Part shown: one piece after another, positions 1 through 64,000 of the stretch | How positions within the stretch are numbered: the first letter of the stretch is position 1 | How the letters are laid out: each line of letters opens with the position of its first letter | From: a virus | Lineage: Duplodnaviria; Caudoviricetes | Length of the DNA: 64,000 bases | Virus record (IMG/VR): IMGVR_UViG_3300033068_001747 | Strand: one strand, 5' to 3' | The notes under the pieces: model-generated | Databases searched by the model: none | Seen by the model: only the letters and a program-made list of their open reading frames with translations | Told to the model about the DNA's origin: nothing | Translations under genes and position numbers: made by a program

Positions 1-2
1 CA

Positions 3-551
3 ACAATAATTAGTTATTGTCAAGTTGTTAGAGATAGTGTATTAGTTAAAACTGACATTTTTGAGGTAAGTTACTCAGAAAAATTTGAACAACCATTGAG
101 AGTTAAGTATCGTGTACTTTGCCAAGACGGTAAAGCATCAAGACAAGGTATGGACTTCTATACAGAAAAAGATTATATAACTTCAGATGAAAAAGATTAT
201 GAAAATAATATTTATGACAAAGGACATTGTGCACCTGCAGCTGATTTCAATTGTGATAAAATAATGTTATTAAAAACATTTACTTACTTAAATTGTGCAC
301 TACAAGATCAATTTTTAAACAGAGGAACTTGGAGATTACTAGAAGTACACGAAAGAGAGTTAGCAAAAAAATTCATAGTAGATGTTGAAATAAAACTTAT
401 ATTCTCGGATAAATCAATTAAGTTACCAACTGGTGCAACCGTACCAGATGCGTTTATTAAAACCATAAAGTATGATGGTAAGGTTGAAAAGTATTACTTT
501 ATCAACGAAAAACCAAAATCTAATAACTATACCCTTTACTTAGTAAAATAA
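3..551 (+). CDS. DNA/RNA non-specific endonuclease (NucA/endonuclease NS family), 5'-truncated by window
   Basis: YDKGHCAPAADF and LNRGTWRLLE motifs; frame is open back to the window edge. Confidence 0.85.
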   Translation, partial: TIISYCQVVRDSVLVKTDIFEVSYSEKFEQPLRVKYRVLCQDGKASRQGMDFYTEKDYITSDEKDYENNIYDKGHCAPAADFNCDKIMLLKTFTYLNCALQDQFLNRGTWRLLEVHERELAKKFIVDVEIKLIFSDKSIKLPTGATVPDAFIKTIKYDGKVEKYYFINEKPKSNNYTLYLVK

Positions 552-578
552 AAAGAGACTCAATTGAGTCTCTTTTTT
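551..578. terminator. Bidirectional intrinsic terminator
   Basis: aaaagagactc-aatt-gagtctcttttt hairpin between convergent genes. Confidence 0.8.
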
Positions 579-1811
579 TTATTCAAATTCAGATTGTAAT
601 ATCTTAACTACTTCTCTTATTGTTTCTTCTTCTAAATCAGTTTGTTTAACAATTAAATTAAAGTCTGCTTTTAAAACACTTTTTGCAGTATCATAACCAA
701 CTTTTTTAAATTCATCAATAATCCAACCATCAATTTCATCGGAGAAATCTTCTAGTAAAACATCTTCATTGTGTTCAACATCAGAAAAGACATTTATTTT
801 ATAACCAGTTAGTTTGCTTGCCAATTTAATGTTTAAACCACCTTTACCAATAGCCAAAGAAATTCCTTCAGAAGGAACTACAACATTTGCAGTTTTTTTC
901 TCTTCGTTTATCTCTGCATTTGGTTTACTTTGTCCTAATGCTCTCATTATATACAATGATTTATTAGTAGTATAAGTGATAACATCAATATTCTCATTAT
1001 TAAGTTCTCTTACAATAGAGTGAATTCTACTTCCCTTAACACCTACACAAGTACCAACAGGATCAATTCTATCATCATAAGACTCAACAGCAACTTTTGC
1101 TTTATATCCAGGTTCTCTAACAACTGCTTTAACAGTAATTAAACCATCGAATACCTCAGGTATTTCAAGTTCAAATAATTTCTCTAAAAATTTATTTGAT
1201 GTTCTTGATAAAGTCATATAAAGTTTACCATTTTCAATAGAAACATTTTGTAAGATTGCTCTAATTGAATCTCCTTTTCTAAAGAAGTCACCAGGTATCT
1301 GTTCTGTTTTAGGTAAAACAAATTCATTACCTTCATCATCTGTTACGATAACTTCTTTTCTTAAAATTTGGTAAACTTCACAAGTGAAAATCTCACCTTC
1401 TCTATCTTTATATTTTTTGTATAAGTTTTCTTTACCTAAATCCAAAATTTTAGATTTAAGTACTTGACGAATTGATGAAATTGAACGTCTACCAAAATCA
1501 CCAATTTTAATTTCATCAGCAAATTCTTCACCAACTTCAAAACCAGATTCAATTTTATTTACATCAGTAAATCTAATATGAATATTCTCATCAAATTCAT
1601 CATAACTGTCTTCAACTACAAGTCTATTTCTCCAAATTTCTAAATCTCCTTTATTAGGGTTCACAATAATATCAAAGTTTTCAGATGAACCATATTTTTT
1701 AACAATAATAGTTTTAAAAACTTCTTGCATTACTTTAATCATTGACTCTTTGTCAATACTTTTTACGTCTTTTAACTCAGAAAAAGACTCTATTAGATTT
1801 ATATTATCCAT
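579..1811 (-). CDS. nusA: Transcription termination/antitermination factor NusA
   Basis: S1/KH domains, REPGYKAKVAV, IDPVGTCVGVKGSRI, LAIGKGGLNIKLAS; Bacteroidota-type C-terminus. Confidence 0.96.
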   Translation of the reverse strand: MDNINLIESFSELKDVKSIDKESMIKVMQEVFKTIIVKKYGSSENFDIIVNPNKGDLEIWRNRLVVEDSYDEFDENIHIRFTDVNKIESGFEVGEEFADEIKIGDFGRRSISSIRQVLKSKILDLGKENLYKKYKDREGEIFTCEVYQILRKEVIVTDDEGNEFVLPKTEQIPGDFFRKGDSIRAILQNVSIENGKLYMTLSRTSNKFLEKLFELEIPEVFDGLITVKAVVREPGYKAKVAVESYDDRIDPVGTCVGVKGSRIHSIVRELNNENIDVITYTTNKSLYIMRALGQSKPNAEINEEKKTANVVVPSEGISLAIGKGGLNIKLASKLTGYKINVFSDVEHNEDVLLEDFSDEIDGWIIDEFKKVGYDTAKSVLKADFNLIVKQTDLEEETIREVVKILQSEFE

Positions 1812-1878
1812 AGTATTTATATTATATTTTTATTTGTATTCAAATAATACAATTATGTTTAAAATAAAAAAAGATGTA

Positions 1879-2700
1879 CTAAACATCTTTTTCTTCTTTT
1901 TTTCTCTTCCACAACAACCAAAGCCACTGAAAAAGAGGGATAAAAATCACACCCATAAACCACTCCCAGTTGCCGAGCATAAAGTCTTTGACACTGGAAC
2001 CCAGGTTAGACTTGACTTTTATCTTTCGTTCAAAGACGGTAATATCTTTAAAATAATCATTACCATCTTCTTTTATTCTAATTTTTACATTAAGTTTTAA
2101 ATTATTTTCACCTCCTTGTAAAGGACTTACACTCCAAGCCCATTCCGTATATCCTTCATCATCTATATTTTGAATATCCGTTGATAATGGAGTTATTTCA
2201 AAATCTTTTTTACTTGATAATAAACTAGCCGACATTATTGGCGAAACCGTTATTGACTCTACTTTAACAGAATCTAAATTATCAGATATAGGAATCTCTC
2301 TATCACCTACTAATAAAACTGTTTTATCATTTTGTTTTGTTATTCTAACTTTTACAGAGTATTCTTGACCAACTTCCATTTCACTTGGAACTGAATAAGC
2401 AATTAAACCCTTTGGTCTGACTTCTTTAACCGGTTCAGATTTAGTAATTTGTTTAGTTTGTTTCTTTTTATCTGAAACTTTCCTAGTTTCATTTTTTTGT
2501 GGTATAAAATCAGGTTGAACTAATTTAGCTTCACTGACAATAATTTCATCTTTAGAAACCACATAATTAAGACTATCTTCGACAGTACTTTCATCAACAA
2601 CTTTTACTACAGGTGGTTCAGATTTTGGGTTTTCACTAGTTACATTTGTAGATTTACAAGAAAATAGTATAAATAAAAAAAGAAAGAATATATATCTCAT
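1879..2700 (-). CDS. Lipoprotein with C-terminal membrane helix
   Basis: Signal peptide with LFSC lipobox; hydrophobic C-terminal segment. Confidence 0.6.
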   Translation of the reverse strand: MRYIFFLFLFILFSCKSTNVTSENPKSEPPVVKVVDESTVEDSLNYVVSKDEIIVSEAKLVQPDFIPQKNETRKVSDKKKQTKQITKSEPVKEVRPKGLIAYSVPSEMEVGQEYSVKVRITKQNDKTVLLVGDREIPISDNLDSVKVESITVSPIMSASLLSSKKDFEITPLSTDIQNIDDEGYTEWAWSVSPLQGGENNLKLNVKIRIKEDGNDYFKDITVFERKIKVKSNLGSSVKDFMLGNWEWFMGVIFIPLFQWLWLLWKRKKEEKDV

Positions 2701-2726
2701 AATCTATATATTCTTTCTTATATCTT

Positions 2727-3149
2727 CTATTTTAGAACTTCACTAATTTTATAATCTCTAAAACTCTGAACATCAATGTCTGTAGGTTTTACTTCGTAAA
2801 ATGTTAAAGAAATCATTTTCATATACTTTTCAGTTTCTTCTTCATTTGCATCTGGATGTAGAATGTTTTCAGTATCACCCCAACCACTTTTTTTAATAGG
2901 TCCATACTTTTCAACTAAAGACTCATTAAACTTCTCATACTCTTCAATATCAACATTTAATATGTCTTCTAAATCATATGAATAATAACTAAGTGAACTT
3001 GTTTTAAACTCCTGTTTATTCAACTCCTTTACCTTTGCTTCTGCATCTTCTTTTGAGAAACAAATCAATTCTGGATTTCCTCCTTCTGATTCTGAATAGA
3101 TATTATCATCATATTCATACCCTTTTTTTACAATTACGTGTGCTTTCAT
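2727..3149 (-). CDS. Hypothetical protein with C-terminal R-D-x-K-I tag
   Basis: ORF ending FRDYKISEVLK. Confidence 0.6.
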   Translation of the reverse strand: MKAHVIVKKGYEYDDNIYSESEGGNPELICFSKEDAEAKVKELNKQEFKTSSLSYYSYDLEDILNVDIEEYEKFNESLVEKYGPIKKSGWGDTENILHPDANEEETEKYMKMISLTFYEVKPTDIDVQSFRDYKISEVLK

Positions 3150-3152
3150 ATT

Positions 3153-3653
3153 TTATTTTAATAAATCGTTAATTTTTTTATCTCTAATGTATTGTGTTTT
3201 TAAATCTGCTAATGACATATCCCAGTCATTTTTAATGTCATTTATTCTTGATAAATTTAAGAATTGTTCTTGATAGTTTTTCAAATCCAAACTCTGAGTG
3301 TCCTCTTTATATAATCGATAAACATAATCAAAATCTTTCTCATTATAGTAATTACCATCAATAATAAATATAATTGGTAAGTCTGTTACTTCACGAATTG
3401 AACTTAATAAATATTTTATATGACCATCAGGAACTACTGTTAGTAATAAATCAACTCTAAATAAAAAGTTTGGCAATATTTCAGATATATCTGTTGATGT
3501 GATGGCAATTTTTGAGCATTTAACATGAATATTACTATTTACACCATCTAGAAATAAACAATTATGACCCATAAGATCATAATAATCTATTAGTTTACTA
3601 ACTACATAATTATTTTCATTTAGAAATAAATTTACTTTACCAATGTCTAACAT
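3153..3653 (-). CDS. Hypothetical protein with C-terminal R-D-x-K-I tag
   Basis: ORF ending YIRDKKINDLLK. Confidence 0.6.
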   Translation of the reverse strand: MLDIGKVNLFLNENNYVVSKLIDYYDLMGHNCLFLDGVNSNIHVKCSKIAITSTDISEILPNFLFRVDLLLTVVPDGHIKYLLSSIREVTDLPIIFIIDGNYYNEKDFDYVYRLYKEDTQSLDLKNYQEQFLNLSRINDIKNDWDMSLADLKTQYIRDKKINDLLK

Positions 3654-3654
3654 T

Positions 3655-4257
3655 TTAATACTTTTGAACTATTTCCTTATATGACATAAAAATGAATAAG
3701 GCAGAAAATAATGCCATAATTATACTAGATGTCATAAGTGATACTATTAAAAGTAATGAACTTGCAACAATAGAAATATATCCATTGATTTTTCTACCTA
3801 AAGAAGGTTTAGTCAACCATTGACAAATTGCCTTACAAATTCGACCACCATCCATTGGGTAAATAGGTAAGATGTTAAAGATAAATAAAAACATATTTAT
3901 TTGTGCAAATACATCTAACCCTAAATAATGCCCTATAAGATAAAGTGCTAAGTTCGATAAAGGACCTGCAGCAACAATTAAAATTGTCTGATTATAAGGA
4001 GAATAAGTAGTATCAATTGCAGCGGCACCATTTAGTAAGTCTAAATAAACATGCTCTACATAATGATTAAATTTCTTAGCAACTGCGGTATGTGCTAATT
4101 CGTGTACCAAAACTGCGGCAAAAATAGATAAAAAGTAATCTAATGCAGTAGTAAGATTACCAAATTGTAGTAAGAATAAAGGAAGTAAAATAAAGAACCA
4201 ATACTTTAAGTAAACAGGGGTTCCCATAAAATCAAATAATTTGAACGAGTTTTTCAT
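3655..4257 (-). CDS. Site-2 protease (peptidase M50)
   Basis: HELAH, AAGPLSN and FNILPIYPMDGG motifs; likely start MKNSF at 4257. Confidence 0.9.
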   Translation of the reverse strand: MKNSFKLFDFMGTPVYLKYWFFILLPLFLLQFGNLTTALDYFLSIFAAVLVHELAHTAVAKKFNHYVEHVYLDLLNGAAAIDTTYSPYNQTILIVAAGPLSNLALYLIGHYLGLDVFAQINMFLFIFNILPIYPMDGGRICKAICQWLTKPSLGRKINGYISIVASSLLLIVSLMTSSIIMALFSALFIFMSYKEIVQKY

Positions 4258-4374
4258 ATATATTTTTAGTTTAAAAAGCAAAGATATGGAAAAGTAAATG
4301 ATATTAAAAAATTATTTTAAATAAACTTTTATACACTTTATTTATATCAACTTAATAACTTTTAAATTAAAATT

Positions 4375-5112
4375 ATGGATTTTGGAAAAGATTTTAGAAA
4401 ATATGCTTTAAGTGAGGGTATTTCTTCTATGAATTTACATTACTTTGAAAAAGGATTAGTAGAGAATAGTATGACACCATACATTCTTGAAGAAAGAGAA
4501 ATGAGGGTAACGCAGATGGATATTTTTAGTAGACTTATGCGAGATCGTATCCTATGGGTTGCTGGTGTTGTAAACACACAAATGTCAACTGTAGTTCAAG
4601 CTCAATTGATGTATTTAGATTCAGTTGAAAATAAAGACATCACAATGCACGTTGATTCACCAGGTGGTTCAGTATTAGCTGGATTAGGTATGGTTGATGT
4701 TATGAGATATATCAACTCCGATGTTGCAACAATCAATACTGGTATGGCCGCATCAATGGGTTCTATTCTTTTATCATCAGGAACTAAAGGGAAACGTTCT
4801 TCTTTGAACTTCTCTAAAGTAATGATTCACCAAGTTTCTTCAGGTGCATCAGGACACGTTGAAGATAATCGTATTTCTCAAATGGAATCAGAAAAATACA
4901 ACTACGTTCTTTTCAAAATGTTAGCTGAAAATAGTGGTAGACCTTTTGATGAAGTTTTAGAAAGTGCTAGAAGAGATAAATGGTTAAACTCACAAGAAGC
5001 TTTAGACTTTGGATTTATTGACGAAATTATCATCACTGATAAAGCAACACCAATTTCAACTTATCTTGAAGGCTTTGATGATTACTACACAAAAGAAATC
5101 TTAAAGAAATAA
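4375..5112 (+). CDS. clpP: ATP-dependent Clp protease proteolytic subunit
   Basis: MDIFSRLMRDRI, DSPGGSV, GMAASMG, MIHQ motifs. Confidence 0.96.
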   Translation: MDFGKDFRKYALSEGISSMNLHYFEKGLVENSMTPYILEEREMRVTQMDIFSRLMRDRILWVAGVVNTQMSTVVQAQLMYLDSVENKDITMHVDSPGGSVLAGLGMVDVMRYINSDVATINTGMAASMGSILLSSGTKGKRSSLNFSKVMIHQVSSGASGHVEDNRISQMESEKYNYVLFKMLAENSGRPFDEVLESARRDKWLNSQEALDFGFIDEIIITDKATPISTYLEGFDDYYTKEILKK

Positions 5113-5142
5113 ATTAAAACCCACTGAAAAGTGGGTTTTTTA

Positions 5143-6534
5143 TTATGAACATTCTGGACAATCAACTTGACCACCATCACATACATCACAAAAGACTGAA
5201 CCACCACCGTGACATACAGGACAAGGCTCACTACTAGCATCCCCACCAGAACCATCACAATTAGGACAATCAATTTCCGAAGCCCCATTACATTCTGGAC
5301 AATCAACTTGACCTTCACCTGAACACACAGGACAAGGTTCATCATCATCATAAGGACCACCATCAGTATCAGTTAGTTCAATATAACCACTAAAAGTACG
5401 ATTAGATATAACACCAGTTTTTGGATTATAATACTTCATAGTATCCATATAAGGATAAGGACTATATTCACCTTTCTTTAAAGTAATAACTACCTCTGAT
5501 TCTCCATGATCTAATTCTACACCGTCTTGAACCAATGGGGTTGTTGAACTGTAATTCTGAGATTCTTTATGATAATATCCTTTAGAATCACAATACTCTA
5601 TAAATAAAAGTATATCTGGTGTTCTAATTATATAAATTCTATCCATAATACGTCTACCTTCATCATCTAACCAAAGAATTGCTCTACCAGCAATCTTTGA
5701 AGAATCTTCTTCACTCAATAAAATTACCATTGATACTCTTTCTGGATTATTGACATAAATATCAAAGAAATCTTGACATCTATCATAACGCATACAAGAT
5801 CCGCCTAAAGATCCAGACTCTGCCTCATAATTATCTACCAAATAACAATGTTTTATATCCTCTCCTTTAATTTCTTTAAATCTTGAGAAGACATCAGTTT
5901 CCATTTGTAAAACCTTCTTATATTGATCAACAAATTTTTCAATTTCTACATCAGTAAACTTTTCACCTAATTTTGTTAGAAATGCTCTAATAAATCTTCC
6001 AACATTCACATCAGTATTTCTTATTGATGCGAAATCTTTAACCAAATTACTCTTAGGTGTAATACAATCAAAAGTATTTGAACCTGAACCAAATTGGAAA
6101 ACAACCATTGTTTCCCCATTATTATACATATACTCCCAAACACCACTAGGAGATATTTCAGATAGTTCTTCTAAAGTAAAAATTTTTGTAATCTTACCTC
6201 TTTCCCCATTTCTAGGTTCTCCAAAATTGTGTATAAATCCTCTTGCTGCCTTGGATAAGTTATCATAAATAGCACCCTTACTCAAAACCTTATATTCTAC
6301 TTTATCAATCTTATCTTGTGGTTTAAAAAACACACTGTCAATTTTATCTTTATTTACATCAATATAGTTTCTATCAATGTCTTTATCTTCACCTCTAAGT
6401 GAAATAAGTTTATTTGCAATAGGAGAATCTATTTTATTTAAGACTTCCATAAAATTAGTAGTAAATACAATTTTAGCTTCTAAAATCAATTCTAATTTAC
6501 TTTCTGTTATATAATCATAGTAGTTTGTAATCAT
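5143..6534 (-). CDS. Phage protein with SCM/GRAxLW/MDRxY core and C-terminal CxxCxGxG zinc repeats (paralog 1)
   Basis: GSCMRY, GRAILW, MDRIY, YPYMDTMKYY; CxxCxGxG repeats; N-terminal ...YITE leader. Confidence 0.75.
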   Translation of the reverse strand: MITNYYDYITESKLELILEAKIVFTTNFMEVLNKIDSPIANKLISLRGEDKDIDRNYIDVNKDKIDSVFFKPQDKIDKVEYKVLSKGAIYDNLSKAARGFIHNFGEPRNGERGKITKIFTLEELSEISPSGVWEYMYNNGETMVVFQFGSGSNTFDCITPKSNLVKDFASIRNTDVNVGRFIRAFLTKLGEKFTDVEIEKFVDQYKKVLQMETDVFSRFKEIKGEDIKHCYLVDNYEAESGSLGGSCMRYDRCQDFFDIYVNNPERVSMVILLSEEDSSKIAGRAILWLDDEGRRIMDRIYIIRTPDILLFIEYCDSKGYYHKESQNYSSTTPLVQDGVELDHGESEVVITLKKGEYSPYPYMDTMKYYNPKTGVISNRTFSGYIELTDTDGGPYDDDEPCPVCSGEGQVDCPECNGASEIDCPNCDGSGGDASSEPCPVCHGGGSVFCDVCDGGQVDCPECS

Positions 6535-6587
6535 TACTTATATATTAAATTAGTATCATGAAAAAATCCCTCATTTGAGGGATTTTA

Positions 6588-8018
6588 TTATCTAAATTCT
6601 TCACAATCTGGACAAGTGATTTCCTCATCACCATCACATTTTGAACAGGTTTTCTTACCTTCTCCACCACAAGTTGTGCATTCACTACCATCAATCTCTC
6701 CATCTCCATTACATTCGATACAAACTTCTTCACCGTCACCGTTACAAGTAGGACATTCTATAACTTCTCTATCATTACAAGTTCTACAATCTGAATGACT
6801 CCACTCACCATCTGTATCTTCTAAATAATAAAAGAATCCAGTATCTTGTCTATTATTTGTTATAATTCCAGTTGCAGGATAGTAATACTTCATTGTGTCC
6901 ATATAAGGAAAGTTTTCATGACCTTTTCTCAATTGTATTTGACAATATAATCTTTCTTCTTTACCATCAGGTCCAACACCATTATAAGCAGAACCACTAT
7001 TATTATTTCCTTTATACCACCAACCATTATCTGAAGCATATTGTCTAAATAACTCAACATCAGAATCATTATTAGTATAAACTCTATCCATTACTTTTTT
7101 ACCGTCTAAACACTCCCAAAGAATAGCACGACCAACAATCATATCCTCATCTTCTACTGCTTTAAAAATAACTAATGAAACAGTATCATTATCTGTATAA
7201 GGTTCTAACCAACTTGAGTCGGCTTCAGCCATACAAGAGTTAGATAAAGTACCACTAGGATCATAATAATTATCATATTGATATTTATCATATATTTCTC
7301 TACCAGTAACCTCAGCAAATAAAGAGAATTTATCATTAAATTTATCTACTTGTGCTTTATATAAGTTTACAAAGATTTCAATATCTCTAGCAGTAAATTT
7401 TGCAGTATCATCATCTTTAGCAGCTAACGCTAAAAGCGCATTCATTGATCTACCAACTCTAACATCTTGACGATTTTTTGACCAAACTAATTTGTGTCTA
7501 TCATCTACTGGTCTTAATTTTTCTAAATTGAAAACACCTTGACCACCACTAGGGAATTTTAACCAAACCCAAGTTTTACCAGATTTTTCAGAAACTATTT
7601 TTTCAACAACCTCACCAACTTCTGTTGATGCTGGTCTGTAAACATCTCCTTCTGGAACATATCCTAATCTTGCAAATATTTTAGTATTAGCCTCACCGTG
7701 TGTTAGCCAACCACCATTATTACCAACAAAACGATATAGTTCTTTTGGATCATTTAAAATTTCTTGTGCTTTTCTATCTGGTGTAAAGAAAACATAATCA
7801 TTTCTCTTTGGATCTATATCAAAGTAGTTAGCAACTACAGGTAAATCTTTTTTCTCTAAATCTAAAATCTTCTTAGCAACTGGATTATCTATCTTACCTA
7901 ATACTTTTTTAAAGTTATCCGAAAACATAACATCAGATTCCAAAAGCATTTCAATCAACTGAGACTCTGTTATCAAATCATGTGATTCTGTTATAAAATC
8001 AATATATTTTTTTAACAT
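6588..8018 (-). CDS. Phage protein with SCM core and CxxCxGxG repeats (paralog 2)
   Basis: NSCMA, GRAILW, MDRVY, FPYMDTMKYY; MLKKYIDFITE leader. Confidence 0.75.
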   Translation of the reverse strand: MLKKYIDFITESHDLITESQLIEMLLESDVMFSDNFKKVLGKIDNPVAKKILDLEKKDLPVVANYFDIDPKRNDYVFFTPDRKAQEILNDPKELYRFVGNNGGWLTHGEANTKIFARLGYVPEGDVYRPASTEVGEVVEKIVSEKSGKTWVWLKFPSGGQGVFNLEKLRPVDDRHKLVWSKNRQDVRVGRSMNALLALAAKDDDTAKFTARDIEIFVNLYKAQVDKFNDKFSLFAEVTGREIYDKYQYDNYYDPSGTLSNSCMAEADSSWLEPYTDNDTVSLVIFKAVEDEDMIVGRAILWECLDGKKVMDRVYTNNDSDVELFRQYASDNGWWYKGNNNSGSAYNGVGPDGKEERLYCQIQLRKGHENFPYMDTMKYYYPATGIITNNRQDTGFFYYLEDTDGEWSHSDCRTCNDREVIECPTCNGDGEEVCIECNGDGEIDGSECTTCGGEGKKTCSKCDGDEEITCPDCEEFR

Positions 8019-8092
8019 TATTATAATATAATTTTTTAGTATATATTATTATTTCATTCTCAAAAATCTACTTTTAACGAAAAACCCATCTA

Positions 8093-8335
8093 TTAAGATG
8101 GGTTTGTAAATATTGCTCTTATTTTTCTCTTTCTAATAACTTGCCTAGAAAGTTTATAGTAATTTTTCTGAATACCAGAATATAAAGAAGTAAAGTCCAA
8201 ATTGATAGGTTCAACACCGGATGAATAACCACCAGATACTAAACTTCCAGTAAGACGAGGTTTCTGAGTGGTAACTACTCTGTTACGACGAGCTTCTAAT
8301 AAATCCTGATATATCTTTTCTAATTCTTCTTCCAT
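8093..8335 (-). CDS. Hypothetical protein
   Basis: ORF coupled to the upstream gene, followed by a terminator. Confidence 0.5.
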   Translation of the reverse strand: MEEELEKIYQDLLEARRNRVVTTQKPRLTGSLVSGGYSSGVEPINLDFTSLYSGIQKNYYKLSRQVIRKRKIRAIFTNPS

Positions 8336-9045
8336 TACTTCGTAGTTGCTCTTCTAAATAAACTTAACATTAAGTTATATGTTATTTTAAATTCTAAGTT
8401 TAAAGAGTCCCAATCCCACTTACAATCTTTTCTTTGATAAGCAGGTAATGCTTGATATGTTAGTTTACTCCAAATAAAATTAGCCGCAGTAAAGTCAGTT
8501 ATTCTACCATATCTTGCGATTTGTGCAGCAAACATAGGTATTCTGATTGAATGATAAAATGATTTAATCGCAGTACGATATTCATCTTCAATCAATAATT
8601 TTTTCTTACATTTTACCCAAGAGTTAGAACTAACGTGTGAGGTTGCATGTCTTAACTTAGCTAAATTTATTTTGAAATCAAACTTTTTATCTTCTTTTAA
8701 CTTAGCCCAATCTGGTGCAAAAATACACTCAAGATTATTCATACGATGCCATTCTAAATCTTTCTTAAATCTATCTGGAGTATAAATGTGAATATTATAT
8801 CGAATAGTACGAGTCTGTAAATTATATGAAAACTCGTCTTGTACGGTCTTCTTTAATTCAATTGCTTCAACCGAATTATTAGCAACCATTATAATATCCC
8901 AATCAGATGCAGCGTCATAAGTACCATATACTTGTGAACCAAAGATATAAACATTGAATACACGACTTGGATGTATCTCAGCAATTTTTATAATATCTTC
9001 TACTTTAGGAACCCATCTAAAGGTTGCGGGTAATAACTTTACCAT
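8335..9045 (-). CDS. Nucleotidyltransferase (Pol beta superfamily)
   Basis: IFGSQVYGTYDAASDWDI = GS-x10-DxD signature. Confidence 0.8.
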   Translation of the reverse strand: MVKLLPATFRWVPKVEDIIKIAEIHPSRVFNVYIFGSQVYGTYDAASDWDIIMVANNSVEAIELKKTVQDEFSYNLQTRTIRYNIHIYTPDRFKKDLEWHRMNNLECIFAPDWAKLKEDKKFDFKINLAKLRHATSHVSSNSWVKCKKKLLIEDEYRTAIKSFYHSIRIPMFAAQIARYGRITDFTAANFIWSKLTYQALPAYQRKDCKWDWDSLNLEFKITYNLMLSLFRRATTK

Positions 9046-9050
9046 ATTTT

Positions 9051-9584
9051 TTATTTTAATAATTTATTTAATTTTTCTTCTCTTATTTGTGATACTGTCA
9101 TAAAGTAATCTTTAACATCTAACCAAAATACTTGTATAATAACAGTCCCGAAGTCTTCAATATCATTTAACTTTAATTTAATTATCCAATCATCATTTAA
9201 CTCTTCTATACCAATTACATCAAACTCAGATCCTTTATCAATATTTTGAACAAATTTTTGATGTATGTAATTTTTACTATTTACAACTTTATTAAAATCA
9301 TACTTGAAATCTTTCTGTGCTATAATAATTTCACCTATAATTGGTAGTGTATATAAGCTTTTATCAAATTTCCATTGACCACCCAAAATTTTTGTCTTTA
9401 CAAAAACTACCCACATAAAAATTAAAAATATTCCACCAATACCAAAAAATATCGTTGAGGTAAATTGTATCATAACGGCAGATAGTCCTACTAGTAAAAG
9501 AACTAATAGAACTCTATTATCTTTAGATAACCACCTATCAAATAAATATATTTTGTTTTTTAACATGCTAGATATAAAGTACAT
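9051..9584 (-). CDS. Membrane protein with C-terminal tag
   Basis: Two hydrophobic helices; ends QIREEKLNKLLK. Confidence 0.55.
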   Translation of the reverse strand: MYFISSMLKNKIYLFDRWLSKDNRVLLVLLLVGLSAVMIQFTSTIFFGIGGIFLIFMWVVFVKTKILGGQWKFDKSLYTLPIIGEIIIAQKDFKYDFNKVVNSKNYIHQKFVQNIDKGSEFDVIGIEELNDDWIIKLKLNDIEDFGTVIIQVFWLDVKDYFMTVSQIREEKLNKLLK

Positions 9585-9937
9585 TCGTTACTATTTAAAA
9601 CCTTATTTATTTGTTCTTCTCTCCTATAAGCTCTCATTTTATCAATAATCATTTGATAATATGAAAGTAATTCACTTCTTAAATCTTCACTTCTAAATCT
9701 ACTACGTTTAATATAACCTAATTCATCAATTATATCTTGATAGGTCATAATAGGTTTAGTAGGATTATCAGTAAGTAAAACTATACTACGACTGTTTGGG
9801 TCTGAATATATTGTAGTTAAATCTTCACATAATATATCATTCACCACTTTCGACTGTCGTAAACGTGGTCTATCATAAGGGGGTACTATCTCTTCTAATA
9901 ACTTAAAGGCGGAGCCATGTCGATGTATAATTTCCAT
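9560..9937 (-). CDS. Hypothetical protein with C-terminal tag
   Basis: RREEQINKVLN near the C-terminus; TATCTTTG promoter upstream on the minus strand. Confidence 0.55.
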   Translation of the reverse strand: MEIIHRHGSAFKLLEEIVPPYDRPRLRQSKVVNDILCEDLTTIYSDPNSRSIVLLTDNPTKPIMTYQDIIDELGYIKRSRFRSEDLRSELLSYYQMIIDKMRAYRREEQINKVLNSNECTLYLAC

Positions 9938-10041
9938 TTAACAAAGATAGTGTATTTTTTTTTATTTATTTAATTTTTTGTTTCAATTATTTTTTGTACT
10001 TTTGTAAAACAAATAAGAAATCTACTATATATAGTAGTAAC

Positions 10042-10117
10042 GGTCTCATAGCTCAGGGGTCAGAGCGTCGGTCTCATAAACCGGGGGTCGTAGGTTCAAA
10101 TCCTACTGGGACCACCA
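10042..10117 (+). tRNA. tRNA with CAT anticodon (Met or Ile2), encoded CCA
   Basis: ggtctca/tgggacc acceptor, CTCATAA loop, GTTCAAATC T-loop, ACCA end. Confidence 0.9.
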
Positions 10118-10138
10118 ATAAAAAATAAAAATGTTACA

Positions 10139-10477
10139 ATGGAATTAAATGATATTAAAAAAGATTTGTATAAATCTAAAGCAATGGCAAAATTTTCGCA
10201 CTATGTTAGTGGTAACCTTTACTATACAGTAGAGTTATCTGACGGTGTTTACCAATTTCCTATTGCAACAGTTGAAACTTCATTAGAGTATATACACCCT
10301 GAAAATCAAGGTGTATATGACGATGAACCAACAATCGAAACATTACAGTTATCTTCTGACTTAGGTACAACTACTTTTGAAGTTGAAATGAAAGGTTCTG
10401 ATTTAAACAGGTGGATCGCCAAAGCTGTAAGTAATGGTGAATTTACTAAAATTCGTGAAGTTGTGGTTACTGAGTAA
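10139..10477 (+). CDS. Hypothetical phage protein; its 3' end may act as an Arg-sensing leader
   Basis: Well-formed ORF; Arg codon CGT six codons before the last residue overlaps a hairpin. Confidence 0.65.
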   Translation: MELNDIKKDLYKSKAMAKFSHYVSGNLYYTVELSDGVYQFPIATVETSLEYIHPENQGVYDDEPTIETLQLSSDLGTTTFEVEMKGSDLNRWIAKAVSNGEFTKIREVVVTE

Positions 10478-10500
10478 TACAACTTTACTTATTGTATATG

Positions 10501-10529
10501 ACCCTTACTTGAAAAAGTAAGGGTTTTTT
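10501..10529 (+). terminator. Intrinsic terminator or attenuator upstream of the ArgRS-like gene
   Basis: acccttactt-gaaa-aagtaagggt followed by a T run. Confidence 0.8.
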
Positions 10530-10555
10530 AATAACAAAAAATTAAATCAGAAAAA

Positions 10556-11734
10556 ATGAAAATAGATATAAATAAAATAAAAACAACACCATCAGAATTA
10601 GGATTCAACTTCTGTGTATTCGGAAAACCATCTGATGAAATTATAAATTGGTGCAATCACTGGAATTTAAAAATGGAAGATTCTGGTAAATACACAAATA
10701 TTATCTTAAATGATGATACTAAAATCTCTGAAATATTTAATCAACCTAATAAATATGATTATATAGATGGTTTTAGTCCAAACTTAAATAAGCATTTACA
10801 CGTTGGACATTTCTCTAACCTTGTACTAGCTAATGCTTTTCAAAAATTAGGACTAGGAAGTAAGTTTATTGCAATTTTTGGAGATACATTAGAAGGTTCA
10901 GTTCAAAAAGATGATGCTTTAAAATCATATTTTGAATATTGTAAAAACTTTAACTATAATGTAGATGAAATATTCTTTGCATCAGAAATGAAATTAAAAG
11001 ATGAAAGTTTATTAAAAGAAGGTGAAGGTACATACGAAGGTTCTAAAATATTCGATTTAGCAGACGAAAAATTAGTTGGTATAAAAAGTACTGGTTCTAC
11101 ATCTTACTTTTATCAAGATGTTGCTTTAGCAAGTAAATTAAACTCTTCTACATTGTATTTGACCGGTGCAGAACAAGATAATCATTTTAAATCGTTGAAG
11201 AAATTATTCCCAAAAACAAATCACATTGGTTTAGGTTTAGTTCAATTAGACGGTAAAAAAATGTCAAGTAGTGAAGGTAATGTTATTTACATGACCGAAT
11301 TTATAAATAGTTTACTACCATTATTCAATAATGATATAAAGTTAGTTTATAATATTATTGCTGGTCAAATACTTAAATCCAACACAACTTCAAGTAAGTC
11401 AATAGATACAAAGTTGATTGGTAATCCAAAATTATCTTTAGGTTTATATTTAAGTTATACTATGGCACATATTAAAAGCTGTGGTGTTGAAGTACAAGAA
11501 AAACAAGATTTTTATTCTAAACAACTAGAGTTTGCAGAGTTAAAAGCTAAATCTAATTTATCACCAAATATATTATTTGATGCTCTAATAAATCACTGTA
11601 AAAATATAAACAAGTTGTACGAAGTTTTGTACATAAAAGATAATGAAACAAATAAAAAGTTATTCTCTGACTTATTGACAGATTTACATATAGGTATGAA
11701 GAAAATTGGATTATTTCCAGTTGATAAAGTATAA
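10556..11734 (+). CDS. argS: Minimal arginyl-tRNA synthetase-like protein containing no Arg
   Basis: FSPNLNKHLHVGH (HIGH), KSTGSTSYFYQDVA, GAEQDNHF, KKMSSSEG (KMSKS), YLSYTMAH. Confidence 0.8.
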   Translation: MKIDINKIKTTPSELGFNFCVFGKPSDEIINWCNHWNLKMEDSGKYTNIILNDDTKISEIFNQPNKYDYIDGFSPNLNKHLHVGHFSNLVLANAFQKLGLGSKFIAIFGDTLEGSVQKDDALKSYFEYCKNFNYNVDEIFFASEMKLKDESLLKEGEGTYEGSKIFDLADEKLVGIKSTGSTSYFYQDVALASKLNSSTLYLTGAEQDNHFKSLKKLFPKTNHIGLGLVQLDGKKMSSSEGNVIYMTEFINSLLPLFNNDIKLVYNIIAGQILKSNTTSSKSIDTKLIGNPKLSLGLYLSYTMAHIKSCGVEVQEKQDFYSKQLEFAELKAKSNLSPNILFDALINHCKNINKLYEVLYIKDNETNKKLFSDLLTDLHIGMKKIGLFPVDKV

Positions 11735-11759
11735 AAAAAGTCCTTGAAAAAGGACTTTT

Positions 11760-12266
11760 TTATTTTATTTTTATATTTTCAAGGTCTTTGATAATATCAT
11801 CAATATACTTATTGTATTTTGTTGCATTTACATTTCTTTTTATAGAACTCTCAAAGAAATCTATTATACCTTCAACTTGTGAAGATATTTCTTCTGTTTT
11901 TTCTGATATATAAGGCATTCTAATATCTTCTCTTTCATAACTATCAAAAAATTCAGGGAATCTTTCAATAACTTTTTTTGCTGTTTCTTCTTCTTTACCT
12001 GGTTCACACTTAACTAAAAATCCTCTATCATAAGGTTCACCTATCAATTTAAGACCTAATCTTCTTAGTAATTTTTCAGCAAAGTCATAATCAACATCAC
12101 GACCTTCAGACCAGATAATTATTTCACCTTTTTGATATATTGGTGATCTTAATGACATAGTTTCTAAATTAGTAACGTCAATTGTTTCATCAGTATTTCG
12201 GGTTCTATAATCTGAACCACTTTGGTGAGCCGGAACGATACCTTCAAATAATTTTATGTATTTCAT
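11760..12266 (-). CDS. Hypothetical protein with N-terminal MKYIKLFE leader
   Basis: Leader motif and upstream AATATATA. Confidence 0.6.
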   Translation of the reverse strand: MKYIKLFEGIVPAHQSGSDYRTRNTDETIDVTNLETMSLRSPIYQKGEIIIWSEGRDVDYDFAEKLLRRLGLKLIGEPYDRGFLVKCEPGKEEETAKKVIERFPEFFDSYEREDIRMPYISEKTEEISSQVEGIIDFFESSIKRNVNATKYNKYIDDIIKDLENIKIK

Positions 12267-12352
12267 AACTTATATATTAAATTAAATTTCTCAAAATATA
12301 TATTATTAGTTGTTATATATCATGATGTTGCATGAAAATCAATATATAAGTA

Positions 12353-12595
12353 ATGTGGTATGTTTATATAGTAGAATGTAATGACTCAACTCTTTATACG
12401 GGTATTTCCAACAACGTGGAAAAAAGAATTGAAACTCATAATAAAAAGAAAGGTGCTAAGTACACAAAAACAAGAACACCTGTAAAATTAGTTTATCAAC
12501 AATCTTTTGAAACAAAATCTTTAGCATCAAAAGAAGAATGGAGAATCAAACAACTAACAAGAAATCAAAAAATTCTTTTAATAAACCAAAAATAG
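12353..12595 (+). CDS. GIY-YIG nuclease (UPF0213/YhbQ-like)
   Basis: YVYIVEC..LYTGI...R...HN..KGAKYT. Confidence 0.9.
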   Translation: MWYVYIVECNDSTLYTGISNNVEKRIETHNKKKGAKYTKTRTPVKLVYQQSFETKSLASKEEWRIKQLTRNQKILLINQK

Positions 12596-12612
12596 TTTGT
12601 ATATTTGCCATT

Positions 12613-13473
12613 ATGAAAACAATATTTCTGGACATAGATGGTGTATTAAACGTAGATTATGCAGATAGAGACCAATTTGGTCATATCTTCAGAGACGAGT
12701 ATGTCCAAAATTTAAAAGAAATTATTGAAAAAACTGGAGCCAAACTTGTTATATCTTCTACTTGGAAAGATAAAGGAATAGAACGAATGTTAGATTTATG
12801 GAAAGAACGTAATTTACCTGGTGAAATTATTGATATAACACCAGATTGTGTAGAAGTATGTGAGAACACTAACATAGTTTATTACGACCAAGTAAAACGA
12901 GGACATGAAATAAAACTTTGGTTAGATAGACACCCAGAAGTAACTCAGTATGTTATACTAGATGATATACAAGACTTTTTAGATGAACAACAAGTACATT
13001 TTGTAAATTGTTCAACAGGAGAACCTGTAAAACCTTGGAAATTAGGAATACCAGGATTAAAAGAAGAATGTAAAATTAAAGCAATAAATATATTAAACAT
13101 GAAAGATAAAATCGAATTCGCAGAATTTTTAGATATCCAATCAAAATTGGAAATCAAAGTAGGTGTTATTAAAACAGTAACAGATGTACCTAAATCAGAT
13201 AAACTTATCAAATTAGAAGTTGATTTTGGGGAAGATGAATTAAGAACTGTTGTAACAAACATTAAACCTTCATTAGGTGAATACTACGTAGAACAACTAA
13301 CTGGTGCAAGTTTACCATTCGTAACTAACTTAAAACCTGCTAAAATGATGGGTATTGAGTCAACTGCTATGATTATGCCAGGATTTTACGAAAATACAAG
13401 TAAGGTACTTGACTGGACAGGTAAATTATCTTTATCTACTATTGATTCTAAACCAGGAACTTCAATTCTATAA
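12613..13473 (+). CDS. HAD phosphatase (RNA-repair type) fused to a Trbp111/MetRS C-terminal OB-fold tRNA-binding domain
   Basis: IFLDIDGVLN, LVISSTW, YVILDD; then EIKVGVI...SDKLIKLEVDFG...NLKPAKMMGIESTAMI; start follows a TATATTTG promoter. Confidence 0.8.
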   Translation: MKTIFLDIDGVLNVDYADRDQFGHIFRDEYVQNLKEIIEKTGAKLVISSTWKDKGIERMLDLWKERNLPGEIIDITPDCVEVCENTNIVYYDQVKRGHEIKLWLDRHPEVTQYVILDDIQDFLDEQQVHFVNCSTGEPVKPWKLGIPGLKEECKIKAINILNMKDKIEFAEFLDIQSKLEIKVGVIKTVTDVPKSDKLIKLEVDFGEDELRTVVTNIKPSLGEYYVEQLTGASLPFVTNLKPAKMMGIESTAMIMPGFYENTSKVLDWTGKLSLSTIDSKPGTSIL

Positions 13474-13838
13474 TGAAATTAGTTAAAGTAGGAGATTTAA
13501 TTCATAATCACCTCGGTAGAAAGCCTACCGAGGTTTCCTATGTTATGGTAGATACAGAAAATAAATACTATAAAAAAATACTAAATAATAAAGAATTTGT
13601 AGATAAATATTCTATACAGAAATGTAAAGGTATTGTAAATCAAGAACCAGCTACTGTAGATTTATTAGAAATAGATCAAATAGTTACAAGCAACCAAAAT
13701 GCAGGATTTATATCTTTACAAAAGACATCAAAAATTATTGAGATTATTGATAATCTAATTATTACAGACACAAACCTTTTTATAGTTGATGATATAAGTT
13801 TCTATAGAGATAAAATTTTAACTAAATTAGGAATATGA
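13473..13838 (+). CDS. Hypothetical protein with C-terminal tag
   Basis: Ends FYRDKILTKLGI. Confidence 0.55.
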   Translation: MKLVKVGDLIHNHLGRKPTEVSYVMVDTENKYYKKILNNKEFVDKYSIQKCKGIVNQEPATVDLLEIDQIVTSNQNAGFISLQKTSKIIEIIDNLIITDTNLFIVDDISFYRDKILTKLGI

Positions 13839-14224
13839 TAAAAACACAAACAGGGTATATAAGTTATGACCAGGTATCATTTATTGTACCGGCATATAGT
13901 AAACTCTTAAATATACTATATGCAAATTCACAATATACAATTTTATATGAATATGACCCAGAACAAACTGAAACTAAAACATTTGTAATACAACCTTGGG
14001 TAGATCATGATGGTACAAGTATGTACTATCCACCATATGGATTTAATTATTGGGGAACTATAACATATACAGAACCAATACTATCTTCACACACACAAGG
14101 TATGGGTTCAAATACAAATATGACATTAAATTTGATCAATAATACAAATTTTTTTCATATCTTTGTACAAGAAATTTTATCTACTGCAGAAATGAGAGAT
14201 AAAAAAATTGAAGAAATAATTTAA
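13835..14224 (+). CDS. Hypothetical protein with C-terminal tag
   Basis: Ends EMRDKKIEEII. Confidence 0.55.
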   Translation: MIKTQTGYISYDQVSFIVPAYSKLLNILYANSQYTILYEYDPEQTETKTFVIQPWVDHDGTSMYYPPYGFNYWGTITYTEPILSSHTQGMGSNTNMTLNLINNTNFFHIFVQEILSTAEMRDKKIEEII

Positions 14225-14255
14225 AGGTAGATATGTTACTTTTATATATAGTAGT

Positions 14256-15032
14256 ATGAAAGAAAATATCAAAATTGATATAAACAATAAATACTTTTGT
14301 TATATATTAGGATTACTATGGGGAGATGGATACCTCTACAAAGGAAGAGTTGGTATATCAATGATTTCAGAAGATTTAGACCCTCTAGTAAGCATTTTTA
14401 GTCATATAGGAGATTGGAAAATATGTAAGTCTTCAAGAAAAGACTATAAAGAACAAACAACTCTTAGAGTCTCAGATAAGAAACTGTATACTTTTTTAAC
14501 TAGTATGGATTTTGATATAAAGTCAAAAACATCACCAAATAAAATTTTAAATATAATAGAAGAACATAACTTTAAATATTTTTTAAGGGGATTTTTTGAT
14601 GCAGATGGTTGTTTCTATATAAACAAGAATACTAGACAATGTATAATTACATCAAACTATTCACAAAACTGGGACTTTTTATCTAATTTTTACTCTAGTA
14701 AAGGATGGAAACACTCAATAGGTAAACAAATTAGTAAAACAGGAAGCAGATCATTTATTAGAATAACAAATAAAGATATATTAAAATTTGGAAACTTTAT
14801 ATATAATGGTGACCCCTTTGGAATAGAAAGAAAATATAACAAGTTTATAGATATAGAAAAATCATATATTAAAAAAAATAGAGTAGGACATAATAAAAAA
14901 TCTATTTATATAGAGGATATTCAATATGATAGTATATCAGAGGCAGTCTTACTAACAGGTATAAATAGAGAAGTTATAAGATATAGATTAAAATCAAAAA
15001 AATTTAATTATAGATACAATGAAGAAATTTAG
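14256..15032 (+). mobile_element. Free-standing LAGLIDADG homing endonuclease
   Basis: ILGLLWGDG and FLRGFFDADG motifs; C-terminal NUMOD1-like YDSISEA. Confidence 0.85.
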
Positions 15033-15483
15033 TTTAATAAATGAATCAAAATCAAAATTTAGCATAGGTATTGACATACACGGTGTTATCGATGCACTTC
15101 CAGAATTCTTTGCCTTTTTAGCAGACTCTGTTATAAAAAATGGTGGCGATGTACACATCATAACTGGAGGCGAGTGGAACGATAAACTTGAAAAACAATT
15201 AGGTAATATAAACTATACACATAAATTTTCAGTTTATGATCACTTATTAAAAACAGCAGAAACTTTAGGTGAAATCGAATTTCCTGATGGAACAATTCAA
15301 AAGAAATTTGATGATGTTCTATGGGATTCTACAAAAGCCGAATACTGTAAAGAAAATAATATCAATCTTCATATTGATGATACATTATGTTATAATGACT
15401 ACTTTACTACACCATTCGCTAGATTTTGGTCACATAATGGTAAACAAAAAGCATCACACAAAGATATTAGACATTTAGACTAA
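15019..15483 (+). CDS. HAD-like phosphatase
   Basis: IGIDIHGVID, IITG, K..YC....LHIDD. Confidence 0.65.
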   Translation: MKKFSLINESKSKFSIGIDIHGVIDALPEFFAFLADSVIKNGGDVHIITGGEWNDKLEKQLGNINYTHKFSVYDHLLKTAETLGEIEFPDGTIQKKFDDVLWDSTKAEYCKENNINLHIDDTLCYNDYFTTPFARFWSHNGKQKASHKDIRHLD

Positions 15484-15512
15484 ACATTTTTTAATTCTTC
15501 TATATAATTCAC

Positions 15513-16481
15513 ATGGAAGAATTAAAAATTATAAGTCTATTCTCTGGATATGGTACCCAAGAATTAGCATTAAAGTATAGTGGTATTAAATACCGTAATG
15601 TTGCAAACTGTGACATTCTTAAATCAGCAAACGAAGCTTATGACTCTTTACACACTACCGAAGAAGGTAATTTAGGAGACATTTCAAAAGTTGATGAAAA
15701 AACATTTCCTCATTGTGATTTTTTAACATACTCTTTCCCTTGTCAAGATATATCTATATCTGGTGTACAACGTGGTATTGAAAGAGGAACTCGAAGTGGT
15801 TTGTTATACGAAGTTGAAAGAATCGTAGAACATAATAAGCCAAAATTCCTTTTAATGGAAAATGTTAAAAATCTAGTTTCAAAAAATCATATCAAAAAAT
15901 TTAATGATTATATTGACAAACTTAACTCTTTAGGTTATGGTTCTGCTTGGATGGTACTTAACGGTGCTGACTTTGGATGTCCTCAAAACCGTGAGAGAGT
16001 TTTTATGTTTTCAGTATTAGGTGAAACCTCTTTAGAAGTTTCTAATAAAATGATGGGAGTTCACAATCATAAAAAATCTAGAGTTTCAATGAGACCATAT
16101 GTTGAAGAAACGGTAGATAATAGTTTATTTATCACACCACCTTATGAGATAAATACTCCTAAAGTAAGTTCTGTTTGTAAAATGGTGGCTAGAAGAAGTG
16201 ACTTAAAATACGACCAAGCTAGAAGAATTTACTCTATTGACGGTTGTTCACCTTGTTTAACTACATCAGGCTCACCACAAATTATGTTAGATGATAAAAG
16301 AATTAGAACTCTAACAGCTAGAGAAGGTTATCGTTTTATGGGAGTTAAAGATAATGATATAGATAAACTACTAACTACAAGTTTAACAACTAAACAACAT
16401 GTAGCTTTAGCAGGAAACTCAATATGTGTTCCAGTAATGCAAGCAATTTTTGAACAATTTTTCACAGATTATATGAATTAA
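15513..16481 (+). CDS. dcm: DNA (cytosine-5) methyltransferase
   Basis: LFSGYG, FPCQ, MENV, QNRER, AGNS motifs. Confidence 0.93.
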   Translation: MEELKIISLFSGYGTQELALKYSGIKYRNVANCDILKSANEAYDSLHTTEEGNLGDISKVDEKTFPHCDFLTYSFPCQDISISGVQRGIERGTRSGLLYEVERIVEHNKPKFLLMENVKNLVSKNHIKKFNDYIDKLNSLGYGSAWMVLNGADFGCPQNRERVFMFSVLGETSLEVSNKMMGVHNHKKSRVSMRPYVEETVDNSLFITPPYEINTPKVSSVCKMVARRSDLKYDQARRIYSIDGCSPCLTTSGSPQIMLDDKRIRTLTAREGYRFMGVKDNDIDKLLTTSLTTKQHVALAGNSICVPVMQAIFEQFFTDYMN

Positions 16482-16506
16482 AAAAACCCACTTTCGAGTG
16501 GGTTCT

Positions 16507-16716
16507 TCATTTTCCGATATTTAATACTAGTTTCCATTCACCAGCAGTTGTTTGACCTATAACTTTATAACTTCTAATAGATTCCATTCTGACAAATCTA
16601 AGTATTTTACTCAATTTATCATGAAACATTTCTTGTGACTCTCCATTTTCGAACCACTCAAGTTTGTATTCTATAAATACATCTTTATTTTCATTAAATT
16701 TTTTCAAGTACCTCAT
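16507..16716 (-). CDS. Small protein with MRYLKKFNE leader
   Basis: Leader motif; TATATA upstream. Confidence 0.55.
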   Translation of the reverse strand: MRYLKKFNENKDVFIEYKLEWFENGESQEMFHDKLSKILRFVRMESIRSYKVIGQTTAGEWKLVLNIGK

Positions 16717-16767
16717 ATTATTTTAGTTATCCTATATATAAATAAAATATATGAAAAATATTACTTT

Positions 16768-16914
16768 TTAAGATTCTACATCATTTTTCTTTAAAAAATC
16801 AACAATTATTCTTTCAAATAACTTATTTTTATCGTAACCAACTAGATCAAGATGTTCTTTATAACGCTCTATTATTTCGTTATCTAATGTTAGATATAAA
16901 TTTGCTCTTTCCAT
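16768..16914 (-). CDS. Small ribbon-helix-helix-like protein (48 aa, not in the ORF track)
   Basis: MERANLYLTLDNEIIERYKEHLDLVGYDKNKLFERIIVDFLKK has an RHH-like pattern. Confidence 0.45.
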   Translation of the reverse strand: MERANLYLTLDNEIIERYKEHLDLVGYDKNKLFERIIVDFLKKNDVES

Positions 16915-16948
16915 ATATTTATATATATAATAAAATTAGATAAAAGTT

Positions 16949-17242
16949 ATGATGTTTAAAATAGTTAATCAATCATTATATTTATGTGATAATATAGGTA
17001 ATCTTGGAAGAAGAATAGCAGAGAATGTTGCCTTTGGTACTTATGACGATTCACAAAAGATTTTTTTAATAACTAACATAGATGGTAAATTAGAAACCAA
17101 AGATATAATGGGTAATAACATTAGAGTTTTATCTCAAGGAGTATTAGAAGCAAGATTCTCAGGAACAGACATTTTAGTTCGTAAAAGAGACGGTAAAAAC
17201 GTTCTAATAGATAAAATGGGTAATATCAAAAGATATTTTTAA
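16949..17242 (+). CDS. Hypothetical beta-rich repeat protein
   Basis: Repeated D-x-x-G-N motifs. Confidence 0.55.
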   Translation: MMFKIVNQSLYLCDNIGNLGRRIAENVAFGTYDDSQKIFLITNIDGKLETKDIMGNNIRVLSQGVLEARFSGTDILVRKRDGKNVLIDKMGNIKRYF

Positions 17243-18852
17243 ATTATTCTTAAATACCTTGGTGTAGAATCAAAAAGATCCGTTTGAATAGAAAGTGCAT
17301 ATCTCATAATACCAGTAATCGCAATATTTGCATCAGTTGGCTCTTCTGACTGAAGAATTGCAAGTGCAACCAATAATTGAATTGATTGTAATTTAGATAT
17401 TAATCTATTCTTAATATTATTTACCTCACTACCTTCTTCTAAGTTACTATACATTTTACTAGCAGCACCACTTTTATTTTTTGTAGATAATTGATCTATA
17501 AGATTGGGTACTAGATCTAATAAATCATTATGTGCTGATAAAATCATATCTCTCAACTCATCTTCAGACTTTGTAACTAATCTAGAATATAGATCAATAT
17601 TTAAGCCATATCTAGTAATAAATCCATTTCTTTCAAAAGATGAAATAATAGAATTAAGTGTTATTTTACCGTGTCTTGAAGATCTTCCTAAAATATCACC
17701 ATCAATATTTCTAGCTTTTCCAGTATCAGAAGAATCAAAAACTATATCTCTGGATGAACTTTCTACTTCTCCTACATCATTAGTTCCTTCAGACATCCAA
17801 ACAGATTTAACTCTTAATTTAGATGCAATACCTTTTAACGGATCATCAGTTATAATAAACCTATCAATTGTAAAATCAGGTAGTTTTTTATTTAACTCTT
17901 TATTAACAATAATCCTATCACCTTCTTTAAATTTTTTAAGTGATACAGGAATAAGTTGATTACTATCAAAATAATGGTCTAATAACTTAACTAAACCACC
18001 TATAGAAGTTTGAGATTTTATTTGTCTATTGATTTCGGATAACGATCTTTCAACAACGATATAAACATCTGCTGGACAAAATTTAGAGAAATTAACTTTA
18101 GAGTTAGATAATTTTTTTAATTCATTATACTTTTTAACAATGTTAACAACAGGTGAAATAGGGTCATTATTAGATTCAAGAAAAACTAAATACTTTCTAT
18201 TATTATTTACTCTTGGAAATATTCCTTTAAAATCAATTAAAATATCAGGGACTCTAATAAAAGTATTTAACCAATCTCTATTAGTTGATAAACTATCTAT
18301 CATCTCACGTGTTAAAGTAAACTTTGGATCTAAATAAATACCAATTCTTTTAAATACTTCATCATTTTTATTAACGTAATTTTCCCAAAAATCAATAACT
18401 CTTTCCTTATCCATTATCTCACCAGGATATCTTAATCTAAATGCAATAAATAAACATTGTATCGCCTCATACTTTCTTGTCAAAACACCAGGTCCTACTG
18501 CACCAAACTCAGAAGTTTTTGTTACTTGATTTAGTTTAAATCCTTTACTACCAGAAAATAAAACATCATCATATTTCGTATGACCAGGTGGCTTAGTAAA
18601 TACTTTCCTTGCCTTATCAGAAGAATAATGATTATTTGTACTAATTGCATCAGCTGCTTTGGCAGGTGTAATCTTTTTACCATCCACCTTCACAGTAGTT
18701 ATGTTTTTTTCACCTTCACCTTTAATTGAAAGTTTTGCTGGCTTTTCTTTTAGTTTTTTAACTAATATATCTCCACGTTTTTCACCACCTCGATCTTTAT
18801 CTAACTCGGTTAAATTAAGCTCAACTTCTTCAAATAATTTTAAGTATTTCAT
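17239..18852 (-). CDS. Putative PD-(D/E)xK nuclease-like protein with MKYLKLFEE leader
   Basis: YEAIQC...FCPADVYIV...IPVSLKK; start reassigned to 18852. Confidence 0.5.
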   Translation of the reverse strand: MKYLKLFEEVELNLTELDKDRGGEKRGDILVKKLKEKPAKLSIKGEGEKNITTVKVDGKKITPAKAADAISTNNHYSSDKARKVFTKPPGHTKYDDVLFSGSKGFKLNQVTKTSEFGAVGPGVLTRKYEAIQCLFIAFRLRYPGEIMDKERVIDFWENYVNKNDEVFKRIGIYLDPKFTLTREMIDSLSTNRDWLNTFIRVPDILIDFKGIFPRVNNNRKYLVFLESNNDPISPVVNIVKKYNELKKLSNSKVNFSKFCPADVYIVVERSLSEINRQIKSQTSIGGLVKLLDHYFDSNQLIPVSLKKFKEGDRIIVNKELNKKLPDFTIDRFIITDDPLKGIASKLRVKSVWMSEGTNDVGEVESSSRDIVFDSSDTGKARNIDGDILGRSSRHGKITLNSIISSFERNGFITRYGLNIDLYSRLVTKSEDELRDMILSAHNDLLDLVPNLIDQLSTKNKSGAASKMYSNLEEGSEVNNIKNRLISKLQSIQLLVALAILQSEEPTDANIAITGIMRYALSIQTDLFDSTPRYLRII

Positions 18853-18900
18853 ATTTGTATATATTAAGTTTTTCACACTAAAAAAATAATATATACAAAT

Positions 18901-20298
18901 ATGAACAATAAATTATCAAAATACGAACAATATCTTTTAGAACAAGATATACAAATGTTATCAGAAGCAAAAATTGTATTCGACGACAAATTTAATGCAC
19001 TCCTTAAAAGAATAAAAACACCAATTTCTAAAAATTTAAGAATGTTAAATGGAACTGAAGTTGATACAAATTATAATTATATCACATTTGATGTAGATAA
19101 AGAAGATAAAGTTTTCTTTATTCCAGATGATAAAGCCAAAAAAGTAGATGATCCATACACATTAAAAAAATCAGATATGAATATTGGTAGATTTGTAAGA
19201 GCAATTCTAACTAAAGCAGGACACGAAGTTAATAATAAAGAACTAGAAGAATTTGTAAGTAAATATAAAGCATCTATTCTAGTAGAAAAAGAATCTTTTA
19301 AAAGATTTGAAATAGTTAAAGGTGATGATATAAAATACTGGTATAATCTTAATCAGTATTATAGAGGAGATGGTACATTAGGTTCTTCTTGTATGAGATA
19401 TGCAAAATGTAGAGACTTTTTAGACATATACTCAAGAAATCCTGAAAGATGTTCTTTGATAATCTTAAAATCAAAAGGAGACGATTATAAAATAACCGGT
19501 AGAGCTTTACTTTGGTTAGATGATAAAGACAGAAAATTTATGGATAGAGTATATATTGAAGATTCTTCAGATACTCAACTATTTATTGATTATGCAATTG
19601 ATAACGGATTCTATTATAAGAAAAATCAAACTTATCAAATAGGTGATCCTATCATGTTTAATGGACAAGAACTAACTAAAGAAGATAGTTGGATTTACAT
19701 TACTTTAGAAAACGGTGGAGAATTTAGCAAATATCCTTATATGGATACTGTCAAATATTATACTCCTTATAGAAATCTACTAACAAATAACTGGACAGAT
19801 TCATACGAATATGAACTAACCGATACCGAAGGTGGTAATGGTTCTTGTTCTAACTGCGGTGGTTCGGGAGAAGTAGAATGTGAAGATTGTTGTGGTTCAG
19901 GAGAATACAGATGTTGGAGATGTGAAGGTGAAGGTGAAGTAGAATGTAGAGAATGTGATGGTTATGGAGAAGTAGATTGCCATGTTTGTGATGGTCATGG
20001 AGAAGTCGAATGTCCAGTTTGTGATGGTTATGCAGAAGTAACTTGTCCTCAATGTGATGGATCTGGTGAGTTTGAAGAAGGTCCTTGTGACAATTGTGAC
20101 TCATCAGGTAAAATACCTTGTTATAATTGTGAAACTGGTCAACTTACTTGCCCAGAATGTGAAGGAAGTTGTAAAGAAGAATGTGAAGATTGTGAAGGTA
20201 AAGGACTAGAAGAATGTACCTCTTGTGACGGAGATGGAACAACAGAGTGTCAAGAGTGTGGTGGAGATGGAAGAATAATATGTTATGAATGTAGTTAA
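18901..20298 (+). CDS. Phage protein with SCM core and long CxxCxGxG repeat array (paralog 3)
   Basis: GSSCMRY, GRALLW, MDRVY, YPYMDTVKYY; more than 10 CxxC repeats. Confidence 0.75.
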   Translation: MNNKLSKYEQYLLEQDIQMLSEAKIVFDDKFNALLKRIKTPISKNLRMLNGTEVDTNYNYITFDVDKEDKVFFIPDDKAKKVDDPYTLKKSDMNIGRFVRAILTKAGHEVNNKELEEFVSKYKASILVEKESFKRFEIVKGDDIKYWYNLNQYYRGDGTLGSSCMRYAKCRDFLDIYSRNPERCSLIILKSKGDDYKITGRALLWLDDKDRKFMDRVYIEDSSDTQLFIDYAIDNGFYYKKNQTYQIGDPIMFNGQELTKEDSWIYITLENGGEFSKYPYMDTVKYYTPYRNLLTNNWTDSYEYELTDTEGGNGSCSNCGGSGEVECEDCCGSGEYRCWRCEGEGEVECRECDGYGEVDCHVCDGHGEVECPVCDGYAEVTCPQCDGSGEFEEGPCDNCDSSGKIPCYNCETGQLTCPECEGSCKEECEDCEGKGLEECTSCDGDGTTECQECGGDGRIICYECS

Positions 20299-20303
20299 AT
20301 TAT

Positions 20304-20822
20304 ATGATATACTTAAAAAAATTTAATGAGTCTAAAAAGCTCACAGAAGATGATATTACTTATTCAGTATTAGAAATATTGGATGAGGGGTTTACTTTTA
20401 ATGGAAATGCTTCTACATTTAACTTTAATTCTCAAATGAACATGATTTCATTTGTTAGAAGATGTGATACTAATAAAAATGAAATATTACCAGGTGAACG
20501 TAAATATGCAGATCCTCGTGATAAAGGAAGATGGATTTTAGCAGTAACAGGAATTCAAAGAAATGGTGACTATTCGGGATTTCAATATGGTAATGTTTGG
20601 AGAAAAAGAAACTATGAAATTCCTAAAGAACAAGAATACCTACGTAATATAGGATTTGAATCTGCAATTAAATTATTAAGACTAACTGATTATAAATACG
20701 TAACCTTATCAATACATTCAATACCAGGTGGATCTTGGAAAGAACCATTTTTTACAACAACAGAGTGTATTAAGTTTCAATTCAGTAATAATTTTGATGT
20801 TTCACCAATATCAGAAGATTAA
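20304..20822 (+). CDS. Hypothetical protein with MIYLKKFNE leader
   Basis: Leader motif. Confidence 0.6.
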   Translation: MIYLKKFNESKKLTEDDITYSVLEILDEGFTFNGNASTFNFNSQMNMISFVRRCDTNKNEILPGERKYADPRDKGRWILAVTGIQRNGDYSGFQYGNVWRKRNYEIPKEQEYLRNIGFESAIKLLRLTDYKYVTLSIHSIPGGSWKEPFFTTTECIKFQFSNNFDVSPISED

Positions 20823-20851
20823 ACTTTTTAACTTTTTTTCATAAAATCTTT

Positions 20852-21358
20852 ATGATAACAATAATAGCTGCAGCAGGAGAAAATAACTCTCTAGGTAAAG
20901 ACAACGACTTAGTTTGGCACTTACCAGACGACTTTAAAAGATTTAAACAACTTACATCAGGTAATTATATACTTATGGGTAGAAAAACATTTGAAAGTTT
21001 TCCTAAACCATTACCTAATAGAAAACATTTAATTATAACAAGACAGGAAAACTATTCTGTACCTGAAAATTGTTTTGTTTTTGATAGTATTTCTAAAGCA
21101 TTAGATTTTATTCCATTTACTGGAACTATTGAAAAACCAACTACAGATGTTTGGATAATTGGTGGTGGAGAAATCTATAAACAATCAATGGAAATAGCAG
21201 ATAGAATTGAACTAACAAGAGTACATTCCGAATTTGAAGCAGATACTTTCTTTCCAGAAATTGGTAAAGAATGGGAATTAGTAAATGAAGAACATCATAG
21301 TTCTGATGAAAAACACAAATACAATTTTACATATTTAACTTATGACAAAAGAATATAA
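20852..21358 (+). CDS. folA: Dihydrofolate reductase
   Basis: LVWHLPDD, MGRKTFES, PLPNR, IGGGEIY, ADTFFP. Confidence 0.96.
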   Translation: MITIIAAAGENNSLGKDNDLVWHLPDDFKRFKQLTSGNYILMGRKTFESFPKPLPNRKHLIITRQENYSVPENCFVFDSISKALDFIPFTGTIEKPTTDVWIIGGGEIYKQSMEIADRIELTRVHSEFEADTFFPEIGKEWELVNEEHHSSDEKHKYNFTYLTYDKRI

Positions 21359-21602
21359 AAAACAAATTGTAAAGGATTATCTTATCAAGCTAGAAAAGAA
21401 TCAAGCTAGAATTATAATAAATGGAATTGATGATTTTAGTGATCATCCTTTTAGACCTTGGGTTAAAATATTTTATAGTGTTATAAAAAGAAAAAATAAA
21501 TTATACACTAAAGTAAATAAAGTATGGTCTGAATATGGGACTTTTGATAGTTTATTTATCTCTGAAATTAGAGACCAACGATTAAATGATTTAGGTGTTT
21601 AA
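21342..21602 (+). CDS. Hypothetical protein with C-terminal tag
   Basis: Ends EIRDQRLNDLGV. Confidence 0.55.
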   Translation: MTKEYKKQIVKDYLIKLEKNQARIIINGIDDFSDHPFRPWVKIFYSVIKRKNKLYTKVNKVWSEYGTFDSLFISEIRDQRLNDLGV

Positions 21603-22291
21603 CGACGACCGTAATTTTTCACTTGTTGTTGAGTTCTATTATCTTTATCAGATGCTGCAAAATATTTAATTACATTTGGATCTTTAAAATTATCCATCAG
21701 TTTACTATTTCTTAGACTATGATCTCTAAGATCTAATCTTTTCATATGATGATAATCTCCAACGATTCTTTTAATATTCAATTCTGGATTTTCTTTATAT
21801 AACCAATAAGGAACTTTAACATAGAAAAACCCTTCTTTTTCAGGAACTTCTCCTAAAATAGCAATTTGTGAAGTTGGCAAAGTACCTTTATGAAAAGTAA
21901 CAGAGTAAGGTCTAGCATTATCTATAAAAGTTGCAGTATCTGCAGCAAATTCTTTAATATTTAAAATTTCAATTGACTTTTCATTTTGTTTAGTAATAAA
22001 GTAAGCTGCAATTATTGCTCTTTCATCTGCCAAATAAGTAGCTTTATTAAAATCAAACTCTATATCGTCTCTATAGATATGTTTATCCAATGGTTTATAC
22101 TCTGCATAAAACTCGGTAGGTTTTGTATACCACTTATGTTCTGGCTTATCAATTCTATAATAGGAAATATAACCTGGCTTATCAGGATTTAATATAAATA
22201 TTTTCTGACCTTTATCATTGATCCATTTTGTACCAAATTCTGGTAACTCCTGTGTTGATTCAAATATCTTAAACTTTTTTAGAAACTGCAT
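21599..22291 (-). CDS. Hypothetical protein with MQFLKKFKIFE leader
   Basis: Start reassigned to the ATG following AATATATA. Confidence 0.6.
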   Translation of the reverse strand: MQFLKKFKIFESTQELPEFGTKWINDKGQKIFILNPDKPGYISYYRIDKPEHKWYTKPTEFYAEYKPLDKHIYRDDIEFDFNKATYLADERAIIAAYFITKQNEKSIEILNIKEFAADTATFIDNARPYSVTFHKGTLPTSQIAILGEVPEKEGFFYVKVPYWLYKENPELNIKRIVGDYHHMKRLDLRDHSLRNSKLMDNFKDPNVIKYFAASDKDNRTQQQVKNYGRR

Positions 22292-22342
22292 TATAAAAAT
22301 TACTTTTTTGTATATATTAAAAATTAAATGTAACTTTGTAAA

Positions 22343-22624
22343 ATGAGAAATAAATTTGACCTTAATAAACCTGTTTATCATAAATCTTATGGTAAAATGA
22401 CTATCGAACGATACTTAGAAGCCAATTTAGATGAACCAGATACAGAAAATCAATATGATTGTGAGTATGGTTATGAAAATATCTGGGTAGGTGATAGACC
22501 AAAATTTAAAAGAAATACATCACTTTTTAAAGAATCAGATTTAATGTCAGAAGAAGATTACAACGCTTGGTTACTATCAAATAAAAGAGAAGAAACATTG
22601 AAAAATATATTAAAAGATACCTAA
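22343..22624 (+). CDS. Hypothetical protein with C-terminal tag
   Basis: NKREETLKNILK. Confidence 0.55.
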   Translation: MRNKFDLNKPVYHKSYGKMTIERYLEANLDEPDTENQYDCEYGYENIWVGDRPKFKRNTSLFKESDLMSEEDYNAWLLSNKREETLKNILKDT

Positions 22625-22656
22625 TTTTAATATATAATGAAAAATAAATTCCTACG

Positions 22657-23040
22657 ATGAAAAAAACACTAATCAATTGCAAGATTACTTATCAACAAGA
22701 ATCACTTAAAAACACTTTAACTGCAATTTTTTATGAACATTCGAGGAATAAATTTATTAAACTTCATGGTAAAATCTCAACAGAACTAACTCAAGATTTA
22801 CATCACAGAAGTTCACACATTTCACAACTAGATTTTACCAACTTCAAAGAAGATGTAGAACCAACAGAAGAAGAATTAGTAAAAATTTATCAAGAACTAC
22901 TTTCAAAGAAAAATTCTGGTAACTCTTTAAGATATAAAGTATCTAAACTTGAAGACTTTGAAATAAAAGCATTTGAACTTTTATCAGAAAAATTAACTTC
23001 ATATTTTAGAAATGAAAAATTAAATTCTATTGGAGTTTAA
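22657..23040 (+). CDS. Hypothetical protein with C-terminal tag
   Basis: YFRNEKLNSIGV. Confidence 0.55.
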   Translation: MKKTLINCKITYQQESLKNTLTAIFYEHSRNKFIKLHGKISTELTQDLHHRSSHISQLDFTNFKEDVEPTEEELVKIYQELLSKKNSGNSLRYKVSKLEDFEIKAFELLSEKLTSYFRNEKLNSIGV

Positions 23041-23066
23041 ATTTTTTATTTCGTATATTTGTTATT

Positions 23067-23444
23067 ATGGAAGAAATAATAGGAAATATGGAACATACAG
23101 AAGTGAGTAGAACACTTATTGACCGAATACTTGGTCGAAAAAAAGACATTGATAAGATTGTTAAAGTTAGAAAACAAATCATTACAATTAAAAAAAGTTT
23201 TAATGATGCTAAACTAACTAGACGTGTAGGTACATTTGATAATGTATATTATAAAATGTTTACCTTAATGAACGAAAGTGTAATGGATGAAAAATTAGTT
23301 TATATGAACTTAGGCGGTGAAATACTATTAAAGAAACTAACTGATACAAGAGACGAACTTGTCGAACTTTTGAAGAGTGTCATCGATATATCAGATATAC
23401 AGAAAGAGATTAGAGAAGATAAACTTAAATCAATTGGAATATAA
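23067..23444 (+). CDS. Hypothetical protein with C-terminal tag
   Basis: EIREDKLKSIGI. Confidence 0.55.
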   Translation: MEEIIGNMEHTEVSRTLIDRILGRKKDIDKIVKVRKQIITIKKSFNDAKLTRRVGTFDNVYYKMFTLMNESVMDEKLVYMNLGGEILLKKLTDTRDELVELLKSVIDISDIQKEIREDKLKSIGI

Positions 23445-23773
23445 TGGATAAAACAAGTGAAATAGTTTTCAACGGAAAGTTTGAAAAAGGTATGATCTTT
23501 CAAGAAATGTTGACATTTTGGCTAGGTATATTAGATATAACCGATGATGGTGTAATAATTACATTACAAGGTAATCGTATTAAGGAAATGAAACTAAAGA
23601 AATATACCAAAGATGAACTTATTACTTTTATGAAGTACGAAACAATTGATAATAAGTGTTGGTTAGATTATAGAAGTACTGAACCTGATAGAGTACGAGA
23701 TTGGTTTATACAAAAAGTAGAACACGATTCAATAGAAAATCGAAGAGATATAAAAATTGATTTATTGACATAA
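23444..23773 (+). CDS. Hypothetical protein with C-terminal tag
   Basis: NRRDIKIDLLT. Confidence 0.55.
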   Translation: MDKTSEIVFNGKFEKGMIFQEMLTFWLGILDITDDGVIITLQGNRIKEMKLKKYTKDELITFMKYETIDNKCWLDYRSTEPDRVRDWFIQKVEHDSIENRRDIKIDLLT

Positions 23774-23875
23774 AAAAATAAAATCCACTAAACAAAAGTG
23801 GATTTTTTTATATATATCAAGAACAAATTAAAAATATGGACTGAATTAGCTTTCGGTTCAAAAAAAAAATTCTTT

Positions 23876-24751
23876 ATGCAAAACACTTTAATGTACAATT
23901 CTCTAGTTCAAAAACTAAGAGAATTTTTTTTGGAAAAAAACTTCGTAGAAGTTCCAACACAACCTAGATTATCAATCTTAGCAGCTTGTGAAAACCCTCA
24001 CTCTGTTGCTACCTATGAATGGAATGGCTTAGTATGGCCTTTACCACAAACAGGACAAATGCACTTAGAAGTAGAACTTCTTAAAAATCCACAATGGGAC
24101 GGTGTATTCTGTATAACAACTTCTTACCGTGCTGAGAAAAATCCAATCCCTGGAAGACACGAAACAATTTTCCCAATGTTTGAATTTGAATCAAAAGGTG
24201 GAATCGAAGAATTGAAAAAACTTGAAGCTGAACTTTTAGTTTACTTAGGATTCGGAGAACCAGTTGAAAGAAAATATGACGATTTATGTGAAGAGTACGG
24301 TGGTGTACAAATCTTAGAAGACGAACATGAATCAAGAATGTGGAAAGAATTAGGACATTGTGTTTCTTTACAACAATTTCCACTAAGAACAAATCCTTTC
24401 TGGAATATGCTACCAGTTGGTGACGGTACATTCAACAAAATTGACATTATCTTATTCGGTCAAGAAACAATAGGATCTGCAGAAAGAAGTTGTGATGTTG
24501 CTAGAATGAGAGAACTTTTCCATACAATTGAAAATGGTGCTTATGCTGCTAAATTATTTGAATTATTTGGTCAAGAAAGAGTAGAGAAGGAATTAGAAGA
24601 CTTCTTTAGTTTAGATTTCATACCAAGATATGGTGCAGGAATCGGTCTAACAAGATTAGCAAGAGCAATGGAACTTCTAATCGAAGATAATCAAAAAGTA
24701 GCAGAAGAGTTAAATCTTCTAAATAAAAAAGTTACAGAAGTATATTCATAA
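23876..24751 (+). CDS. Class IIb aaRS catalytic domain only (AsnRS/AspRS paralog, possibly an asparagine synthetase); no OB-fold anticodon-binding domain
   Basis: Motif 1 REFF..NFVEVPT, motif 2 SYRAE...GRH...FPMFEFE, motif 3 GAGIGLTRL. Confidence 0.8.
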   Translation: MQNTLMYNSLVQKLREFFLEKNFVEVPTQPRLSILAACENPHSVATYEWNGLVWPLPQTGQMHLEVELLKNPQWDGVFCITTSYRAEKNPIPGRHETIFPMFEFESKGGIEELKKLEAELLVYLGFGEPVERKYDDLCEEYGGVQILEDEHESRMWKELGHCVSLQQFPLRTNPFWNMLPVGDGTFNKIDIILFGQETIGSAERSCDVARMRELFHTIENGAYAAKLFELFGQERVEKELEDFFSLDFIPRYGAGIGLTRLARAMELLIEDNQKVAEELNLLNKKVTEVYS

Positions 24752-24826
24752 AAAAAAAGAGAGACGAAAGTCTCTCTTTTTCATTTTTTAATAATAATAT
24801 ATAAGTTATAAAAAAAAAATGAAAAA

Positions 24827-25312
24827 ATGATTTATTTAAAAACTTTTGAAAAATATTCGGTTACTGAAGCAAATTTTAAAGATAAGCTTTACAATGCAAG
24901 TACCATTATAACTGGAAAGCCAATGACTTGGGAAATAAACAAAGAAAAAAATGAAAGACTTACTAGAGAAGTTGCACAAATTCTTATAGATAGAGGATAT
25001 AATCTAAATGAAGAAGGTGGAACTATGACAGATGGTTCAGAAATTTGGTCACTTCAAGATCAAGGAATGCAACCAATTGTCTTTAAAGCCAAACCTGATT
25101 ACTATGATAAAAGCATATTACAAATTGTAGTTAGTTTTTATTTCCCAAACAGAGAACATAGTGGTGAAAGTGAAATAATTGATATAGATGAAAATGACTT
25201 AGAAAGAACTGCAGATAAAGTATCAGAAGTTCTTGAAAGACTTAGAGCATTAGGTCATAGAGGTAATACATTTAGTAAACAAGGTAGTATTAAACTTCGA
25301 CTTGAAGACTAA
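24827..25312 (+). CDS. Hypothetical protein with MIYLKTFE leader
   Basis: Leader motif; flanked on both sides by aagagagac-gaaa-gtctct hairpins. Confidence 0.6.
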   Translation: MIYLKTFEKYSVTEANFKDKLYNASTIITGKPMTWEINKEKNERLTREVAQILIDRGYNLNEEGGTMTDGSEIWSLQDQGMQPIVFKAKPDYYDKSILQIVVSFYFPNREHSGESEIIDIDENDLERTADKVSEVLERLRALGHRGNTFSKQGSIKLRLED

Positions 25313-25339
25313 TAAAAAGAGAGACGAAAGTCTCTTTTT

Positions 25340-25762
25340 TTATTTTTTATAACTAATCATTAAACCTAATCCCCATAGACTAGTATTCTCAACATTATCT
25401 TTAATAACTTGTTCTAATTTATAAAATTTGAAACCATTATGACTATCATCAGTATTAAAAAAAACTTCACCAACTTGACCATTTCCCGAAAAATTATCCA
25501 ACTCATATCTTCTTTCTAACATCTGTAAAAATGGAATATAATAATTCTTTACATCATTCCAATAAAATAGATCATATTCTTCTTGCCTTGGTAAATTAAG
25601 ATTTATCTTAAAAACTCTGATGTCTTTTCTCCAAGTATCTTCATAAACATCAATCTCATATCCCTCATCCAAAAGATAAGCTAAAGAGCTATTACAGAAA
25701 TCTTTTAACTCTTCTACTTCATCAGGTTGTAAATCTTCATTAAATCTTTTTAAAAATCTCAT
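25340..25762 (-). CDS. LAYLLD-family paralog with MRFLKRFNE leader
   Basis: FC...LAYLLD and W..VK.YYIPFL shared with 29803 and 40138. Confidence 0.6.
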   Translation of the reverse strand: MRFLKRFNEDLQPDEVEELKDFCNSSLAYLLDEGYEIDVYEDTWRKDIRVFKINLNLPRQEEYDLFYWNDVKNYYIPFLQMLERRYELDNFSGNGQVGEVFFNTDDSHNGFKFYKLEQVIKDNVENTSLWGLGLMISYKK

Positions 25763-25780
25763 ATACTATATATTAAGATT

Positions 25781-25963
25781 TTATTTTAATAACTTATCAA
25801 TCTTTTGATCCCTAATATAAGCTAAACTATTTCTATAAATTTTTTCAATTGTATTTTGTGGATCATAACCATACTTCTGTAAATCCATAATTTGTTCTCT
25901 TGTTAAAGGTAAAGTAATACCATTACAAACTACCATATGGTTATCATCAAACTCTATTTTCAC
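25781..25963 (-). CDS. Small protein with C-terminal tag
   Basis: YIRDQKIDKLLK. Confidence 0.55.
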   Translation of the reverse strand: MKIEFDDNHMVVCNGITLPLTREQIMDLQKYGYDPQNTIEKIYRNSLAYIRDQKIDKLLK

Positions 25964-26763
25964 TATTTCTCTTTATTTTTATATATGGAATATGGATCCC
26001 ATTTCTCATCATACCAAAAAGTTCTACCTGTATTATCTTTACAAGATAAACCTTTCTGATAAAAAACCCACTTCTTAAATTCTTCATAATCAGAATCAAA
26101 TGGATTAGTCCAATCTGACAACTGACCACCATTTAAGGTATAAGCTTTAATCGGAATATCTCTACAAAAGTCTAATATATCTGGATTCTCCATAATAATA
26201 GTTCTAGCACATTCAAATGGGTTTACATTTATGTAATAAAGAATTGTAGAACGTAAATAATTACCAATTCCATTGAAATACTTTTGATCTAAAAGAGCTT
26301 CACAAATTGGTTTATCAAATGCTTTTAGTTTTAAGTTTACTAAAACATTTCTTTTAAATTCATCAAATTGTTTAGTAGGATCTGGTCCACGTTTTACACC
26401 AGTAAAAGCACCTAATCGGTATTTTGGTCCCATATATGAACCATAAAGTAATAAAGAATTACCATCATCTGTATCTAACCTCATTCTAACAAACTTGGTA
26501 TCATTCCAATTTTCAGTGGGAACAAATTTCCAATTTCCAGACATACCCATAAATACAGAGAAGTCTAATGTTTTTGTATCATTTTTAGTTTTTAACTGTA
26601 GTTCTTTACCAAAAGAATTGGCGACTACTTCAAAATTTTCAATCAACTCTGAGTCGATTGGGTTATTACCTTTTTCAACGTGATATAATTTTGTAAACTT
26701 TCTTTCTTTTGAATGATGATTTATATAATCACTCATAATTCGTAACTCAGGTCCTTCAGGCAT
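25963..26763 (-). CDS. nei: Fpg/Nei DNA glycosylase, NEIL1-like
   Basis: N-terminal PEGPEL, GKEL, GMSG, H2TH LLDQKYFNGIGNYL, zincless-finger D..GRTFW. Confidence 0.92.
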   Translation of the reverse strand: MPEGPELRIMSDYINHHSKERKFTKLYHVEKGNNPIDSELIENFEVVANSFGKELQLKTKNDTKTLDFSVFMGMSGNWKFVPTENWNDTKFVRMRLDTDDGNSLLLYGSYMGPKYRLGAFTGVKRGPDPTKQFDEFKRNVLVNLKLKAFDKPICEALLDQKYFNGIGNYLRSTILYYINVNPFECARTIIMENPDILDFCRDIPIKAYTLNGGQLSDWTNPFDSDYEEFKKWVFYQKGLSCKDNTGRTFWYDEKWDPYSIYKNKEK

Positions 26764-26926
26764 ATTCTTTTTATTTTTTCTCTTCGTTTATTTTTTCTCA
26801 TATTTTTCTTAGCTAACTTCTTTAATCTATAAGCCATAACATGATAAGACGATAATGTTTCATCATCTAAATATGTTTTATCACCTATCAGATCAAGATG
26901 ATCAATTATTACTGGTTTATATTCTT

Positions 26927-27373
26927 TCATTTGAATAAATCTTTTATTATAAAATCTCTTTTAATACTTAATGGTAATAAGTTTATAATTTGTTTTTTAC
27001 TAACTATCTTAGCGGCTGTACCAAAACTACCATTAAAGTTATATAATTCGGTTAAATCATTTCTCAATGAGAATCCATATGCAGTTTTCTTAGTTTTATT
27101 AAAATTATCTTGTAAATAAACCTTATCAACTACATTATTTCTAACCATAATCCAAATTATATATTGTTCATTAAATACCAATTTCCAATGTGAATCTTGT
27201 TTTGGATGTATTTTTTTTTCTTTTACCTGAACATACCTACCTGTTTTATTATCAATTACATGCTTAGTAGTATGATCATCCAGTATCATAGCTTCTCCAT
27301 CATTATATGGATTTGGCTTATGAAAAGGTATTTTAGTAAATCCTAACTCTCGTAACTTTTTAGTTGCATTCAT
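26927..27373 (-). CDS. Hypothetical protein with C-terminal tag
   Basis: IKRDFIIKDLFK. Confidence 0.5.
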   Translation of the reverse strand: MNATKKLRELGFTKIPFHKPNPYNDGEAMILDDHTTKHVIDNKTGRYVQVKEKKIHPKQDSHWKLVFNEQYIIWIMVRNNVVDKVYLQDNFNKTKKTAYGFSLRNDLTELYNFNGSFGTAAKIVSKKQIINLLPLSIKRDFIIKDLFK

Positions 27374-27392
27374 AAAACAAATATAGTAATAA

Positions 27393-28040
27393 TTATATAA
27401 AAATTAAATTATTTCGCTTAATATCTCTATTAATTTTACTACAAAGTGGACGTAAGTTTGTATAATGATTTAATTTAATTATATCTTCCTCTGTTTTAGC
27501 AGAGGATATGGGTATAATGTGATCTATATCCCAACCATAATTAAACTCTCCATTATATAAACCTCTATTTTCCCAAGTCATCCAACACTCAAATTTACCT
27601 TCTATATAAATCATAAATTCTGTAACACTACAACCTAATATAAATTCAGTCTTTGAATTTTTTCTAATACCTTTTCTCTTAAAAGAATTACTTACTAAAT
27701 TTCTAGCTAACTTATTAAATCTAAAAAAATCATCTTTAATTTTCTCTCTGTATTCAATTCTTCTTTTCTCTTTATTCTCTTCCTTTTCTCTATATTTTTT
27801 AAGATAAAGTATTTTCTCCTCTCTATTAATGATACTATACTCCTTTACTTTACTTAATTTATATTCTCTATTATTTCTATACTTCTCCTTCTCCTTCTCA
27901 CTATCATAGTACTTTTCTTTATTATATAGATTATGACAGGTTTTACAATTTGGTCTAATACCATCTTTATACTTTTTACCAATCGGAAATAAATCAAAAC
28001 TCTTTTCAATATTACATGTCTTACATACCTTTGTTAACAT
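27393..28040 (-). mobile_element. HNH-type homing endonuclease with N-terminal CxxC pairs
   Basis: CKTC..CKTC; WDIDHIIPIS...LNHYTNLRPL. Confidence 0.75.
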
Positions 28041-28170
28041 TTTCTAATTTTATTTTTTCTCTTCTAATATATTTTTTCTCACAAGATTTACAATTTCTAT
28101 TACAGAATTTTTTATTTGGTCTACCTATAATATTATTATAACAGTTTCTATACTCACACTTTCTATCCAT
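28021..28170 (-). CDS. Small Cys-rich protein (49 aa) upstream of the HNH gene
   Basis: MDRKCEYRNC...KKFCNRNCKSC; not in the ORF track. Confidence 0.4.
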   Translation of the reverse strand: MDRKCEYRNCYNNIIGRPNKKFCNRNCKSCEKKYIRREKIKLENVNKGM

Positions 28171-28226
28171 ATACTATATATAAATAAACTTGTCCTACCT
28201 TTTTAATATAAATTAAAAAAAGATGT

Positions 28227-29156
28227 ATGGAAAAAGTTAAATGTATTATTATAGGATCAGGACCTGCAGGGTATACCGCCGCAATTTATGCAGCAAGAGC
28301 AAATATGAAACCTGTTTTATATCAAGGGATGCAACCTGGTGGACAACTAACAACAACTAATGAAGTTGAAAATTATCCTGGATTTCCAAATGGAATAACA
28401 GGACCAGAAATGATGCAACAATTTGAGGAACAAGCTAAACGATTTGGAACAGATATAAGAGATGGTTTTGTAACTAAAGTAGATTTTAGTGGAGACATTA
28501 AAAAAGTCTTTGTAAACGAAAAAGAAATACATTGTGATACTGTTATCATATCTACAGGAGCCACTGCTAAGTACTTAGGATTAGAATCAGAACAAAAATA
28601 CCTTACTTTAGGTGGAGGTGTTAGTGCTTGTGCTATTTGTGATGGATTCTTTTACAAAGGTTTAGATGTAGTTGTAGTTGGAGCAGGGGATTCTGCTTGT
28701 GAAGAAGCTCACTACTTATCAAAAATCTGTAATAAAGTAACTATGTTAGTAAGAAGTGATTTTAGAGCTTCTAAGATTATGGTTGATAGAGTTAGAAATA
28801 CTGAGAATATAGAAATACTTTTAAATACTGAAACTATAGAAGTTTGTGGTGACGGTCAAGTAGTAAATAAAATCATTGTTAAGAATAGTAAAACTGAAGA
28901 AGTATCTGAAATACCTGCAGCTGGATTCTTTTTAGCGATTGGTCATAAACCAAACACAGATATATTTAAAGATTATTTAAAATTAGATTCTGTTGGATAT
29001 ATTGTTACTGAACCAGGAAGTACAAAAACAAATGTAGCAGGAGTATTTGCGGCAGGTGATGTTGCGGATCATGTTTATAGACAAGCTATTACTGCTGCAG
29101 GAACAGGTTGTATGGCCGCTTTAGATGCAGAAAGATACTTAGCAAGTTTGGAATAG
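28227..29156 (+). CDS. trxB: Thioredoxin reductase
   Basis: IIGSGPAGYTAAIY, CAIC, FAAGDVAD..YRQAITAAG. Confidence 0.97.
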   Translation: MEKVKCIIIGSGPAGYTAAIYAARANMKPVLYQGMQPGGQLTTTNEVENYPGFPNGITGPEMMQQFEEQAKRFGTDIRDGFVTKVDFSGDIKKVFVNEKEIHCDTVIISTGATAKYLGLESEQKYLTLGGGVSACAICDGFFYKGLDVVVVGAGDSACEEAHYLSKICNKVTMLVRSDFRASKIMVDRVRNTENIEILLNTETIEVCGDGQVVNKIIVKNSKTEEVSEIPAAGFFLAIGHKPNTDIFKDYLKLDSVGYIVTEPGSTKTNVAGVFAAGDVADHVYRQAITAAGTGCMAALDAERYLASLE

Positions 29157-29160
29157 TAAA

Positions 29161-29610
29161 ATATATTTTGTAATTTTACATAAAGGCTCGTTCGCACCCA
29201 TGCACATAGGCCACTTAAATATAATTGAAAAAGCTGAAAGAATTTTCGGTAAAGGAAATGTTATAGTTGCAATTGGAGTAAATCCCGATAAAAACTATTT
29301 AGAAAGACAAGATCCAAAAGAACTTGAAAAGACTATAAATCGTCCTGTTATTACTTATGCTAAGTTTCTACACGAACTTGTAGAAGATTATGAGAAAGAA
29401 GGTTTAAAAGTAGTTATAATCAGAGGATTAAGAAATGGTACTGATTTAGATTATGAAGTAAATCAATTTAGATTTATAAACGACTTTAAGAAAGATATAA
29501 ACGTAGTTTATATTACTTGTGACCAAGAATTTGAACATATTTCTTCTTCTGCAATTAGAAAGATTGAACAATTTGGTGGACCAGATATGGTAAAAAAATA
29601 TCTTTTATAA
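29161..29610 (+). CDS. coaD: Phosphopantetheine adenylyltransferase-like nucleotidyltransferase; start codon uncertain
   Basis: GSFAPMHIGH, IIRGLR...DLDYE, HISSSAIR; GSF lies upstream of the first ATG (29200). Confidence 0.75.
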   Translation: MYFVILHKGSFAPMHIGHLNIIEKAERIFGKGNVIVAIGVNPDKNYLERQDPKELEKTINRPVITYAKFLHELVEDYEKEGLKVVIIRGLRNGTDLDYEVNQFRFINDFKKDINVVYITCDQEFEHISSSAIRKIEQFGGPDMVKKYLL

Positions 29611-29813
29611 TGGTAGATTATATCGGTTGGTGTGAAGAATGTGCGGAGTTTAAAACTATAGTGATAGATACTGAAAAAAATTATAAAACTTCATATCACG
29701 AAGCAACATTTATGTGTAGTGAATGTACACAAAAACAAATAATAGAGAAAAGAGATAAAAAATTAAACCAGTTACTAAAACGTAGCTGGTTTGATAAATT
29801 ATTTAGAAATTAG
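29610..29813 (+). CDS. Zinc-ribbon protein with C-terminal tag
   Basis: CEEC..CSEC; EKRDKKLNQLLK. Confidence 0.55.
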   Translation: MVDYIGWCEECAEFKTIVIDTEKNYKTSYHEATFMCSECTQKQIIEKRDKKLNQLLKRSWFDKLFRN

Positions 29814-30252
29814 CAAATCTTTTAATTCTTTTTAGAAGGGTATCAGGTGTTTTATCTGTAACAGTTATATCAATAACCCTAATCATACCTGGTTTTATTT
29901 TATCCTTAACTATAGAATTAAGTGAGTGACCAATCCAGGCTTGTTGTGTAGAATATGAACCATATTTGACTCCTTTCGAGTATTCATAGAAATAAATTCT
30001 TGAAACATCATAGTCTTTATCAAGCCTTTTAAGAAAAGGAATAATATAATCCTTTACATTATCCCAATTAAATAGTTTATCGTTAGTATGTAAAGGTAGA
30101 TTTCTTTCATTAGGATTATTAGAAATAATAACTGAAAACGTATTCTTTTTATCTTCACCTGTCATAACTACCTCAACTTGAAAGTCTTCTTGATCTAATA
30201 AATAAGCTAGATTTGTCTCACAATAATCTATAAGTTCATCCCATTTTCTCAC
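29803..30252 (-). CDS. LAYLLD-family paralog
   Basis: YCETNLAYLLD, WDNVKDYIIPFL. Confidence 0.55.
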   Translation of the reverse strand: MRKWDELIDYCETNLAYLLDQEDFQVEVVMTGEDKKNTFSVIISNNPNERNLPLHTNDKLFNWDNVKDYIIPFLKRLDKDYDVSRIYFYEYSKGVKYGSYSTQQAWIGHSLNSIVKDKIKPGMIRVIDITVTDKTPDTLLKRIKRFANF

Positions 30253-30254
30253 AA

Positions 30255-31313
30255 TTAAACATTTCTTTTATTTGAAAGATAATCAGTATAATTTGCTACA
30301 ATTGAATTTACTTTTTTGAAGTCACGTGGAGTTTTACCAGTAAAATCAACATCTAAGTAAAATAAAAATTCAAAGAAATCTAAATTATATTTATTTATAT
30401 CTCTTACAAGATTTTTATTATTTAAAACCTGAATTATTTTTTCTTGTGTGATTTTATCATTCATATCTTTTAGATAACCGTTCTTGATCATCCATTTTTT
30501 TAGACCGTGAAATCTAACATAAACCTCCGCAGGTGAAGTTAAATACTTAGTATCTTTTTTATCATCAAACATTCCAGAAAACTGATTTTTGAAATCATCT
30601 TCTGCCTCTTTAAATACCTTTTTACCTTCTTCATCATGAACATCCTCATATTTAACATCCACTGCTAATTCAACTAATTTTCTAGAGTAAAAGTCAATTT
30701 TTTCTTGTAATCTTTTCTTACCTTCAGGAGTTCCTAATACAATGTCCTTATCTAAAATATCAACTATATTTGTAAGTTCACTATAATCTTGACTATCAAA
30801 TTCATCACCTCCTAAAATATCATCAACTAAATGTCTAAGTTCATGAATAATGATATGAGGTGCAGCAAATGAACTAAGTTTCTTCTCATCAATTATAATT
30901 GCAGTAACTAATTGCATTTTCTCATTAAAGTGTCTAAAGTAACAAGCCATAGTACCTTCATTCTCACCAATTATCTCCATTGTCTTACTATCAACACAAA
31001 CAAACTTTATATCTTTAACAATAGATATGACTTTTTGTTTTTTGATAGAGTCAATATTATTAGTTGTTTCAATATCTTTGATTAGTTCTGCTCTAATCTT
31101 TTCAATAAAAGCACTCTCACTTTTTGAAGGTTGATTATTTATATCGTTTATTGTAGCATCTATTTCCTTACCTGTCATATGAGGTAAAGTTTTCTTACCA
31201 AAATAATGATTTATCCCAATTGCAATAGCTAATCCAACAATAAGTTGTTTCCAGGTTACTTCAACCTCGTTTTTTTCATTGAGTAACTCCTCACTAGATT
31301 TAATATGCTTCAT
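30255..31313 (-). CDS. Putative zinc metalloprotease (HExxH) with N-terminal leader and TM helix
   Basis: IIHELRH, YLTSPAE; start reassigned to MKHIKSSEELLNE. Confidence 0.6.
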   Translation of the reverse strand: MKHIKSSEELLNEKNEVEVTWKQLIVGLAIAIGINHYFGKKTLPHMTGKEIDATINDINNQPSKSESAFIEKIRAELIKDIETTNNIDSIKKQKVISIVKDIKFVCVDSKTMEIIGENEGTMACYFRHFNEKMQLVTAIIIDEKKLSSFAAPHIIIHELRHLVDDILGGDEFDSQDYSELTNIVDILDKDIVLGTPEGKKRLQEKIDFYSRKLVELAVDVKYEDVHDEEGKKVFKEAEDDFKNQFSGMFDDKKDTKYLTSPAEVYVRFHGLKKWMIKNGYLKDMNDKITQEKIIQVLNNKNLVRDINKYNLDFFEFLFYLDVDFTGKTPRDFKKVNSIVANYTDYLSNKRNV

Positions 31314-31376
31314 AGTGTATATATTAAAATTTATTATTATATTTGCAACTAAACTTGAATTAAAAATATAAATAAA

Positions 31377-32633
31377 ATGAATGATAATTATAAATACGTA
31401 ACTGTTATGTTTCCCTACCCTTCTGGTAGTGGATTGCATTGTGGACACTGGTACAATTATGCAATTATAGATAGTTACTGTAGATACTTGAGATATAAAG
31501 GTGAACAAGTTTTTCAACCATTTGGTTATGACTCATTTGGTTTACCTGCAGAAAACTACGCGAAAAAAGTGGGTAGAGACCCACGAGAAGTTACTTACGA
31601 AAATATAGAAAACTTTAGAGGACAGATGAAAAACATGGACACTCAATATGAGGAAATGTTGATTACTTCTGATCCTAACTACATTGAATACACACAATGG
31701 TTGTTTAAACAATTGTATGATAAAGGATTGGCTTATAAAAAAGATGGTGAAGTTGACTTTTGTAATAGTTGTGAAACCGTATTGGCTAGAGAACAAGTAA
31801 AAGATGGTAAATGTGATAGATGTTCAAATGAAGTTGAAAAGAAAACATTGAACCAATGGTATTTTAAAATCACTGATTATAAAGAAAGATTGATTGCAGG
31901 TTTGGACCATATAGATTTCCCTGAATCTACCAAGAAAGCTCAAAGAAATTGGTTGGAAAACCAACATGATTGGTGTGTATCAAGACAAAGAAGTTGGGGT
32001 TGTCCAATTCCAATTGAAGGAGAAACTGATACAATGGACACTTTTGTAGATAGTTCTATTTATACTATAATCTATTGTATTATGAAAGGTATTAAACCTA
32101 AACCAGTTGACTTGTATGTTGGTGGTTCTGAACATGCTTGTATGCACTTGATCTATATTAGATTTATTACTATGTTCTTGCATGACATTGGGTTTATTGA
32201 CTTTGAAGAACCAATTACTAAATTGGTACATCAAGGTATGATTTTGAACCAAGGTGAGAAAATGTCTAAATCTAAAGATAATGTAGTTAGTTTGGATGGT
32301 TATGATTCTGATGAAATTAGATTTTATTTGATGTTTATTGGACATTACTTCGATGGTGGTTCTTGGTCAGATGAAAATATAATTGGTATTAGAAGATTTA
32401 TAAATAGAATGAAAACTTGGTTGGATAAAACAGGTGAGGAAACTATTGATATAGAAGCTTTCAAAAAAACTATATTTGATTTTACAGATGCGTTTAAGTT
32501 TAACAAAGTAGTGAGTTCATTTATGATTTTGTTGAACCAAAATAAAAATAAAGCATTGACTCCAGAATGTAAAGAAGAATTGATTAAATTGATTGAGATC
32601 TATATGCCTGGTATTAGAGGAAAATTAAACTAA
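31377..32633 (+). CDS. leuS: Minimal leucyl-tRNA synthetase lacking the CP1 editing and C-terminal domains
   Basis: MFPYPSG.GLHCGH, GYDSFGLPAEN, DWCVSRQRSWG.PIP, DTMDTF, GGSEHA, KMSKS; 418 aa. Confidence 0.9.
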   Translation: MNDNYKYVTVMFPYPSGSGLHCGHWYNYAIIDSYCRYLRYKGEQVFQPFGYDSFGLPAENYAKKVGRDPREVTYENIENFRGQMKNMDTQYEEMLITSDPNYIEYTQWLFKQLYDKGLAYKKDGEVDFCNSCETVLAREQVKDGKCDRCSNEVEKKTLNQWYFKITDYKERLIAGLDHIDFPESTKKAQRNWLENQHDWCVSRQRSWGCPIPIEGETDTMDTFVDSSIYTIIYCIMKGIKPKPVDLYVGGSEHACMHLIYIRFITMFLHDIGFIDFEEPITKLVHQGMILNQGEKMSKSKDNVVSLDGYDSDEIRFYLMFIGHYFDGGSWSDENIIGIRRFINRMKTWLDKTGEETIDIEAFKKTIFDFTDAFKFNKVVSSFMILLNQNKNKALTPECKEELIKLIEIYMPGIRGKLN

Positions 32634-32673
32634 TCTACTATTTTTCAATATAAGATATGAGAGGGAGGATGAA

Positions 32674-33012
32674 ATGGATAAACATAAAACAAATTTTACT
32701 AAAGATAAAGTAGTAAATAAGAGAATAAACGACTTTTTAGATAAATTTTATATGAGAGACAAAGGTAGATTTTTTTGGAAAGAAAGATGGTTTTCAATAT
32801 GTAGTACACACCAAGAATATACAAAAGAATGCAAAACTTGTAATGTTGGATGTTGGGAGAACGTATGGAGAACCAATATAGAGAAAGTAATATTTATAAT
32901 CTCACCAAAATTATACAAATGGATCTTGAAATTTAAAAAAGTGCAGTTGATAAATATAATTGAAGAAAATGAACCCAAGAAATATTACAGAAGAAATCAA
33001 AGAAAAAATTAA
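32674..33012 (+). CDS. Hypothetical protein
   Basis: ORF with C-x2-H and CxxC. Confidence 0.45.
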   Translation: MDKHKTNFTKDKVVNKRINDFLDKFYMRDKGRFFWKERWFSICSTHQEYTKECKTCNVGCWENVWRTNIEKVIFIISPKLYKWILKFKKVQLINIIEENEPKKYYRRNQRKN

Positions 33013-33178
33013 AAACGCACATTACTATAAATTTGGTGCAGTATCACCAGATGGTTTTGTTTTGATCCCAAAAGAAACTTTTGAAAGATTAAAAGACTTT
33101 GATGTTTGGAAAGAATGGAAGAATAACCCAGAATCCTTAGAACAATTAGCAATTGAGGATTTAAGAAAACAAGAATAG
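32960..33178 (+). CDS. Hypothetical protein
   Basis: ORF ending in TAG immediately before the next ATG. Confidence 0.5.
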   Translation: MKKMNPRNITEEIKEKIKNAHYYKFGAVSPDGFVLIPKETFERLKDFDVWKEWKNNPESLEQLAIEDLRKQE

Positions 33179-33742
33179 ATGAAAAAATTATTACTACTAT
33201 TATTAATTGGACTAATGTCATTTACAACAACTAATAAAAGAATACTATTTGTCGGAGACAGTTTAAGTTGTTTTAATGGTGGTTGGCAAACACAAGTTGC
33301 ACAAGGACTAGGTAAGGATTATAAAAATGTTGCAAAGTTTGGTAAAACAACAGATTGGATGTTAAATAATCTAAAAGCTCACCTAGTAAATAATAATAGT
33401 AAATATGATACCATCTTTATTTATGGTGGTATCAATGATGCTTACTCAGGAAATAGTATAAATACTATTGAAAATCTACAGAAGATGGTTGACTTATGTA
33501 ATAAATACAATATAAAACCAATTATAATTGTGGGTTATAACCCATTAAAAGTTGCAAAAGGTAGAACAAAACAACGAGATAAATATATAAGTTTACAAAG
33601 AAAAATGTTAGATCTTAAAGGTTGTAAGATTATACCAATTGATAATTCTATAGATAGACGAGATACAGAAGATGGTATACATTTAAAAAGATCAGGACAT
33701 AAAAAATTTAGTAAATTTGTATTACAAAATTTGGAGATATAA
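33179..33742 (+). CDS. Secreted SGNH/GDSL hydrolase
   Basis: Signal peptide, FVGDSLS, GGIND, DGIHL. Confidence 0.85.
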   Translation: MKKLLLLLLIGLMSFTTTNKRILFVGDSLSCFNGGWQTQVAQGLGKDYKNVAKFGKTTDWMLNNLKAHLVNNNSKYDTIFIYGGINDAYSGNSINTIENLQKMVDLCNKYNIKPIIIVGYNPLKVAKGRTKQRDKYISLQRKMLDLKGCKIIPIDNSIDRRDTEDGIHLKRSGHKKFSKFVLQNLEI

Positions 33743-33760
33743 AAATTAGTTGTATCTTTG
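33730..33760 (+). promoter_or_regulatory. Bacteroidota primary-sigma promoter for the CUA tRNA
   Basis: TTTG-N19-TATCTTTG. Confidence 0.75.
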
Positions 33761-33778
33761 TACAACAATAAAAGAAAA

Positions 33779-33857
33779 GGTCCTTCAACGTAATTGCCTT
33801 GGTGGCAAGCTGGCTTCTAAACCCAGCGTTAAACGGGTTCGAATCCTGGTGGGATCA
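33779..33857 (+). tRNA. Atypical tRNA with CUA anticodon (putative amber suppressor)
   Basis: ggtccttc/gtgggatc acceptor, ttgcc/ggcaa D hairpin, gctgg-c-TTCTAAA-c-ccagc, cggg-TTCGAAT-cctg. Confidence 0.7.
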
Positions 33858-33869
33858 CAAAAAAGTATT

Positions 33870-34073
33870 ATGCAGTTAAATAAAAAAGATAAAGTAATTC
33901 TGAATTGTGACGAATCTGATTTTGAGAATCAAGAAAATAGAAGAAATTGTATAAATAGAATTGTTACAGTACGTGATATATTTTATAGAGGAAATAAAAT
34001 TGATACATTTTTTGTAGAAGAAAATGATTATGAATGGGTTCCAGAAAATATAGTAGTTAAAGTAAAATGTTAA
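33870..34073 (+). CDS. Hypothetical protein
   Basis: Start reassigned to MQLNKKD, downstream of the tRNA. Confidence 0.5.
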   Translation: MQLNKKDKVILNCDESDFENQENRRNCINRIVTVRDIFYRGNKIDTFFVEENDYEWVPENIVVKVKC

Positions 34074-34255
34074 ATTGGATTAAAAAATTATTTACAAAAC
34101 CTTCTAAAAAAAGACTTATTGACGATTATGAATTTAACTCAATTAGAAAAGAAAAAGAAGATGAATTAAATAGAATTTTAGATAAAATATCTGAAAAGGG
34201 TATTAAGAGTTTAACAAAAAAAGAAAAAGATTTTTTAAACAGTAACAAAAAATAA
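34067..34255 (+). CDS. DUF6576-like small protein
   Basis: ELNRILDKISEKGIKSLTKKEKDFL. Confidence 0.6.
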   Translation: MLNWIKKLFTKPSKKRLIDDYEFNSIRKEKEDELNRILDKISEKGIKSLTKKEKDFLNSNKK

Positions 34256-34278
34256 TATATAAATAAAAACAAGTAATT

Positions 34279-35199
34279 ATGAAAGCAACTTAGATTAACA
34301 AAGAAGAATCAAAATTAGTAGTTATCACAAGAAGTGATTTAACTCCTGGCTACCAAGCCCAACAATCTACACACTCTGTAGCAGACTTTTCACACGAGTT
34401 TCCTCAACAATTTAAAGAATGGAAAACTACATCTAATTCTATCATCTGTTTACAAGTAAACAATGAAAAAGAATTAAACGACTTATACATAAAGTTATCC
34501 AAACTTACCTCAGTCACAAAATTTTACGAACCAGATTTAAACGATGAACTTACATCTATTTGTTTATATGCAAATAAAGATGTCAGAAAGAAAGTTTCAT
34601 ATCTTCCACTTTTAGGTAAAAAACCAAAACTTACTTATCAACAAGTTATCATTGATATGATAGCAACACCACAAACTGATACACAAAATGTATTAGAACA
34701 CGGTATATCTGTTGCAAAACACTTTGATAAACTAATTAAAGGAGAAACCGATAACTGGAAATTACCAACTTGGCTTACAGAAAATAAAGATTTTATCTTT
34801 AGTAACCTTCACAAACTAGAAGATATTAAAGAATATCAAGTAATGCACGATTGTGGTAAACCATACTGCATGACCATTGATGAACAAGGTAAAAGACACT
34901 TTCCAAATCACGCACAAGTTTCATTTGACACATTCTCTAAGATTTCTGACAACAAAGTAGTTGCAGATTTAATCTTAAAAGATATGGTATTCCATACAAT
35001 CAAAGCAAATGAAGTAGAAGATTTTGTTAAAAGTAATTCAATCGAAACCGTTTTAACATTATTAGTAACAGCACTTTGCGAATTACACTCTAATACTTCT
35101 ATGTTTGGTGGTATTGAAAGTACTTCTTTTAAAATCAAATTTAAACAATTAGATAAAAGAGGTAACCAAGTATTAAAACTATTAAAAAATAAACAGTAA
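34279..35199 (+). CDS. Pth2-like peptidyl-tRNA hydrolase fused to an HD domain; in-frame TAG at codon 5
   Basis: ATG AAA GCA ACT TAG, then open frame KLVVITRSDLTPGYQAQQSTHS...FYEPDL..ELTSICL...LPLL continuing into the 34657 ORF (EHG, HDCGKP, HFPNHA). Confidence 0.75.
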
Positions 35200-35201
35200 T
35201 T

Positions 35202-35564
35202 ATGACAACAAAAGAATTTATAAAAATGTTACAAGATGCAGATCCTACTGGAGAATCACACGTAAGAATGTATGGTGGTGTACCAATAGGTGCCGCAAGA
35301 ATACCTGGGTATTATGATGGAAATTATGCTTATATTGATGAAAATGATAATTATGTATCTACTATGAAAGGAGATAAAGTAGATATTTATTGTAGAGATT
35401 CATTTGATATTATATCAGATAATTATGATGATGATAAAACAAAAGAAGAAAATTGGGAAATTATAAAAAGTAAATTTATATTTGATTTAGGAGAAGGTGT
35501 AACCCATAAAGAAAAAATATTTATGGATAGAGTTTATAAAGAATTTGAAGAATATATAAAATAA
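35202..35564 (+). CDS. Hypothetical protein
   Basis: ORF with PGYYDG motif. Confidence 0.55.
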   Translation: MTTKEFIKMLQDADPTGESHVRMYGGVPIGAARIPGYYDGNYAYIDENDNYVSTMKGDKVDIYCRDSFDIISDNYDDDKTKEENWEIIKSKFIFDLGEGVTHKEKIFMDRVYKEFEEYIK

Positions 35565-35606
35565 AATTTGTATATTTGCAATATAATATATAAAAAGAAA
35601 AGAGTT

Positions 35607-36197
35607 ATGGCGAACGCACCTATTACACCGAAAGAAAAATTAGCTTGGGAATTTGCCCAAAGAGCACATAAAGATCAAGTAAGAAAATTTACTGGTCTAC
35701 CATATTTTGATAATCACGTACAAAAAGTAAATGGTACATTAAAACTTTACACTACTGATGAAGCAACTTTAATTGCTGCTTTATTACACGATGTTATCGA
35801 AGATTGTTATGAAAATAAATGGGAAGCTTACAATGATATTAAAGAACTTTTTGGTCAAGAGGTTGCAGACTTAGTTATGGAGCTAACTTCTGATAATGAA
35901 GAAATGAAACATAAATGGGGTGGTAATAAAACAAACTACTTAATCAACAAAATGTTGAAAATGTCTGACAAAGCGTTTACTATTAAACTATCTGATAGAT
36001 TCAATAACATTGCAGATGCATTCACTGCATCCGAAAGATTTAGAAATAACTATTACAGAGAAACTTGTGCAATAGTCGATGCAATGGAAGAAGGTAGAAC
36101 TTTTACAAGAGTTCAAAGACAATTACTTGATGATATTCAAGCAAAACTTGATAACATCAAAAGAATATTTAAAGTGAAAAAATTAAACGAAATGTAA
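35607..36197 (+). CDS. RelA/SpoT-type HD hydrolase (small alarmone hydrolase-like)
   Basis: FAQRAHKDQVRK.TGLPY..H, AALLHDVIED, IKLSDRFNN. Confidence 0.85.
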   Translation: MANAPITPKEKLAWEFAQRAHKDQVRKFTGLPYFDNHVQKVNGTLKLYTTDEATLIAALLHDVIEDCYENKWEAYNDIKELFGQEVADLVMELTSDNEEMKHKWGGNKTNYLINKMLKMSDKAFTIKLSDRFNNIADAFTASERFRNNYYRETCAIVDAMEEGRTFTRVQRQLLDDIQAKLDNIKRIFKVKKLNEM

Positions 36198-36296
36198 TAT
36201 GAAATAGATTGTAATTAGAGGTCCTACTTAATATTTTTTAACCTTAGTAAAAGAACACAAAAATAAATTAAAAACTAAAAAATAAAAATATTAAAA

Positions 36297-36713
36297 ATGG
36301 AAACACAAGTAACAAGAACAACAGTAAAAGAATTAAACCAAGACTTAAAGAGTTTATTTCAAAAAATAACATCAGTATCAGCTGATAAAAAATATGTAAT
36401 CAAAGTTGATAATGAAGAACAATCACATTTAGAGTTTGTTGAATTTCAATTAGATAATTTAACTCAAAGTGGTAGAAAGAAATTAGCAAGAAGAATTAGA
36501 CATGCTAACAAAAAACAAGGATATAGAGCTTTCAGTTCTTTCTTGTCAATGTTAAAGTCAAGAAACATTGTTAAATACAATATCAAAATTGAACAAAGTC
36601 TTAAAGAAAAAACTATTCAACAATATAGAAAAGAATATGTTAAAGCAAGAACAGATGCAGAAACATTAAGACTTAAATACATGAATGAAAAAGGAGACTT
36701 TTACAAATCATAA
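36297..36713 (+). CDS. Hypothetical basic protein
   Basis: ORF followed by a terminator. Confidence 0.55.
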   Translation: METQVTRTTVKELNQDLKSLFQKITSVSADKKYVIKVDNEEQSHLEFVEFQLDNLTQSGRKKLARRIRHANKKQGYRAFSSFLSMLKSRNIVKYNIKIEQSLKEKTIQQYRKEYVKARTDAETLRLKYMNEKGDFYKS

Positions 36714-36746
36714 AAAAGAAAACCACTCATTTGAGTGGTTTTTTTA

Positions 36747-38795
36747 TTACTTTTTAAATTTAAAAAATTCATTTAATGGTTTAAGGTATCTAAATCCTTT
36801 TTTCTCAGTAACCGGTACTGCCTTACCATTTATTAAAATACTATTACTAGACTTATCATAATCCATTTTAACAGTTCCTTCTAACTCACCACCTAAGATT
36901 TCATCTGAAAGAGGATCTTCTAAGTAATGTTGAATTGCTCTTTTTAATGGACGAGCACCCATTTTTTCATCATATCCTTTATCAATCAATAAATCTTTGA
37001 AAGCAGTAGTTATCTCTAATGATAATTTTAAATCTTTTAACTTATTCTCAACTTTCTTAATCTCTATGTCAATTATCTTATAAACATTTTCTTTAGATAA
37101 AGAAGCAAATATAACAATCTCATCAATTCTATTGATAAACTCAGGTTTTAACCTTTTACTTAATTCTGCTTTAATTATTGATTTAGCATTTTCTTCTTTA
37201 ACTGCTGGTTTATCTGAACCAAATCCAACTGGTGTTGCCATTTGATTTACTGCACTCGCACCAATATTAGAAGTCATAACAATAATAGTATTTCTAAAAT
37301 CTACCTTTCTTCCTTCACCATCAGTTAAATGACCATCATCAAATATTTGTAACATGATATCCATTACACTAGGGTGTGCTTTCTCTAACTCATCAAATAA
37401 TATGATACAATAAGGTTTTCTTCTTACCTTTTCAGTTAGTTGTCCACCTTCTCCGTATCCAACATAACCTGGAGGTGACCCAATCATTCTAGCAACATTA
37501 TGTTTCTCAGCATATTCAGACATATCAACTCTAATCATTGCATCTTCTGAACCAAATATGTTTTTAGCTAATGTTTTTACTGTGTGAGTTTTACCAGTAC
37601 CAGTACTTCCTAAGAAAAGGAATACACCAGCAGGTCTATTAGGATCTTTTAATCCTGCTCTATTTCTTCTAATAGATTTTGCAATTTTTGTAACTGCTTC
37701 ATCTTGTCCGATAATTTGCATCTTTAATTCATTCTCTAAACCTAAAAGACGTTTACCTTCATCACCAGTTACTTGTGTAGGAATACCAGTTTTTAAAGAA
37801 AGAATTCTTTCAACATCTTCTTTAGTAATAACGATTCTCGGCATTTCGGGAGTATCTTTCTTTAATTGAATTATTCTATCAACCATTTCCTTCTCACGTG
37901 GTCTTAAATCACCTGCACCTTGATAATCTTGAGCCTTTAAAAGTTCATCTTTTCTATTTCTTAATGCCAATAATTGTGTTTCTAATTCAGCAATTTCAGG
38001 TGGTGTATTTTTCTTAGCAGAGATTCTCATTTTAGCACCAACCTCATCCATTAAGTCAATTGCCTTATCAGGGAAGTATCTATCTGAAATGAATTTACCA
38101 GATAAATTAACACAAGCTTCAATGGCATCATCATTAAAAGTAACTTTGTGGAAATCTTCATAGTTCTTTTTAATTCTCATTAAAATTTCAATAGTTTCCG
38201 TCACTGATGGCTCTTCAACATTTACTTTTTGGAAACGTCTTTCTAATGCACCATCTTTCTCTAAAGAGTTTCTAAACTCATTATTAGTTGTAGCACCAAT
38301 TAAACGCATTTTACCTCTTGCTAATGCTGGTTTAATTTGATTTGCCATATCAATTGGCACAGTTTTATTTACCATTAAGTGAATCTCATCAATAAATAAT
38401 ATAATATCTGGATTTGCCTCAAGTTCATCCATTATAGCCTTAACTTTAGCTTCTAATCCACCTTGACCAGCCATAATAGTACCCATATCAAGTGCGATAA
38501 TTCTTTTACCTTCTAATGATTCTGGACAATCTTCACTAACCATCATTCTAGCAATACCTTCGATAATTGCTGTTTTACCTACACCAGGTTCACCAATAAT
38601 AACAGGGTTATTTTTATTTTTTCTGGCTAAAATCCAGATTACTTGTTCAATCTCTTTTTGTCTACCGATTACAGGATCAAGTTTATCTTCTTCGGCTAAC
38701 TTAGTCATATCAACACCATACTTATCTAAAAATGGAGTTGGCGCACTTTGTTTCTCACCTTCTGTAAACTCTTCGTAAACTTTCAATTTTTTCAT
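36747..38795 (-). CDS. clpC: ClpC/ClpB-type double AAA+ ATPase lacking the N-terminal domain
   Basis: GEPGVGKT, LFIDEIH, GSTGTGKT, LFDELEKAH, GARPL; VGF ClpP-docking loop. Confidence 0.9.
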   Translation of the reverse strand: MKKLKVYEEFTEGEKQSAPTPFLDKYGVDMTKLAEEDKLDPVIGRQKEIEQVIWILARKNKNNPVIIGEPGVGKTAIIEGIARMMVSEDCPESLEGKRIIALDMGTIMAGQGGLEAKVKAIMDELEANPDIILFIDEIHLMVNKTVPIDMANQIKPALARGKMRLIGATTNNEFRNSLEKDGALERRFQKVNVEEPSVTETIEILMRIKKNYEDFHKVTFNDDAIEACVNLSGKFISDRYFPDKAIDLMDEVGAKMRISAKKNTPPEIAELETQLLALRNRKDELLKAQDYQGAGDLRPREKEMVDRIIQLKKDTPEMPRIVITKEDVERILSLKTGIPTQVTGDEGKRLLGLENELKMQIIGQDEAVTKIAKSIRRNRAGLKDPNRPAGVFLFLGSTGTGKTHTVKTLAKNIFGSEDAMIRVDMSEYAEKHNVARMIGSPPGYVGYGEGGQLTEKVRRKPYCIILFDELEKAHPSVMDIMLQIFDDGHLTDGEGRKVDFRNTIIVMTSNIGASAVNQMATPVGFGSDKPAVKEENAKSIIKAELSKRLKPEFINRIDEIVIFASLSKENVYKIIDIEIKKVENKLKDLKLSLEITTAFKDLLIDKGYDEKMGARPLKRAIQHYLEDPLSDEILGGELEGTVKMDYDKSSNSILINGKAVPVTEKKGFRYLKPLNEFFKFKK

Positions 38796-38877
38796 AAAAA
38801 TGAATTATTTTTCTAGTATATATTATTTTTTAAAAATTAAAATCTTAACTTTATAAATTATTTTAAATATAAATTAT

Positions 38878-39189
38878 ATGACAGATGAAGATAAACAATT
38901 TTTCGAATCACTATTTGGTGGTTTAGAAAACATGGAAAAAGGTTTTGGTTATGATTATAATATGTTTTGTTGTGAACAAGGTATTTTAATTGCAGAACTA
39001 GGAACAAAAGAAGCTATTATTGATTTTAGTAAACAAGATTGGAGTAAACAAAAAGAAATGGTACACGGATTATCTGACGATCATAGTGGAAATACATTTC
39101 AAATGTCTTGCAGACTAGCAATATCATATCTACCACAGGCTAAGTCAATTAAAAGAGACGAAAAAATTAACAAAATTTTAGATAAATAA
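38878..39189 (+). CDS. Hypothetical protein with C-terminal tag
   Basis: HSGNTF motif; IKRDEKINKILDK. Confidence 0.55.
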   Translation: MTDEDKQFFESLFGGLENMEKGFGYDYNMFCCEQGILIAELGTKEAIIDFSKQDWSKQKEMVHGLSDDHSGNTFQMSCRLAISYLPQAKSIKRDEKINKILDK

Positions 39190-39262
39190 GTTTGGTGATT
39201 TAGTCAAAATAGTATATTTTTGTAAAAGAAATTAAATATATAAACAAAAGATAAATTATACT

Positions 39263-40105
39263 ATGGTAACAAGAGTAGCACCCTCTCCAACTGGTTTTTT
39301 CCACTTAGGAACTTTAAGAACTGCACTACTTGCTTGGCTTCAAGCAAGAGCTAATAACGGTACATTCATTTTAAGAATTGATGATACCGATCAAGAAAGA
39401 AATAAACCAGAGTGGATTGATTATATCTACGAGCAAATGTCTGAGTTTGGTTTAGATCACGACATTACTTTCAGACAATCTGAGAGATTAGACCGTTACA
39501 GAGAAGTAGCTGAGAAAATCGGTACTAAAACTGAGAATGGTTACGAGTTAGATATGGGAGAGTACTCAATGGTTATTCTTAGAAATAACGGGTTCCCTAC
39601 ATATAACTTCTGTTCAATTTTAGATGATTATGACTATGATGTAACTAATATCATTAGAGGTGTTGACCACATTGCAAATGAGGCAAAACAACGTATTATC
39701 TGGGATAAGATTTGTGAAGTAGAAGGAGATAAAACATTTCCAGTAATTACACATGCTGGATTACTTTTCGACGGTAATGCTAAATTATCTAAGAGAAAAG
39801 GTAATGGTACAACAGAAGATTACAAAGATTACAGTAGAGCTGCTATCTTAAACTGGTTGGTTAAATTTGGTTGGTCACACCCAGATCCATTGTTTGATAA
39901 GAAACACCCTACTTTAAGTATAGACGAAATGATTGCTCTTTTCAACGAAGGAAACATTTCAGATAGAAACTGTAAAATCGATAAAGCTAAATTAGAGTTC
40001 CTAAATAAAAAATGGAAAGCAATTGAGAAAAGAGGTGGTGCAGGTTCAACAAAAGAAATCGTAGTTGAGTCAAAACTTTTAAAGTTTGACGAGTTTCAAA
40101 AATAA
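39263..40105 (+). CDS. gltX: Minimal glutamyl-tRNA synthetase-like protein without anticodon-binding domain
   Basis: TRVAPSPTGFFHLG, LRIDDTD, GFPTYNF, IIRGVDH, KLSKR; 280 aa. Confidence 0.85.
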   Translation: MVTRVAPSPTGFFHLGTLRTALLAWLQARANNGTFILRIDDTDQERNKPEWIDYIYEQMSEFGLDHDITFRQSERLDRYREVAEKIGTKTENGYELDMGEYSMVILRNNGFPTYNFCSILDDYDYDVTNIIRGVDHIANEAKQRIIWDKICEVEGDKTFPVITHAGLLFDGNAKLSKRKGNGTTEDYKDYSRAAILNWLVKFGWSHPDPLFDKKHPTLSIDEMIALFNEGNISDRNCKIDKAKLEFLNKKWKAIEKRGGAGSTKEIVVESKLLKFDEFQK

Positions 40106-40137
40106 TAAAAAAAGTCTTACATTTTTGTAAGACTTTT

Positions 40138-40605
40138 TTATTTTTTATATCTTTCTAAATCAAATTTTCCATAAACACGTTTTTCATCTAAATAAATCTT
40201 TATATCATAAATTAGTATTTTATTCATACTATATTCATATGGAAGATTTCTACCCAACCAGTCTTTAAACTTGTCATCATTCATATCATAATACTTAGAT
40301 TCAACGTCACCATCATTATCAAGTGATCTTAAATCCAATAAACTATTCTTTAAATAATATGTCTGTTCTAAATAATGATAGAAAGGAATAATATAATCTT
40401 TTATATTATTCCAATGTAATGGTTTTTTAAATGAGACTTTAACGTAAGTACCATAAACATGACTATTGTTGGTACAAACTAATGAAACATTATCATCATC
40501 AAGTAAATAAGCTAAATGTTGTTCACAAAAATCTTGAAACTCTTCCTTAAATTGTTGTTTCATTTCTTGTTGACTCTTAGCTTCAAACAATTTAATATAC
40601 TTCAT
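40138..40605 (-). CDS. LAYLLD-family paralog with MKYIKLFE leader
   Basis: FCEQHLAYLLD, WNNIKDYIIPF. Confidence 0.6.
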   Translation of the reverse strand: MKYIKLFEAKSQQEMKQQFKEEFQDFCEQHLAYLLDDDNVSLVCTNNSHVYGTYVKVSFKKPLHWNNIKDYIIPFYHYLEQTYYLKNSLLDLRSLDNDGDVESKYYDMNDDKFKDWLGRNLPYEYSMNKILIYDIKIYLDEKRVYGKFDLERYKK

Positions 40606-40653
40606 AGTGTATATATTATTTATTTTATATATATTTGTAAAAATTTAGAAATC

Positions 40654-41298
40654 ATGAGTAAGTATAACAGAACATATCATTTACCTTGGTCACCTGGAAC
40701 TACCAGTGATGATAGAATATCTAATAGTGTCGAATCACTATTGGGTACAGAGATTGTTATTACTGAAAAGTTGGATGGTGAAAATTGCGGAATGACAGAT
40801 GAAGGAGTTTATGCCAGAAGTCATGCTACCTTTACAACGTCTCCTTGGTCAAGAGAAGTAAGACAACTTCATAAAGTTAAAGTAGAGAATATGTTAGGAG
40901 AAGGAGTTCTCTTATTTGGAGAAAATATGGAAGGTATTCACTCAATTGAATATAGTAATCTTGAGTCATACTTTTATATTTTCGGTGTTAGAGATAATGA
41001 AATTTGGATCCCGTGGGAACAAGTTGAAGAGTATTCTTACTTATTAGATATACCTACTGTACCAGTTTTATTTAAAGGTGTTGTAAACACAGTTAAAGAA
41101 TTACAAGAAATTGTCGAAGATTTAGTAAGTAAACCTTCTGAATTAGGTGGACAAAGAGAAGGTATCGTAGTAAGAAATGCAGGAATGTTTCACAATGACG
41201 ACTTTGCAGATAACGTAATGAAATGGGTAAGAAAGGGACACGTTCAAACAGATGAACATTGGACTAGAAATTGGAAGAAAGCCGAAATAAAAAGATAA
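40654..41298 (+). CDS. RNA ligase family protein
   Basis: KY.RTYHLPWSPG...DD, EKLDGEN, FGEN, EGIVVR, KWVR. Confidence 0.85.
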   Translation: MSKYNRTYHLPWSPGTTSDDRISNSVESLLGTEIVITEKLDGENCGMTDEGVYARSHATFTTSPWSREVRQLHKVKVENMLGEGVLLFGENMEGIHSIEYSNLESYFYIFGVRDNEIWIPWEQVEEYSYLLDIPTVPVLFKGVVNTVKELQEIVEDLVSKPSELGGQREGIVVRNAGMFHNDDFADNVMKWVRKGHVQTDEHWTRNWKKAEIKR

Positions 41299-41341
41299 AC
41301 TTTGTTTATCTTTTTTTGTATAAATAAAAAAAAATAAAATT

Positions 41342-41551
41342 ATGGCACTTAGAAATCAAGGTATGATCCGTCAAGGAGAATATGAAGGTAAAACTATTGA
41401 CGAAGCTACTCAATATGCACAAGATGGTGGATATACAGTAAGAATAACAGAGGAAGATGGTCAAGCAAAAATGCTAACCATGGACGTTAATCAAAATAGA
41501 ATTAATTTCAGAGTTAAAAATGGTTATGTAATTGACGCATACGGTGGGTAA
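41342..41551 (+). CDS. Potato-inhibitor-I/I78-like protease inhibitor
   Basis: G.T..EA ... LTMD...NRINF.V.NG.V pattern. Confidence 0.55.
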   Translation: MALRNQGMIRQGEYEGKTIDEATQYAQDGGYTVRITEEDGQAKMLTMDVNQNRINFRVKNGYVIDAYGG

Positions 41552-41616
41552 AATTTTCCAAAAAAAATTAGGTTGATAAACAATTTTGTTATACATTTGA
41601 TAAAAATAATAATATT

Positions 41617-41838
41617 ATGTTTAAATCAGTCTTAGAAACACTTAGTGATACAGAAATTAATGCTATCACACACCAATTGGCAAATCCTAATGTGCCTAAT
41701 AGTTCAATTATTAAGCAATTAAAAGGTAAAGCAAACTATAATATGTCTGAAATCAGAATGGCGTCTGAACAAGATATTCTAGTTCAATTACTTATCGAGG
41801 TAAGTTTAGAACTATCTGAACGAGTTTTAAAACAATAA
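41617..41838 (+). CDS. Hypothetical protein
   Basis: ORF after a TACATTTG promoter. Confidence 0.5.
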   Translation: MFKSVLETLSDTEINAITHQLANPNVPNSSIIKQLKGKANYNMSEIRMASEQDILVQLLIEVSLELSERVLKQ

Positions 41839-41869
41839 AAAAAATCCACTCAATTGAGTGGATTTTTAT

Positions 41870-42286
41870 TTAAAATTTAACACTAGGAAATTTCTTCTTT
41901 TTATTTAAAACTAACCTTCTATATAACTCTAATATTGTAATTACTATTAAAGATATCCAGGCAATAGTGGCAGCAGGTGGGAAAATAACTGCTAATAAAG
42001 CACCAACAAACCCAGCAGTTGTAGAAGTTAACATGTCTAAATTACTAGCTTTTACTTCTGACTCAGTTTTATTGGCACCAAAGAATGCACCTTGTACCCA
42101 TTCAACTAAAAACGCAACTGCTGCTGATGAAAATGTACAAATAAATACATGAAAGAATGTACCAGTATCTCTTAAATTTAAAAAATCATAAGTAACCATT
42201 AGCCATACCCATAATATACAAGTAGGTAATGTTAAAGAGTGTAAATGCCATTTGTTTTTAACAAATAAATCTAAATATTTTTTCAT
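41870..42286 (-). CDS. Membrane protein
   Basis: Several hydrophobic helices. Confidence 0.55.
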   Translation of the reverse strand: MKKYLDLFVKNKWHLHSLTLPTCILWVWLMVTYDFLNLRDTGTFFHVFICTFSSAAVAFLVEWVQGAFFGANKTESEVKASNLDMLTSTTAGFVGALLAVIFPPAATIAWISLIVITILELYRRLVLNKKKKFPSVKF

Positions 42287-42348
42287 AATATCAATTTTAT
42301 TTTTATATATTAAATAAAAAATTAGTACATTTGTAAAAATTATAAATC

Positions 42349-43254
42349 ATGAAGACAAATCTAAAAATTAAAATACTTATCGGAGTACCTGCTTCCGGCA
42401 AATCTACGTGGGCCAAAGATTTTGTAAAAGCAAATGATAATTGGACCAGAGTTAGTAGAGACGACTTTAGAGAAATGTTAAAAAACTCTGGAGTTGTGGA
42501 AAATAAAGTTGAAAATATAATCAATGAATTGGTTGATGCAACAATAGAACAATCATTACTTAAAAAAATGAATGTTATTGTCGATAACACAAATTTAAAA
42601 GATAAATATATTCAAAACATTATTGAGAAGTTTAAGTATAGTGCCGATATAGACTATCAAGTCTTTGATATATCAAAGGACAAAGCGATAGAAAGAGACA
42701 GACAAAGAGATAAGTCTGTAGGTCCAGTTGTTATCAATAAAATGTATAAAGAATATAAAATTCTTATGGATTCATTTGACTTTCAACCTGTCAAAAAAAT
42801 GACAAGACCTCACTTGACCCCAAATTTCAACTCACCTAAACAAGGTGCTGTTATATTTGACATCGATGGTACACTTGCACTTATGGGTCGTAGAGGTCCA
42901 TTTGATTGGATGCAAGTTTATAAAGACGATTTGAACGAAATTGTATCGGAACAGTTACAATTTCATAAAGATAAAGGTAGAAAAGTAATTATTGTAACTG
43001 GTCGTGACGAAGTTTGTCGAGAAGTTACCGAAGAATGGTTAGACTTTCACGGTATTCAGTTTGACGAAATGTATATGAGACCAAAAGATGATTATAGAAA
43101 AGATACCTTAATTAAAAAAGAAATATACGAAAATCATATTAAGCCAAATTATAACTTACTTTGTGTTTATGATGATAGATTAAGTGTAGTTAGAACTTGG
43201 AATGAATTAGGAGTATTTGTATTTAATGTAAATCAAGGAACACATCAATTTTAA
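42349..43254 (+). CDS. pseT: Polynucleotide 5'-kinase/3'-phosphatase (T4 PseT-like)
   Basis: GVPASGKST, SRDDFR, DNTN; IFDIDGTLA, TGR, YDDR. Confidence 0.93.
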   Translation: MKTNLKIKILIGVPASGKSTWAKDFVKANDNWTRVSRDDFREMLKNSGVVENKVENIINELVDATIEQSLLKKMNVIVDNTNLKDKYIQNIIEKFKYSADIDYQVFDISKDKAIERDRQRDKSVGPVVINKMYKEYKILMDSFDFQPVKKMTRPHLTPNFNSPKQGAVIFDIDGTLALMGRRGPFDWMQVYKDDLNEIVSEQLQFHKDKGRKVIIVTGRDEVCREVTEEWLDFHGIQFDEMYMRPKDDYRKDTLIKKEIYENHIKPNYNLLCVYDDRLSVVRTWNELGVFVFNVNQGTHQF

Positions 43255-43321
43255 AGTAAGCAGAGAACCTATCGCTGGAAACAGAGGAAGTTCGCGACTA
43301 CAAAACCTCATTACATATATA
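43253..43321 (+). ncRNA. rnpB: RNase P RNA, 5' fragment (5' strands of P1, P2, P4, P5, P6 plus a mini P3)
   Basis: GAGGAAGTTCGCGACTAC resembles the conserved GAGGAAAGUCCGGGCUCC; complementary to 47103-47250. Confidence 0.75.
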
Positions 43322-43369
43322 TTAAAACTTTTAAACATAAAATAAATATATATTTTAAATAATAAAACT

Positions 43370-43777
43370 ATGTTATTAACTAAAAGCGTTGAATATGCTA
43401 TTAAATCACTCATACTAATCAATTATGATAGTAAAATAAATATCGAATATATTAGTTCTAAACTAGATATACCTAGAAGTTTCACATCAAAAATATTACA
43501 AGTACTTGTAAAAAAGGACTACATCTCTTCTAAAAGAGGCCCAGGTGGTGGTTTTGTAGTAAATGATTATTCAAAAACATTAAAAGATTTAATATGTGAT
43601 ATTGATCATAAATTTGATTATGATAAATGTGTTATGGGATTAAGTGGCTGCTCTGATGAGAATGCTTGTCCTTTACATGAAAATTTCAAAGAAATTAAAA
43701 ATAAAATTTTAAACGAATTAATGATATTAAAAATATCAGATATTTGTAAAAATCCAAATAAAGTTTTAAAACTATAA
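43370..43777 (+). CDS. Rrf2 family transcriptional regulator
   Basis: KSVEYAIKSL, SKRGPGGGF, C-x5-C-x5-C. Confidence 0.9.
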   Translation: MLLTKSVEYAIKSLILINYDSKINIEYISSKLDIPRSFTSKILQVLVKKDYISSKRGPGGGFVVNDYSKTLKDLICDIDHKFDYDKCVMGLSGCSDENACPLHENFKEIKNKILNELMILKISDICKNPNKVLKL

Positions 43778-43800
43778 GAATATTTTTTATATATATAATA

Positions 43801-43832
43801 ATTGTAGATATGAATGTCTTTTTATCTACAAT
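43801..43832. promoter_or_regulatory. Inverted repeat, candidate Rrf2 operator upstream of nrdD
   Basis: attgtagata-N12-tatctacaat perfect 10-bp arms. Confidence 0.45.
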
Positions 43833-43852
43833 TAAAAAAATTATATAAAACT

Positions 43853-45631
43853 ATGTTTACAAAATTAGATGAATTACAAAAAAAGGTTAAAAAGGATTTT
43901 ATAAAGAATTATATAAACTCCAAGAATGCAGCAAGTGGATCATTATTTGATCCAAATTCAAATGTTACTTCTAAAAATATTGCAACTTTAGAAGCAGAAT
44001 TAAACAAAGATATTAACATACAAGTTAATAGGTCTCTTATCTATTCTAAAATAGAAGAAAATTTTGGAACAGAAATGGCAGACTCATATATTAAAGACAT
44101 TGAAGACCACTTAATATATGTTCATGATGAGACATCATTGAAGCCATATTGTGTGAGTATCTCAATGTATCCGTTGTTATTAAATGGTTTAAGTGGCTTA
44201 GGTGGTGAGTCGAAAGCACCTAAACACTTAGCAAGCTTTTGTGGTTCATTTATTAACCTTTTATTCTCAGTGTCATCACAGTTCGCTGGTGCAGTAGCTA
44301 CTGTGGAATTCTTACTTTACTTTGACCACTTTGCAAGATTAGATTATGGAGATGACTACTTAACAACACATAAAAAAATAATAGAGAATGAGTTACAACA
44401 TGTAGTTTATGCTATTAACCAACCTGCCGCGGCAAGAGGTTATCAATCAGTATTTTGGAATATATCTTTATATGATATTGAATATTTTAATTCAATGTTT
44501 GGTGACTTTGTTTTTCCTGATATGGATAAACCAAACTATAGTAGCTTAGATAAACTACAGAAGTTTTTCATGAAATGGTTTAATAAAGAAAGGGAAAATG
44601 CGGTATTAACATTCCCTGTAATCACAGCAGCTATGTTGACTAAAGATAAAAAAGTATATGATGTTAACTTTGGTAACTTTTGTGCAGAAGAGTTAAGTGA
44701 AGGTAATTCATTCTTTATATATCAATCAGAAAGTGCAGATTCATTAGCATCTTGTTGCAGACTAAGAAATGAAATATCTGATAATACTTTTAGCTACTCT
44801 CTTGGTGCTGGTGGTGTATCCACTGGTTCTATAAATGTGATAACTATTAATATGAATAGACTTATTCAAAAAGATATTAGTCTAGATGATTTATTAGATA
44901 GAATATATAAATATCAAATGTCATACCGATATTTAATACAGGATTACTTAGATGCTAAGATGTTACCTGTTTATGATTCTGGTTTTATATCAATTGATAA
45001 ACAATTTCTAACAATAGGTATAAATGGTATGGTTGAATCCGCAGAATATCTTGGAATTGAAATATCAGATAATGATAAATATAAAGACTATATCAATAGT
45101 AGATTGAAAACAATATATGATAAAAATAAATTAGCAAAGATTGAATATGGTTGCATGTTTAATACTGAATTCGTCCCTGCTGAAAATTTAGGAGTAAAAA
45201 ATGCTAAGTGGGACAAAGAAGATGGTCTATTCGTAACAAGAGACTGTTATAACTCATACTTTTATATAGTTGAGGACGAGTCACAGAATGTAGTAGATAA
45301 ATTCTTTTTACATGGAAATGATTATATAAAATATCTAGATGGTGGTAGTGCATATCATTGTAATTTAGAAGATTATCCTACAAAAGAAGGATTCTTTAAG
45401 CTATTAAATGTATCAGCTTATACTGGTTGTAATTATTTTTGCTTTAATATAAAAGTAACAATATGTAATGATTGTGAACATATAAATAAAAAGACTGAAT
45501 ACCATTGTGTGAAATGTGACAGTAGAAATGTAGATCACGCTACAAGAATAATAGGATATCTTAAAAGAATAACTAGCTTCAGTAAAGATAGACAAAAAGA
45601 AGCAGCAAAAAGATATTACAATCAAAAATGA
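43853..45631 (+). CDS. nrdD: Anaerobic (class III) ribonucleotide reductase
   Basis: PYCVS, SCCRL, PAENL, CNDC..CVKC, RIIGYL glycyl-radical motif. Confidence 0.95.
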   Translation: MFTKLDELQKKVKKDFIKNYINSKNAASGSLFDPNSNVTSKNIATLEAELNKDINIQVNRSLIYSKIEENFGTEMADSYIKDIEDHLIYVHDETSLKPYCVSISMYPLLLNGLSGLGGESKAPKHLASFCGSFINLLFSVSSQFAGAVATVEFLLYFDHFARLDYGDDYLTTHKKIIENELQHVVYAINQPAAARGYQSVFWNISLYDIEYFNSMFGDFVFPDMDKPNYSSLDKLQKFFMKWFNKERENAVLTFPVITAAMLTKDKKVYDVNFGNFCAEELSEGNSFFIYQSESADSLASCCRLRNEISDNTFSYSLGAGGVSTGSINVITINMNRLIQKDISLDDLLDRIYKYQMSYRYLIQDYLDAKMLPVYDSGFISIDKQFLTIGINGMVESAEYLGIEISDNDKYKDYINSRLKTIYDKNKLAKIEYGCMFNTEFVPAENLGVKNAKWDKEDGLFVTRDCYNSYFYIVEDESQNVVDKFFLHGNDYIKYLDGGSAYHCNLEDYPTKEGFFKLLNVSAYTGCNYFCFNIKVTICNDCEHINKKTEYHCVKCDSRNVDHATRIIGYLKRITSFSKDRQKEAAKRYYNQK

Positions 45632-46080
45632 GATTTAAAGAATATAATATAGTATTCCAAGAGATACCTAATGAGGTATCTCTTTGTTTCTCTATAACAG
45701 GTTGTAACCTAAGGTGTGATGGTTGTCACTCACCATTTTTATGGAAAATTAATAGCGGTGATTTATTAACAATAGATGTATTAAATACACTTTTAAAAAA
45801 ATATGATAAGATTATATCTTGTGTTCTTTTTATGGGTGGAGAATGGCACACTAAAGAGTTTATTAAAACATTATCTTATATTAGAAGCATGGGTATAAAA
45901 ACCGCTTTATATACAGGGTTAGAACTTGATGATGTTAGTGTGGATATTAGAAATAATTTAGACTATTTAAAGTTTGGACCTTGGATAAAAGAATTAGGTG
46001 GACTTCAATCAAAGACAACAAATCAAAAATTATTAAATATAAATAATGATGAGTGTTTAAATCACTATTTTATTAAATAA
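45628..46080 (+). CDS. nrdG: Class III RNR activase (radical SAM)
   Basis: GCNLRCDGCHS. Confidence 0.93.
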   Translation: MRFKEYNIVFQEIPNEVSLCFSITGCNLRCDGCHSPFLWKINSGDLLTIDVLNTLLKKYDKIISCVLFMGGEWHTKEFIKTLSYIRSMGIKTALYTGLELDDVSVDIRNNLDYLKFGPWIKELGGLQSKTTNQKLLNINNDECLNHYFIK

Positions 46081-46331
46081 ACTTTTTCAATATTAGATTA
46101 TTTAAAGATTAAAATATAAATTAAATTATGACTTTTATAAATATCAGAAATTATTAACCACACTTATAATATGATTCAAAGGATTTTGAACGATTAATGA
46201 TGTTAGGAATAATCCAAATGGATTAGGTGGACAAGCTATGACAAGAACATAAACAATATTTTAAACATGAATATTCTTTTATTCTAAAAGAAAAAATAAC
46301 AATAGAGAGAACAACAAATGAATAAGATTTT

Positions 46332-46553
46332 ATGAAAGTAGTTTGTATAAAAAAATACCTATCTACCAATTTAAGATATGAACTTACTTATGGTAAAATA
46401 TATGAAACTCTACCTAAGTTTCCTAATGATTTAGAAGATGATTATAGAATAGAGTGTGATAGAGGTTTTATAGAATTTTATAGTAAAGATACATTTATAA
46501 CTTTAGAAGATTGGAGAGAACAACAAATAAATAAAATTGTAAATGAATATTAG
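46332..46553 (+). CDS. Small protein with C-terminal tag (paralog of 48878)
   Basis: KVVCI...LT.GK.Y...FITLEDWREQQINKI. Confidence 0.55.
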   Translation: MKVVCIKKYLSTNLRYELTYGKIYETLPKFPNDLEDDYRIECDRGFIEFYSKDTFITLEDWREQQINKIVNEY

Positions 46554-46824
46554 ATGTATATTTGGACATAAATGGGAACTTTCTAAAATAGAAAGAGAGA
46601 TTGAATATAACTTACCTAAGCTTGGTAAAAAAGGTGCTTGGAATGGTTCAGGTAGAAAGGTTATTATGACTACTTCTGATGATATTAGAATATGTAAAAG
46701 ATGTTATAAGAAACAAAAGGCAATGTATAGTCCATTTAGTCATGTTAGAATTGCAGATTGGAGGAATGATGAACTCAGTAAAGATGAACTTAGAGATAAA
46801 AAATTAAAAGAATTAGGTATATGA
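46543..46824 (+). CDS. Zinc-finger-like protein with C-terminal tag
   Basis: CIFGHKW...CKRC; ELRDKKLKELGI. Confidence 0.6.
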   Translation: MNIRCIFGHKWELSKIEREIEYNLPKLGKKGAWNGSGRKVIMTTSDDIRICKRCYKKQKAMYSPFSHVRIADWRNDELSKDELRDKKLKELGI

Positions 46825-47087
46825 GTCTTAAATTAATAGCCAAAAAAACACATATTGTACGTAAAAACATTCAAGGTAATGGTAAAACTAGCCATATTAT
46901 TGAAAAAGGTCAAATATTTACCATCTTTGTCAAACATATTACAAAGTATGACAAAGATGGTGAATTGGTGACTGTTTGTATATACCATATAAAAGATGGT
47001 TGGATTATAAATTTTAAAAACTTTACAACAAAGGAGAAATATACTGCAATCAAAAGACAACATATATTAGATCAAATATTAGGTTAA
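46821..47087 (+). CDS. Hypothetical protein with C-terminal tag
   Basis: IKRQHILDQILG. Confidence 0.5.
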   Translation: MSLKLIAKKTHIVRKNIQGNGKTSHIIEKGQIFTIFVKHITKYDKDGELVTVCIYHIKDGWIINFKNFTTKEKYTAIKRQHILDQILG

Positions 47088-47102
47088 TAAATAAATAAAA
47101 AT

Positions 47103-47250
47103 TATATTTGTAACTTAGGAGACTAACGTCGTTTGTACTAAGGAAGTAGCAAGTCAAACAGTTCGAGGGTGTCGGTTTCCCTATGAGAATGGGTTGATGC
47201 AAAGATAAATGATAGGATAGAACAAAATCGCGGCTAAGCTCACTTACTTT
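47103..47250 (+). ncRNA. rnpB: RNase P RNA, 3' fragment (P5 3' strand, P15-P17, 3' strands of P2, P4, P1)
   Basis: GTAGCAAGTCAAACAG, GGGTTGATGC, AGATAAATGATAGG and ACAAAATCGCGGCT match conserved RNase P segments. Confidence 0.78.
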
Positions 47251-47304
47251 TTAAATTAAAATAAACTTTCATATTTTAAAAACTATACTTAAAAAAAACA
47301 ACTT

Positions 47305-48369
47305 ATGTTAACAACTTTGCTAATTTTAGCTTTACTTGCAGTTTGTATCTTTGAATTTGTAAATGGATTTCACGATACTGCTAATGCCGTTGCGACGGTA
47401 ATTTACACAAAATCTTTAAAACCTAAACAAGCAGTTGTTTGGTCAGGAATTATGAACTTTCTTGGACTTATGACTGGTGGTGTAGGTGTCGCACTTAGTA
47501 TTGTAACACTAATACCCAAAGAACTAATCACTGATACTAACATATACCACTCTATGGGAATGGTTATGTCAATTCTTATTACTGCAATTTTTTGGAATTT
47601 AGCAACTTGGTACAAAGGAATTCCTGCTTCTTCTTCACATACTTTAATCGGCTCAATAATTGGAGTTTCTGTAGGTTACTCTATTTTAACTGGTGTAGAT
47701 TACACTAATTGGGGTAAAATTATTGATATAGGAAAAGCGTTAGCTTTCTCACCTTTATTAGGTTTCACTATGGTTATACTTTTAATGTGGTTTCTAAACA
47801 AAGTTATCAAAAGAAAAGATGTATTTGAAGAGCCAAATGGTGATACTCCACCACCAACTTGGATTAGAGCGACTTTAATTTCAACTTGTACATTAGTTTC
47901 ATTTTTTCACGGAAGAAATGACGGTCAAAAAGGAATTGGTTTAGCAATGATTATACTTATGGCTTTCTTACCTACTTACTTTACATTAGAAACTGTTGAA
48001 AATCCACCAATGTGGGTTATGTGGATGATTGCTACGTCATTAGGATTAGGAACAATGATTGGTTGGAAAAGAATTGTAGTTACAATTGGAGAGAAAATTG
48101 GTAAACAACACTTAACTTATGCACAAGGTGCTTCTTCTGAATTAGTTGCTGCAATCACAATTGGATTATCAACTGCATTTAAACTACCAGTATCAACAAC
48201 ACACATTCTAAGTTCTGGTATTGCAGGGTCAATGGTGGCATCAAAAGGAATAAATAATTTAAAAACTAAAACAATTAAAACAATATTATCCGCTTGGATT
48301 CTTACGTTACCAGTAACAATTGTGGTATCATGTGGATTATTTCTATTATTTAGATATATTTCAGGATAA
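47305..48369 (+). CDS. pit: Inorganic phosphate transporter (PiT family)
   Basis: NGFHDTANAVAT, P.SSSH, HGRND, PVSTTH. Confidence 0.93.
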   Translation: MLTTLLILALLAVCIFEFVNGFHDTANAVATVIYTKSLKPKQAVVWSGIMNFLGLMTGGVGVALSIVTLIPKELITDTNIYHSMGMVMSILITAIFWNLATWYKGIPASSSHTLIGSIIGVSVGYSILTGVDYTNWGKIIDIGKALAFSPLLGFTMVILLMWFLNKVIKRKDVFEEPNGDTPPPTWIRATLISTCTLVSFFHGRNDGQKGIGLAMIILMAFLPTYFTLETVENPPMWVMWMIATSLGLGTMIGWKRIVVTIGEKIGKQHLTYAQGASSELVAAITIGLSTAFKLPVSTTHILSSGIAGSMVASKGINNLKTKTIKTILSAWILTLPVTIVVSCGLFLLFRYISG

Positions 48370-48391
48370 TATATAAAGAAAAACTAAAATT

Positions 48392-48862
48392 ATGAAAAAA
48401 ATATTTACAATATTATTATTACTTTTATCTCTTACAAGTGGAGCACAAGAGGTTAAAAGTAGAACTGAAATTATAACTGCTCCTGTACTTATCTGTTCTA
48501 CACCTGAAAGAGATAAATGGTTTGCGATTGTTCCAAGTTTTGAGAAATTAGAAGGGTTTATTGTAAAAACCTATTTAACTACATTAAAGTTGAATATAGG
48601 TACTTGTAGTAAAGATGATGCTCTTGTATTTATATTCACAGATGGTAGAAAAATTAAAATAAATGCCAATAATGAAAAAAGATGTGATGGTATAGTTGAA
48701 GTAAAATTTACATTAAACGCAATTGACGTAGCTTTTCTAGAAACAAAAACACTACAATCCATAAGATACATAAATGGTAATGATTCTGTATCATTTTTAT
48801 ATTCCTCAACTAAAGAAGATTGTAACTATTTCGTAAATACATTTGGTACATATAAAAGATAG
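48392..48862 (+). CDS. Secreted hypothetical protein
   Basis: Signal peptide ...SGA-Q. Confidence 0.55.
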   Translation: MKKIFTILLLLLSLTSGAQEVKSRTEIITAPVLICSTPERDKWFAIVPSFEKLEGFIVKTYLTTLKLNIGTCSKDDALVFIFTDGRKIKINANNEKRCDGIVEVKFTLNAIDVAFLETKTLQSIRYINGNDSVSFLYSSTKEDCNYFVNTFGTYKR

Positions 48863-48877
48863 TATTATCTTTGCCTT

Positions 48878-49132
48878 ATGAAATTAGAAAAAGGTACAAA
48901 AGTAAAATGTATTAGAAATACATTCAATGGTTCTTATCGTCATGGTGAGATTGCTTTCCCTTATTTAACAGTTGGTAAAACTTATACTGTTGTGATGGAT
49001 TTTGGACCTACACTTGCTATGATAGCTGATAATGGACACGGTTTATCTCTTGGAAAAGATTTATTTATAACATTAGAAGATTATAGAGAAAAACAAATTG
49101 AAAAAATTTTTAAAAAAGATTTGGTAGATTAA
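48878..49132 (+). CDS. Small protein with C-terminal tag
   Basis: LTVGKTY...FITLEDYREKQIEKI. Confidence 0.55.
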   Translation: MKLEKGTKVKCIRNTFNGSYRHGEIAFPYLTVGKTYTVVMDFGPTLAMIADNGHGLSLGKDLFITLEDYREKQIEKIFKKDLVD

Positions 49133-49170
49133 AAAAGTCACCGTATCTTTGTCAAAGAAATAAAATAAGG

Positions 49171-49253
49171 GCTTACAAGAGTAGTAGCTATTGGAAAAGT
49201 AAATCCTCTTATCATTGATAATGAAACTTTATGTTGGCGGTGGTATTGTAAGC
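49171..49253 (+). ncRNA. Candidate small RNA closed by an 8-bp terminal stem
   Basis: gcttacaa/ttgtaagc stem directly behind a promoter cassette. Confidence 0.45.
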
Positions 49254-49341
49254 AATTAAATTTTCATAGAAATTTTGAAAAATAATTGAAAAAAGATTTG
49301 GTAGATTAAAAAAGTCACCGTATCTTTGTCAAACAAAATAA

Positions 49342-49428
49342 GGGAAGATATACAAGTCTGGTCAAAGTAGGCTACCGGTGAGGTAGTCGGTTTTATATCT
49401 TCGAGCGGTTCGAATCCCTCTCTTCCCA
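49342..49428 (+). tRNA. Atypical tRNA-like RNA (loop CGGTGAG, nominal GTG anticodon, long variable region)
   Basis: gggaaga/tcttccc acceptor, GGTTCGAATCC T-arm with a bulge; G33 instead of U33. Confidence 0.55.
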
Positions 49429-49700
49429 CAAAAAAAATTTTAAAAAAGATTTGGTAGATTAAAGAATACTCCTTATCTTTGTCAAACAAAATACGAGTTA
49501 TGAGTTGTGGCTCGAAGATTAAACCAAAACTCAAAAAAAATTAAAAAAAGTTAAAAAAGATTTGGTAGATTAAAAAAGTCTTCTTATCTTTGTCAAACAA
49601 AATAAAAATGTGTGTTACCGGAGTTATGAGTTAGAATACAACTTGTAAGTATAGACGGGCTGCTGATGAAGTTGGTCCGCTCCCTAACCACAAAAAATCT

Positions 49701-49811
49701 GGTCTGTTCGTCTAGCGGATGTCACTTCGGTGATAGGACGACACTTCTACGCTTAAATGTGCCCTGGTATATGGAGAGGTGTAAACAAAGGTTCGAATCC
49801 TTTACAGACTA
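49701..49811 (+). tRNA. tRNA-Glu-scaffold repeat A (extended arm, no canonical anticodon loop)
   Basis: ggtctgt/acagact, D-loop UUCG hairpin insert, 8-bp stem with 26-nt loop, T-arm. Confidence 0.7.
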
Positions 49812-49931
49812 CAAAAAAAAATGAAAAAAGATTTGGTAGATTAAAAAAGTCTTCGTATCTTTGTCAAACAAAATAAGAGTAGGTGTCTTGTGAAATTCTT
49901 GACTTCTTGGTGTACGATAGCACAACTCTTC

Positions 49932-50018
49932 GGTCTGTTCGTCTAGCGGTGTCACTTCGGTGACTAGGACAACTTCCCTTTCAGGAAGGAAACGCGGGTT
50001 CGAATCCCGTACAGACTA
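49932..50018 (+). tRNA. tRNA-Glu-scaffold repeat B (6-nt loop CTTTCA)
   Basis: cttcc-CTTTCA-ggaag retains TTC. Confidence 0.75.
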
Positions 50019-50080
50019 CTGCTTTAATGGAATTTTAAGCTTGAGTTTTGTGATGGAACTCTTTAAAGAACTATCACATC

Positions 50081-50169
50081 GGTCTGTTCGTCTAGCGGTT
50101 CACTTCGGTGATAGGACAACTTTTCAGTGAGTGATGAAGTAAACGCGGGTTCGAATCCCGTACAGACTA
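50081..50169 (+). tRNA. tRNA-Glu-scaffold repeat C (non-canonical arm)
   Basis: Same acceptor, D and T sequences; arm acttttca-gtgag-tgatgaagt. Confidence 0.7.
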
Positions 50170-50234
50170 CAAATAAAATATAGGTGGTTACACGCCAGTA
50201 ATGGTGTGTGTATCAAAGAGGTAAGCCACTTATC

Positions 50235-50322
50235 GGTCTGTTCGTCTAGCGGATGTCACTTCGGTGACTAGGACATCTTCTCTTCGGAGTTGGGAACGCA
50301 GGTTCGAATCCTGTACAGACTA
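50235..50322 (+). tRNA. tRNA-Glu-scaffold repeat D (UUCG tetraloop in place of the anticodon)
   Basis: ctc-TTCG-gag caps the anticodon arm. Confidence 0.7.
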
Positions 50323-50339
50323 CAACAAATAAAACATAT

Positions 50340-50412
50340 CGCGGGATAGAGCAGTAGGCAGCTCGCAAGGCTCATAACCTTGAGGTCACAGGTTCGAGTC
50401 CTGTTCCCGCTA
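50340..50412 (+). tRNA. Initiator tRNA-fMet (CAT)
   Basis: C1:T72 mismatch, CGCGGGA acceptor, CTCATAA loop. Confidence 0.9.
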
Positions 50413-50494
50413 CTAAGTGTAAATGTCATTCTGTAATGTTGACAAGTTGGTACTTTTAGTATCCATCTTTAGTGTAATTAAAACACGACACTTC

Positions 50495-50607
50495 GGTCTG
50501 TTCGTCTAGTGGACGTTTACTGAACACAAAGCTTCGGCATTAAAGTAAAGTAAACAGGACTTCTCCCTTAGAAGGAGACAACGCGGGTTCGAATCCCGTA
50601 CAGACTA
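50495..50607 (+). tRNA. tRNA-Glu-scaffold repeat E with TAG anticodon and long D-loop insert
   Basis: tctcc-CTTAGAA-ggaga canonical 7-nt loop; D insert closed by gtttact/agtaaac. Confidence 0.7.
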
Positions 50608-50627
50608 CAATGCTTGGTCGCCAGGTA

Positions 50628-50704
50628 GTTACATAGTTTAACTAAAACACGAAGTATCGCCTTGTTTGCGGTGAAGGATGTGAGTGTAAAATCTCGCTGT
50701 AACA
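50628..50704 (+). ncRNA. Degenerate tRNA-like element
   Basis: gttaca/tgtaac ends, gttt/aaac D-like stem, gtgag/ctcgc T-like stem. Confidence 0.35.
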
Positions 50705-50780
50705 CAAAAAAGTAAAAATAATTTTGGTAGTTTAAACAACTTTTATTATCTTTGCTCTATAATAAAGACAAAAAGATTAC

Positions 50781-51630
50781 GTTCTTTGAAAATATTGTAT
50801 TATCCAACTAGTCACTTCGGTGGTTAGTAAAATGATAATCGGCGGTGTATCGTCGTTAAATAAACTACGAAAGTAGGATAAAGTGGAATCAACGTTAAAT
50901 GGTTCTGCGGCTCGTAAGAGCTCGAGTACACAAGTGGGATATCCAACGTCCTGATTAACCGAGGGCTTACGCTGTAGGTGAAATGGAATTTGGACTTGGC
51001 AATGTGGATTGTCGAGTTGATGTGGGAACACCAATAAGAATAACCCATAGGAACTCTGTAAGAAAGGTAGCTCCAACTATCTGATTGCGGGTTCCAATAT
51101 AAAAGGCAACTTAAAACCGAAAGGTAAGGTAGAGAACAGGTGGTGCTGCTACTATCCCTACTAAATGTCTACCAAGACGTTAGTTTGAAGTTTTCTTGAA
51201 GTATGGAGGCTGGGAGGCTTCACGAAGGAGTTTAGTATTTCGTTGTTCAAAAGATAACGAAGCTTACGACAGACCACTTCTTCGACACATCCACGAACAC
51301 AAAAGCAATTTACATTTGAAGTAAAATTTAAACATAAAAAGCGAAAGTGTCTGTCAGGTTTCAACGAAAGTTGACTACATACTTAGGAGCTGTTCCTAGG
51401 ACGTCAAGACCGCAAGTTAAGACGTATTCTTGCCAAAAACCTCTAAGGGGTCGAACCCTTAATCAGACCGCAAGTTTGAAGAGAGTTGAGTAATAAGAGA
51501 GTAGTTGAAACCTCAAGAAGTGATTAGTCTAACTAATCGTCAATGAGAATTACAATCCAAAAGATTGTGGATACGAAGAGAAACAATAATTCTTCAAAAG
51601 ATTCTTACAAGATGGCATAATCTCAGCCTA
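50781..51630 (+). ncRNA. Large structured ncRNA (~850 nt), GOLLD-like
   Basis: GC-richer than its flanks, no credible ORF, many GNRA/UUCG hairpins; own promoter at 50723-50754, boxA-like gttctttgaaaat, terminator at ~51665; next to a tRNA cluster. Confidence 0.6.
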
Positions 51631-51660
51631 TTATTTCTAAACAACAAAACACGTGAAACA

Positions 51661-51698
51661 AAAACCCTTTACTATTGACAGTAAGGGGCTTTTTTATT
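51661..51698 (+). terminator. Intrinsic terminator after the large ncRNA
   Basis: ccctttact/agtaagggg hairpin plus T run. Confidence 0.7.
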
Positions 51699-51765
51699 TA
51701 TAAAAATTATTTTAAACTTTTTCTACTCTGAGACTATAAGTCATGAACTAAAAATAATTTAAAAT

Positions 51766-52630
51766 ATGAAAAAACTTCTAACTTTGGTTGCCTTACTAAT
51801 GACAACAATCTTGTTTAGTCAAAACATCACACAATGGAACTTTGACAATATAAACCCAGCAAATGCAATGTTACCTACTACAGGTACAGGAACTTTTACC
51901 ACAATTGGCGGTGTTGTAGACAACCTTACTACAAATTTAATGCCAGCCGGAAATCCTTCAAGTGGTAAAGCGTATAGTATTAAAACTTTCCCAACAACAG
52001 GAACATTATCAGGAACTGCAGGATTCCAATTTAATGTTAGTACATTAGGATATAATGACCTAATAAATGTCACTTTTGATCCAAGAGGATCAGACACATC
52101 ATCAAGATTTCAACAATATGAATATAGTATTGATGGAGGTACAACCTGGACTATACTAAGTAATAATGGTGGTACATTAACGAACTCATTTACTACAACT
52201 CCAATGGTAACTTTAACTATGCCCACTAATGCAAGTAATCAGTCAGGATTTGCATTTAGAATTGTATCAATTTTTAATCCAATTGGGACTGATTATCTAG
52301 CAGGTAGGACCAACATCTACATATAGTACAGGTGGTGCTTGGAGAATCGACAACTTCACCGTTTCAAATGGCTCTTTAGTACTATCTACTAATCAAAATA
52401 CTAAAATGGGTTTAATCGTTTACCCTAACCCAGTAAACAATGGCTTACTAAACATTCAAACAACTGATAACTCAGTTAAGAATGTTGTAGTTTATGATCT
52501 ATTAGGAAAACAAGTACTTAGTACTTCAACTTCTAATACTGTTAACGTTTCTTCTTTAAAACCTGGTGTTTACACTATGAAAATAACAGAAGAAGATAAT
52601 ACAGGTGTAATGAAAATAGTTATTAACTAA
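51766..52630 (+). pseudogene. T9SS type A sorting-domain protein, frameshifted at ~52303 (real or assembly error)
   Basis: Signal peptide; removing one G (GCA-g-GTA GGA CCA) joins the frame to VYPNPV...VYDLLGKQV...LKPGVY...KIVIN. Confidence 0.75.
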
Positions 52631-52655
52631 CAAAAAACAAAAAAAACAAAAAACA

Positions 52656-55178
52656 ATGAGGAAATTATTATTAATTCTAATCGGACTTTTTAGTATGACG
52701 GTATCAGCTCAAACTAAAGAGAAAGTAGAGGACCAAACTACTAAAAAAGACTCGGTCGAAAATGTTAAAGAACTACAAGAAGTTGTAGTTGTAGGTAGAG
52801 GAGTTATTGACCTAGCAAAAGAAAGAAAAACTCCTATTGCGGTTTCAACAGTAAAAGCGGTTGAAATACAAGCAAAAGTTGGTACAGCAGACGTTACACA
52901 AGCTTTGGTAAACACACCATCTGTTTATGTTGCAGGACAAGCTGGAGGTTTTGGTGACTCAAGAATCTCAGTTCGTGGGTTCCAACAAGACAATACTGCT
53001 TTCCTATTAAATGGTCAACCAATCAATGGTATGGAAGATGGTAAGATGTACTGGTCTAACTGGTCGGGTATGTCAGATATTGCAAATGCAATACAAATTC
53101 AAAGAGGTTTAGGTTCTTCTAAACTAGCAATCTCATCAGTCGGTGGTACAGTAAACTTTATTACAAGAGCAACTGATATGAGACAAGGTGGATTTTCATC
53201 AGCAGGTGTTGCTAATGATGATTATTTAAAAACAACAGTTGGATATAATACAGGTATTATGGAAAACGGTTTCGGTGCAAGTGTTATGTTATCACATTGG
53301 CAAGGTGATGGTTATTTTGATGGAACAAAAGGTCAAGGTCAAAACTACTTTATCTCATTCGGTTATAAACCAAATGCAAAACATAACTTTAACTTCTTAA
53401 TTACTGGTGCACCACAGCAACACGATCAAAACTTCACAAAAAAGATTTCTGATTACTTAGGTTTCGGCAGAAGATATAATAACAATTACGGTTATTTGAA
53501 TGGTCAATATATATCAGAAAGAGTGAATTTTTATCATAAACCAGTTGCAAACTTTAACTGGGATTATAAAATAAACGATAAGCTAGACTTATCAACAGTT
53601 CTTTATGCATCTTGGGGTAGAGGTGGAGGAACTGGTAACTACGGTAGTGGGAAGAAAAGTGTTTCTCAATTAAATCCTTATACAGGTCAAATGCAAAACA
53701 CTTATATTGATTTTAATCAGATTTATGCTAATAACTCAGCAGATGCTGATGGTATTGGATCTAGTTCAAATTATGCAATTAGATCATCTATGAATAATCA
53801 TGAGTGGTATGGTATTGTGTCAAACTTAAAAAATAAGTTGAATGATAATTTAACATTAAACTTAGGAGTTGATTTAAGAACATATAATGGTGATCACTAT
53901 AGACAAATTACTAATTTTATGGGGTTAAATGGATGGACTGAAAGTAGATTTTTAAGAGATAATAATCATGTTATTCCTAACCCAAATACATTACCAAGTG
54001 CAACCATTACAGTTAATCAATCATTTAGTACTAACCCGTGGTCTGCATTCTTTAATAAAGCAGATGATAGTCAAAAAATTGACTATGACTACAGTGAAAC
54101 AATTTCTTACGGTGGAGTCTTTGGACAATTAGAGTATTCTAAAGATAACTTCTCAACTTTCTTTCAAGGAGCAGTTTCTAATCAAACACACCAAAGATTT
54201 GACTACTATGACTATCAAAAAGAATTTCAAAATTCTGAAAAAGTTTCTAATGTAGGATATAATGTAAAAGGTGGTGCCGCATATAACTTCAATGAAAAAC
54301 ACGTTGTTTATGGAAATGCTGGATATTACTCAAGACAACCATATCATGATAACATTTACTTAAACTTTACTAACCAAGTAAACCCATTAACACAAAACGA
54401 GAAAGTTTTAGGACTAGAAGCTGGTTATACATTCAAATCAAAAGTTTTTACTACTAGCATAAACGCTTATAGAACAACTTGGGAAGATAGAGTCGTAACT
54501 ACATCAAATGTTCAATCTACAAATGGAGTTATTGGAACTACACCAGTTTCTGTAGGTGATGTCATCTTCACATCCAATCAAGGTGTTAGACAAATTCATT
54601 CTGGTGTTGAGTTAGACTTTATATTAAAACCTGTTGCTAAATTAGATATTAAAGGATTTGCATCAGTTGGAAACTGGGAATATAGTGGAAGTGCTACTAG
54701 TAGAAAATTTGATGAAAACTTAAATTTACTAACTGAAGCTGAAACAAATTTAGATGGTGGAAAAGTAGGTGATGCTGCTCAAACAACTTGGGGATTAGGT
54801 GCTAAATATGAATTGTTAACAAGATTCTCTATTGATGCTGATTGGAGAAACTATGATAATTTATATGCAAATGTAGTTGCTAAAGATAACTTACAGTTAC
54901 CTTCTTATGACTTAGTAGATATGGGTATATCATATAAAATGTTAGTAGGTAAAGACAAACAAAATTCTGTAAACTTTAGATTAAATGTAAATAACTTATT
55001 TGATGAAGTTTATTTATCTGAGTTAACTTCTAATATTAAAACTGATGCATTTATCAGTGGAAACTCAGGACCTACATATCAATCTGCAGGTAGAGTTTAC
55101 AAAGGAATCGCTGATGGAAACCAAGGTTTCTTTGGATTTGGAAGAACTTGGAACTTAACATTAAGATATAATTTCTAA
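52656..55178 (+). CDS. TonB-dependent outer membrane receptor
   Basis: LQEVVVVG TonB box, plug motifs (ISVRGF, IQIQRG), C-terminal GRTWNLTLRYNF. Confidence 0.93.
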   Translation: MRKLLLILIGLFSMTVSAQTKEKVEDQTTKKDSVENVKELQEVVVVGRGVIDLAKERKTPIAVSTVKAVEIQAKVGTADVTQALVNTPSVYVAGQAGGFGDSRISVRGFQQDNTAFLLNGQPINGMEDGKMYWSNWSGMSDIANAIQIQRGLGSSKLAISSVGGTVNFITRATDMRQGGFSSAGVANDDYLKTTVGYNTGIMENGFGASVMLSHWQGDGYFDGTKGQGQNYFISFGYKPNAKHNFNFLITGAPQQHDQNFTKKISDYLGFGRRYNNNYGYLNGQYISERVNFYHKPVANFNWDYKINDKLDLSTVLYASWGRGGGTGNYGSGKKSVSQLNPYTGQMQNTYIDFNQIYANNSADADGIGSSSNYAIRSSMNNHEWYGIVSNLKNKLNDNLTLNLGVDLRTYNGDHYRQITNFMGLNGWTESRFLRDNNHVIPNPNTLPSATITVNQSFSTNPWSAFFNKADDSQKIDYDYSETISYGGVFGQLEYSKDNFSTFFQGAVSNQTHQRFDYYDYQKEFQNSEKVSNVGYNVKGGAAYNFNEKHVVYGNAGYYSRQPYHDNIYLNFTNQVNPLTQNEKVLGLEAGYTFKSKVFTTSINAYRTTWEDRVVTTSNVQSTNGVIGTTPVSVGDVIFTSNQGVRQIHSGVELDFILKPVAKLDIKGFASVGNWEYSGSATSRKFDENLNLLTEAETNLDGGKVGDAAQTTWGLGAKYELLTRFSIDADWRNYDNLYANVVAKDNLQLPSYDLVDMGISYKMLVGKDKQNSVNFRLNVNNLFDEVYLSELTSNIKTDAFISGNSGPTYQSAGRVYKGIADGNQGFFGFGRTWNLTLRYNF

Positions 55179-55239
55179 TTATTATCCAAAAAATTTTAAA
55201 AAAGTCGAAACTTAGTTTCGACTTTTTTATATTATACAT

Positions 55240-55485
55240 ATGAGAGAAGAACTTTTACTACAATACGTAAATGAAATTAAGGAAATTTACGATGATAGAT
55301 TAGTTTACATAGACTTTTATACAGAAATCGGACCTATCTTAAACATAAAATTTATTAGTTGTGATTATGAACTAGAATTAAATAGTTTACACTATACAGA
55401 TTGTGATGGTGATCCTATAATAGAAAAATGTAAACAAATATTTATCAAATATAAAAGACATGAAACCTTAAAAAAATTACTTTAA
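55240..55485 (+). CDS. Hypothetical protein with C-terminal tag
   Basis: YKRHETLKKLL. Confidence 0.5.
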   Translation: MREELLLQYVNEIKEIYDDRLVYIDFYTEIGPILNIKFISCDYELELNSLHYTDCDGDPIIEKCKQIFIKYKRHETLKKLL

Positions 55486-55503
55486 AAATTAAAAAAACTT
55501 ATT

Positions 55504-55887
55504 ATGAAAAAACTTTTATTTACATTACTATTATTATTCTCATTTGCATTAGTATCAGCACAAACTGAGTTTACCAGAATCTATACAAAGATCTGTACAA
55601 TTGAAAAAGGTAAGGAACCAAAATGGAATGACGCAGAAAACAAATTTATCTTTAATTATCAAAATGATGCAACTATCAAAATGATATTAAATAACGGCAC
55701 TGTCAAATTCTTTGATCAAGTTACTGATTTAGTTGAAAATAAAACTGAAGGTGGTATTTCTTATCAAGGTGCAGAATTTAAAGAACAAGGAACCTCTTTT
55801 AAGGTCTACCTACAAATATTTGATGACGCAGACTATGGTACAAGAATCATTTTCACTAACGGTACAATGGTTCAATTTACAAACTAA
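55504..55887 (+). CDS. Secreted hypothetical protein
   Basis: Signal peptide ...VSA-Q. Confidence 0.55.
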   Translation: MKKLLFTLLLLFSFALVSAQTEFTRIYTKICTIEKGKEPKWNDAENKFIFNYQNDATIKMILNNGTVKFFDQVTDLVENKTEGGISYQGAEFKEQGTSFKVYLQIFDDADYGTRIIFTNGTMVQFTN

Positions 55888-55927
55888 TCTACAAAAATCT
55901 TGAATATATTAAAAATAAAGTACAAAA

Positions 55928-56173
55928 ATGGAACAAAAAGAACTTAACTACGGAATTATGCCAGGAGAAACTTGGCGACACTACAAAGGTGGTAACTACA
56001 AAATTATCACTCTAGCAAATCATACTGAAACTAAAGAACCTTTAGTTATTTATCAATCTATATCATTTGGATCAATCTATGCAAGACCTTTATCAATCTG
56101 GTGTGATACCGTTGAAAATAGAAGAGGTGGTTTGGAACCAAGATTTGTAAAAGTTGAAAGTGAAAATGAGTAA
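55928..56173 (+). CDS. DUF1653 family protein
   Basis: WRHYKGGNY...HTET.E.LVIYQ...YARPL. Confidence 0.85.
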   Translation: MEQKELNYGIMPGETWRHYKGGNYKIITLANHTETKEPLVIYQSISFGSIYARPLSIWCDTVENRRGGLEPRFVKVESENE

Positions 56174-57446
56174 GATAGATTTATTACTAGGTCTTCAATG
56201 GGGAGACGAAGGAAAAGGAAAAATTGTAGATGTTATTACATCAAAATATGACATAGTTGCAAGATTTCAAGGTGGTCCAAATGCTGGACATACAATCTAC
56301 TTTGATGGTAGAAAACATGTTTTAAGAACTATACCATCAGGTGTATTCAATAAAAATACAATAAATATAATTGGTAATGGTGTTGTACTTGATCCAGTTG
56401 TATTTAAACAAGAAGTTGAAGAACTACTTAAATTTGATAAAACTATTAAAGATAGATTACTTATCTCAAGAAAAGCTCATCTTATTTTTCCAACACACAA
56501 ACTTTTAGATGCTACATCAGAAGCAGCCAAAGGTAAAGATAAAATTGGCTCTACTCTTAAAGGTATTGGACCTACTTATATGGACAAAACTGGTAGAAAT
56601 GGTATCAGAGTTGGCGATTTAGAATTACCAGACTTCCATAAAAGATTTGCTAAGTTAGAAAAGAAACATGATGAACTAATTGATTGGGGTGTTATTGAAC
56701 AATTTAACACTAACTATGATGATATGCAAGATGAATTTTTAGATGCAATTACTTATCTAAAACAATTTACATTTATCGATAGTGAAGAATATCTATTTCA
56801 AGCTCAACAACAAGGAAAATCAATTCTTTGTGAAGGAGCTCAAGGTTCTTTATTAGATGTTGACTTTGGTACTTATCCATTTGTTACTTCTTCTAATACA
56901 ACTGCCGCAGGAGCTTGTACTGGTTTAGGAATTGCCCCTAATAAAATACAAGATGTGTTTGGTATATTTAAAGCATACACAACAAGAGTTGGTAGTGGTC
57001 CATTTCCAACTGAATTGTTTGATGAAACAGGTGAGAAAATGGCTAAAATTGGTAATGAATTTGGATCTGTTACTGGTAGAGCAAGAAGATGTGGTTGGTT
57101 AGATTTAGTTGCGTTAAAATACACTTGTCAAATTAATGGTGTAACTGAACTAATGATGATGAAAGCAGACGTACTATCAGGATTTGACAATATAAAGGTT
57201 TGTATAGGTTATAAATATAAAGGTGAAGTAATTACTCACTTTCCTTATAACATTGAACCAGAGAACTTAGAACCTATCTATTTAGGGTTTAGTGGTTGGT
57301 CAGAAGACTTAACTGGAATTACAGATTATAAGGATTTACCAGATGAACTAAAAGAATATATAGAGTTTATTGAAAAAGAAACAGGAATAAATATAACACT
57401 TGTTTCTGTGGGTCCAGATAGAAAACAAACAATAAGAAAAAATTAG
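56166..57446 (+). CDS. purA: Adenylosuccinate synthetase
   Basis: QWGDEGKGK, GGPNAGHT, GTYPFVTSS, GRARRCGW. Confidence 0.97.
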   Translation: MSKIDLLLGLQWGDEGKGKIVDVITSKYDIVARFQGGPNAGHTIYFDGRKHVLRTIPSGVFNKNTINIIGNGVVLDPVVFKQEVEELLKFDKTIKDRLLISRKAHLIFPTHKLLDATSEAAKGKDKIGSTLKGIGPTYMDKTGRNGIRVGDLELPDFHKRFAKLEKKHDELIDWGVIEQFNTNYDDMQDEFLDAITYLKQFTFIDSEEYLFQAQQQGKSILCEGAQGSLLDVDFGTYPFVTSSNTTAAGACTGLGIAPNKIQDVFGIFKAYTTRVGSGPFPTELFDETGEKMAKIGNEFGSVTGRARRCGWLDLVALKYTCQINGVTELMMMKADVLSGFDNIKVCIGYKYKGEVITHFPYNIEPENLEPIYLGFSGWSEDLTGITDYKDLPDELKEYIEFIEKETGINITLVSVGPDRKQTIRKN

Positions 57447-57478
57447 GAATATAAAAAAATAAGTTATACATTTGCATT

Positions 57479-57523
57479 ATGAAAAATAGATTTAATTTTA
57501 ATGTCCATTGTAGCCATAGATAA
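57479..57523 (+). promoter_or_regulatory. Candidate His leader peptide MKNRFNFNVHCSHR* with overlapping hairpin
   Basis: uORF right after a TACATTTG promoter; two CAT codons; hairpin tgtagcc...ggctata (57509-57536). Confidence 0.55.
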
Positions 57524-57541
57524 TATCTGGGCTATAAAACT

Positions 57542-58204
57542 ATGTACAAAAAATTAAAACTAAAAACAATGGAAATTAAATTAAAAAATACCTATAAAGG
57601 AACAAGAATAATATTTGCTGAAACTGCAAAAAGAAAAAGAACTATTTTGAACCAAATGATTGAAATACTTGAATCATATGGTTACCAAGAAATGATGATT
57701 CCTGTCATTCAATTATCTGATACATTTGCTAAAAAAGTTGGTGAAGAAAACAATAACATGATGTACACTTTTACTGATAGAGGTAATAGAGACATCTGTT
57801 TAGCACCAGAATATACTGCTGTTGTGCAACAACTTGCAAATGAAACATTCAAAATGACTAAAGATGTAAAACTCTTTTACATTGGAGAATGTTTTAGAGG
57901 CGAAAGACCTCAGGCATCAAGATGGAGACAATTTACACAATTTGGTGTTGAAGTAATCAATCCAAGAAAAGATTACACAGATGAATTGTTAGAAATAGCA
58001 AAGAAACTTATTGAAATAGTCACAGATAACTATGAAGTTAATTTAGATGCAACTAGAGGACTTGACTACTATACTGGTGGTAAAGGATTTGAGATTTCTT
58101 GTCCACAATTAGGTGCAGCCAAACAAATTTGCGGAGGTGGCTCTTATCAAGGAGGAGTGGGACTGGCTATAGGTGTGGATAGATTACTGAATTGTAACCA
58201 ATAA
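57542..58204 (+). CDS. hisS: Minimal histidyl-tRNA synthetase-like catalytic domain containing no His
   Basis: KGTR, LAPEYTA, FRGERPQASRWRQFTQFGVE, RGLDYYTG, GGGSY, G.AIGVDRL. Confidence 0.85.
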   Translation: MYKKLKLKTMEIKLKNTYKGTRIIFAETAKRKRTILNQMIEILESYGYQEMMIPVIQLSDTFAKKVGEENNNMMYTFTDRGNRDICLAPEYTAVVQQLANETFKMTKDVKLFYIGECFRGERPQASRWRQFTQFGVEVINPRKDYTDELLEIAKKLIEIVTDNYEVNLDATRGLDYYTGGKGFEISCPQLGAAKQICGGGSYQGGVGLAIGVDRLLNCNQ

Positions 58205-59028
58205 GTATTTTTAACCCTTTTTTGTAAACCTCTACAACATAAAGATATTTTATATGGATCTAGATTGGTGAGTTTAGCTGCTTCATAGTAACTATTAAAC
58301 TCACCAATTTTAGTACCATCCAAATAGAAACCTACTACCTTTGACTTCATTGAGTCATGTGATTTTATATTTCTTGTATTAATCTCTTCTTTACTTAGAT
58401 AGTCTCCATGATTCTTAAATATATGAGATTTCACTATATTAAACTCTCCACTTATACAAAGTCTAATTGATTTTGCTTTAGTATTAGTTTCTCTTTCCGC
58501 TTCTCTTATAGACTTGAAGGTTTTTAAGAATTTACCATTCTTGTCATAAAAATCTACCTTTATACATCTTTTACTATTTTTAAGTTTAAGTATTGTCTCT
58601 TCTGACAGTTTATTTCCTAAATTTATAGTTCTTAGTTTTTTCCTTGTCTCTTCACTTACTTTTTTACCAGTATTACTAAGTCTAATCTTTTCTATTGTTT
58701 CTCTTGAACATCTAATTTTACCATAAGGACTTGTTGGTTCTATATTAAATCCAAAATTTTTATCATGTGTATTTAAAATATTACACCACCAGTTTTCCAT
58801 ACTAGGTAAAGATTCAATTAAGTAATCATCTATTATATCAAATGAAAAATTACCATTATATTTGTTCCAAGAATTTTGCATATGTATATTAGGATGCCTA
58901 CACTCTCTTAGCTGTGATTTATGTTTAGAAAGCCTTTCTTTACAATTTACACTCCTGCCTATATAGTGCTTATTACTTGATAAACAAGTTATTATATAGA
59001 TACCAGAAATTTTATTTTTATATGCCAA
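58147..59028 (-). mobile_element. GIY-YIG homing endonuclease with NUMOD3/NUMOD1 repeats
   Basis: SGIYII...HYIGRS; SEETRKKL; FKSIREA. Confidence 0.85.
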
Positions 59029-59096
59029 TTTATAAACATTTTATTTGTTATATATATAAATAATTACTATATTTGTAAGTAAATAAAAATAAAATT

Positions 59097-59266
59097 ATGT
59101 TAGAAAATGCAATTATAAAAGACTATGAGTTAACATTAAAAGTAGATTTTGAATGTCCCATTGTGGTCACTTACAAACATTAGAAATGAATGTATCAGCA
59201 TATAGTTCAGTTGCAGAAGATCCAACTGATGATATGTGTGAAAAATACGAAGAGTTTTACTATTAA
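59097..59266 (+). pseudogene. Frameshifted small zinc-ribbon ORF
   Basis: ...FECP, then HCGH continues in another frame near 59158. Confidence 0.4.
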
Positions 59267-59280
59267 ACAAATAATAATAT

Positions 59281-59574
59281 ATGGATAATCAACCAACTTA
59301 TAAAATAAATGGATTAGAAAGACGTAAGGTAAAGAAACATTTAGTAGAATTAAAATCTTTCGTTAAAAACTTTTGGTACTATCATAATTTAGATAAAGAT
59401 ATGTATGCTTTCTACTCACCAAATGATAAATCTCAAATGTCTGATACAAATGCACAACTATTATATGATAAAAAGATTTTAGAAATTGAAGAAATTAGTT
59501 TAAAATTAGATGAACCTTATAAATCAATTTCTGATATAAGAAATGAAAAAATAGAAAGTATAGTTAATGAGTAA
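59281..59574 (+). CDS. Hypothetical protein with C-terminal tag
   Basis: DIRNEKIESIVNE. Confidence 0.55.
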   Translation: MDNQPTYKINGLERRKVKKHLVELKSFVKNFWYYHNLDKDMYAFYSPNDKSQMSDTNAQLLYDKKILEIEEISLKLDEPYKSISDIRNEKIESIVNE

Positions 59575-59636
59575 TAAAAATACAAAATTGGAGTACTTAC
59601 AACAAAATAATTTTTTATTATATAAAAAATAATAAT

Positions 59637-59706
59637 GGCGGAATGGCTGAGTGTTAGGCGAGGGACCGCAAGTTCCTACACAGAGGTTCGATTCCTTTTT
59701 CCGCCT
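59637..59706 (+). tRNA. tRNA-Cys (GCA) with C33
   Basis: ggcggaa/ttccgcc acceptor, U73, loop CCGCAAG. Confidence 0.8.
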
Positions 59707-59811
59707 CAGTTTGGTAAACTACCTTAAAAATCCTAAAGAGATTCGTTTCTTTGGGATTTTTTTATTATCTTTGTAAATGAATTAGTTTTCCCAGAAAACT
59801 CAAAAATACAT

Positions 59812-60072
59812 ATGGAAGAAAGAACATTAGAACAAAAATTAAAAGACTTACTTATTTCAACTTATGAAAAGGTAGGAGATAAAATACAAAGTCCAGGTAG
59901 ACAACTTTTAACTCCTCAACAAATAGTTGAAGAACTTAAAAATGACACAGAAATAGGTATACAATACTACAAAGGTATTATTGGACTAACTGTTGAACTT
60001 TTAATGAGAGATAAAATTCACTTGGATGAACGAAGAAATGAAAAGATAAATGAACTACTTAATAAACGATAA
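59812..60072 (+). CDS. Hypothetical protein with C-terminal tag
   Basis: ERRNEKINELLNK. Confidence 0.55.
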   Translation: MEERTLEQKLKDLLISTYEKVGDKIQSPGRQLLTPQQIVEELKNDTEIGIQYYKGIIGLTVELLMRDKIHLDERRNEKINELLNKR

Positions 60073-60253
60073 CGGTGAAGTTGTTTGTATGTCTGCAAAT
60101 AGAACCCCTAAAGTAAAGTGGGACACACTAACTTTAGCCCAAGTAAATGCAGAATACTTAAATAAAACATATCCAAAAAAAGATACTAAACTAGTTGCAT
60201 ATCAATGTGACCAGTGTGGTTATTATCATTTAACAACAAAATATGAAATATGA
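60050..60253 (+). CDS. Small zinc-finger protein
   Basis: AYQCDQCGYYHLT. Confidence 0.6.
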   Translation: MNYLINDNGEVVCMSANRTPKVKWDTLTLAQVNAEYLNKTYPKKDTKLVAYQCDQCGYYHLTTKYEI

Positions 60254-60399
60254 GATATATAATTTTACTAATATTAGTAACCGTAACCGCTTGTTCATCA
60301 TCAAAACCAATAAAGGAAAAAGAATTAAAGAAAAAATATAACCCTACCCAAAAATACTTCAAACGAAAAATTGAAAATAAAAAAACACAACTTGCATAA
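60250..60399 (+). CDS. Small lipoprotein (49 aa)
   Basis: MRYIILLILVTVTAC lipobox; not in the ORF track. Confidence 0.45.
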   Translation: MRYIILLILVTVTACSSSKPIKEKELKKKYNPTQKYFKRKIENKKTQLA

Positions 60400-60401
60400 A
60401 A

Positions 60402-60764
60402 ATGGAAAATAAAACAGACTTTGGAACTAATCCAATAAAACACAAGAAACATAAACTACATAAAAAAATATACAAAGAGTATAAGAATGCAACCCCTAAA
60501 GAGATATGGGATGGTTTAAGAGATAATTTTATCTTTGGGTTCTTAGGAGCTACCTTAGTAGTTTTCATTGCAACCAGAACAGATATTGCAGTTTTAATTG
60601 GTTATTTAGTTTACTACTTCTTCATGGGAAGAATTGTAAATAGACCAAAATATGTAACTGACCTAGGAAAACTAATTGTATTTCCAATTCCATCGGCACT
60701 TGGTGCCTTTACTGGATATAAATTATCCTTAATCTTAATAGAATTAGTTAAACAATATTTATAA
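60402..60764 (+). CDS. Membrane protein
   Basis: Three hydrophobic segments. Confidence 0.55.
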   Translation: MENKTDFGTNPIKHKKHKLHKKIYKEYKNATPKEIWDGLRDNFIFGFLGATLVVFIATRTDIAVLIGYLVYYFFMGRIVNRPKYVTDLGKLIVFPIPSALGAFTGYKLSLILIELVKQYL

Positions 60765-60789
60765 AAAAACCACTCAATCGAGTGGTTTT

Positions 60790-61254
60790 TTAGTTTATTA
60801 AGATTAGAGTGTAATACTTTTTACCAGAGGGAGAAATTGTAATCGCAACTCCAATCCTACTTCTATTTGGTTCATCTAAAATCTTTTTACAAGAAGCATC
60901 TGCAATAAATGATGCCATAACACTTTGATTTGTACTATAGTTATAACCAATCAATTCCGAAACATTTATAGTGTTCATTGTTAGTCTTAGATTATGTATT
61001 CTTTCTTCAAAGTTTTGGTGTCCAATAACTCCGGTTTGAATCATATTTTGATTATGTTCAGAACATAAATAACCAATATGTTCAATAGATTGTAAAGGTA
61101 AAAGTCCATTTGCTACTCTATAATTATTTACTTGCTCTATTAAATTTACTTCACTAGTCGAATAGTTATAAGGCATAATAGGTGGAATAACTTCTGAGTC
61201 AGAAGAACATCCTAATAATAAAATGAACGATAATAAAGTAATTATAAATTTCAT
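60790..61254 (-). CDS. CAP/SCP-domain lipoprotein
   Basis: LLGC lipobox; VNNYR..NGL, H...M.....IGH. Confidence 0.75.
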   Translation of the reverse strand: MKFIITLLSFILLLGCSSDSEVIPPIMPYNYSTSEVNLIEQVNNYRVANGLLPLQSIEHIGYLCSEHNQNMIQTGVIGHQNFEERIHNLRLTMNTINVSELIGYNYSTNQSVMASFIADASCKKILDEPNRSRIGVAITISPSGKKYYTLILIN

Positions 61255-61304
61255 AGTAATGATTATATAAAAAAAACCCAGAAAGTTATTTCTGGGTTTT
61301 ATTT

Positions 61305-61919
61305 TTATTTAAAATCGAACTTTACAGTTGGTGCTTTTTCTGCACCTGGGTCTGATTTAAAATAAAGTAATTCTTTAAAGTTAAATCCAAATGCACTATT
61401 AATCCAACTATTTGGAAAAGATAAAATATGTAAGTTGTAAGGATTTACACTATCATTATATCTATCTCTTGCAATCTTAATTCTATTTTCAGTTCCTTCT
61501 AATTCTGTTTGTAATCTTAAAAAGTTTTCATTTGCTTTTAAGTCTGGATATTTCTCAACTGATACCATCAATCTTGAAAGAGCAGAACTAACTCCTGTTT
61601 GAGATTTTTGGAAAGCTTCTAATTGAGCAGGTGTAACTTTTGATGGATCAATTGTTACCGCAGTTGCTTTAGCTCTTGCTTCAATCACTGCAGTCAATGT
61701 AGACTTCTCAAAATTTGCAGCACCTTGAACGGTATTTACTAAATTACCGATTAAATCATTTCTACGTTGATAAGACGACTCTACGTTACCCCAAGCTGTT
61801 TTAGAGTCTTGTTGTAACCTAATAGCGGTGTTATTGAACCCAACCACTTTACTATAAAGTGAGAATAAAATTACTACTAAGATACCACCACCAATTAACC
61901 ATTTTACTGTACTATTCAT
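61305..61919 (-). CDS. lemA: LemA family protein
   Basis: YQRRNDLI.NLV, EKYPDLKANENF, GTENRI. Confidence 0.93.
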   Translation of the reverse strand: MNSTVKWLIGGGILVVILFSLYSKVVGFNNTAIRLQQDSKTAWGNVESSYQRRNDLIGNLVNTVQGAANFEKSTLTAVIEARAKATAVTIDPSKVTPAQLEAFQKSQTGVSSALSRLMVSVEKYPDLKANENFLRLQTELEGTENRIKIARDRYNDSVNPYNLHILSFPNSWINSAFGFNFKELLYFKSDPGAEKAPTVKFDFK

Positions 61920-61955
61920 ATTTATTTGTATTTATTTAGTTATTTATTATTTTTA

Positions 61956-63629
61956 TTACCAACCTGAGCTTGCTCCACCACCAGAACTTCCACCACCACC
62001 AAATCCACCAAAGGACGAACCACTATCTGAACTTGAACTCCAACTTGATGAAGAACTTGAACTACTTGAGTAGTAACTATCTCTTCTTCTTCTATCTTCA
62101 TCAGCTTTTCTTTGTCTTTCACGTCTTTCTTCTTCCTCTTCATCAGATTTTCTTCTACGTAAAGTAGAAACTAAAGAAGCAATACTCGCTAACAACGTTG
62201 CAAAGATAAGGGCTAATGCTAAATAATCGGAAGAACTAGATACTTTTTTTCTAAAACTTTCATATTCTCTTTCAACTTTCTCAAGTTCACCAGTTCTCAA
62301 GTAACCTTTGTATCTTGGAATGTCTGACATCGCAGATTGAATTGTCGTATCTGCTGCACTTAATTTAGACTTTGCATTCTCAATCTCAATCAAATAGTTT
62401 GAAACTTCTCTACTATCTCTAATAGAGTATGATAAGTTATCTTTGAAATCTTTTGATTGTTCAATCGCTTTATCAACATCGACATCTAAAAGTGCTTTTA
62501 TTGCAACAACATCATCTGATAAACTATCAAGATAATTAGAAATGTCTGTATAAGATTTAGAATAACCATAAGATTTAATTTTCTCTAAATCTGATAACGC
62601 TCTTTTATTTGTAAATTTAGCATCACTTACTAAACCATCTAATCTTGAAATTGAAGAAACATTATCTTTATACTCAGAGTTTAATCTATTAAAAGAACGA
62701 ACTTCATCAGTAATAGAACTTCTCAATGATTTAAGTGAACTTAAATAAACATCATTATCATCGTTTTTTAATGTATCAATTGATTTAACTGACTTATCTA
62801 ACTCATTTTTAACTGACTCATATCTAATTTTCAAAACTTTACTATTTGAAAAAGCAACACTGTCAATAGTAATAGATTTTATTGCATCAATATTATCTAA
62901 AATATCTTTTTTAACTCTAGTCTTTCTTACTTCTTCTAGTCTAGCTCTTTCTTTTTCTTCTGCGATTTTTCTTCTTCTTTGTCTATCAATAAAGTAAATC
63001 AAAACAAAGATACCAACAATTGCTGCACCAATCAAAAAGTTTGTTAAACCATCCATAAATGCGGCTCTAGCTGCAGCGTCTTCTTTATCCTGCTTAGCTT
63101 TTCTTTGTCTTTCCCACTCTTTCTTTTGCTCTAACAACTTAACCTTAGTTGCAAAAGTAGAACTTCCTAATATTTTTGTTATAAAATTGATACAGTTAGT
63201 AGTACCTTCAGCATAATTACCTGCTCTAAATGAAGGTTTTACAACTTCTAATGCGTCGTAAGCTTCGGCATCTGTGAAGAATGGTTCCATACCATTACCA
63301 GTTTCGATTCTACTTGCTCTGTCTTCCATAGAGAAAACAATAAGTAAACCGTTATCTGCACCTTTTTTACCAATACCAATTCTATTAAATTGTTGATCGG
63401 CATATTCCTCGATTGAAGTATCACCGAGTGAAGTAGTAGTAATTACACCAATTTCGATTGATGTTTTCTTTTCGTAATCCGAAATAAGTTTGTTTAATTC
63501 TGCCTCCTGAGCTGGAGTGTAGAAGTTACCGTTATCAGTTACCCAATTTTGTGGTGTAAAAGATTTAGTATCTTGTGCACTAACAGTGAAAGATACGATT
63601 GCCAATAGTGATAGTAGTATTTTTTTCAT
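61956..63629 (-). CDS. TPM-domain membrane protein
   Basis: WVTD, IGKKGADNGLL, RIETG.GME; FGGFGGGGSSGGGASSGW tail. Confidence 0.88.
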   Translation of the reverse strand: MKKILLSLLAIVSFTVSAQDTKSFTPQNWVTDNGNFYTPAQEAELNKLISDYEKKTSIEIGVITTTSLGDTSIEEYADQQFNRIGIGKKGADNGLLIVFSMEDRASRIETGNGMEPFFTDAEAYDALEVVKPSFRAGNYAEGTTNCINFITKILGSSTFATKVKLLEQKKEWERQRKAKQDKEDAAARAAFMDGLTNFLIGAAIVGIFVLIYFIDRQRRRKIAEEKERARLEEVRKTRVKKDILDNIDAIKSITIDSVAFSNSKVLKIRYESVKNELDKSVKSIDTLKNDDNDVYLSSLKSLRSSITDEVRSFNRLNSEYKDNVSSISRLDGLVSDAKFTNKRALSDLEKIKSYGYSKSYTDISNYLDSLSDDVVAIKALLDVDVDKAIEQSKDFKDNLSYSIRDSREVSNYLIEIENAKSKLSAADTTIQSAMSDIPRYKGYLRTGELEKVEREYESFRKKVSSSSDYLALALIFATLLASIASLVSTLRRRKSDEEEEERRERQRKADEDRRRRDSYYSSSSSSSSSWSSSSDSGSSFGGFGGGGSSGGGASSGW

Positions 63630-63686
63630 ACGACAAAGATACATGAAAAATTATTACCTACAATATTTTTTGTATATTTTTTTAGA

Positions 63687-64000
63687 TTAGTTTTCTATTG
63701 AATTGATTATACCATCTAAAAACTTTTTGGCTTCTTCCGGTGTTAAATCATTAAGATCTTTACCACTATCAACCGAGAAAGCATAATCACCAAGTTTGAT
63801 TAGTTTTTCACCTGCTTTATCATTATCATAAATAACAACTTTAGTTTGTGGTAAAGTTTTAAGCCAGTAATTTAATTGTGGATTTGGATCATTACAAAGT
63901 ACCGCAATTCCTGGATAACCCACTTCATGAGCTCTAGCTATATCAAAAATTCCTTCTGTAATAAATAAGTATTTGTCGGTCATTTTTAGTGATTCTAATC
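63687..64000 (-). CDS. TOPRIM-domain (primase-like) protein, probably truncated by the window
   Basis: ITEGIFD, YDNDKAG, KDLND; frame is open to the window edge. Confidence 0.75.
   Translation of the reverse strand, partial: LESLKMTDKYLFITEGIFDIARAHEVGYPGIAVLCNDPNPQLNYWLKTLPQTKVVIYDNDKAGEKLIKLGDYAFSVDSGKDLNDLTPEEAKKFLDGIINSIEN

Follow-up and report, generated by a model that had tools for sequence, protein, structure and literature searches.

Leader-peptide attenuators are known from the his, leu, thr and ilv operons and, for a synthetase, from pheST. Their organization, with a promoter, a short ORF carrying the regulatory codons, alternative hairpins and a U-run terminator before the gene, is shared by leaders that we found in relatives of the phage described here; the phage leaders differ in being phage-borne, in preceding many different synthetase genes and in including one that mixes Asn and Arg codons. 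A low cognate bias protects supply enzymes in starvation (Fasani and Savageau 2014, PMC4209129), and the cognate bias of biosynthetic enzymes (Alves and Savageau 2005; PMC4209129), of which tryptophan synthase alpha without Trp is an example, likewise leaves supply proteins depleted in their own amino acid, so that recovery from a shortage cannot deadlock. That bias is modest, statistical and cellular, whereas in the putative charging enzymes of the phages the removal is complete or nearly so (0/735 and 0/508 residues) and goes as far as the use of one codon only. According to the theory of selective isoacceptor charging (Elf, Nilsson, Tenson and Ehrenberg 2003; PMC1183508), sensitive codons belong in leaders and robust codons in the genes needed during shortage; isoacceptors under low codon demand stay charged, and sensitive codons are indeed used in leaders (Elf and Ehrenberg 2005, PMC1183508). 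The phages match this theory, with TTA, CTC and CTA in Leu leaders and only TTG or only CTG in LeuRS genes, although it was fitted to E. coli biosynthetic operons and describes neither a single-codon gene nor lineage switches between TTG and CTG. According to Al-Shayeb et al. 2020 (PMC7162821), a huge-phage genome can encode as many as 15 synthetases and 67 tRNAs, and the enzymes are proposed to charge phage tRNAs. The clade is the same as the one considered here (LR745206, LR756501, LR756504), and the main text is silent on missing cognate residues, single-codon usage and leaders. Our literature search found no paper describing cognate avoidance in phage synthetases.

The window, by which we mean the whole 64,000-nucleotide stretch analysed (IMG/VR record IMGVR_UViG_3300033068_001747), is part of the genome of a Mahaphage-type huge phage whose host probably belongs to the Bacteroidota; three tRNA genes occur on the contig. 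An earlier note on this DNA had proposed five reduced synthetase-like genes (Arg, Asp/Asn, Leu, Glu and His), and all five are in place among the following features:

10500..10525, + strand: intrinsic terminator, an 11-bp stem and T-run, 30 nt before the ArgRS-like start codon
10556..11734, + strand: trimmed ArgRS-like enzyme of 392 aa with no Arg codon (composition, motifs, AF2/Foldseek, homologs)
12538..13473, + strand: fusion of an RNA-repair-type HAD with a Trbp111-like tRNA-binding domain (PF18143 and PF01588; resembles the metG C-terminal part)
23876..24751, + strand: class IIb (Asp/Asn/Lys-type) catalytic core of 291 aa without the OB domain (PF00152, 38.8 bits)
31338..31345, + strand: promoter-like TAnnTTTG motif; the LeuRS start follows after about 30 nt
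31377..32633, + strand: bacterial-type LeuRS of 418 aa that lacks the CP1 editing domain as well as most of its C-terminal part (TIGR00396, codon counts)
34297-35199: Pth2-like open frame (partial Pth2 match, 24.7 bits)
35568..36197, + strand: HD_4 protein, SpoT/RelA-type hydrolase-like (PF13328, 63 bits)
39263..40105, + strand: GluRS catalytic core of 280 aa, internally deleted and with no anticodon-binding domain (gltX_bact, PF00749)
40516..41298, + strand: RNA ligase (PF09414, 99.6 bits)
42349..43254, + strand: polynucleotide kinase-phosphatase, PNKP (PF25109 and PF13671)
57479..57523, + strand: 14-codon uORF with two His codons near its end, directly after a TAnnTTTG motif
57506..57536, + strand: stable hairpin
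57542..58204, + strand: HisRS catalytic core of 220 aa with no His codon, without insertion and anticodon-binding domains (hisS, motifs)

All five enzymes lack domains normally required for tRNA recognition or editing, and all score under the NCBIfam equivalog cut-offs. The ArgRS-like protein had argS as its sole NCBIfam match (36.8 bits, far under the cut-off). Its HIGH-type motif reads HVGH and its KMSKS-type motif KMSSS, alignment with yeast ArgRS recovered the ArgRS-type G-x3-Y-x3-D-x-A stretch, and the best 17 Foldseek matches of its AF2 model (pLDDT 92.6) were all ArgRS. The absence of Arg (0/392 against 15.2 expected, P = 1.8e-7) is the strongest complete residue absence among the 172-176 ORFs of the contig. 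It is found again in the LR745206 and LR756504 orthologues and in 101 of 120 homologs of 60-92% identity, while more distant mini-ArgRS relatives hold up to about 7% Arg, indicating that the loss is derived. What precedes the upstream terminator is a 112-codon ORF, not a short leader; a second hairpin at about 10455-10489 takes in the CGT Arg codon of this ORF together with its stop codon, and no promoter-like site was found between the terminator and the start codon. From its arrangement, this hairpin and terminator pair may be an attenuator.

The LeuRS matches TIGR00396 at 369 bits, and among solved structures it comes closest to the Mycoplasma mobile LeuRS (3ZIU, E = 7e-78), which shows the same clean loss of CP1; at 418 aa against 637 aa the window enzyme differs in having also lost most of the C-terminal tRNA-binding part and in its TTG-only coding. 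Indeed, 24 of its 26 Leu codons are TTG, against a background of 0.09 (P = 1.9e-23), which ranks 1 of 7,599 gene-by-codon tests and makes it the strongest codon outlier on the contig. The bias is restricted to Leu: AAA (32/35) and GAA (27/31) dominate and TCA is used normally, five times, so that neither a general preference for G-ending codons nor TCA avoidance accounts for TTG; CTT is avoided as well. The LR745206 gene uses TTG at 18/18 positions and IMG/VR relatives at 19/19, 20/20 and 25/26. Most homologs have TTG only and one lineage CTG only, its IMG/VR member using CTG at 19/20 positions, though this codon makes up 5.5% of the Leu codons of that genome, with a tRNA-Leu(CAG) gene about 1 kb from the LeuRS gene. 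In LR756501 the LeuRS lacks Leu altogether (0/508 aa), and some lineages have ordinary Leu codons. No leader ORF was found between the promoter-like motif, of a class known from Bacteroidota, and the LeuRS start; the Glu gene likewise lies behind a bare promoter without a leader.

The GluRS core scored higher with gltX_bact (214 bits) than with GluQRS (122 bits). Its GAG usage (13/21, background 0.21, P = 5e-5) ranks 8 of 7,599, a shift that is significant only as a prior hypothesis and borderline as a blind test. Close relatives have about 50% GAG, and other lineages only 1-2 Glu with Asp raised, while no Glu avoidance was seen in the LR745206 orthologue, nor in the full-length enzymes of Glu/Gln type that LR756504 and LR756501 encode.

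The HisRS core (hisS 157 bits, hisZ 103 bits) keeps motifs 1-3 and the RGLDYY His-A motif; its relatives start at a Met corresponding to 57569. The absence of His (0/220, 3.1 expected) has P = 0.04 taken alone, and it recurs in the LR745206 core and in 8 of 9 IMG/VR relatives. Within the window, only this gene has a leader-like uORF; at the same position, relatives have leaders that contain 2-4 His codons and lie ahead of terminators. The 5′ arm of the hairpin spans both His codons and the uORF stop, and the fold of 57476-57570 has -19.4 kcal/mol (z = -3.9). No terminator was called at 57506..57536, where the hairpin has no U-run; it seems to be a decayed version of the terminator stem of the relatives, and the window appears to show only remnants or variants of their attenuators.

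The Asp/Asn-like core, whose longer frame from 23798 probably begins too early, shows no cognate avoidance and no absent residue (D 0.5x, N 0.8x and E 1.8x background). Its AF2 model (pLDDT 89) had AspRS/AsnRS and, at equal size, archaeal asparagine synthetase A as top Foldseek matches, and it has more than 598 viral relatives. GluQRS (YadB), HisZ and archaeal asparagine synthetase A are catalytic cores of similar size without anticodon-binding domains; by score the Glu and His cores of the window are nearer to true synthetases than to GluQRS or HisZ, and among the cores here only the Asp/Asn-like one could, from its predicted fold, plausibly be of the asparagine-synthetase kind. The avoidance claimed for four genes holds, as a clear outlier by per-gene residue or codon statistics on the contig for Arg and Leu, as a complete but by itself only slightly significant absence for His, and more weakly for Glu; it is conserved in most Arg, Leu and His homologs examined from related huge phages and in some Glu lineages.

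The phenomenon reaches well beyond that earlier claim. When three complete relatives of 634-735 kb were scanned blindly for ORFs missing one residue, the scan returned mainly synthetases, and the Pfam class of these agrees with the residue that is absent: Ile 0/735, Asp 0/454, Asn 0/392, Val 0/443, Phe 0/359 and Leu 0/508, with Lys at 1/378 and Thr at 1/386. Across related huge phages, cognate avoidance recurs in no fewer than 13 synthetase families unrelated to one another, spans nearly all twenty amino acids and includes full-length, domain-complete IleRS, AspRS, AsnRS, GlnRS, ThrRS and PheRS; in a reverse census of LR745206, the presumed cognate was the most depleted residue in 12 of 14 synthetase-like genes. 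An outlier of another sort in that genome is the major capsid gene (AAC 27/32). In the relatives, the His, Leu, Ile, Val and Phe genes lie behind leader ORFs in which cognate codons occur in runs, with strong terminators after these ORFs, and a mixed Asn/Arg leader precedes an AsnRS and ArgRS-like gene pair. Leu leaders use the common codons TTA, CTC and CTA ahead of a LeuRS gene that itself uses TTG only. By their layout, these arrangements probably work as attenuators.

We consider that these genes encode demand-switched spare charging enzymes, induced by and translatable during a shortage of the cognate charged tRNA, with a probability of roughly 0.75. Mahaphage-type phages carry their own tRNAs and mostly trimmed synthetases, which, from their sequence, are predicted to charge tRNA, each gene being written so that ribosomes could finish it despite scarce cognate aminoacyl-tRNA. 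Either the cognate residue is dropped (Arg and His in the window; across the relatives, Ile, Val, Met, Asp, Asn, Phe, Ala, Lys, Thr, Gln, Gly, Glu and Leu), or it is kept with one rare G-ending codon having its own C34 isoacceptor (TTG for Leu in the window, CTG in one lineage, and partly GAG for Glu). In many relatives, ribosomes lacking charged tRNA would stall on the cognate codons of the leader and transcription would enter the gene, which would stay translatable and yield a spare charging enzyme with no deadlock. In this way the phage could probably restore a charging step that is failing and yet not need that step to do so. That each enzyme avoids relying on the step it restores, as was suggested earlier, is strongly favoured by the conservation, the breadth across families and the leader attenuators, but does not extend to the Asp/Asn-like core. 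Both the codon avoidance and the codon choice in leaders match published theory (PMC4209129, PMC1183508) and count for the charging-shortage reading. The shortage would most likely come from the heavy demand of the AT-rich phage itself on a slow-growing or starved host. Several points stand on the other side: within the window only the His gene has a leader-like uORF, and its hairpin has no U-run; the Arg terminator follows no short leader; the Asp/Asn-like core, several Glu-type enzymes and some LeuRS lineages show no avoidance; the enzymes lack editing or anticodon-binding domains and score under the cut-offs; and under a pure lack of amino acid, an extra synthetase would be useful only by scavenging.

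A possible but distinctly less probable reading is that the phage shuts down host charging and translates with its own tRNAs and trimmed enzymes, in which case each enzyme must be made after the host counterpart is gone. The relatives, which carry 38-67 tRNAs and as many as 14 synthetase-like genes, would suit such a take-over, as would their 74-76-nt tRNAs with Leu anticodons, which occur alongside normal long-arm ones (the sole tRNA(CAA) of LR745206 has 74 nt), and Al-Shayeb et al. (PMC7162821) report a huge-phage CRISPR spacer against a host glycyl-tRNA synthetase gene and propose redirection of translation. However, many phages have only a few synthetases, the contig shows only its three tRNAs, neither a nuclease aimed at the host nor an inhibitor of synthetases was identified in the window, and attenuators sensing a shortage better suit an on-demand supplement than a fixed programme. 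Rather unlikely, in our view, is counter-defence, in which the enzymes would rescue translation after toxins or anticodon nucleases hit tRNAs or synthetases, RNA ligase and PNKP mending the cut tRNAs. Nucleases recognising modified U34 would spare the C34 isoacceptors that read TTG, CTG and GAG, and RNA ligase, PNKP and a HAD-Trbp protein are present in the window. These three and the HD_4 gene were recovered as the earlier note had listed them; its Pth2 is a partial match only, in a frame whose first canonical start codon does not come before 34657. But making a further synthetase does not make good a tRNA that has been cut, and avoidance over nearly all amino acids is far broader than any known tRNA-directed defence. 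Moreover, the repair genes neither adjoin the synthetase genes nor share co-oriented operons with them: RNA ligase, PNKP, HD_4 and the Pth2-like frame are scattered among unrelated genes (DHFR, NrdD, purA, TonB receptor) with nothing to tie them to the synthetases as the single coordinated system once envisaged, and a toxin or HipA-type attack as the trigger found no support here. The HAD-Trbp protein could possibly act in trans as a helper of the trimmed enzymes.

It is improbable that the genes are non-charging paralogues (GluQRS-like, HisZ-like, asparagine-synthetase-like or amino-acid sensors) whose bias serves another purpose. The missing domains, the sub-threshold equivalog scores and the likeness of the Asp/Asn-like core to asparagine synthetase A in size and fold would fit this, but the Glu and His cores score higher as GluRS and HisRS than as GluQRS and HisZ, the His core with its His-A catalytic motif, the domain-complete enzymes of relatives avoid their cognate too, and both the avoidance and the cognate-codon leaders would still need explaining. 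Chance, recent horizontal transfer, codon optimisation for expression or an antisense-frame constraint has a negligible probability. Other outliers do occur, such as the capsid gene above, and the His result alone is slight. Nevertheless, the P values are near 2e-23 (TTG) and 2e-7 (Arg), a single amino acid is affected, the bias is kept across 40% sequence divergence and it fits enzyme specificity in many unrelated families; TCA, which would also be an antisense stop, is used in the LeuRS gene, and CTT is avoided there too. These explanations are refuted by the conservation in Arg and LeuRS homologs, the codon P value and the one-residue bias.

All five synthetase-like genes that the earlier note had listed are present in the window:

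10556-11734, ArgRS-like gene
23876-24751, Asp/Asn-like core
31377-32633, LeuRS gene
39263-40105, GluRS core
57542-58204, HisRS core

Because domains are missing, all five proteins score below the curated equivalog cut-offs, and judged from their sequences they are synthetase cores, not full members of their families. The window corresponds to bases 64001-128000 of a 132,473-bp viral contig (G+C 28-29%), which IMG/VR labels a provirus and for which CheckV gives a completeness of 60%. Despite this label and estimate, the contig is best read as a fragment of a Mahaphage-type huge phage, since its proteins show 69-75% identity to those of the 634,780-bp uncultured phage LR745206 and also match, more distantly, LR756504 (636 kb) and LR756501 (735 kb); nearer homologs come from metagenome contigs 639,601 and 648,731 bp long. 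Several window genes are preceded by TAnnTTTG promoter-like motifs, which we take to be of the Bacteroidota promoter type, and these motifs, together with a TonB-dependent receptor gene in the window, fit a Bacteroidota host. Al-Shayeb et al. 2020 (PMC7162821) treat LR745206, LR756504 and LR756501 as Mahaphage genomes with predicted Bacteroidetes hosts and report up to 15 synthetases and 67 tRNAs for them.

The ArgRS-like gene had been said to lack arginine, and indeed none of its 392 codons specifies Arg where 15.2 are expected (P = 1.8e-7), the strongest complete residue absence on the contig. Alignment of the protein to the yeast and Thermus ArgRS revealed a HIGH-type HVGH, a KMSKS-type KMSSS and an ArgRS-type G-x3-Y-x3-D-x-A stretch, all at positions that are invariant in 35 family members. 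When its AF2 model (pLDDT 92.6) was searched with Foldseek, ranks 1-17 were ArgRS without exception (lowest E 4.6e-16, TM by query 0.62-0.72) and CysRS and MetRS came next, so that the predicted overall fold is nearest to ArgRS (class Ia in the Eriani/Cusack scheme). The sole NCBIfam match is argS (TIGR00456), at 36.8 bits against a cut-off of 261.65; the domain set is incomplete and the protein is short, 392 aa compared with about 570-600 aa in solved ArgRS. A tie to arginine that is independent of homology comes from Arg-codon leaders found before three family members in other genomes (L270, L292 and L293) and from a mixed Asn/Arg leader in LR745206. The orthologues in LR745206 and LR756504 are also without Arg, and among 120 database homologs (60-92% identity) 101 have none and the others 1-6, a count that reflects shared ancestry, not independent events. 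Since the Arg content of remoter mini-ArgRS-like representatives lies anywhere between 0 and about 7%, absence of the residue is a derived state and not a requirement of the fold.

Leucine in the LeuRS gene is, as had been noticed, nearly all TTG (24 of 26 codons against a contig background of 9%, P = 1.9e-23), and this bias ranks first among 7,599 gene-by-codon tests. It is limited to Leu: Lys, Glu, Gln and Arg keep their usual A-ending codons, which rules out a general G-ending or expression-linked codon bias, while a constraint imposed by an antisense frame is ruled out by the use of TCA (also an antisense stop) five times and by the avoidance of CTT as well. The protein has TIGR00396 as best match (369 bits), carries HCGH and KMSKS, and is matched by 17 solved LeuRS sequences at E of 3e-66 or better. 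The match to the TIGR00396 profile comes in two pieces and leaves out the CP1 editing domain, the score stays below the curated cut-off of 548.4 bits, the length is 418 aa versus about 800-880 aa, and the C-terminal tRNA-binding domain expected of the family is not found. From these matches we regard the gene as encoding a bacterial-type LeuRS with CP1 cleanly absent; its nearest solved relative, the Mycoplasma mobile enzyme 3ZIU, is naturally without CP1. LR745206 uses TTG for 18 of 18 Leu in its LeuRS, and in most of 30 IMG/VR relatives TTG is near-exclusive (19/19, 20/20, 25/26) with a few lineages relaxed; given common descent, these again do not count as independent events. In the relative L127, CTG accounts for 19 of 20 Leu codons of the LeuRS and for only 5.5% of Leu codons in the genome which, unlike the others examined, has a tRNA-Leu(CAG), whose gene belongs to a cluster of Leu tRNAs at about 1 kb from that of the LeuRS. 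LR756501 has a more remote LeuRS in which none of the 508 residues is Leu, compared with 5.3-9.8% in cellular full-length LeuRS.

The claimed absence of His from the HisRS core holds (0 of 220 codons, 3.1 expected) with P = 0.04 when taken alone, and His is also zero in LR745206 and in 8 of 9 IMG/VR relatives. Class II motifs 1-3 and the His-A motif RGLDYY are readable in the translation, and hisS is the best match (156.7 bits, cut-off 286.75); HisZ, at 103 bits versus 157 for HisRS, was rejected. The 220-aa protein lacks the insertion domain and the HGTP anticodon-binding domain (no PF03129 match), and truncation by the downstream GIY-YIG endonuclease gene is ruled out, as in relatives, too, the protein stops at this position after motif 3. 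The bias of the GluRS core towards GAG was recovered (13 of 21 codons against 21%, P = 5e-5, rank 8) but is convincing only as a prior hypothesis. This core matches PF00749 at 159.8 bits and gltX_bact, its best NCBIfam match, at 213.9 bits, below the cut-off of 289.95; the match stops at profile position 315 of 470 and skips about 85 internal positions, the anticodon-binding domain being absent. Its identification as GluQRS (YadB) was discarded because TIGR03838 reached 122.3 bits, below both its cut-off of 276.7 and the GluRS score. Within the family, GAG makes up about half of the Glu codons in the nearest relatives of the window gene, Glu itself is down to 1-2 residues in three other lineages, where Asp has risen to 31-35, and the LR745206 orthologue has ordinary Glu usage. 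In the Asp/Asn-like core the composition check found no missing residue. It has a class IIb catalytic fold (PF00152 38.8 bits, cut-off 25; best Foldseek matches AspRS and AsnRS, E down to 4.5e-18) and, at 291 aa and with no PF01336 match, is without the OB anticodon-binding domain. The archaeal asparagine synthetase A, to which it is similar in size, gives a TM by target of 0.64 (3reu), the NCBIfam matches all lie at about 18-21 bits so that no substrate can be assigned from them, and the family is very common in viruses.

We scanned the three complete relatives for all ORFs of at least 120 aa, called simply as longest frames, that nearly lack one amino acid. The strong cases were synthetases, each with a Pfam class that agrees with the residue it lacks; the remainder were low-complexity structural proteins of large size, membrane proteins and weaker, scattered cases, some without a Pfam match.

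Synthetases nearly or wholly lacking one residue in complete huge-phage relatives
IleRS, LR745206: Ile 0/735 (67 expected)
AspRS, LR745206: Asp 0/454
AsnRS, LR745206: Asn 0/392
Val-type enzyme, LR745206: Val 0/443
MetRS, LR745206: no internal Met
PheRS, LR745206: Phe 0/359
GlnRS, LR745206: 1 Gln
Gly/His/Pro/Ser/Thr-type core, LR745206: 1 Gly
ThrRS, LR756504: 1 Thr
LysRS, LR756504: 1 Lys

In the reverse census, where synthetase-like genes were located by Pfam models, 12 of the 14 genes in LR745206 were depleted most strongly in their presumed cognate residue; the two exceptions were the Glu core and the LeuRS, which uses TTG only. Avoidance is weaker in LR756504 and LR756501, in which Glu/Gln-type enzymes are ordinary. 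Outlier statistics over the contig and counts in homologs from related huge phages bear out the avoidance and its conservation for Arg, Leu and His, with Glu weaker. Cognate codons are absent from these genes or reduced to a single rare codon, and their avoidance has been kept by selection across many lineages and unrelated enzyme families; that selection acted repeatedly is shown by the switch between TTG and CTG, by the lineages in which the habit is relaxed, and by the many families, unrelated to one another, that are involved. Residue avoidance may extend past synthetases to other tRNA-handling proteins: a CCA-adding enzyme (LR756504 107701-108867) has 1 Tyr in 388 aa where 20 are expected, and a 176-aa Trbp-type tRNA-binding protein (LR745206 21133-21663) has none where 9 are expected.

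Shortage-sensing leaders precede many of the synthetase genes. In relatives of the window phage, these leader-attenuator elements consist of a short ORF with cognate codons followed, directly before the gene, by a hairpin and a U-run; the terminator stems are 10-13 bp long and folding z-scores lie between -3.0 and -6.4. Upstream of the His-core relatives, a short ORF with His codons comes after a TAnnTTTG motif and before a 10-12-bp hairpin with a U-run, and the 3′ end of the ORF can pair with the 5′ arm of the terminator. Three consecutive His codons occur in L147 (about 1359-1415, leader coordinates in relatives being approximate) and in L149, two in L154, and three alternating His codons with a fourth at the end in L151. 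Leu leaders before pure-TTG LeuRS genes have six (L116) or four (L121) consecutive Leu codons followed by strong terminators; all of these codons are TTA, CTC or CTA and none is TTG, so that the Leu sensors use codons which the LeuRS gene avoids. In LR745206, leaders with four Ile, five Val and four Phe codons stand before the Ile-free, Val-free and Phe-free genes. At 390375-392898 of that genome an AsnRS gene without Asn and an ArgRS-like gene without Arg are paired behind one leader and its terminator; the leader mixes three Asn and two Arg codons and is, to judge from this arrangement, a two-amino-acid attenuator. The leaders, as read from sequence, support the amino-acid specificities independently of homology.

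Within the window itself the His gene is preceded by a uORF of 14 codons, whose two His codons fall within a stable hairpin (z = -3.9) that has no U-run. The Arg gene starts 30 nt past a good terminator; the upstream ORF has 112 codons, and a second hairpin covers its last Arg codon and stop. Before the window Leu and Glu genes we found a promoter motif only and no leader, and a search for Glu leaders before members of the Glu-core family found none. T-boxes or other known RNA switches are not among the window's Rfam matches, which are just three tRNAs and one GOLLD RNA. The window also encodes a phage NusA homologue with NusA_N and KH domains (579-1811, minus strand), of note because the lineage appears to rely on hairpin-dependent attenuation.

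We infer that when a charged tRNA runs short, ribosomes would stall in the leader and transcription would read through into the synthetase gene, whose mRNA, being free of the starved codon, could still be translated and charging would be restored. The same logic underlies the cognate-bias hypothesis for biosynthetic enzymes (PMC4209129). In selective charging (PMC1183508), low-demand isoacceptors remain charged while sensitive codons act as sensors, and it is consistent with this that TTG in LR745206 and CTG in the L127 phage are among the codons with the lowest usage per matching phage tRNA gene. Full-text literature searches turned up no account of phage synthetases that lack their cognate residue, and the main text of the huge-phage paper (PMC7162821) has no mention of such an absence. 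The finding is an extreme, undescribed variant of known principles, not a new kind of system, and provides an unusually clean natural confirmation of both theories.

The earlier note had proposed a coordinated counter-defence or starvation rescue. Avoidance concerns almost every amino acid, and such breadth speaks against a defence directed at particular tRNAs. It favours either a general imbalance, in which an AT-rich phage makes huge demands on a host that is slow or starved, or host charging that is deliberately replaced. The latter idea is kept alive by tRNAs of 74-76 nt in huge-phage relatives that have Leu anticodons (CAA, UAA, UAG, AAG) and no long variable arm, and that occur beside normal Leu tRNAs of 81-92 nt:

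LR745206, 389932-390005 and neighbours
LR756504, 590132-590292
LR756501, 194300-194452
G001 (another huge-phage relative), 169169-169543

The sole tRNA(CAA) of LR745206 is of the short kind, and these tRNAs may be partners of the trimmed LeuRS. In its full form, to which we tentatively give a probability of about 0.3, the replacement idea is that the clade carries a self-starting, demand-switched substitute for the whole tRNA-charging layer of the host, made of trimmed synthetases matched to phage tRNAs (including the 74-76-nt Leu-anticodon ones), each switched on by a ribosome-stall sensor of its amino acid and translatable without its own product. If so, the phage would go on translating once host charging has collapsed, or once the phage or a host defence has shut it off.

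As to why phages carry synthetases at all, a gene barred from the amino acid of its own enzyme tells when that enzyme is needed, namely when the cognate charged tRNA is missing, and the idea that these genes support translation becomes a set of testable predictions on timing, regulation and substrate. The specificity of divergent synthetase-like genes also becomes assignable from sequence alone through the missing residue and the leader codons, which together support the Val and Arg assignments. Active-looking natural class I and class II cores made of 19 amino acids are relevant to minimal translation systems and genetic-code engineering.

Among the other genes named earlier, RNA ligase, PNKP, the HAD-Trbp protein and the HD_4 protein were confirmed in the window. 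For Pth2, a weak partial PTH2 match (24.7 bits) was recovered in the first part of a 300-codon open frame (34297-35199, plus strand), but the frame has no canonical start, with no ATG, GTG or TTG before 34657, and it may represent an unusual start, a frameshift or a decayed gene. Two strong codon outliers of LR745206 were considered as tRNA-modification enzymes and rejected, one being the major capsid protein and the other having no Pfam match. A 491-aa ORF without Pfam match (LR745206 603271-604746, minus strand) prefers the G-ending codon in the three boxes that thiolated U34 tRNAs decode: Lys (30/35), Glu (31/37) and Gln (12/17). The LeuRS homolog P0390 (813 aa) harbors intein or homing-endonuclease domains within the enzyme. 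The Rfam scan at the gathering threshold gave neither a split RNase P RNA in the region of the nrdD block nor any tRNA-Glu-like RNA at 49701-50607. Further features of the window are:

14256-15032, plus strand, free-standing LAGLIDADG/I-TevI-like homing-endonuclease gene
58147-59028, minus strand, free-standing GIY-YIG/NUMOD homing-endonuclease gene, directly after the HisRS core
43370-48369 and 52656-57446, run of host-like metabolic genes (Rrf2 regulator, NrdD and activase, PHO4 phosphate transporter, TonB-dependent receptor, adenylosuccinate synthetase)
61956-63644, minus strand, 562-aa protein with no His (8 expected, P = 3e-4), not a synthetase, with weak Psb32-like and FILTED matches only, adjoining a LemA-family gene (61305-61919)
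51223-51629, plus strand, full-length GOLLD RNA (Rfam RF02032, 324 bits, E = 5e-92), in the G+C-richer 48-52 kb stretch and close to a tRNA-Met (50340-50413)

What the first reader, a model, noticed from the sequence alone, without database searches (positions are those of the whole stretch)
10556..11734. ArgRS-like protein containing zero arginine in 392 residues
Seen: no R anywhere in the translation. Positions that are normally Arg in ArgRS are replaced: HVGH-FS instead of HxGH-xR, KMSSS instead of KMSxR, YTMAH instead of YAxAR. At an assumed ~4% Arg frequency, chance absence is about 1e-7. Inference: strong selection to be synthesised without any Arg-tRNA.
Basis: seen in the sequence. Interest (0 to 1): 0.88.

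Follow-up and report, generated by a model that had tools for sequence, protein, structure and literature searches.

The report
Arginine-free phage arginyl-tRNA synthetase
A giant phage carries a shrunken arginine-charging enzyme (ArgRS) with no arginine in it, and related giant phages strip a dozen other tRNA-charging enzymes of their own amino acid, so each enzyme can probably still be made when its own charged tRNA has run out.

Summary
Observation confirmed. The ORF at 10556-11734 (+) encodes 392 aa with 0 Arg and 45 Lys. Window ORFs average 4.0% Arg, so P is about 1e-7. Arg codons are absent only in frame (0/3/43 in the three frames).

It is a true but miniaturised ArgRS. Profile-profile probability against canonical ArgRS is 100% (E 4e-42), the top 15 Foldseek hits are ArgRS, and the Arg-binding residues are conserved.

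Of 120 homologs (60-92% identity), 101 have 0 Arg. The three Arg residues conserved in canonical ArgRS are replaced by S87, S239 and H305. dN/dS is 0.07-0.13.

An unbiased scan of the related 635-kb phage LR745206.1 shows the same for other synthetases. IleRS, ValRS-, MetRS-, AspRS, AsnRS, PheRS and AlaRS-like genes have zero cognate residues, GlnRS and GlyRS-like have one, and LeuRS-like uses only TTG. Several sit behind cognate-codon leader peptides with terminators, including an Asn/Arg leader before the AsnRS-ArgRS operon. LR756504.1 repeats the pattern (LysRS-like 1 Lys, ThrRS-like 1 Thr).

I found no paper describing this. This scan noted the same principle earlier in another phage (e1-5617988) and on this window (e1-5689624). 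Enzyme activity and the cause of the shortage are untested.

The parts
10556..11734 (+). Mini-ArgRS coding sequence, 392 aa, no Arg codon in frame
   Evidence: 0/3/43 Arg codons in frames 0/1/2; hhalign to canonical ArgRS prob 100%, E 4e-42; Foldseek top 15 = ArgRS; AF2 pLDDT 92
10766..10819 (+). Arg-binding DGFSPN (D71, N76), K79 and HIGH motif HVGH (82-85). Residue 87 is Ser where ArgRS has Arg (HxGHxR)
   Evidence: D71/N76/K79/H82/H85 conserved in close, distant and canonical ArgRS. Position 87 is R in 6/6 canonical and 39/53 distant homologs, and S in 120/120 close homologs
11105..11188 (+). Arg-binding YFYQD (Y184, D188) and EQDNHF (Q207, H210)
   Evidence: aligned with the DG..Y...D and EQ..HF blocks of canonical ArgRS; invariant in 120/120 close homologs
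11258..11272 (+). KMSKS-type loop KMSSS. Residue 239 is Ser where ArgRS has Arg (KMSSR)
   Evidence: R in 6/6 canonical and 48/53 distant homologs, S in 119/120 close homologs
11456..11470 (+). Start of the DALR-type anticodon-binding domain, YTMAH. Residue 305 is His where ArgRS has Arg (YTxxR)
   Evidence: R in 6/6 canonical and 48/53 distant homologs; H 110, S 8, K 2 of 120 close homologs
10500..10525 (+). Terminator-like hairpin plus T-run, 30 nt before the ArgRS start codon. No promoter-like site lies between them
   Evidence: Conserved in the 92%-identical relative L055. No antiterminator computed
10139..10477 (+). Upstream ORF of 112 aa, unknown function, 2 Arg codons; probably co-transcribed
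   Evidence: no Pfam hit; an equivalent ORF sits upstream in L055
10042..10117 (+). tRNA-Met (CAU) at the head of the probable transcription unit
   Evidence: LR756504.1 also has a tRNA-Met(CAU) directly before its ArgRS-like gene, preceded by two tRNA-Arg genes
9997..10006 (+). Promoter-like TAnnTTTGTA motif (Bacteroidota -7 type) before the tRNA-Met
   Evidence: 21 sites in the window vs 11.9 expected. The same motif precedes the synthetase leaders in LR745206.1. Reading it as a promoter is inference
11734..11761 (.). Two-way terminator-like hairpin between the ArgRS gene and the convergent gene 11760-12266 (-)
31377..32633 (+). LeuRS-like gene (418 aa) in the same window: 24 of 26 Leu codons are TTG (genome 10%). 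Same principle at codon level
   Evidence: P = 3e-22; ortholog in LR745206.1 is 18/18 TTG
57542..58204 (+). HisRS-like gene (220 aa) with 0 His (3.4 expected); weak on its own
   Evidence: the LR745206.1 counterpart also has 0 His

Best explanation
The gene encodes a working, miniaturised arginyl-tRNA synthetase of a roughly 640-kb low-GC megaphage, probably with a Bacteroidota host. It keeps the Rossmann catalytic core, the arginine pocket and a DALR-type anticodon domain. It has lost the usual N-terminal domain and a large insertion.

Selection has removed every Arg codon from its mRNA, including the three Arg residues that are conserved in ArgRS. Ribosomes can therefore finish this protein when charged tRNA-Arg is scarce or absent. 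The enzyme that relieves the shortage does not need its own product in order to be made.

This is one case of a clade-wide design. The phage's synthetases avoid their own amino acid (or, for Leu, all but one rare codon). They lie beside matching phage tRNA genes. In several cases they are switched on by leader-peptide attenuators written in the cognate codons.

Shown: Arg absence, its conservation, ArgRS homology, and the parallel depletion in other synthetases. Inferred: catalytic activity, the selective cause, and the regulation.
For: (1) 0 Arg in 392 aa against 15.7 expected, specific to the reading frame.

(2) Conservation under strong constraint. 101/120 homologs have 0 Arg; there are 41 Arg in about 47,000 residues, 27 of them at Lys columns. 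dN/dS is 0.047/0.72 and 0.178/1.36, so synonymous sites are near saturation, and 160 codons are one step from Arg.

(3) ArgRS identity. PDB profile hits are ArgRS in 8 of 9, the ninth being a marginal TyrRS hit at E 0.98. hhalign against seven proteins that all carry PF00750 and DALR_1 gives prob 100%, E 4e-42 over residues 23-392. The Foldseek top 15 are ArgRS. D71, N76, K79, Y184, D188, Q207 and K235 are conserved from canonical ArgRS to this clade.

(4) Even the family-conserved Arg residues at positions 87, 239 and 305 were replaced. They persist in distant mini-ArgRS. The tree shows progressive Arg loss, with a 99%-supported nearly Arg-free clade.

(5) An unbiased scan of LR745206.1 picks out synthetases. 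IleRS 0 Ile/65 expected, AspRS 0 Asp/33, AsnRS 0 Asn/27, ValRS-like 0 Val/25, PheRS 0 Phe/18, ArgRS-like 0 Arg/14, MetRS-like 0 Met with a GTG start, AlaRS-like 0 Ala, GlnRS 1 Gln, GlyRS-like 1 Gly, GluRS 6 Glu/33. LR756504.1: LysRS-like 1 Lys/32, ThrRS-like 1 Thr/22, MetRS-like 2 Met/10, GlyRS-like 3 Gly/14.

(6) Codon-level avoidance: the LeuRS-like genes use TTG only.

(7) Cognate leader ORFs plus terminators precede IleRS, ValRS-like, AspRS, PheRS, LeuRS-like and the AsnRS-ArgRS operon in LR745206.1, and ThrRS-like in LR756504.1. The Asn/Arg leader has a computed terminator and an alternative antiterminator.

(8) tRNA-Arg genes lie just upstream of the ArgRS-like gene in both complete megaphages.
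Against: No activity data exist. The window protein scores below Pfam's ArgRS cut-off (20.6 vs 23.3 bits). It lacks three Arg residues conserved in every canonical ArgRS examined, so impaired or altered catalysis cannot be excluded.

The window's own gene has no Arg-rich leader. The upstream hairpins give no computed antiterminator, and relatives have varied upstream contexts.

The rule has exceptions: the E/Q-family gene of LR756504.1 and the GluQRS-like genes are not depleted.

The 132-kb contig carries no tRNA-Arg gene. The cause of any Arg-tRNA shortage is unknown.
Confidence: 0.8

Rival explanations
1. Takeover variant of the same logic. The phage itself, or a host defence, abolishes host charging or host tRNA-Arg (and other tRNAs), and the phage replaces them with its own tRNA/synthetase pairs. 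The Arg-free gene solves a true bootstrapping problem (no Arg-tRNA at all), not a graded shortage caused by demand.
For: About 60 phage tRNA genes sit next to their cognate synthetases. An RNA-repair-type HAD_SAK_2 + tRNA-binding protein lies 800 nt downstream of the gene. Depletion is complete (zero), not merely low. Al-Shayeb et al. 2020 (PMC7162821) report a huge-phage CRISPR spacer against a host glycyl-tRNA synthetase gene.
Against: Leader-peptide attenuators imply a graded, sensed shortage. The phage tRNA-Arg genes I inspected look ordinary, with A20 after G18G19 in four of five and C35, so nothing indicates they are orthogonal to host ArgRS. No nuclease or inhibitor aimed at host tRNA-Arg or ArgRS was identified.
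Confidence: 0.15
2. The protein is a repurposed, non-charging ArgRS paralog, for example an arginine or tRNA-Arg sensor or a tRNA-binding factor. Arg loss follows from relaxed catalytic constraint.
For: Three family-conserved Arg residues are gone. The N-terminal domain and an insertion are missing. The Pfam score is below cut-off. Other truncated synthetase-like genes in the window (GluQRS-like, D/K/N core of 291 aa) are likely non-canonical.
Against: Relaxed constraint predicts random change, not the exclusion of one residue type. dN/dS is 0.07-0.13. The HIGH, KMS and arginine-pocket residues are invariant in 120 homologs. Full-length, clearly canonical synthetases such as the 735-aa IleRS show the same cognate purge.
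Confidence: 0.08
3. Arg is avoided for a protein-chemistry reason: escape from Arg-directed modification or cleavage, such as ADP-ribosylation, arginine phosphorylation tagging or Arg-specific proteases.
For: Arg-specific modification systems exist in phage-host conflicts (general knowledge). Complete absence would give complete immunity.
Against: This cannot explain why each other synthetase lacks a different residue that matches its own specificity. It also cannot explain why the LeuRS-like genes keep Leu but restrict the codon to TTG. Neighbouring phage proteins have normal Arg content.
Confidence: 0.03
4. Chance or general compositional drift in an AT-rich genome.
For: Low GC (28%) lowers Arg overall, and a few ORFs have under 1% Arg.
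Against: P is about 1e-7 at the measured 4.0%. It recurs in 101/120 homologs down to 51-60% identity. Arg triplets are frequent out of frame.
Confidence: 0.01

Closest known systems
Canonical bacterial/eukaryotic arginyl-tRNA synthetase (Pfam PF03485 + PF00750 + PF05746; PDB 1F7U, 1IQ0, 4Q2T)
   Same: Class I Rossmann core with HIGH. A Lys before HIGH. Arginine-pocket residues (Asp/Glu and Asn in the ..SPN.. block, Tyr...Asp, Gln). A KMS-type loop. An alpha-helical DALR-type C-terminal domain that opens with a YT...S motif.
   Different: 392 aa instead of about 530-620. No Arg_tRNA_synt_N domain and a large catalytic-domain insertion deleted. No arginine anywhere, including the conserved HxGHxR, KMSSR and YTxxR arginines.
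Mini-ArgRS family of about 390-420 aa found in metagenomes (1245 representatives at E<1e-3)
   Same: Same length and domain layout. The window protein nests inside this family with 100% support.
   Different: About half of the family has ordinary Arg content (6-28 Arg) and keeps the three conserved Arg residues. The window's clade has purged them.
Cognate-bias hypothesis for amino-acid biosynthetic enzymes (Alves & Savageau 2005; Fasani & Savageau 2014, PMC4209129; TrpA without Trp)
   Same: Same logic. The protein that restores supply of an amino-acid species should not need that species to be made, which avoids a starvation catch-22.
   Different: That work concerns biosynthetic pathways of cells and finds a statistical bias. 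Here the proteins are tRNA-charging enzymes of a virus, and the bias is absolute and extends to codon choice. Arginine pathways actually showed high cognate bias in that survey.
Leader-peptide transcription attenuation of synthetase and amino-acid operons (E. coli pheST/pheM, thrL, hisL)
   Same: In LR745206.1 a 16-codon leader with Asn-Asn-Arg-Asn-Arg, an antiterminator and a terminator precede the AsnRS-ArgRS operon. Analogous leaders precede five other synthetase genes.
   Different: Not seen in front of the window's own ArgRS gene. It is on a phage, is multivalent (Asn+Arg), and is combined with cognate-free coding sequences.

Membership tests
Arginyl-tRNA synthetase (class Ia) | Rossmann catalytic domain with HIGH signature | tested here: met
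   HVGH at 82-85, invariant in homologs. Aligned with HIGH of 1IQ0 and 4ZAJ. Foldseek top hits are ArgRS, E 6e-16.
Arginyl-tRNA synthetase (class Ia) | Arginine-pocket residues (acidic residue and Asn in the ..SxN.. block, Tyr-x3-Asp, Gln of EQ..HF) | tested here: met
   D71, N76, Y184, D188 and Q207 are conserved in 120/120 close homologs, most distant homologs and 6/6 canonical ArgRS. Their roles are assigned from my recollection of published ArgRS structures.
Arginyl-tRNA synthetase (class Ia) | DALR-type anticodon-binding domain | tested here: met
   hhalign aligns residues about 296-392 with the DALR_1 region of canonical ArgRS. The model is helical there. Pfam DALR_1 itself gives no direct hit.
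Arginyl-tRNA synthetase (class Ia) | N-terminal Arg_tRNA_synt_N (Add1) domain | tested here: not met
   Only about 65 residues precede the core. There is no Pfam hit, and the hhalign match starts at template column 64.
Arginyl-tRNA synthetase (class Ia) | Conserved Arg residues of HxGHxR, (K)MSxR and YxxxR motifs | tested here: not met
   S87, S239 and H305. This is the anomaly itself.
Arginyl-tRNA synthetase (class Ia) | Score above Pfam PF00750 gathering cut-off | tested here: not met
   20.6 bits vs 23.3. Many close homologs carry a precomputed PF00750 hit, and profile-profile E is 4e-42.
Arginyl-tRNA synthetase (class Ia) | Charges tRNA-Arg with arginine | not testable with these tools
   Indirect only: tRNA-Arg genes adjoin the orthologs.
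Leader-peptide attenuator-controlled synthetase gene | Short upstream ORF rich in cognate codons, followed by alternative antiterminator/terminator hairpins | tested here: not met
   Window: a terminator at 10500-10525 but no Arg-rich leader and no computed antiterminator. Met for the ortholog's operon in LR745206.1 (L010 40375-40475).
Cognate-bias proteins (supply enzymes depleted of their own amino acid) | Cognate residue count far below proteome expectation, and conserved | tested here: met
   0 vs 15.7 expected. 101/120 homologs have 0. Parallel depletion in 12 of 12 synthetases of LR745206.1.

The most novel reading that the evidence does not exclude
These megaphages run a self-contained, demand-sensing or takeover translation supply module. 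Phage tRNA arrays, cognate-free synthetases and cognate-codon leader sensors together let the phage rebuild aminoacylation from zero. In the strongest form, the phage or a host defence first collapses host charging, and the cognate-free genes are the bootstrap that restarts decoding for phage genes only.
Probability: 0.15. Interest if true: 0.92.

Novelty: new variant of a known kind. Interest (0 to 1): 0.82.

Why it matters
It gives a concrete, testable answer to an open question: what are the many synthetase genes of huge phages for? Al-Shayeb et al. 2020 only suggest that they charge phage tRNAs. The sequences indicate that these genes are built to be expressed when the matching charged tRNA is lacking.

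It extends the cognate-bias idea from a statistical tendency in biosynthetic enzymes to an absolute rule in tRNA-charging enzymes. Examples are an IleRS of 735 aa without Ile and a LysRS-like protein with one Lys in a lysine-rich proteome.

It shows that ArgRS can dispense with all arginines, including three conserved ones, which is of interest for enzyme mechanism and for minimal or reduced-alphabet translation systems.

The missing residue or codon is also a simple sequence-only predictor of the specificity of divergent phage synthetases.

Tried and rejected
- Pfam and PHROGs alone could not classify the protein. Scores were below cut-off and spread over ArgRS, TyrRS and MetRS. Profile and fold comparisons resolved this.
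- CysRS as an alternative identity: it ranks next in Foldseek (E 8e-13). I rejected it because the PDB profile hits are essentially only ArgRS, with one marginal TyrRS hit at E 0.98. The Arg-pocket residues are also conserved, and the protein has 5 Cys and 0 Arg.
- Alternative genetic code: rejected. Neighbouring ORFs read normally under table 11 with about 4% Arg.
With the first arm masked the terminator still forms and no antiterminator is predicted. Not supported, not excluded.
- Arg-rich leaders before ArgRS-like genes in three other relatives: none found, and the contexts differ.
- tRNA-Arg on the window's contig: none, but the contig is only 132 kb of a genome likely around 640 kb.
- tRNA-Arg identity elements: the phage tRNA-Arg genes I inspected look ordinary, with A20 in four of five and C35, so there is no sign of an orthogonal pair.
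- Literature: six full-text searches for cognate-free synthetases or phage synthetase composition found nothing. Only the cognate-bias papers on biosynthetic enzymes turned up.
Full report
OBSERVATION

The ORF at 10556-11734 (+) starts with ATG and encodes 392 aa. It has no Arg and 45 Lys.

ORFs of 150 aa or more in the window average 4.00% Arg. The chance of zero Arg in 392 residues is therefore 1.1e-7. In the whole 132-kb contig no other ORF lacks a common residue (other than Cys or His) at comparable significance.

The absence belongs to the reading frame, not to the DNA. The six Arg triplets occur 0, 3 and 43 times in frames 0, 1 and 2. In addition, 160 of 392 codons are a single substitution away from an Arg codon.

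WHAT THE PROTEIN IS

Pfam gives only sub-threshold hits: ArgRS catalytic domain 20.6 bits against a cut-off of 23.3, and weaker TyrRS and MetRS hits around the KMS loop.

A profile of 30 homologs finds nine solved structures at E<=1. Eight are ArgRS (best 1IQ0, E 2e-4) and the ninth is a marginal TyrRS hit at E 0.98. The ArgRS matches cover the ..SPN..K.lHvGH block, the G..tsY...D block and the MS...G loop.

Against an alignment of seven proteins that all carry PF00750 and DALR_1, hhalign gives probability 100% and E 4e-42. The match covers residues 23-392 and has one large deletion after HIGH.

The AlphaFold model is confident (pLDDT 92). Its 15 best Foldseek matches in the PDB are all ArgRS (E 6e-16 to 4e-13, TM 0.65-0.72). 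CysRS comes next.

The residues that I recall as forming the arginine pocket and the ATP site in published ArgRS structures are D71, N76, K79, H82, H85, Y184, D188, Q207, H210 and K235. They are conserved in 120 of 120 close homologs, in most distant homologs and in canonical ArgRS.

The protein is thus a miniaturised ArgRS. It lacks the N-terminal Add1 domain and a catalytic-domain insertion.

THE GENOME

The window comes from a 132-kb IMG/VR record. tblastn finds full-length matches only in two uncultured phages, LR745206.1 (635 kb, 75% identity) and LR756504.1 (636 kb, 51%). These are megaphages of the Al-Shayeb et al. 2020 set (PMC9723777). A 92%-identical protein lies on a 640-kb contig.

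HOW CONSERVED THE ABSENCE IS

Of the 120 best database homologs (60-92% identity), 101 have no Arg and 19 have 1-6. That is 41 Arg in about 47,000 residues. Of those, 27 sit at columns where the majority residue is Lys.

dN/dS against two orthologs is 0.047/0.72 and 0.178/1.36. Synonymous sites are nearly saturated while the protein is tightly constrained, yet no Arg codon has become fixed.

A search of 1.8 billion cluster representatives finds 1245 relatives. They form a family of about 390-420 aa. On a tree, one half of this family has ordinary Arg content (6-28 Arg). The other half has reduced content. The window lies in a 99%-supported clade that is almost entirely Arg-free, and a second Arg-free pair lies elsewhere on the tree.

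Three positions are Arg in 6 of 6 canonical ArgRS: HxGHxR, KMSSR and YTxxR. They are Arg in 39-48 of 53 distant family members. In the low-Arg distant members, two of them (239 and 305) are still mostly Arg, while position 87 is already Ser in 12 of 17. In the window's clade they are Ser, Ser and His in 120, 119 and 110 of 120 sequences. Selection against Arg was therefore strong enough to displace functionally conserved arginines.

THE SAME RULE IN OTHER SYNTHETASES

In LR745206.1 the gene next to the ArgRS ortholog looked Asn-free. I therefore fetched the whole record and scanned every ORF for missing common residues, without regard to annotation.

The strongest zero-count outliers were then identified with Pfam and counted:

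- IleRS, 735 aa: 0 Ile (65 expected)
- AspRS, 433 aa: 0 Asp (33 expected)
- AsnRS, 392 aa: 0 Asn (27 expected)
- ValRS-like, 443 aa: 0 Val (25 expected)
- PheRS, 359 aa: 0 Phe (18 expected)
- ArgRS-like, 392 aa: 0 Arg (14 expected)
- AlaRS-like, 248 aa: 0 Ala (8 expected)
- MetRS-like, 457 aa: GTG start and no ATG in the frame
- GlnRS: 1 Gln (13 expected)
- GlyRS-like: 1 Gly (15 expected)
- GluRS: 6 Glu (33 expected)
- LeuRS-like: 18 Leu (34 expected)

In all twelve, the cognate residue is the single most depleted amino acid. The runner-up never exceeds 10^-2.2.

LR756504.1 repeats the pattern with partly different enzymes: LysRS-like 1 Lys (32 expected), ThrRS-like 1 Thr (22), MetRS-like 2 Met (10), GlyRS-like 3 Gly (14) and ArgRS-like 0 Arg.

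There are exceptions. The E/Q-family gene of LR756504.1 and the GluQRS-like genes are not depleted.

CODON-LEVEL EVIDENCE IN THE WINDOW ITSELF

The LeuRS-like gene at 31377-32633 keeps 26 leucines, but 24 of them are TTG. TTG makes up 10% of Leu codons in this genome (P = 3e-22). Its ortholog in LR745206.1 uses TTG for 18 of 18.

The HisRS-like gene at 57542-58204 has no His, which is weak evidence on its own.

Restriction to one codon, with the amino acid kept, points to selection acting on decoding. It argues against explanations based on the chemistry of the residue in the folded protein.

REGULATION AND CONTEXT

In LR745206.1 about 60 tRNA genes cluster beside their cognate synthetases. 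Three tRNA-Asn and three tRNA-Arg genes lie just upstream of the AsnRS-ArgRS operon. Three tRNA-Gln genes precede GlnRS. Gly and Ala tRNA genes flank the GlyRS- and AlaRS-like genes.

Between the last tRNA-Arg gene and AsnRS lies a 16-codon ORF that contains Asn-Asn-Arg-Asn-Arg. A strong terminator hairpin follows it. With the first arm masked, the 3' end of the leader ORF pairs with the 5' arm of the terminator. This is the classic attenuator layout.

Comparable leaders with terminators precede other synthetase genes:

- IleRS: four Ile in a row
- ValRS-like: five Val in seven codons
- PheRS: four Phe in five codons
- LeuRS-like: four Leu in a short run
- AspRS: two adjacent Asp
- ThrRS-like in LR756504.1: a Thr-rich leader

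The window's own ArgRS gene differs. It follows a promoter-like motif, a tRNA-Met gene, a 112-aa ORF and a terminator-like hairpin. There is no Arg-rich leader and no computed antiterminator. Three relatives have still other upstream contexts. The Arg-free coding sequence is therefore the constant feature, and the attenuator is not.

INTERPRETATION

Each synthetase gene is written so that its translation does not need the aminoacyl-tRNA that the enzyme produces. The supply enzyme can then be made during a shortage of its own product.

The closest published idea is the cognate-bias hypothesis for amino-acid biosynthetic enzymes (Alves & Savageau 2005; PMC4209129).

Why charged tRNA-Arg would be short is not shown. 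One possibility is demand from an AT-rich phage proteome that uses AGA for 85% of its Arg codons. The others are a host response and a phage-imposed shut-off.

Rival explanations fail. These rivals are protein chemistry, relaxed constraint in a non-catalytic paralog, and chance.

PRIOR KNOWLEDGE

Six full-text searches found no description of cognate-free synthetases. Two megaphage papers do not mention it: in Al-Shayeb et al. 2020 none of the passages on synthetases refers to their composition, and the marine megaphage paper does not contain the word 'synthetase' at all.

This scan had already noted the principle in a different 455-kb phage (e1-5617988) and, as a first-reader note, on this window (e1-5689624). 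I verified the latter's codon claims here.

VERDICT

This is a new variant of ArgRS and part of a striking, apparently undescribed design rule of megaphage translation genes. Enzyme activity and the physiological trigger remain to be tested.

Noticed in passing
L022 736..2109 (-) = LR745206.1 32195-33568 (-): MetRS-like gene of 457 codons that starts with GTG and has no ATG/Met codon anywhere in its frame. My ATG-based ORF scan missed it for that reason.
   Followed up: partly
LR745206.1: L010 40375-40475; upstream of IleRS (382047), ValRS-like (35709 -), AspRS (336643), PheRS (614897 -), LeuRS-like (404831): Short leader ORFs with runs of the cognate codons, each followed by a GC-rich hairpin plus T-run, in front of six synthetase transcription units. 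A conserved TAtaTTTGTA-like promoter motif precedes them.
   Followed up: partly
L002 3207-4367 and L028 1498-2634 (-) (LR756504.1): ThrRS-like (386 aa, 1 Thr) lies behind a Thr-rich leader, a terminator and a tRNA-Thr gene. LysRS-like (378 aa) has 1 Lys against 32 expected.
   Followed up: partly
LR745206.1 21133-21663 (+), 57976-58572 (+), 239576-240511 (+): Three further ORFs lack one common residue entirely. A 176-aa protein with a tRNA_bind domain has 0 Tyr. A 198-aa protein with no family has 0 Gly. A 311-aa protein with no family has 0 Ala. They may be unrecognised parts of the same system.
   Followed up: partly
window 31377-32633 (+): LeuRS-like gene without an editing domain. 24 of 26 Leu codons are TTG, against 10% in the genome.
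   Followed up: yes
window 39263-40105 (+) and 23876-24751 (+): A 280-aa Glu/Gln-family catalytic domain alone (GluQRS-like) uses GAG for 13 of 21 Glu codons, against 22% in the genome. A 291-aa class II Asp/Lys/Asn-type core has no anticodon domain. Neither is depleted of a candidate cognate residue.
   Followed up: partly
window 12353-13473 (+): A GIY-YIG nuclease-like ORF overlaps the start of a 311-aa protein that joins an RNA-repair-type HAD domain (HAD_SAK_2) to a tRNA-binding domain. The same pair lies near the ArgRS gene in the 92%-identical relative (L055).
   Followed up: no
window 36747-38795 (-), 43814-45631, 52656-55178, 56166-57446: Host-like genes in the phage: ClpB-type double AAA ATPase, anaerobic ribonucleotide reductase NrdD, TonB-dependent receptor (SusC-like) and adenylosuccinate synthetase. 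GC rises to 0.39 at 50-52 kb. These genes may explain why IMG/VR labels the record a provirus.
   Followed up: no
L011 7364-7437 and 19836-19923; L002 2385-2460: ARAGORN reports tRNA-like genes with irregular anticodon loops (a four-base 'gtag', and two-base calls) inside the phage tRNA arrays.
   Followed up: no
L039 1366-2967 (LR756504.1 263081-264682): The Glu/Gln-family synthetase of this phage (533 aa; 40 Glu, 12 Gln) is not depleted of its cognate residue. This is an exception to the rule.
   Followed up: partly

Follow-up and report, generated by a model that had tools for sequence, protein, structure and literature searches.

For its own synthesis a tRNA synthetase ordinarily depends on the product it makes, a kind of self-reference that has long been recognised in the translation apparatus. 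The theory of selective charging predicts low-demand codons in response genes and sensitive codons in attenuator leaders, and pheM, which precedes pheST in E. coli, demonstrates that attenuation can control a synthetase. Under this theory, reportedly put forward by Elf and colleagues in 2003, little-used isoacceptors stay charged under starvation; selective isoacceptor charging under starvation is also said to have been treated by Dittmar and colleagues in 2005 and by Subramaniam and colleagues in 2013. A related phenomenon, cognate bias, is the depletion of amino-acid-supplying enzymes in the amino acid that they supply (Alves and Savageau 2005; Fasani and Savageau 2014, PMC4209129). The tRNA and aminoacyl-tRNA synthetase (aaRS) repertoires of huge phages were described by Al-Shayeb et al. 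2020 (PMC7162821), with no mention of cognate content or aaRS codon choice; the same study reported that the GlyRS gene of a host is targeted by a CRISPR spacer of a phage. Cognate bias in biosynthetic enzymes, selective charging and leader attenuation of pheST are already known, while the full-text literature searched contained no description of phage synthetases free of their cognate residue or of a LeuRS written with a single Leu codon.

The window analysed here is a 64,000-nt stretch of DNA from a virus of the Caudoviricetes, and the genome containing it is a 132,473-bp fragment with a GC content of 28.6%. It includes a gene for a miniature leucyl-tRNA synthetase (mini-LeuRS), with the following features of codon use:

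31377-32633, plus strand: mini-LeuRS coding sequence, 418 aa, with 24 TTG, 2 TTA and 0 CTN codons (basis: codon count, TIGR00396 leuS_bact and AF2 model)
31542-31544, plus strand: TTA codon of L56, the first of two Leu codons other than TTG, which is TTG in the closest relatives
32625-32627, plus strand: TTA codon of L417, the penultimate residue and the other non-TTG Leu codon

The preliminary description of this locus had reported these codon counts and a total of 26 Leu among 418 residues, and a recount gave the same values. Leu codons of the genome comprised TTA 2127, TTG 337, CTT 555, CTC 23, CTA 454 and CTG 33, such that TTG represented about 9% of the total (337/3529, mini-LeuRS counted in) and the binomial probability of at least 24 TTG among 26 Leu codons was 1.8e-23. 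Genes adjoining mini-LeuRS, including that of a TrxB-like flavoprotein (28227-29156), contained 0-1 TTG apiece, consistent with the earlier remark that TTG is rare in neighbours such as trxB. An unbiased scan of all genes and all codon families (1638 gene x amino-acid tests) identified Leu in mini-LeuRS as the strongest codon outlier of the genome (p 9e-21), with a lead of 12 orders of magnitude over the runner-up (6e-9). Within the gene, the Leu family alone deviated (chi-square p 6e-43; remaining families p>0.02). A shift of other families towards G-ending codons, raised beforehand as a possible sign of a donor, was looked for and none was found: GAA, AAA and CAA were still dominant, and the ratios of GAA/GAG (27/4), AAA/AAG (32/3) and CAA/CAG (13/1) were as in the genome. 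Even rarer codons than TTG, namely CTC and CTG, were unused. Leu made up 6.2% of the residues, as compared with 8.9% in the phage proteome (P 0.03) and with 7.7 +/- 0.9% across 130 full-length LeuRSs; the reduction in Leu, to which attention had also been drawn, is real but mild.

In-frame TTA was observed twice in mini-LeuRS vs 22.7 expected. Out-of-frame TTA, CTA and CTT were at or above expectation in both other frames, and the antisense frames were closed by 7-39 stops. Since only in-frame codons are depleted and the antisense strand is closed, decoding is the target of selection, as opposed to an RNA motif or a gene overlapping this one. Genes for the capsid (gp23-like) and sheath favoured ATC and had no TTG preference. 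Exact matches among metatranscriptome contigs were located only 3' of LeuRS (32677-33380), with one small contig touching the 3' end of the gene.

The encoded protein was examined for the domains of a LeuRS. The best NCBIfam family was TIGR00396 (leuS_bact), with 369 bits vs 145 for metG; as half of the model has no counterpart in the protein, this score does not reach the 548 bits set as the cut-off for full-length members. The features recognised were as follows:

31437-31448, plus strand: HIGH-type class I signature HCGH (H21-H24), with H21, G23 and H24 invariant in 21 homologs
31761-31823, plus strand: four-Cys zinc knuckle (C129, C132, C146 and C149), a retained ZN1-like insertion, with the Cys residues nearly invariant in homologs
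31941-31991, plus strand: junction at the missing CP1 domain, QRNWLENQHDWCVSRQR (residues 189-205), as located by aligning the protein with 3ZIU and with the LeuRSs of T. thermophilus and E. coli
32259-32273, plus strand: KMSKS catalytic loop (K295-S299), with K295, M296 and K298 invariant in 21 homologs

Residues 6-195 matched residues 35-226 of T. thermophilus LeuRS, and the alignment continued over Q189-R205 into DWCVSRQR. The clean absence of the CP1 editing domain, noted earlier from the letters of the sequence, was evident in the alignments to 3ZIU and to the T. thermophilus and E. coli enzymes, in that QRNWLENQ is directly joined to HDWCVSRQR through a linker shorter than that of the naturally CP1-less LeuRS of Mycoplasma mobile. 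The latter (3ZIU) was also the best solved relative (E 7e-78). An AF2 model derived from 21 homologs (pLDDT 87, pTM 0.87) had a TM score of 0.90 to 3ZIU and of 0.83-0.88 to the LeuRSs of T. thermophilus, E. coli and N. gonorrhoeae. Approximately 118 residues follow KMSKS, and the 3ZIU alignment stops at residue 470 of its 637. Mini-LeuRS has no leucine-specific insertion, and little is left of its anticodon-binding and C-terminal tRNA-binding region, full domains of both kinds being absent. A 112-aa ORF downstream was considered as a missing tRNA-binding partner and found no support, being kept in the window's clade only. Mini-LeuRS is a catalytic core derived from LeuRS and is probably an active enzyme.

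In order to establish whether homologs have the same codon use, 30 IMG/VR loci and the 635-kb phage LR745206 were compared (same length, 59-95% identity). Habitat labels of the records, obtained from word shares, were wastewater, freshwater and bioreactor. Close relatives are located on contigs of 635-649 kb, and by this comparison mini-LeuRS belongs to a huge phage of roughly 640 kb. Huge phages LR745206 and LR756501 both contain LeuRS homologs, and the genomes hold as many as 15 aaRS genes and some 60 tRNAs each. The LeuRS family comprised >6,000 protein clusters.

The majority of the homologs had 74-100% TTG among their Leu codons vs 5-26% in their flanks, and four (L001, L012, L014 and L017) used TTG exclusively. 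A lack of bias in homologs, which the preliminary description had named as evidence against its proposal, was looked for and did not apply to most of them. In the tree, TTG-only clades were mixed among unbiased ones (L021, L013, L016, L028, L018 and L025), and the bias is not obligatory. At approximately 70% amino acid identity, synonymous sites outside the Leu family were random; between the window and L017, 116 positions had the same codon where 115.4 were expected. Despite this saturation, Leu residues shared among homologs were encoded by TTG, as were Leu positions unique to a lineage. That TTG is kept in homologs at 60-70% identity, in which other synonymous sites are saturated, shows that the bias is maintained by selection.

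Two lineages had a different codon preference. The LeuRS of L023 was the sole CTG-only lineage, with CTG at 19 of 20 Leu vs a background of 5%, and L029 was a CTT and CTG lineage with no TTA. Because TTG to CTG is one synonymous transition, the L023 lineage switched approximately 15 conserved Leu codons in parallel. Homologs with less Leu tended to have a stronger monopoly of NNG codons (rho -0.58, uncorrected for phylogeny). The Leu content was 4.3-4.8% in strict TTG-only homologs and 0% in L118. The 508-aa LeuRS of the 735-kb phage LR756501 (35% identical) contained no Leu at all. The cellular LeuRS of S. aureus had 65 Leu, mainly TTA, the same as its neighbour genes.

The relatives contained 53-67 tRNAs according to ARAGORN (59-74 Rfam matches per record), including multiple copies of phage tRNA-Leu(UAA) and tRNA-Leu(UAG). 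In these relatives LeuRS was positioned directly downstream of tRNA-Leu clusters, with 15 nt (L027) and 300 nt (L014) between the end of tRNA-Leu(CAA) and the LeuRS start. L023 has seven tRNAs at 8460-9192, long and short ones with Leu anticodons. Among four whole genomes (G001-G004), tRNA-Leu(CAG) was present only in G003, which encodes the CTG-only LeuRS of L023. No tRNA-Leu was detected in G000 and the contigs of three relatives, which represent the window's clade as fragments 26-60% complete; tRNA-Met and tRNA-Cys alone were seen in these fragments. UUG can also be decoded by tRNA-Leu(UAA). Therefore, the description of tRNA-Leu(CAA) as a private decoder of TTG is a simplification.

To place the Leu codon use of mini-LeuRS among other phage synthetases, aaRS genes were sought in five phage genomes, specificities were assigned by NCBIfam, and 34 aaRS genes were scored. 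The observed/expected ratio was 0.26 for the cognate residue and 1.09 for non-cognate residues. In the 34 x 20 matrix of aaRS genes and residues, 14 of the 16 zero cells were cognate, a result matched by none of 1e5 permutations. G002 encoded eight synthetases devoid of their cognate residue: IleRS (742 aa), ValRS (509), ThrRS (346), ProRS (368), AspRS (425), TyrRS (359), TrpRS (240) and HisRS (211). One cognate residue each was present in its LysRS, AsnRS, GlnRS and GlyRS-like protein, and its SerRS retained 12 Ser, all AGY. Leftover cognate codons also shunned the major codon, with ACG/ACC in ThrRS, CGN in ArgRS-like proteins and GAG in GluRS-like proteins. The window itself contained three further synthetase-like genes:

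10556-11734, plus strand: ArgRS-like protein, 392 aa, 0 Arg (weak argS match; 54% identical to the ArgRS-like protein of G004)
39263-40105, plus strand: mini-GluRS, 280 aa, Glu undepleted (GAG 13/21 vs 21% genome-wide)
57542-58204, plus strand: mini-HisRS, 220 aa, 0 His

The GluRS genes, in which Glu is not avoided, were an exception to the cognate rule. A 291-aa class-II-like protein (23876-24751) was left uncounted, its similarity to AsnRS/AspRS being marginal and its Asn and Asp undepleted. The top codon outliers of G004 other than LeuRS, whose size had made them candidates for IleRS and ArgRS, were actually the capsid and tail sheath proteins, an AAA ATPase and an OmpA-domain protein. The case of leucine fits a wider rule, whereby huge phages write their tRNA-charging enzymes largely without each enzyme's own amino acid. 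Judged by composition, the LeuRS of the window is the leucine version of this general design at an intermediate stage, with Leu slightly reduced and the remainder funnelled into one codon.

Several relatives also contained a putative leader attenuator upstream of their synthetase genes. The corresponding region of the window was as follows:

31314-31376, no strand assigned: divergent intergenic region 5' of mini-LeuRS, 63 nt, with no leader peptide and no terminator, unlike several relatives

A leader-peptide attenuator was sought in these 63 nt upstream of LeuRS and none was detected. Short leader ORFs ending in a run of Leu codons preceded LeuRS in L012 (MKQNAKSLLLLLL), L017, which corresponds to G002 (MITTMNTNLLLLADS), L001 (MINNNVNILLLPLT) and L030 (MKQIFVNTLLLLSLF), at a distance of approximately 90 nt in L012, L017 and L030 and approximately 220 nt in L001, where a small ORF lies between. 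After each of the four leaders there was a conserved segment able to pair with the 5' arm of a terminator hairpin, and the terminators, each a hairpin and a U-run, were strong, at -15 to -19 kcal/mol and with z scores as low as -6.4. The leader and terminator of L012 lie at 9860-10010 of that locus. In L027, a leader (MKTTLSLSLSLSLSLS...) and terminator were followed by a block of three tRNA-Leu and three tRNA-Ser and then by LeuRS. Cognate-run leaders were not confined to LeuRS, with IIII before IleRS, VVVV before ValRS and HFHFHF before HisRS in G002, and QQQQQ before GlnRS in G001. A candidate leader in L023, MIKILLL, was rejected, since it is part of a GIY-YIG-like ORF that has been inserted there.

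In the four LeuRS leaders together, Leu was encoded 19 times, by TTA (9), CTC (5), CTA (3), CTT (2) and TTG (0), the absence of TTG being not significant by itself (P about 0.07). The LeuRS ORFs of L012, L017 and L001 were wholly TTG, and the ORF of L030 was frameshifted with mixed Leu codons. As annotated, this apparent complementarity of leader and ORF codons is what selective-charging theory predicts.

Taken together, the comparative evidence suggests, with a probability of roughly 0.7, that the mini-LeuRS gene is written for translation at times when charged tRNA-Leu is scarce. Production of LeuRS would in this way be made minimally dependent on its own product, Leu-tRNA. Leu is somewhat reduced in the protein, and nearly all that is left is encoded by the rare TTG, for which tRNA-Leu(CAA) serves as a separate C34 decoder. 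Once leucylation no longer keeps pace with demand, isoacceptors in heavy use (UAA for TTA; UAG and GAG/AAG for CTN) would be discharged first, and the little-used tRNA-Leu(CAA) would keep its charge. Ribosomes would then stall on ordinary TTA-rich mRNAs yet complete LeuRS, constituting a passive feedback that requires no regulator. In relatives, slow decoding of common Leu codons may also turn on LeuRS transcription. Candidate sources of the shortage are phage demand, host defence and a phage attack on host translation. Three elements of this explanation are inferred: a limiting supply of Leu-tRNA in infected cells, the continued charging of tRNA-Leu(CAA), and activity of the enzyme. Removal of self-dependence leaves a synthetase dependent on the other 19 charged tRNAs.

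Among alternative explanations, the one that survives best is gating as in the bldA system, although it is unlikely. LeuRS would be translated only once the phage tRNA array supplies the rare tRNA-Leu(CAA) or tRNA-Leu(CAG), which would time LeuRS synthesis or tie it to the expression of phage tRNAs rather than protect it against a shortage. The rarity of TTG in these genomes, the position of tRNA-Leu(CAA) directly upstream of a TTG-only LeuRS in L027 and L014, and the co-occurrence of the CTG-only LeuRS with the sole phage tRNA-Leu(CAG) are all in keeping with gating, but other synthetases drop their cognate residue wholly, which signifies independence rather than dependence, and a Leu-free LeuRS exists. 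Furthermore, no tRNA-Leu is found near LeuRS or elsewhere in the four contigs of the window's clade, which are fragments, and the still rarer CTC and CTG are not employed by the window's gene.

A rather improbable explanation is the destruction of isoacceptors, in which a nuclease of the phage or of a host defence would cut U34-containing tRNA-Leu, the readers of TTA and CTA, and the LeuRS gene would avoid the affected codons. A-ending Leu codons are indeed avoided in all biased homologs, including L029 with its CTT and CTG, the residual cognate codons of other aaRS genes likewise avoid A-ending major codons, and the multiple phage copies of tRNA-Leu(UAA) and tRNA-Leu(UAG) in relatives have the appearance of replacements. 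Against this, TTA accounts for 45-61% of Leu in the remaining phage genes, and its share of 61% in the rest of the window's genome means that TTA decoding must work overall. Cleaved tRNAs are not repairable by a synthetase, isoacceptor-specific cleavage leaves the whole-residue avoidance in other aaRS genes unexplained, and no nuclease was identified. The preliminary description had proposed that the gene avoids Leu isoacceptors destroyed or left uncharged during infection and that its codon points to the tRNAs targeted. The first part, avoidance of failing Leu decoders, is strongly supported by the comparative evidence, and tRNA-Leu left uncharged during infection is indirectly supported. The second part is not supported: unequal charging of isoacceptors explains the pattern at least as well, and the codon alone therefore does not identify targeted tRNAs.

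Shielding of fidelity is very improbable. According to this explanation, an enzyme without editing would mischarge tRNA, and its own gene would use the codon of a tRNA accurately charged by the host enzyme. CP1 is absent from mini-LeuRS, and the CP1-less LeuRS of M. mobile mistranslates, but the codons that would be error-prone are found in every other gene of the phage, the full-length phage IleRS, with most domains kept, also avoids its cognate residue, and there is no sign of isoacceptor selectivity in the enzyme. Gating, isoacceptor cleavage and fidelity shielding all fit the sister enzymes less well than does coding that withstands a shortage. Lastly, a donor or horizontal transfer signature or GC3 shift, mutational bias, codon optimisation, avoidance of an RNA motif (e.g. 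UUA) and an overlapping antisense gene have a negligible probability and nothing but the raw bias in their favour, being ruled out by the deviation of Leu alone with other families fitting the genome, by the persistence of the bias beyond saturated divergence, by the unbiased capsid and sheath genes, by the normal out-of-frame TTA and CTA, and by the 7-39 antisense stops.

With coding for a shortage of charged tRNA-Leu as the preferred explanation, the phage genes would represent natural solutions to the self-reference of translation, in which the cognate residue is removed or Leu is routed via one rare codon. Such genes could serve as sequence-only predictors of when a phage expects translation to fail, of the true amino acid of an odd synthetase and of the usable isoacceptor. 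Because their sensor and response codons are disjoint, they would provide a strong natural test of selective-charging theory, and work on cell-free systems and minimal cells could draw on them for synthetases that are already miniature or free of the cognate residue. The design also argues that phage synthetases would be emergency replacements induced by shortage and not mere boosters. A more tentative extension, doubtful at present, is that huge phages carry a self-starting kit composed of a cognate-codon sensor and a cognate-free synthetase ORF, with the Leu and Ser ORFs using one usable isoacceptor. If so, a phage could restore its charging capacity from almost nothing once the synthetases or tRNAs of the host had failed or been shut off, the codon of LeuRS (TTG, or CTG in one lineage) would name the tRNA that seeds the restart, and this seed tRNA and mini-LeuRS, which are often adjacent, would form a minimal autocatalytic pair.

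Comparison with known systems reveals both common and distinct features. The M. mobile LeuRS (3ZIU) is missing its editing domain at the same junction as mini-LeuRS; it is a cellular enzyme of 637 aa vs 418 aa for the phage protein, in which the leucine-specific insertion is additionally absent, as is the greater part of the region that binds the anticodon and, at the C-terminus, the tRNA. In the Streptomyces bldA system, as here, one rare Leu codon is concentrated in particular genes and tied to one tRNA. The genes of that system depend on a regulated tRNA, whereas the cognate-free sister enzymes and the shortage sensors of the phages suggest insulation.

The putative attenuators resemble leuL, hisL and pheM-pheST of E. 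coli in that a small ORF containing consecutive cognate codons comes first, followed by alternative hairpins and, ahead of the gene, an intrinsic terminator. They differ in being phage-encoded and paired with cognate-free ORFs, in L027 with a tRNA block as well, and they occur in the relatives L012, L017, L001, L030 and L027 only and not in the window. The use of TTG in phage LeuRS ORFs and of TTA/CTN in their leaders is the split predicted under selective charging. What is a statistical tendency in the biosynthetic operons of E. coli is a monopoly of 92-100% in a single phage gene, that of LeuRS, and the codon employed (TTG or CTG) changes with the tRNA set of the phage. As in cognate bias, the enzymes would still be makeable when their own amino acid is scarce, which is also what is proposed for the phage synthetases. 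The difference is that the enzymes depleted here are phage tRNA synthetases, in which the cognate residue is often missing altogether (0 Ile in 742 aa) and in which Leu passes through a single-codon funnel.

At L027, a LeuRS homologue locus, a block made up of tRNA-Leu(UAG), three tRNA-Ser, tRNA-Leu(UAA), tRNA-Leu(CAA), and LeuRS lies downstream of the leader MKTTLSLSLSLSLSLSGWTNRAM and a terminator. The Leu codons of this leader (TTG, TTA, and CTA) correspond to the three Leu anticodons of the downstream block. Runs of the cognate residue were also observed in short ORFs located 90-270 nt 5' of cognate-free synthetase genes, i.e. genes without codons for their own amino acid, in the related phage genomes G002 and G001.

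Leader and short ORFs upstream of synthetase genes
L027, 9223-9345: leader MKTTLSLSLSLSLSLSGWTNRAM with terminator
G002: IIII before IleRS (51775)
G002: VVVV before ValRS (396695)
G002: HFHFHF before HisRS (415217)
G001: QQQQQ before GlnRS (272259)
Window, 57480-57541: short ORF MKNRFNFNVHCSHR, ending 18 nt 5' of the His-free mini-HisRS

The short ORFs of G002 and G001 are candidate leader-peptide attenuators. The ORF MKNRFNFNVHCSHR is a weak candidate for a leader of the mini-HisRS, since it contains just two His.

Many phage tRNAs with Leu anticodons were 74-77 nt in length and did not contain the long variable arm (L023 8460-9192; G002 320079-321339; L001 3399-5175), and these adjoin normal 81-92-nt tRNA-Leu of identical anticodons. 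The sole tRNA(CAA) seen in G002 and in L001 was of the short form, and discriminator A73 was present in all seven tRNAs with Leu anticodons at L023 8460-9192. The stretch from the tRNA-Leu array of L023 to its CTG-only LeuRS is interrupted by a GIY-YIG-like ORF (9242-10000), a probable homing endonuclease identified by eye from its translation. In L118 (LR756501.1, a 735-kb phage), five tRNA-Leu genes are located immediately upstream of a LeuRS-like gene of 508 aa with zero Leu codons (14986-16512).

Anticodon-CTA tRNAs, i.e. amber suppressors (labelled 'Pyl' by ARAGORN), were found in three copies in the related genome G004 and one copy at L017 (3516-3588), the LeuRS locus of G002. TAG may be recoded in both phages, in which case their gene calls, made with table 11, would be fragmented. 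Both the composition and the codon usage of the contig-end ORF L043 (G001 407-1381) are extreme (87 Leu; all ATC/TAC/AAC/CAC), and this ORF probably represents a repeat or assembly artefact.

Residue content was also considered for a class II-like protein and two GluRS genes.

Window, 23876-24751: 291-aa protein with marginal class II similarity (AsnRS, AspRS, AsnA or EpmA-like)
G002, 13984-15510: GluRS gene (L092)
G004, 388782-390341: GluRS gene (L086)

Neither Asn nor Asp was depleted in the class II-like protein, whose position beside LeuRS is kept across the window's clade. In both GluRS genes Glu was not depleted relative to expectation, while Gln was strongly depleted, at 0.1-0.2 of expectation, suggesting that these enzymes may really serve tRNA-Gln, similar to a GluRS2-type or non-discriminating enzyme.
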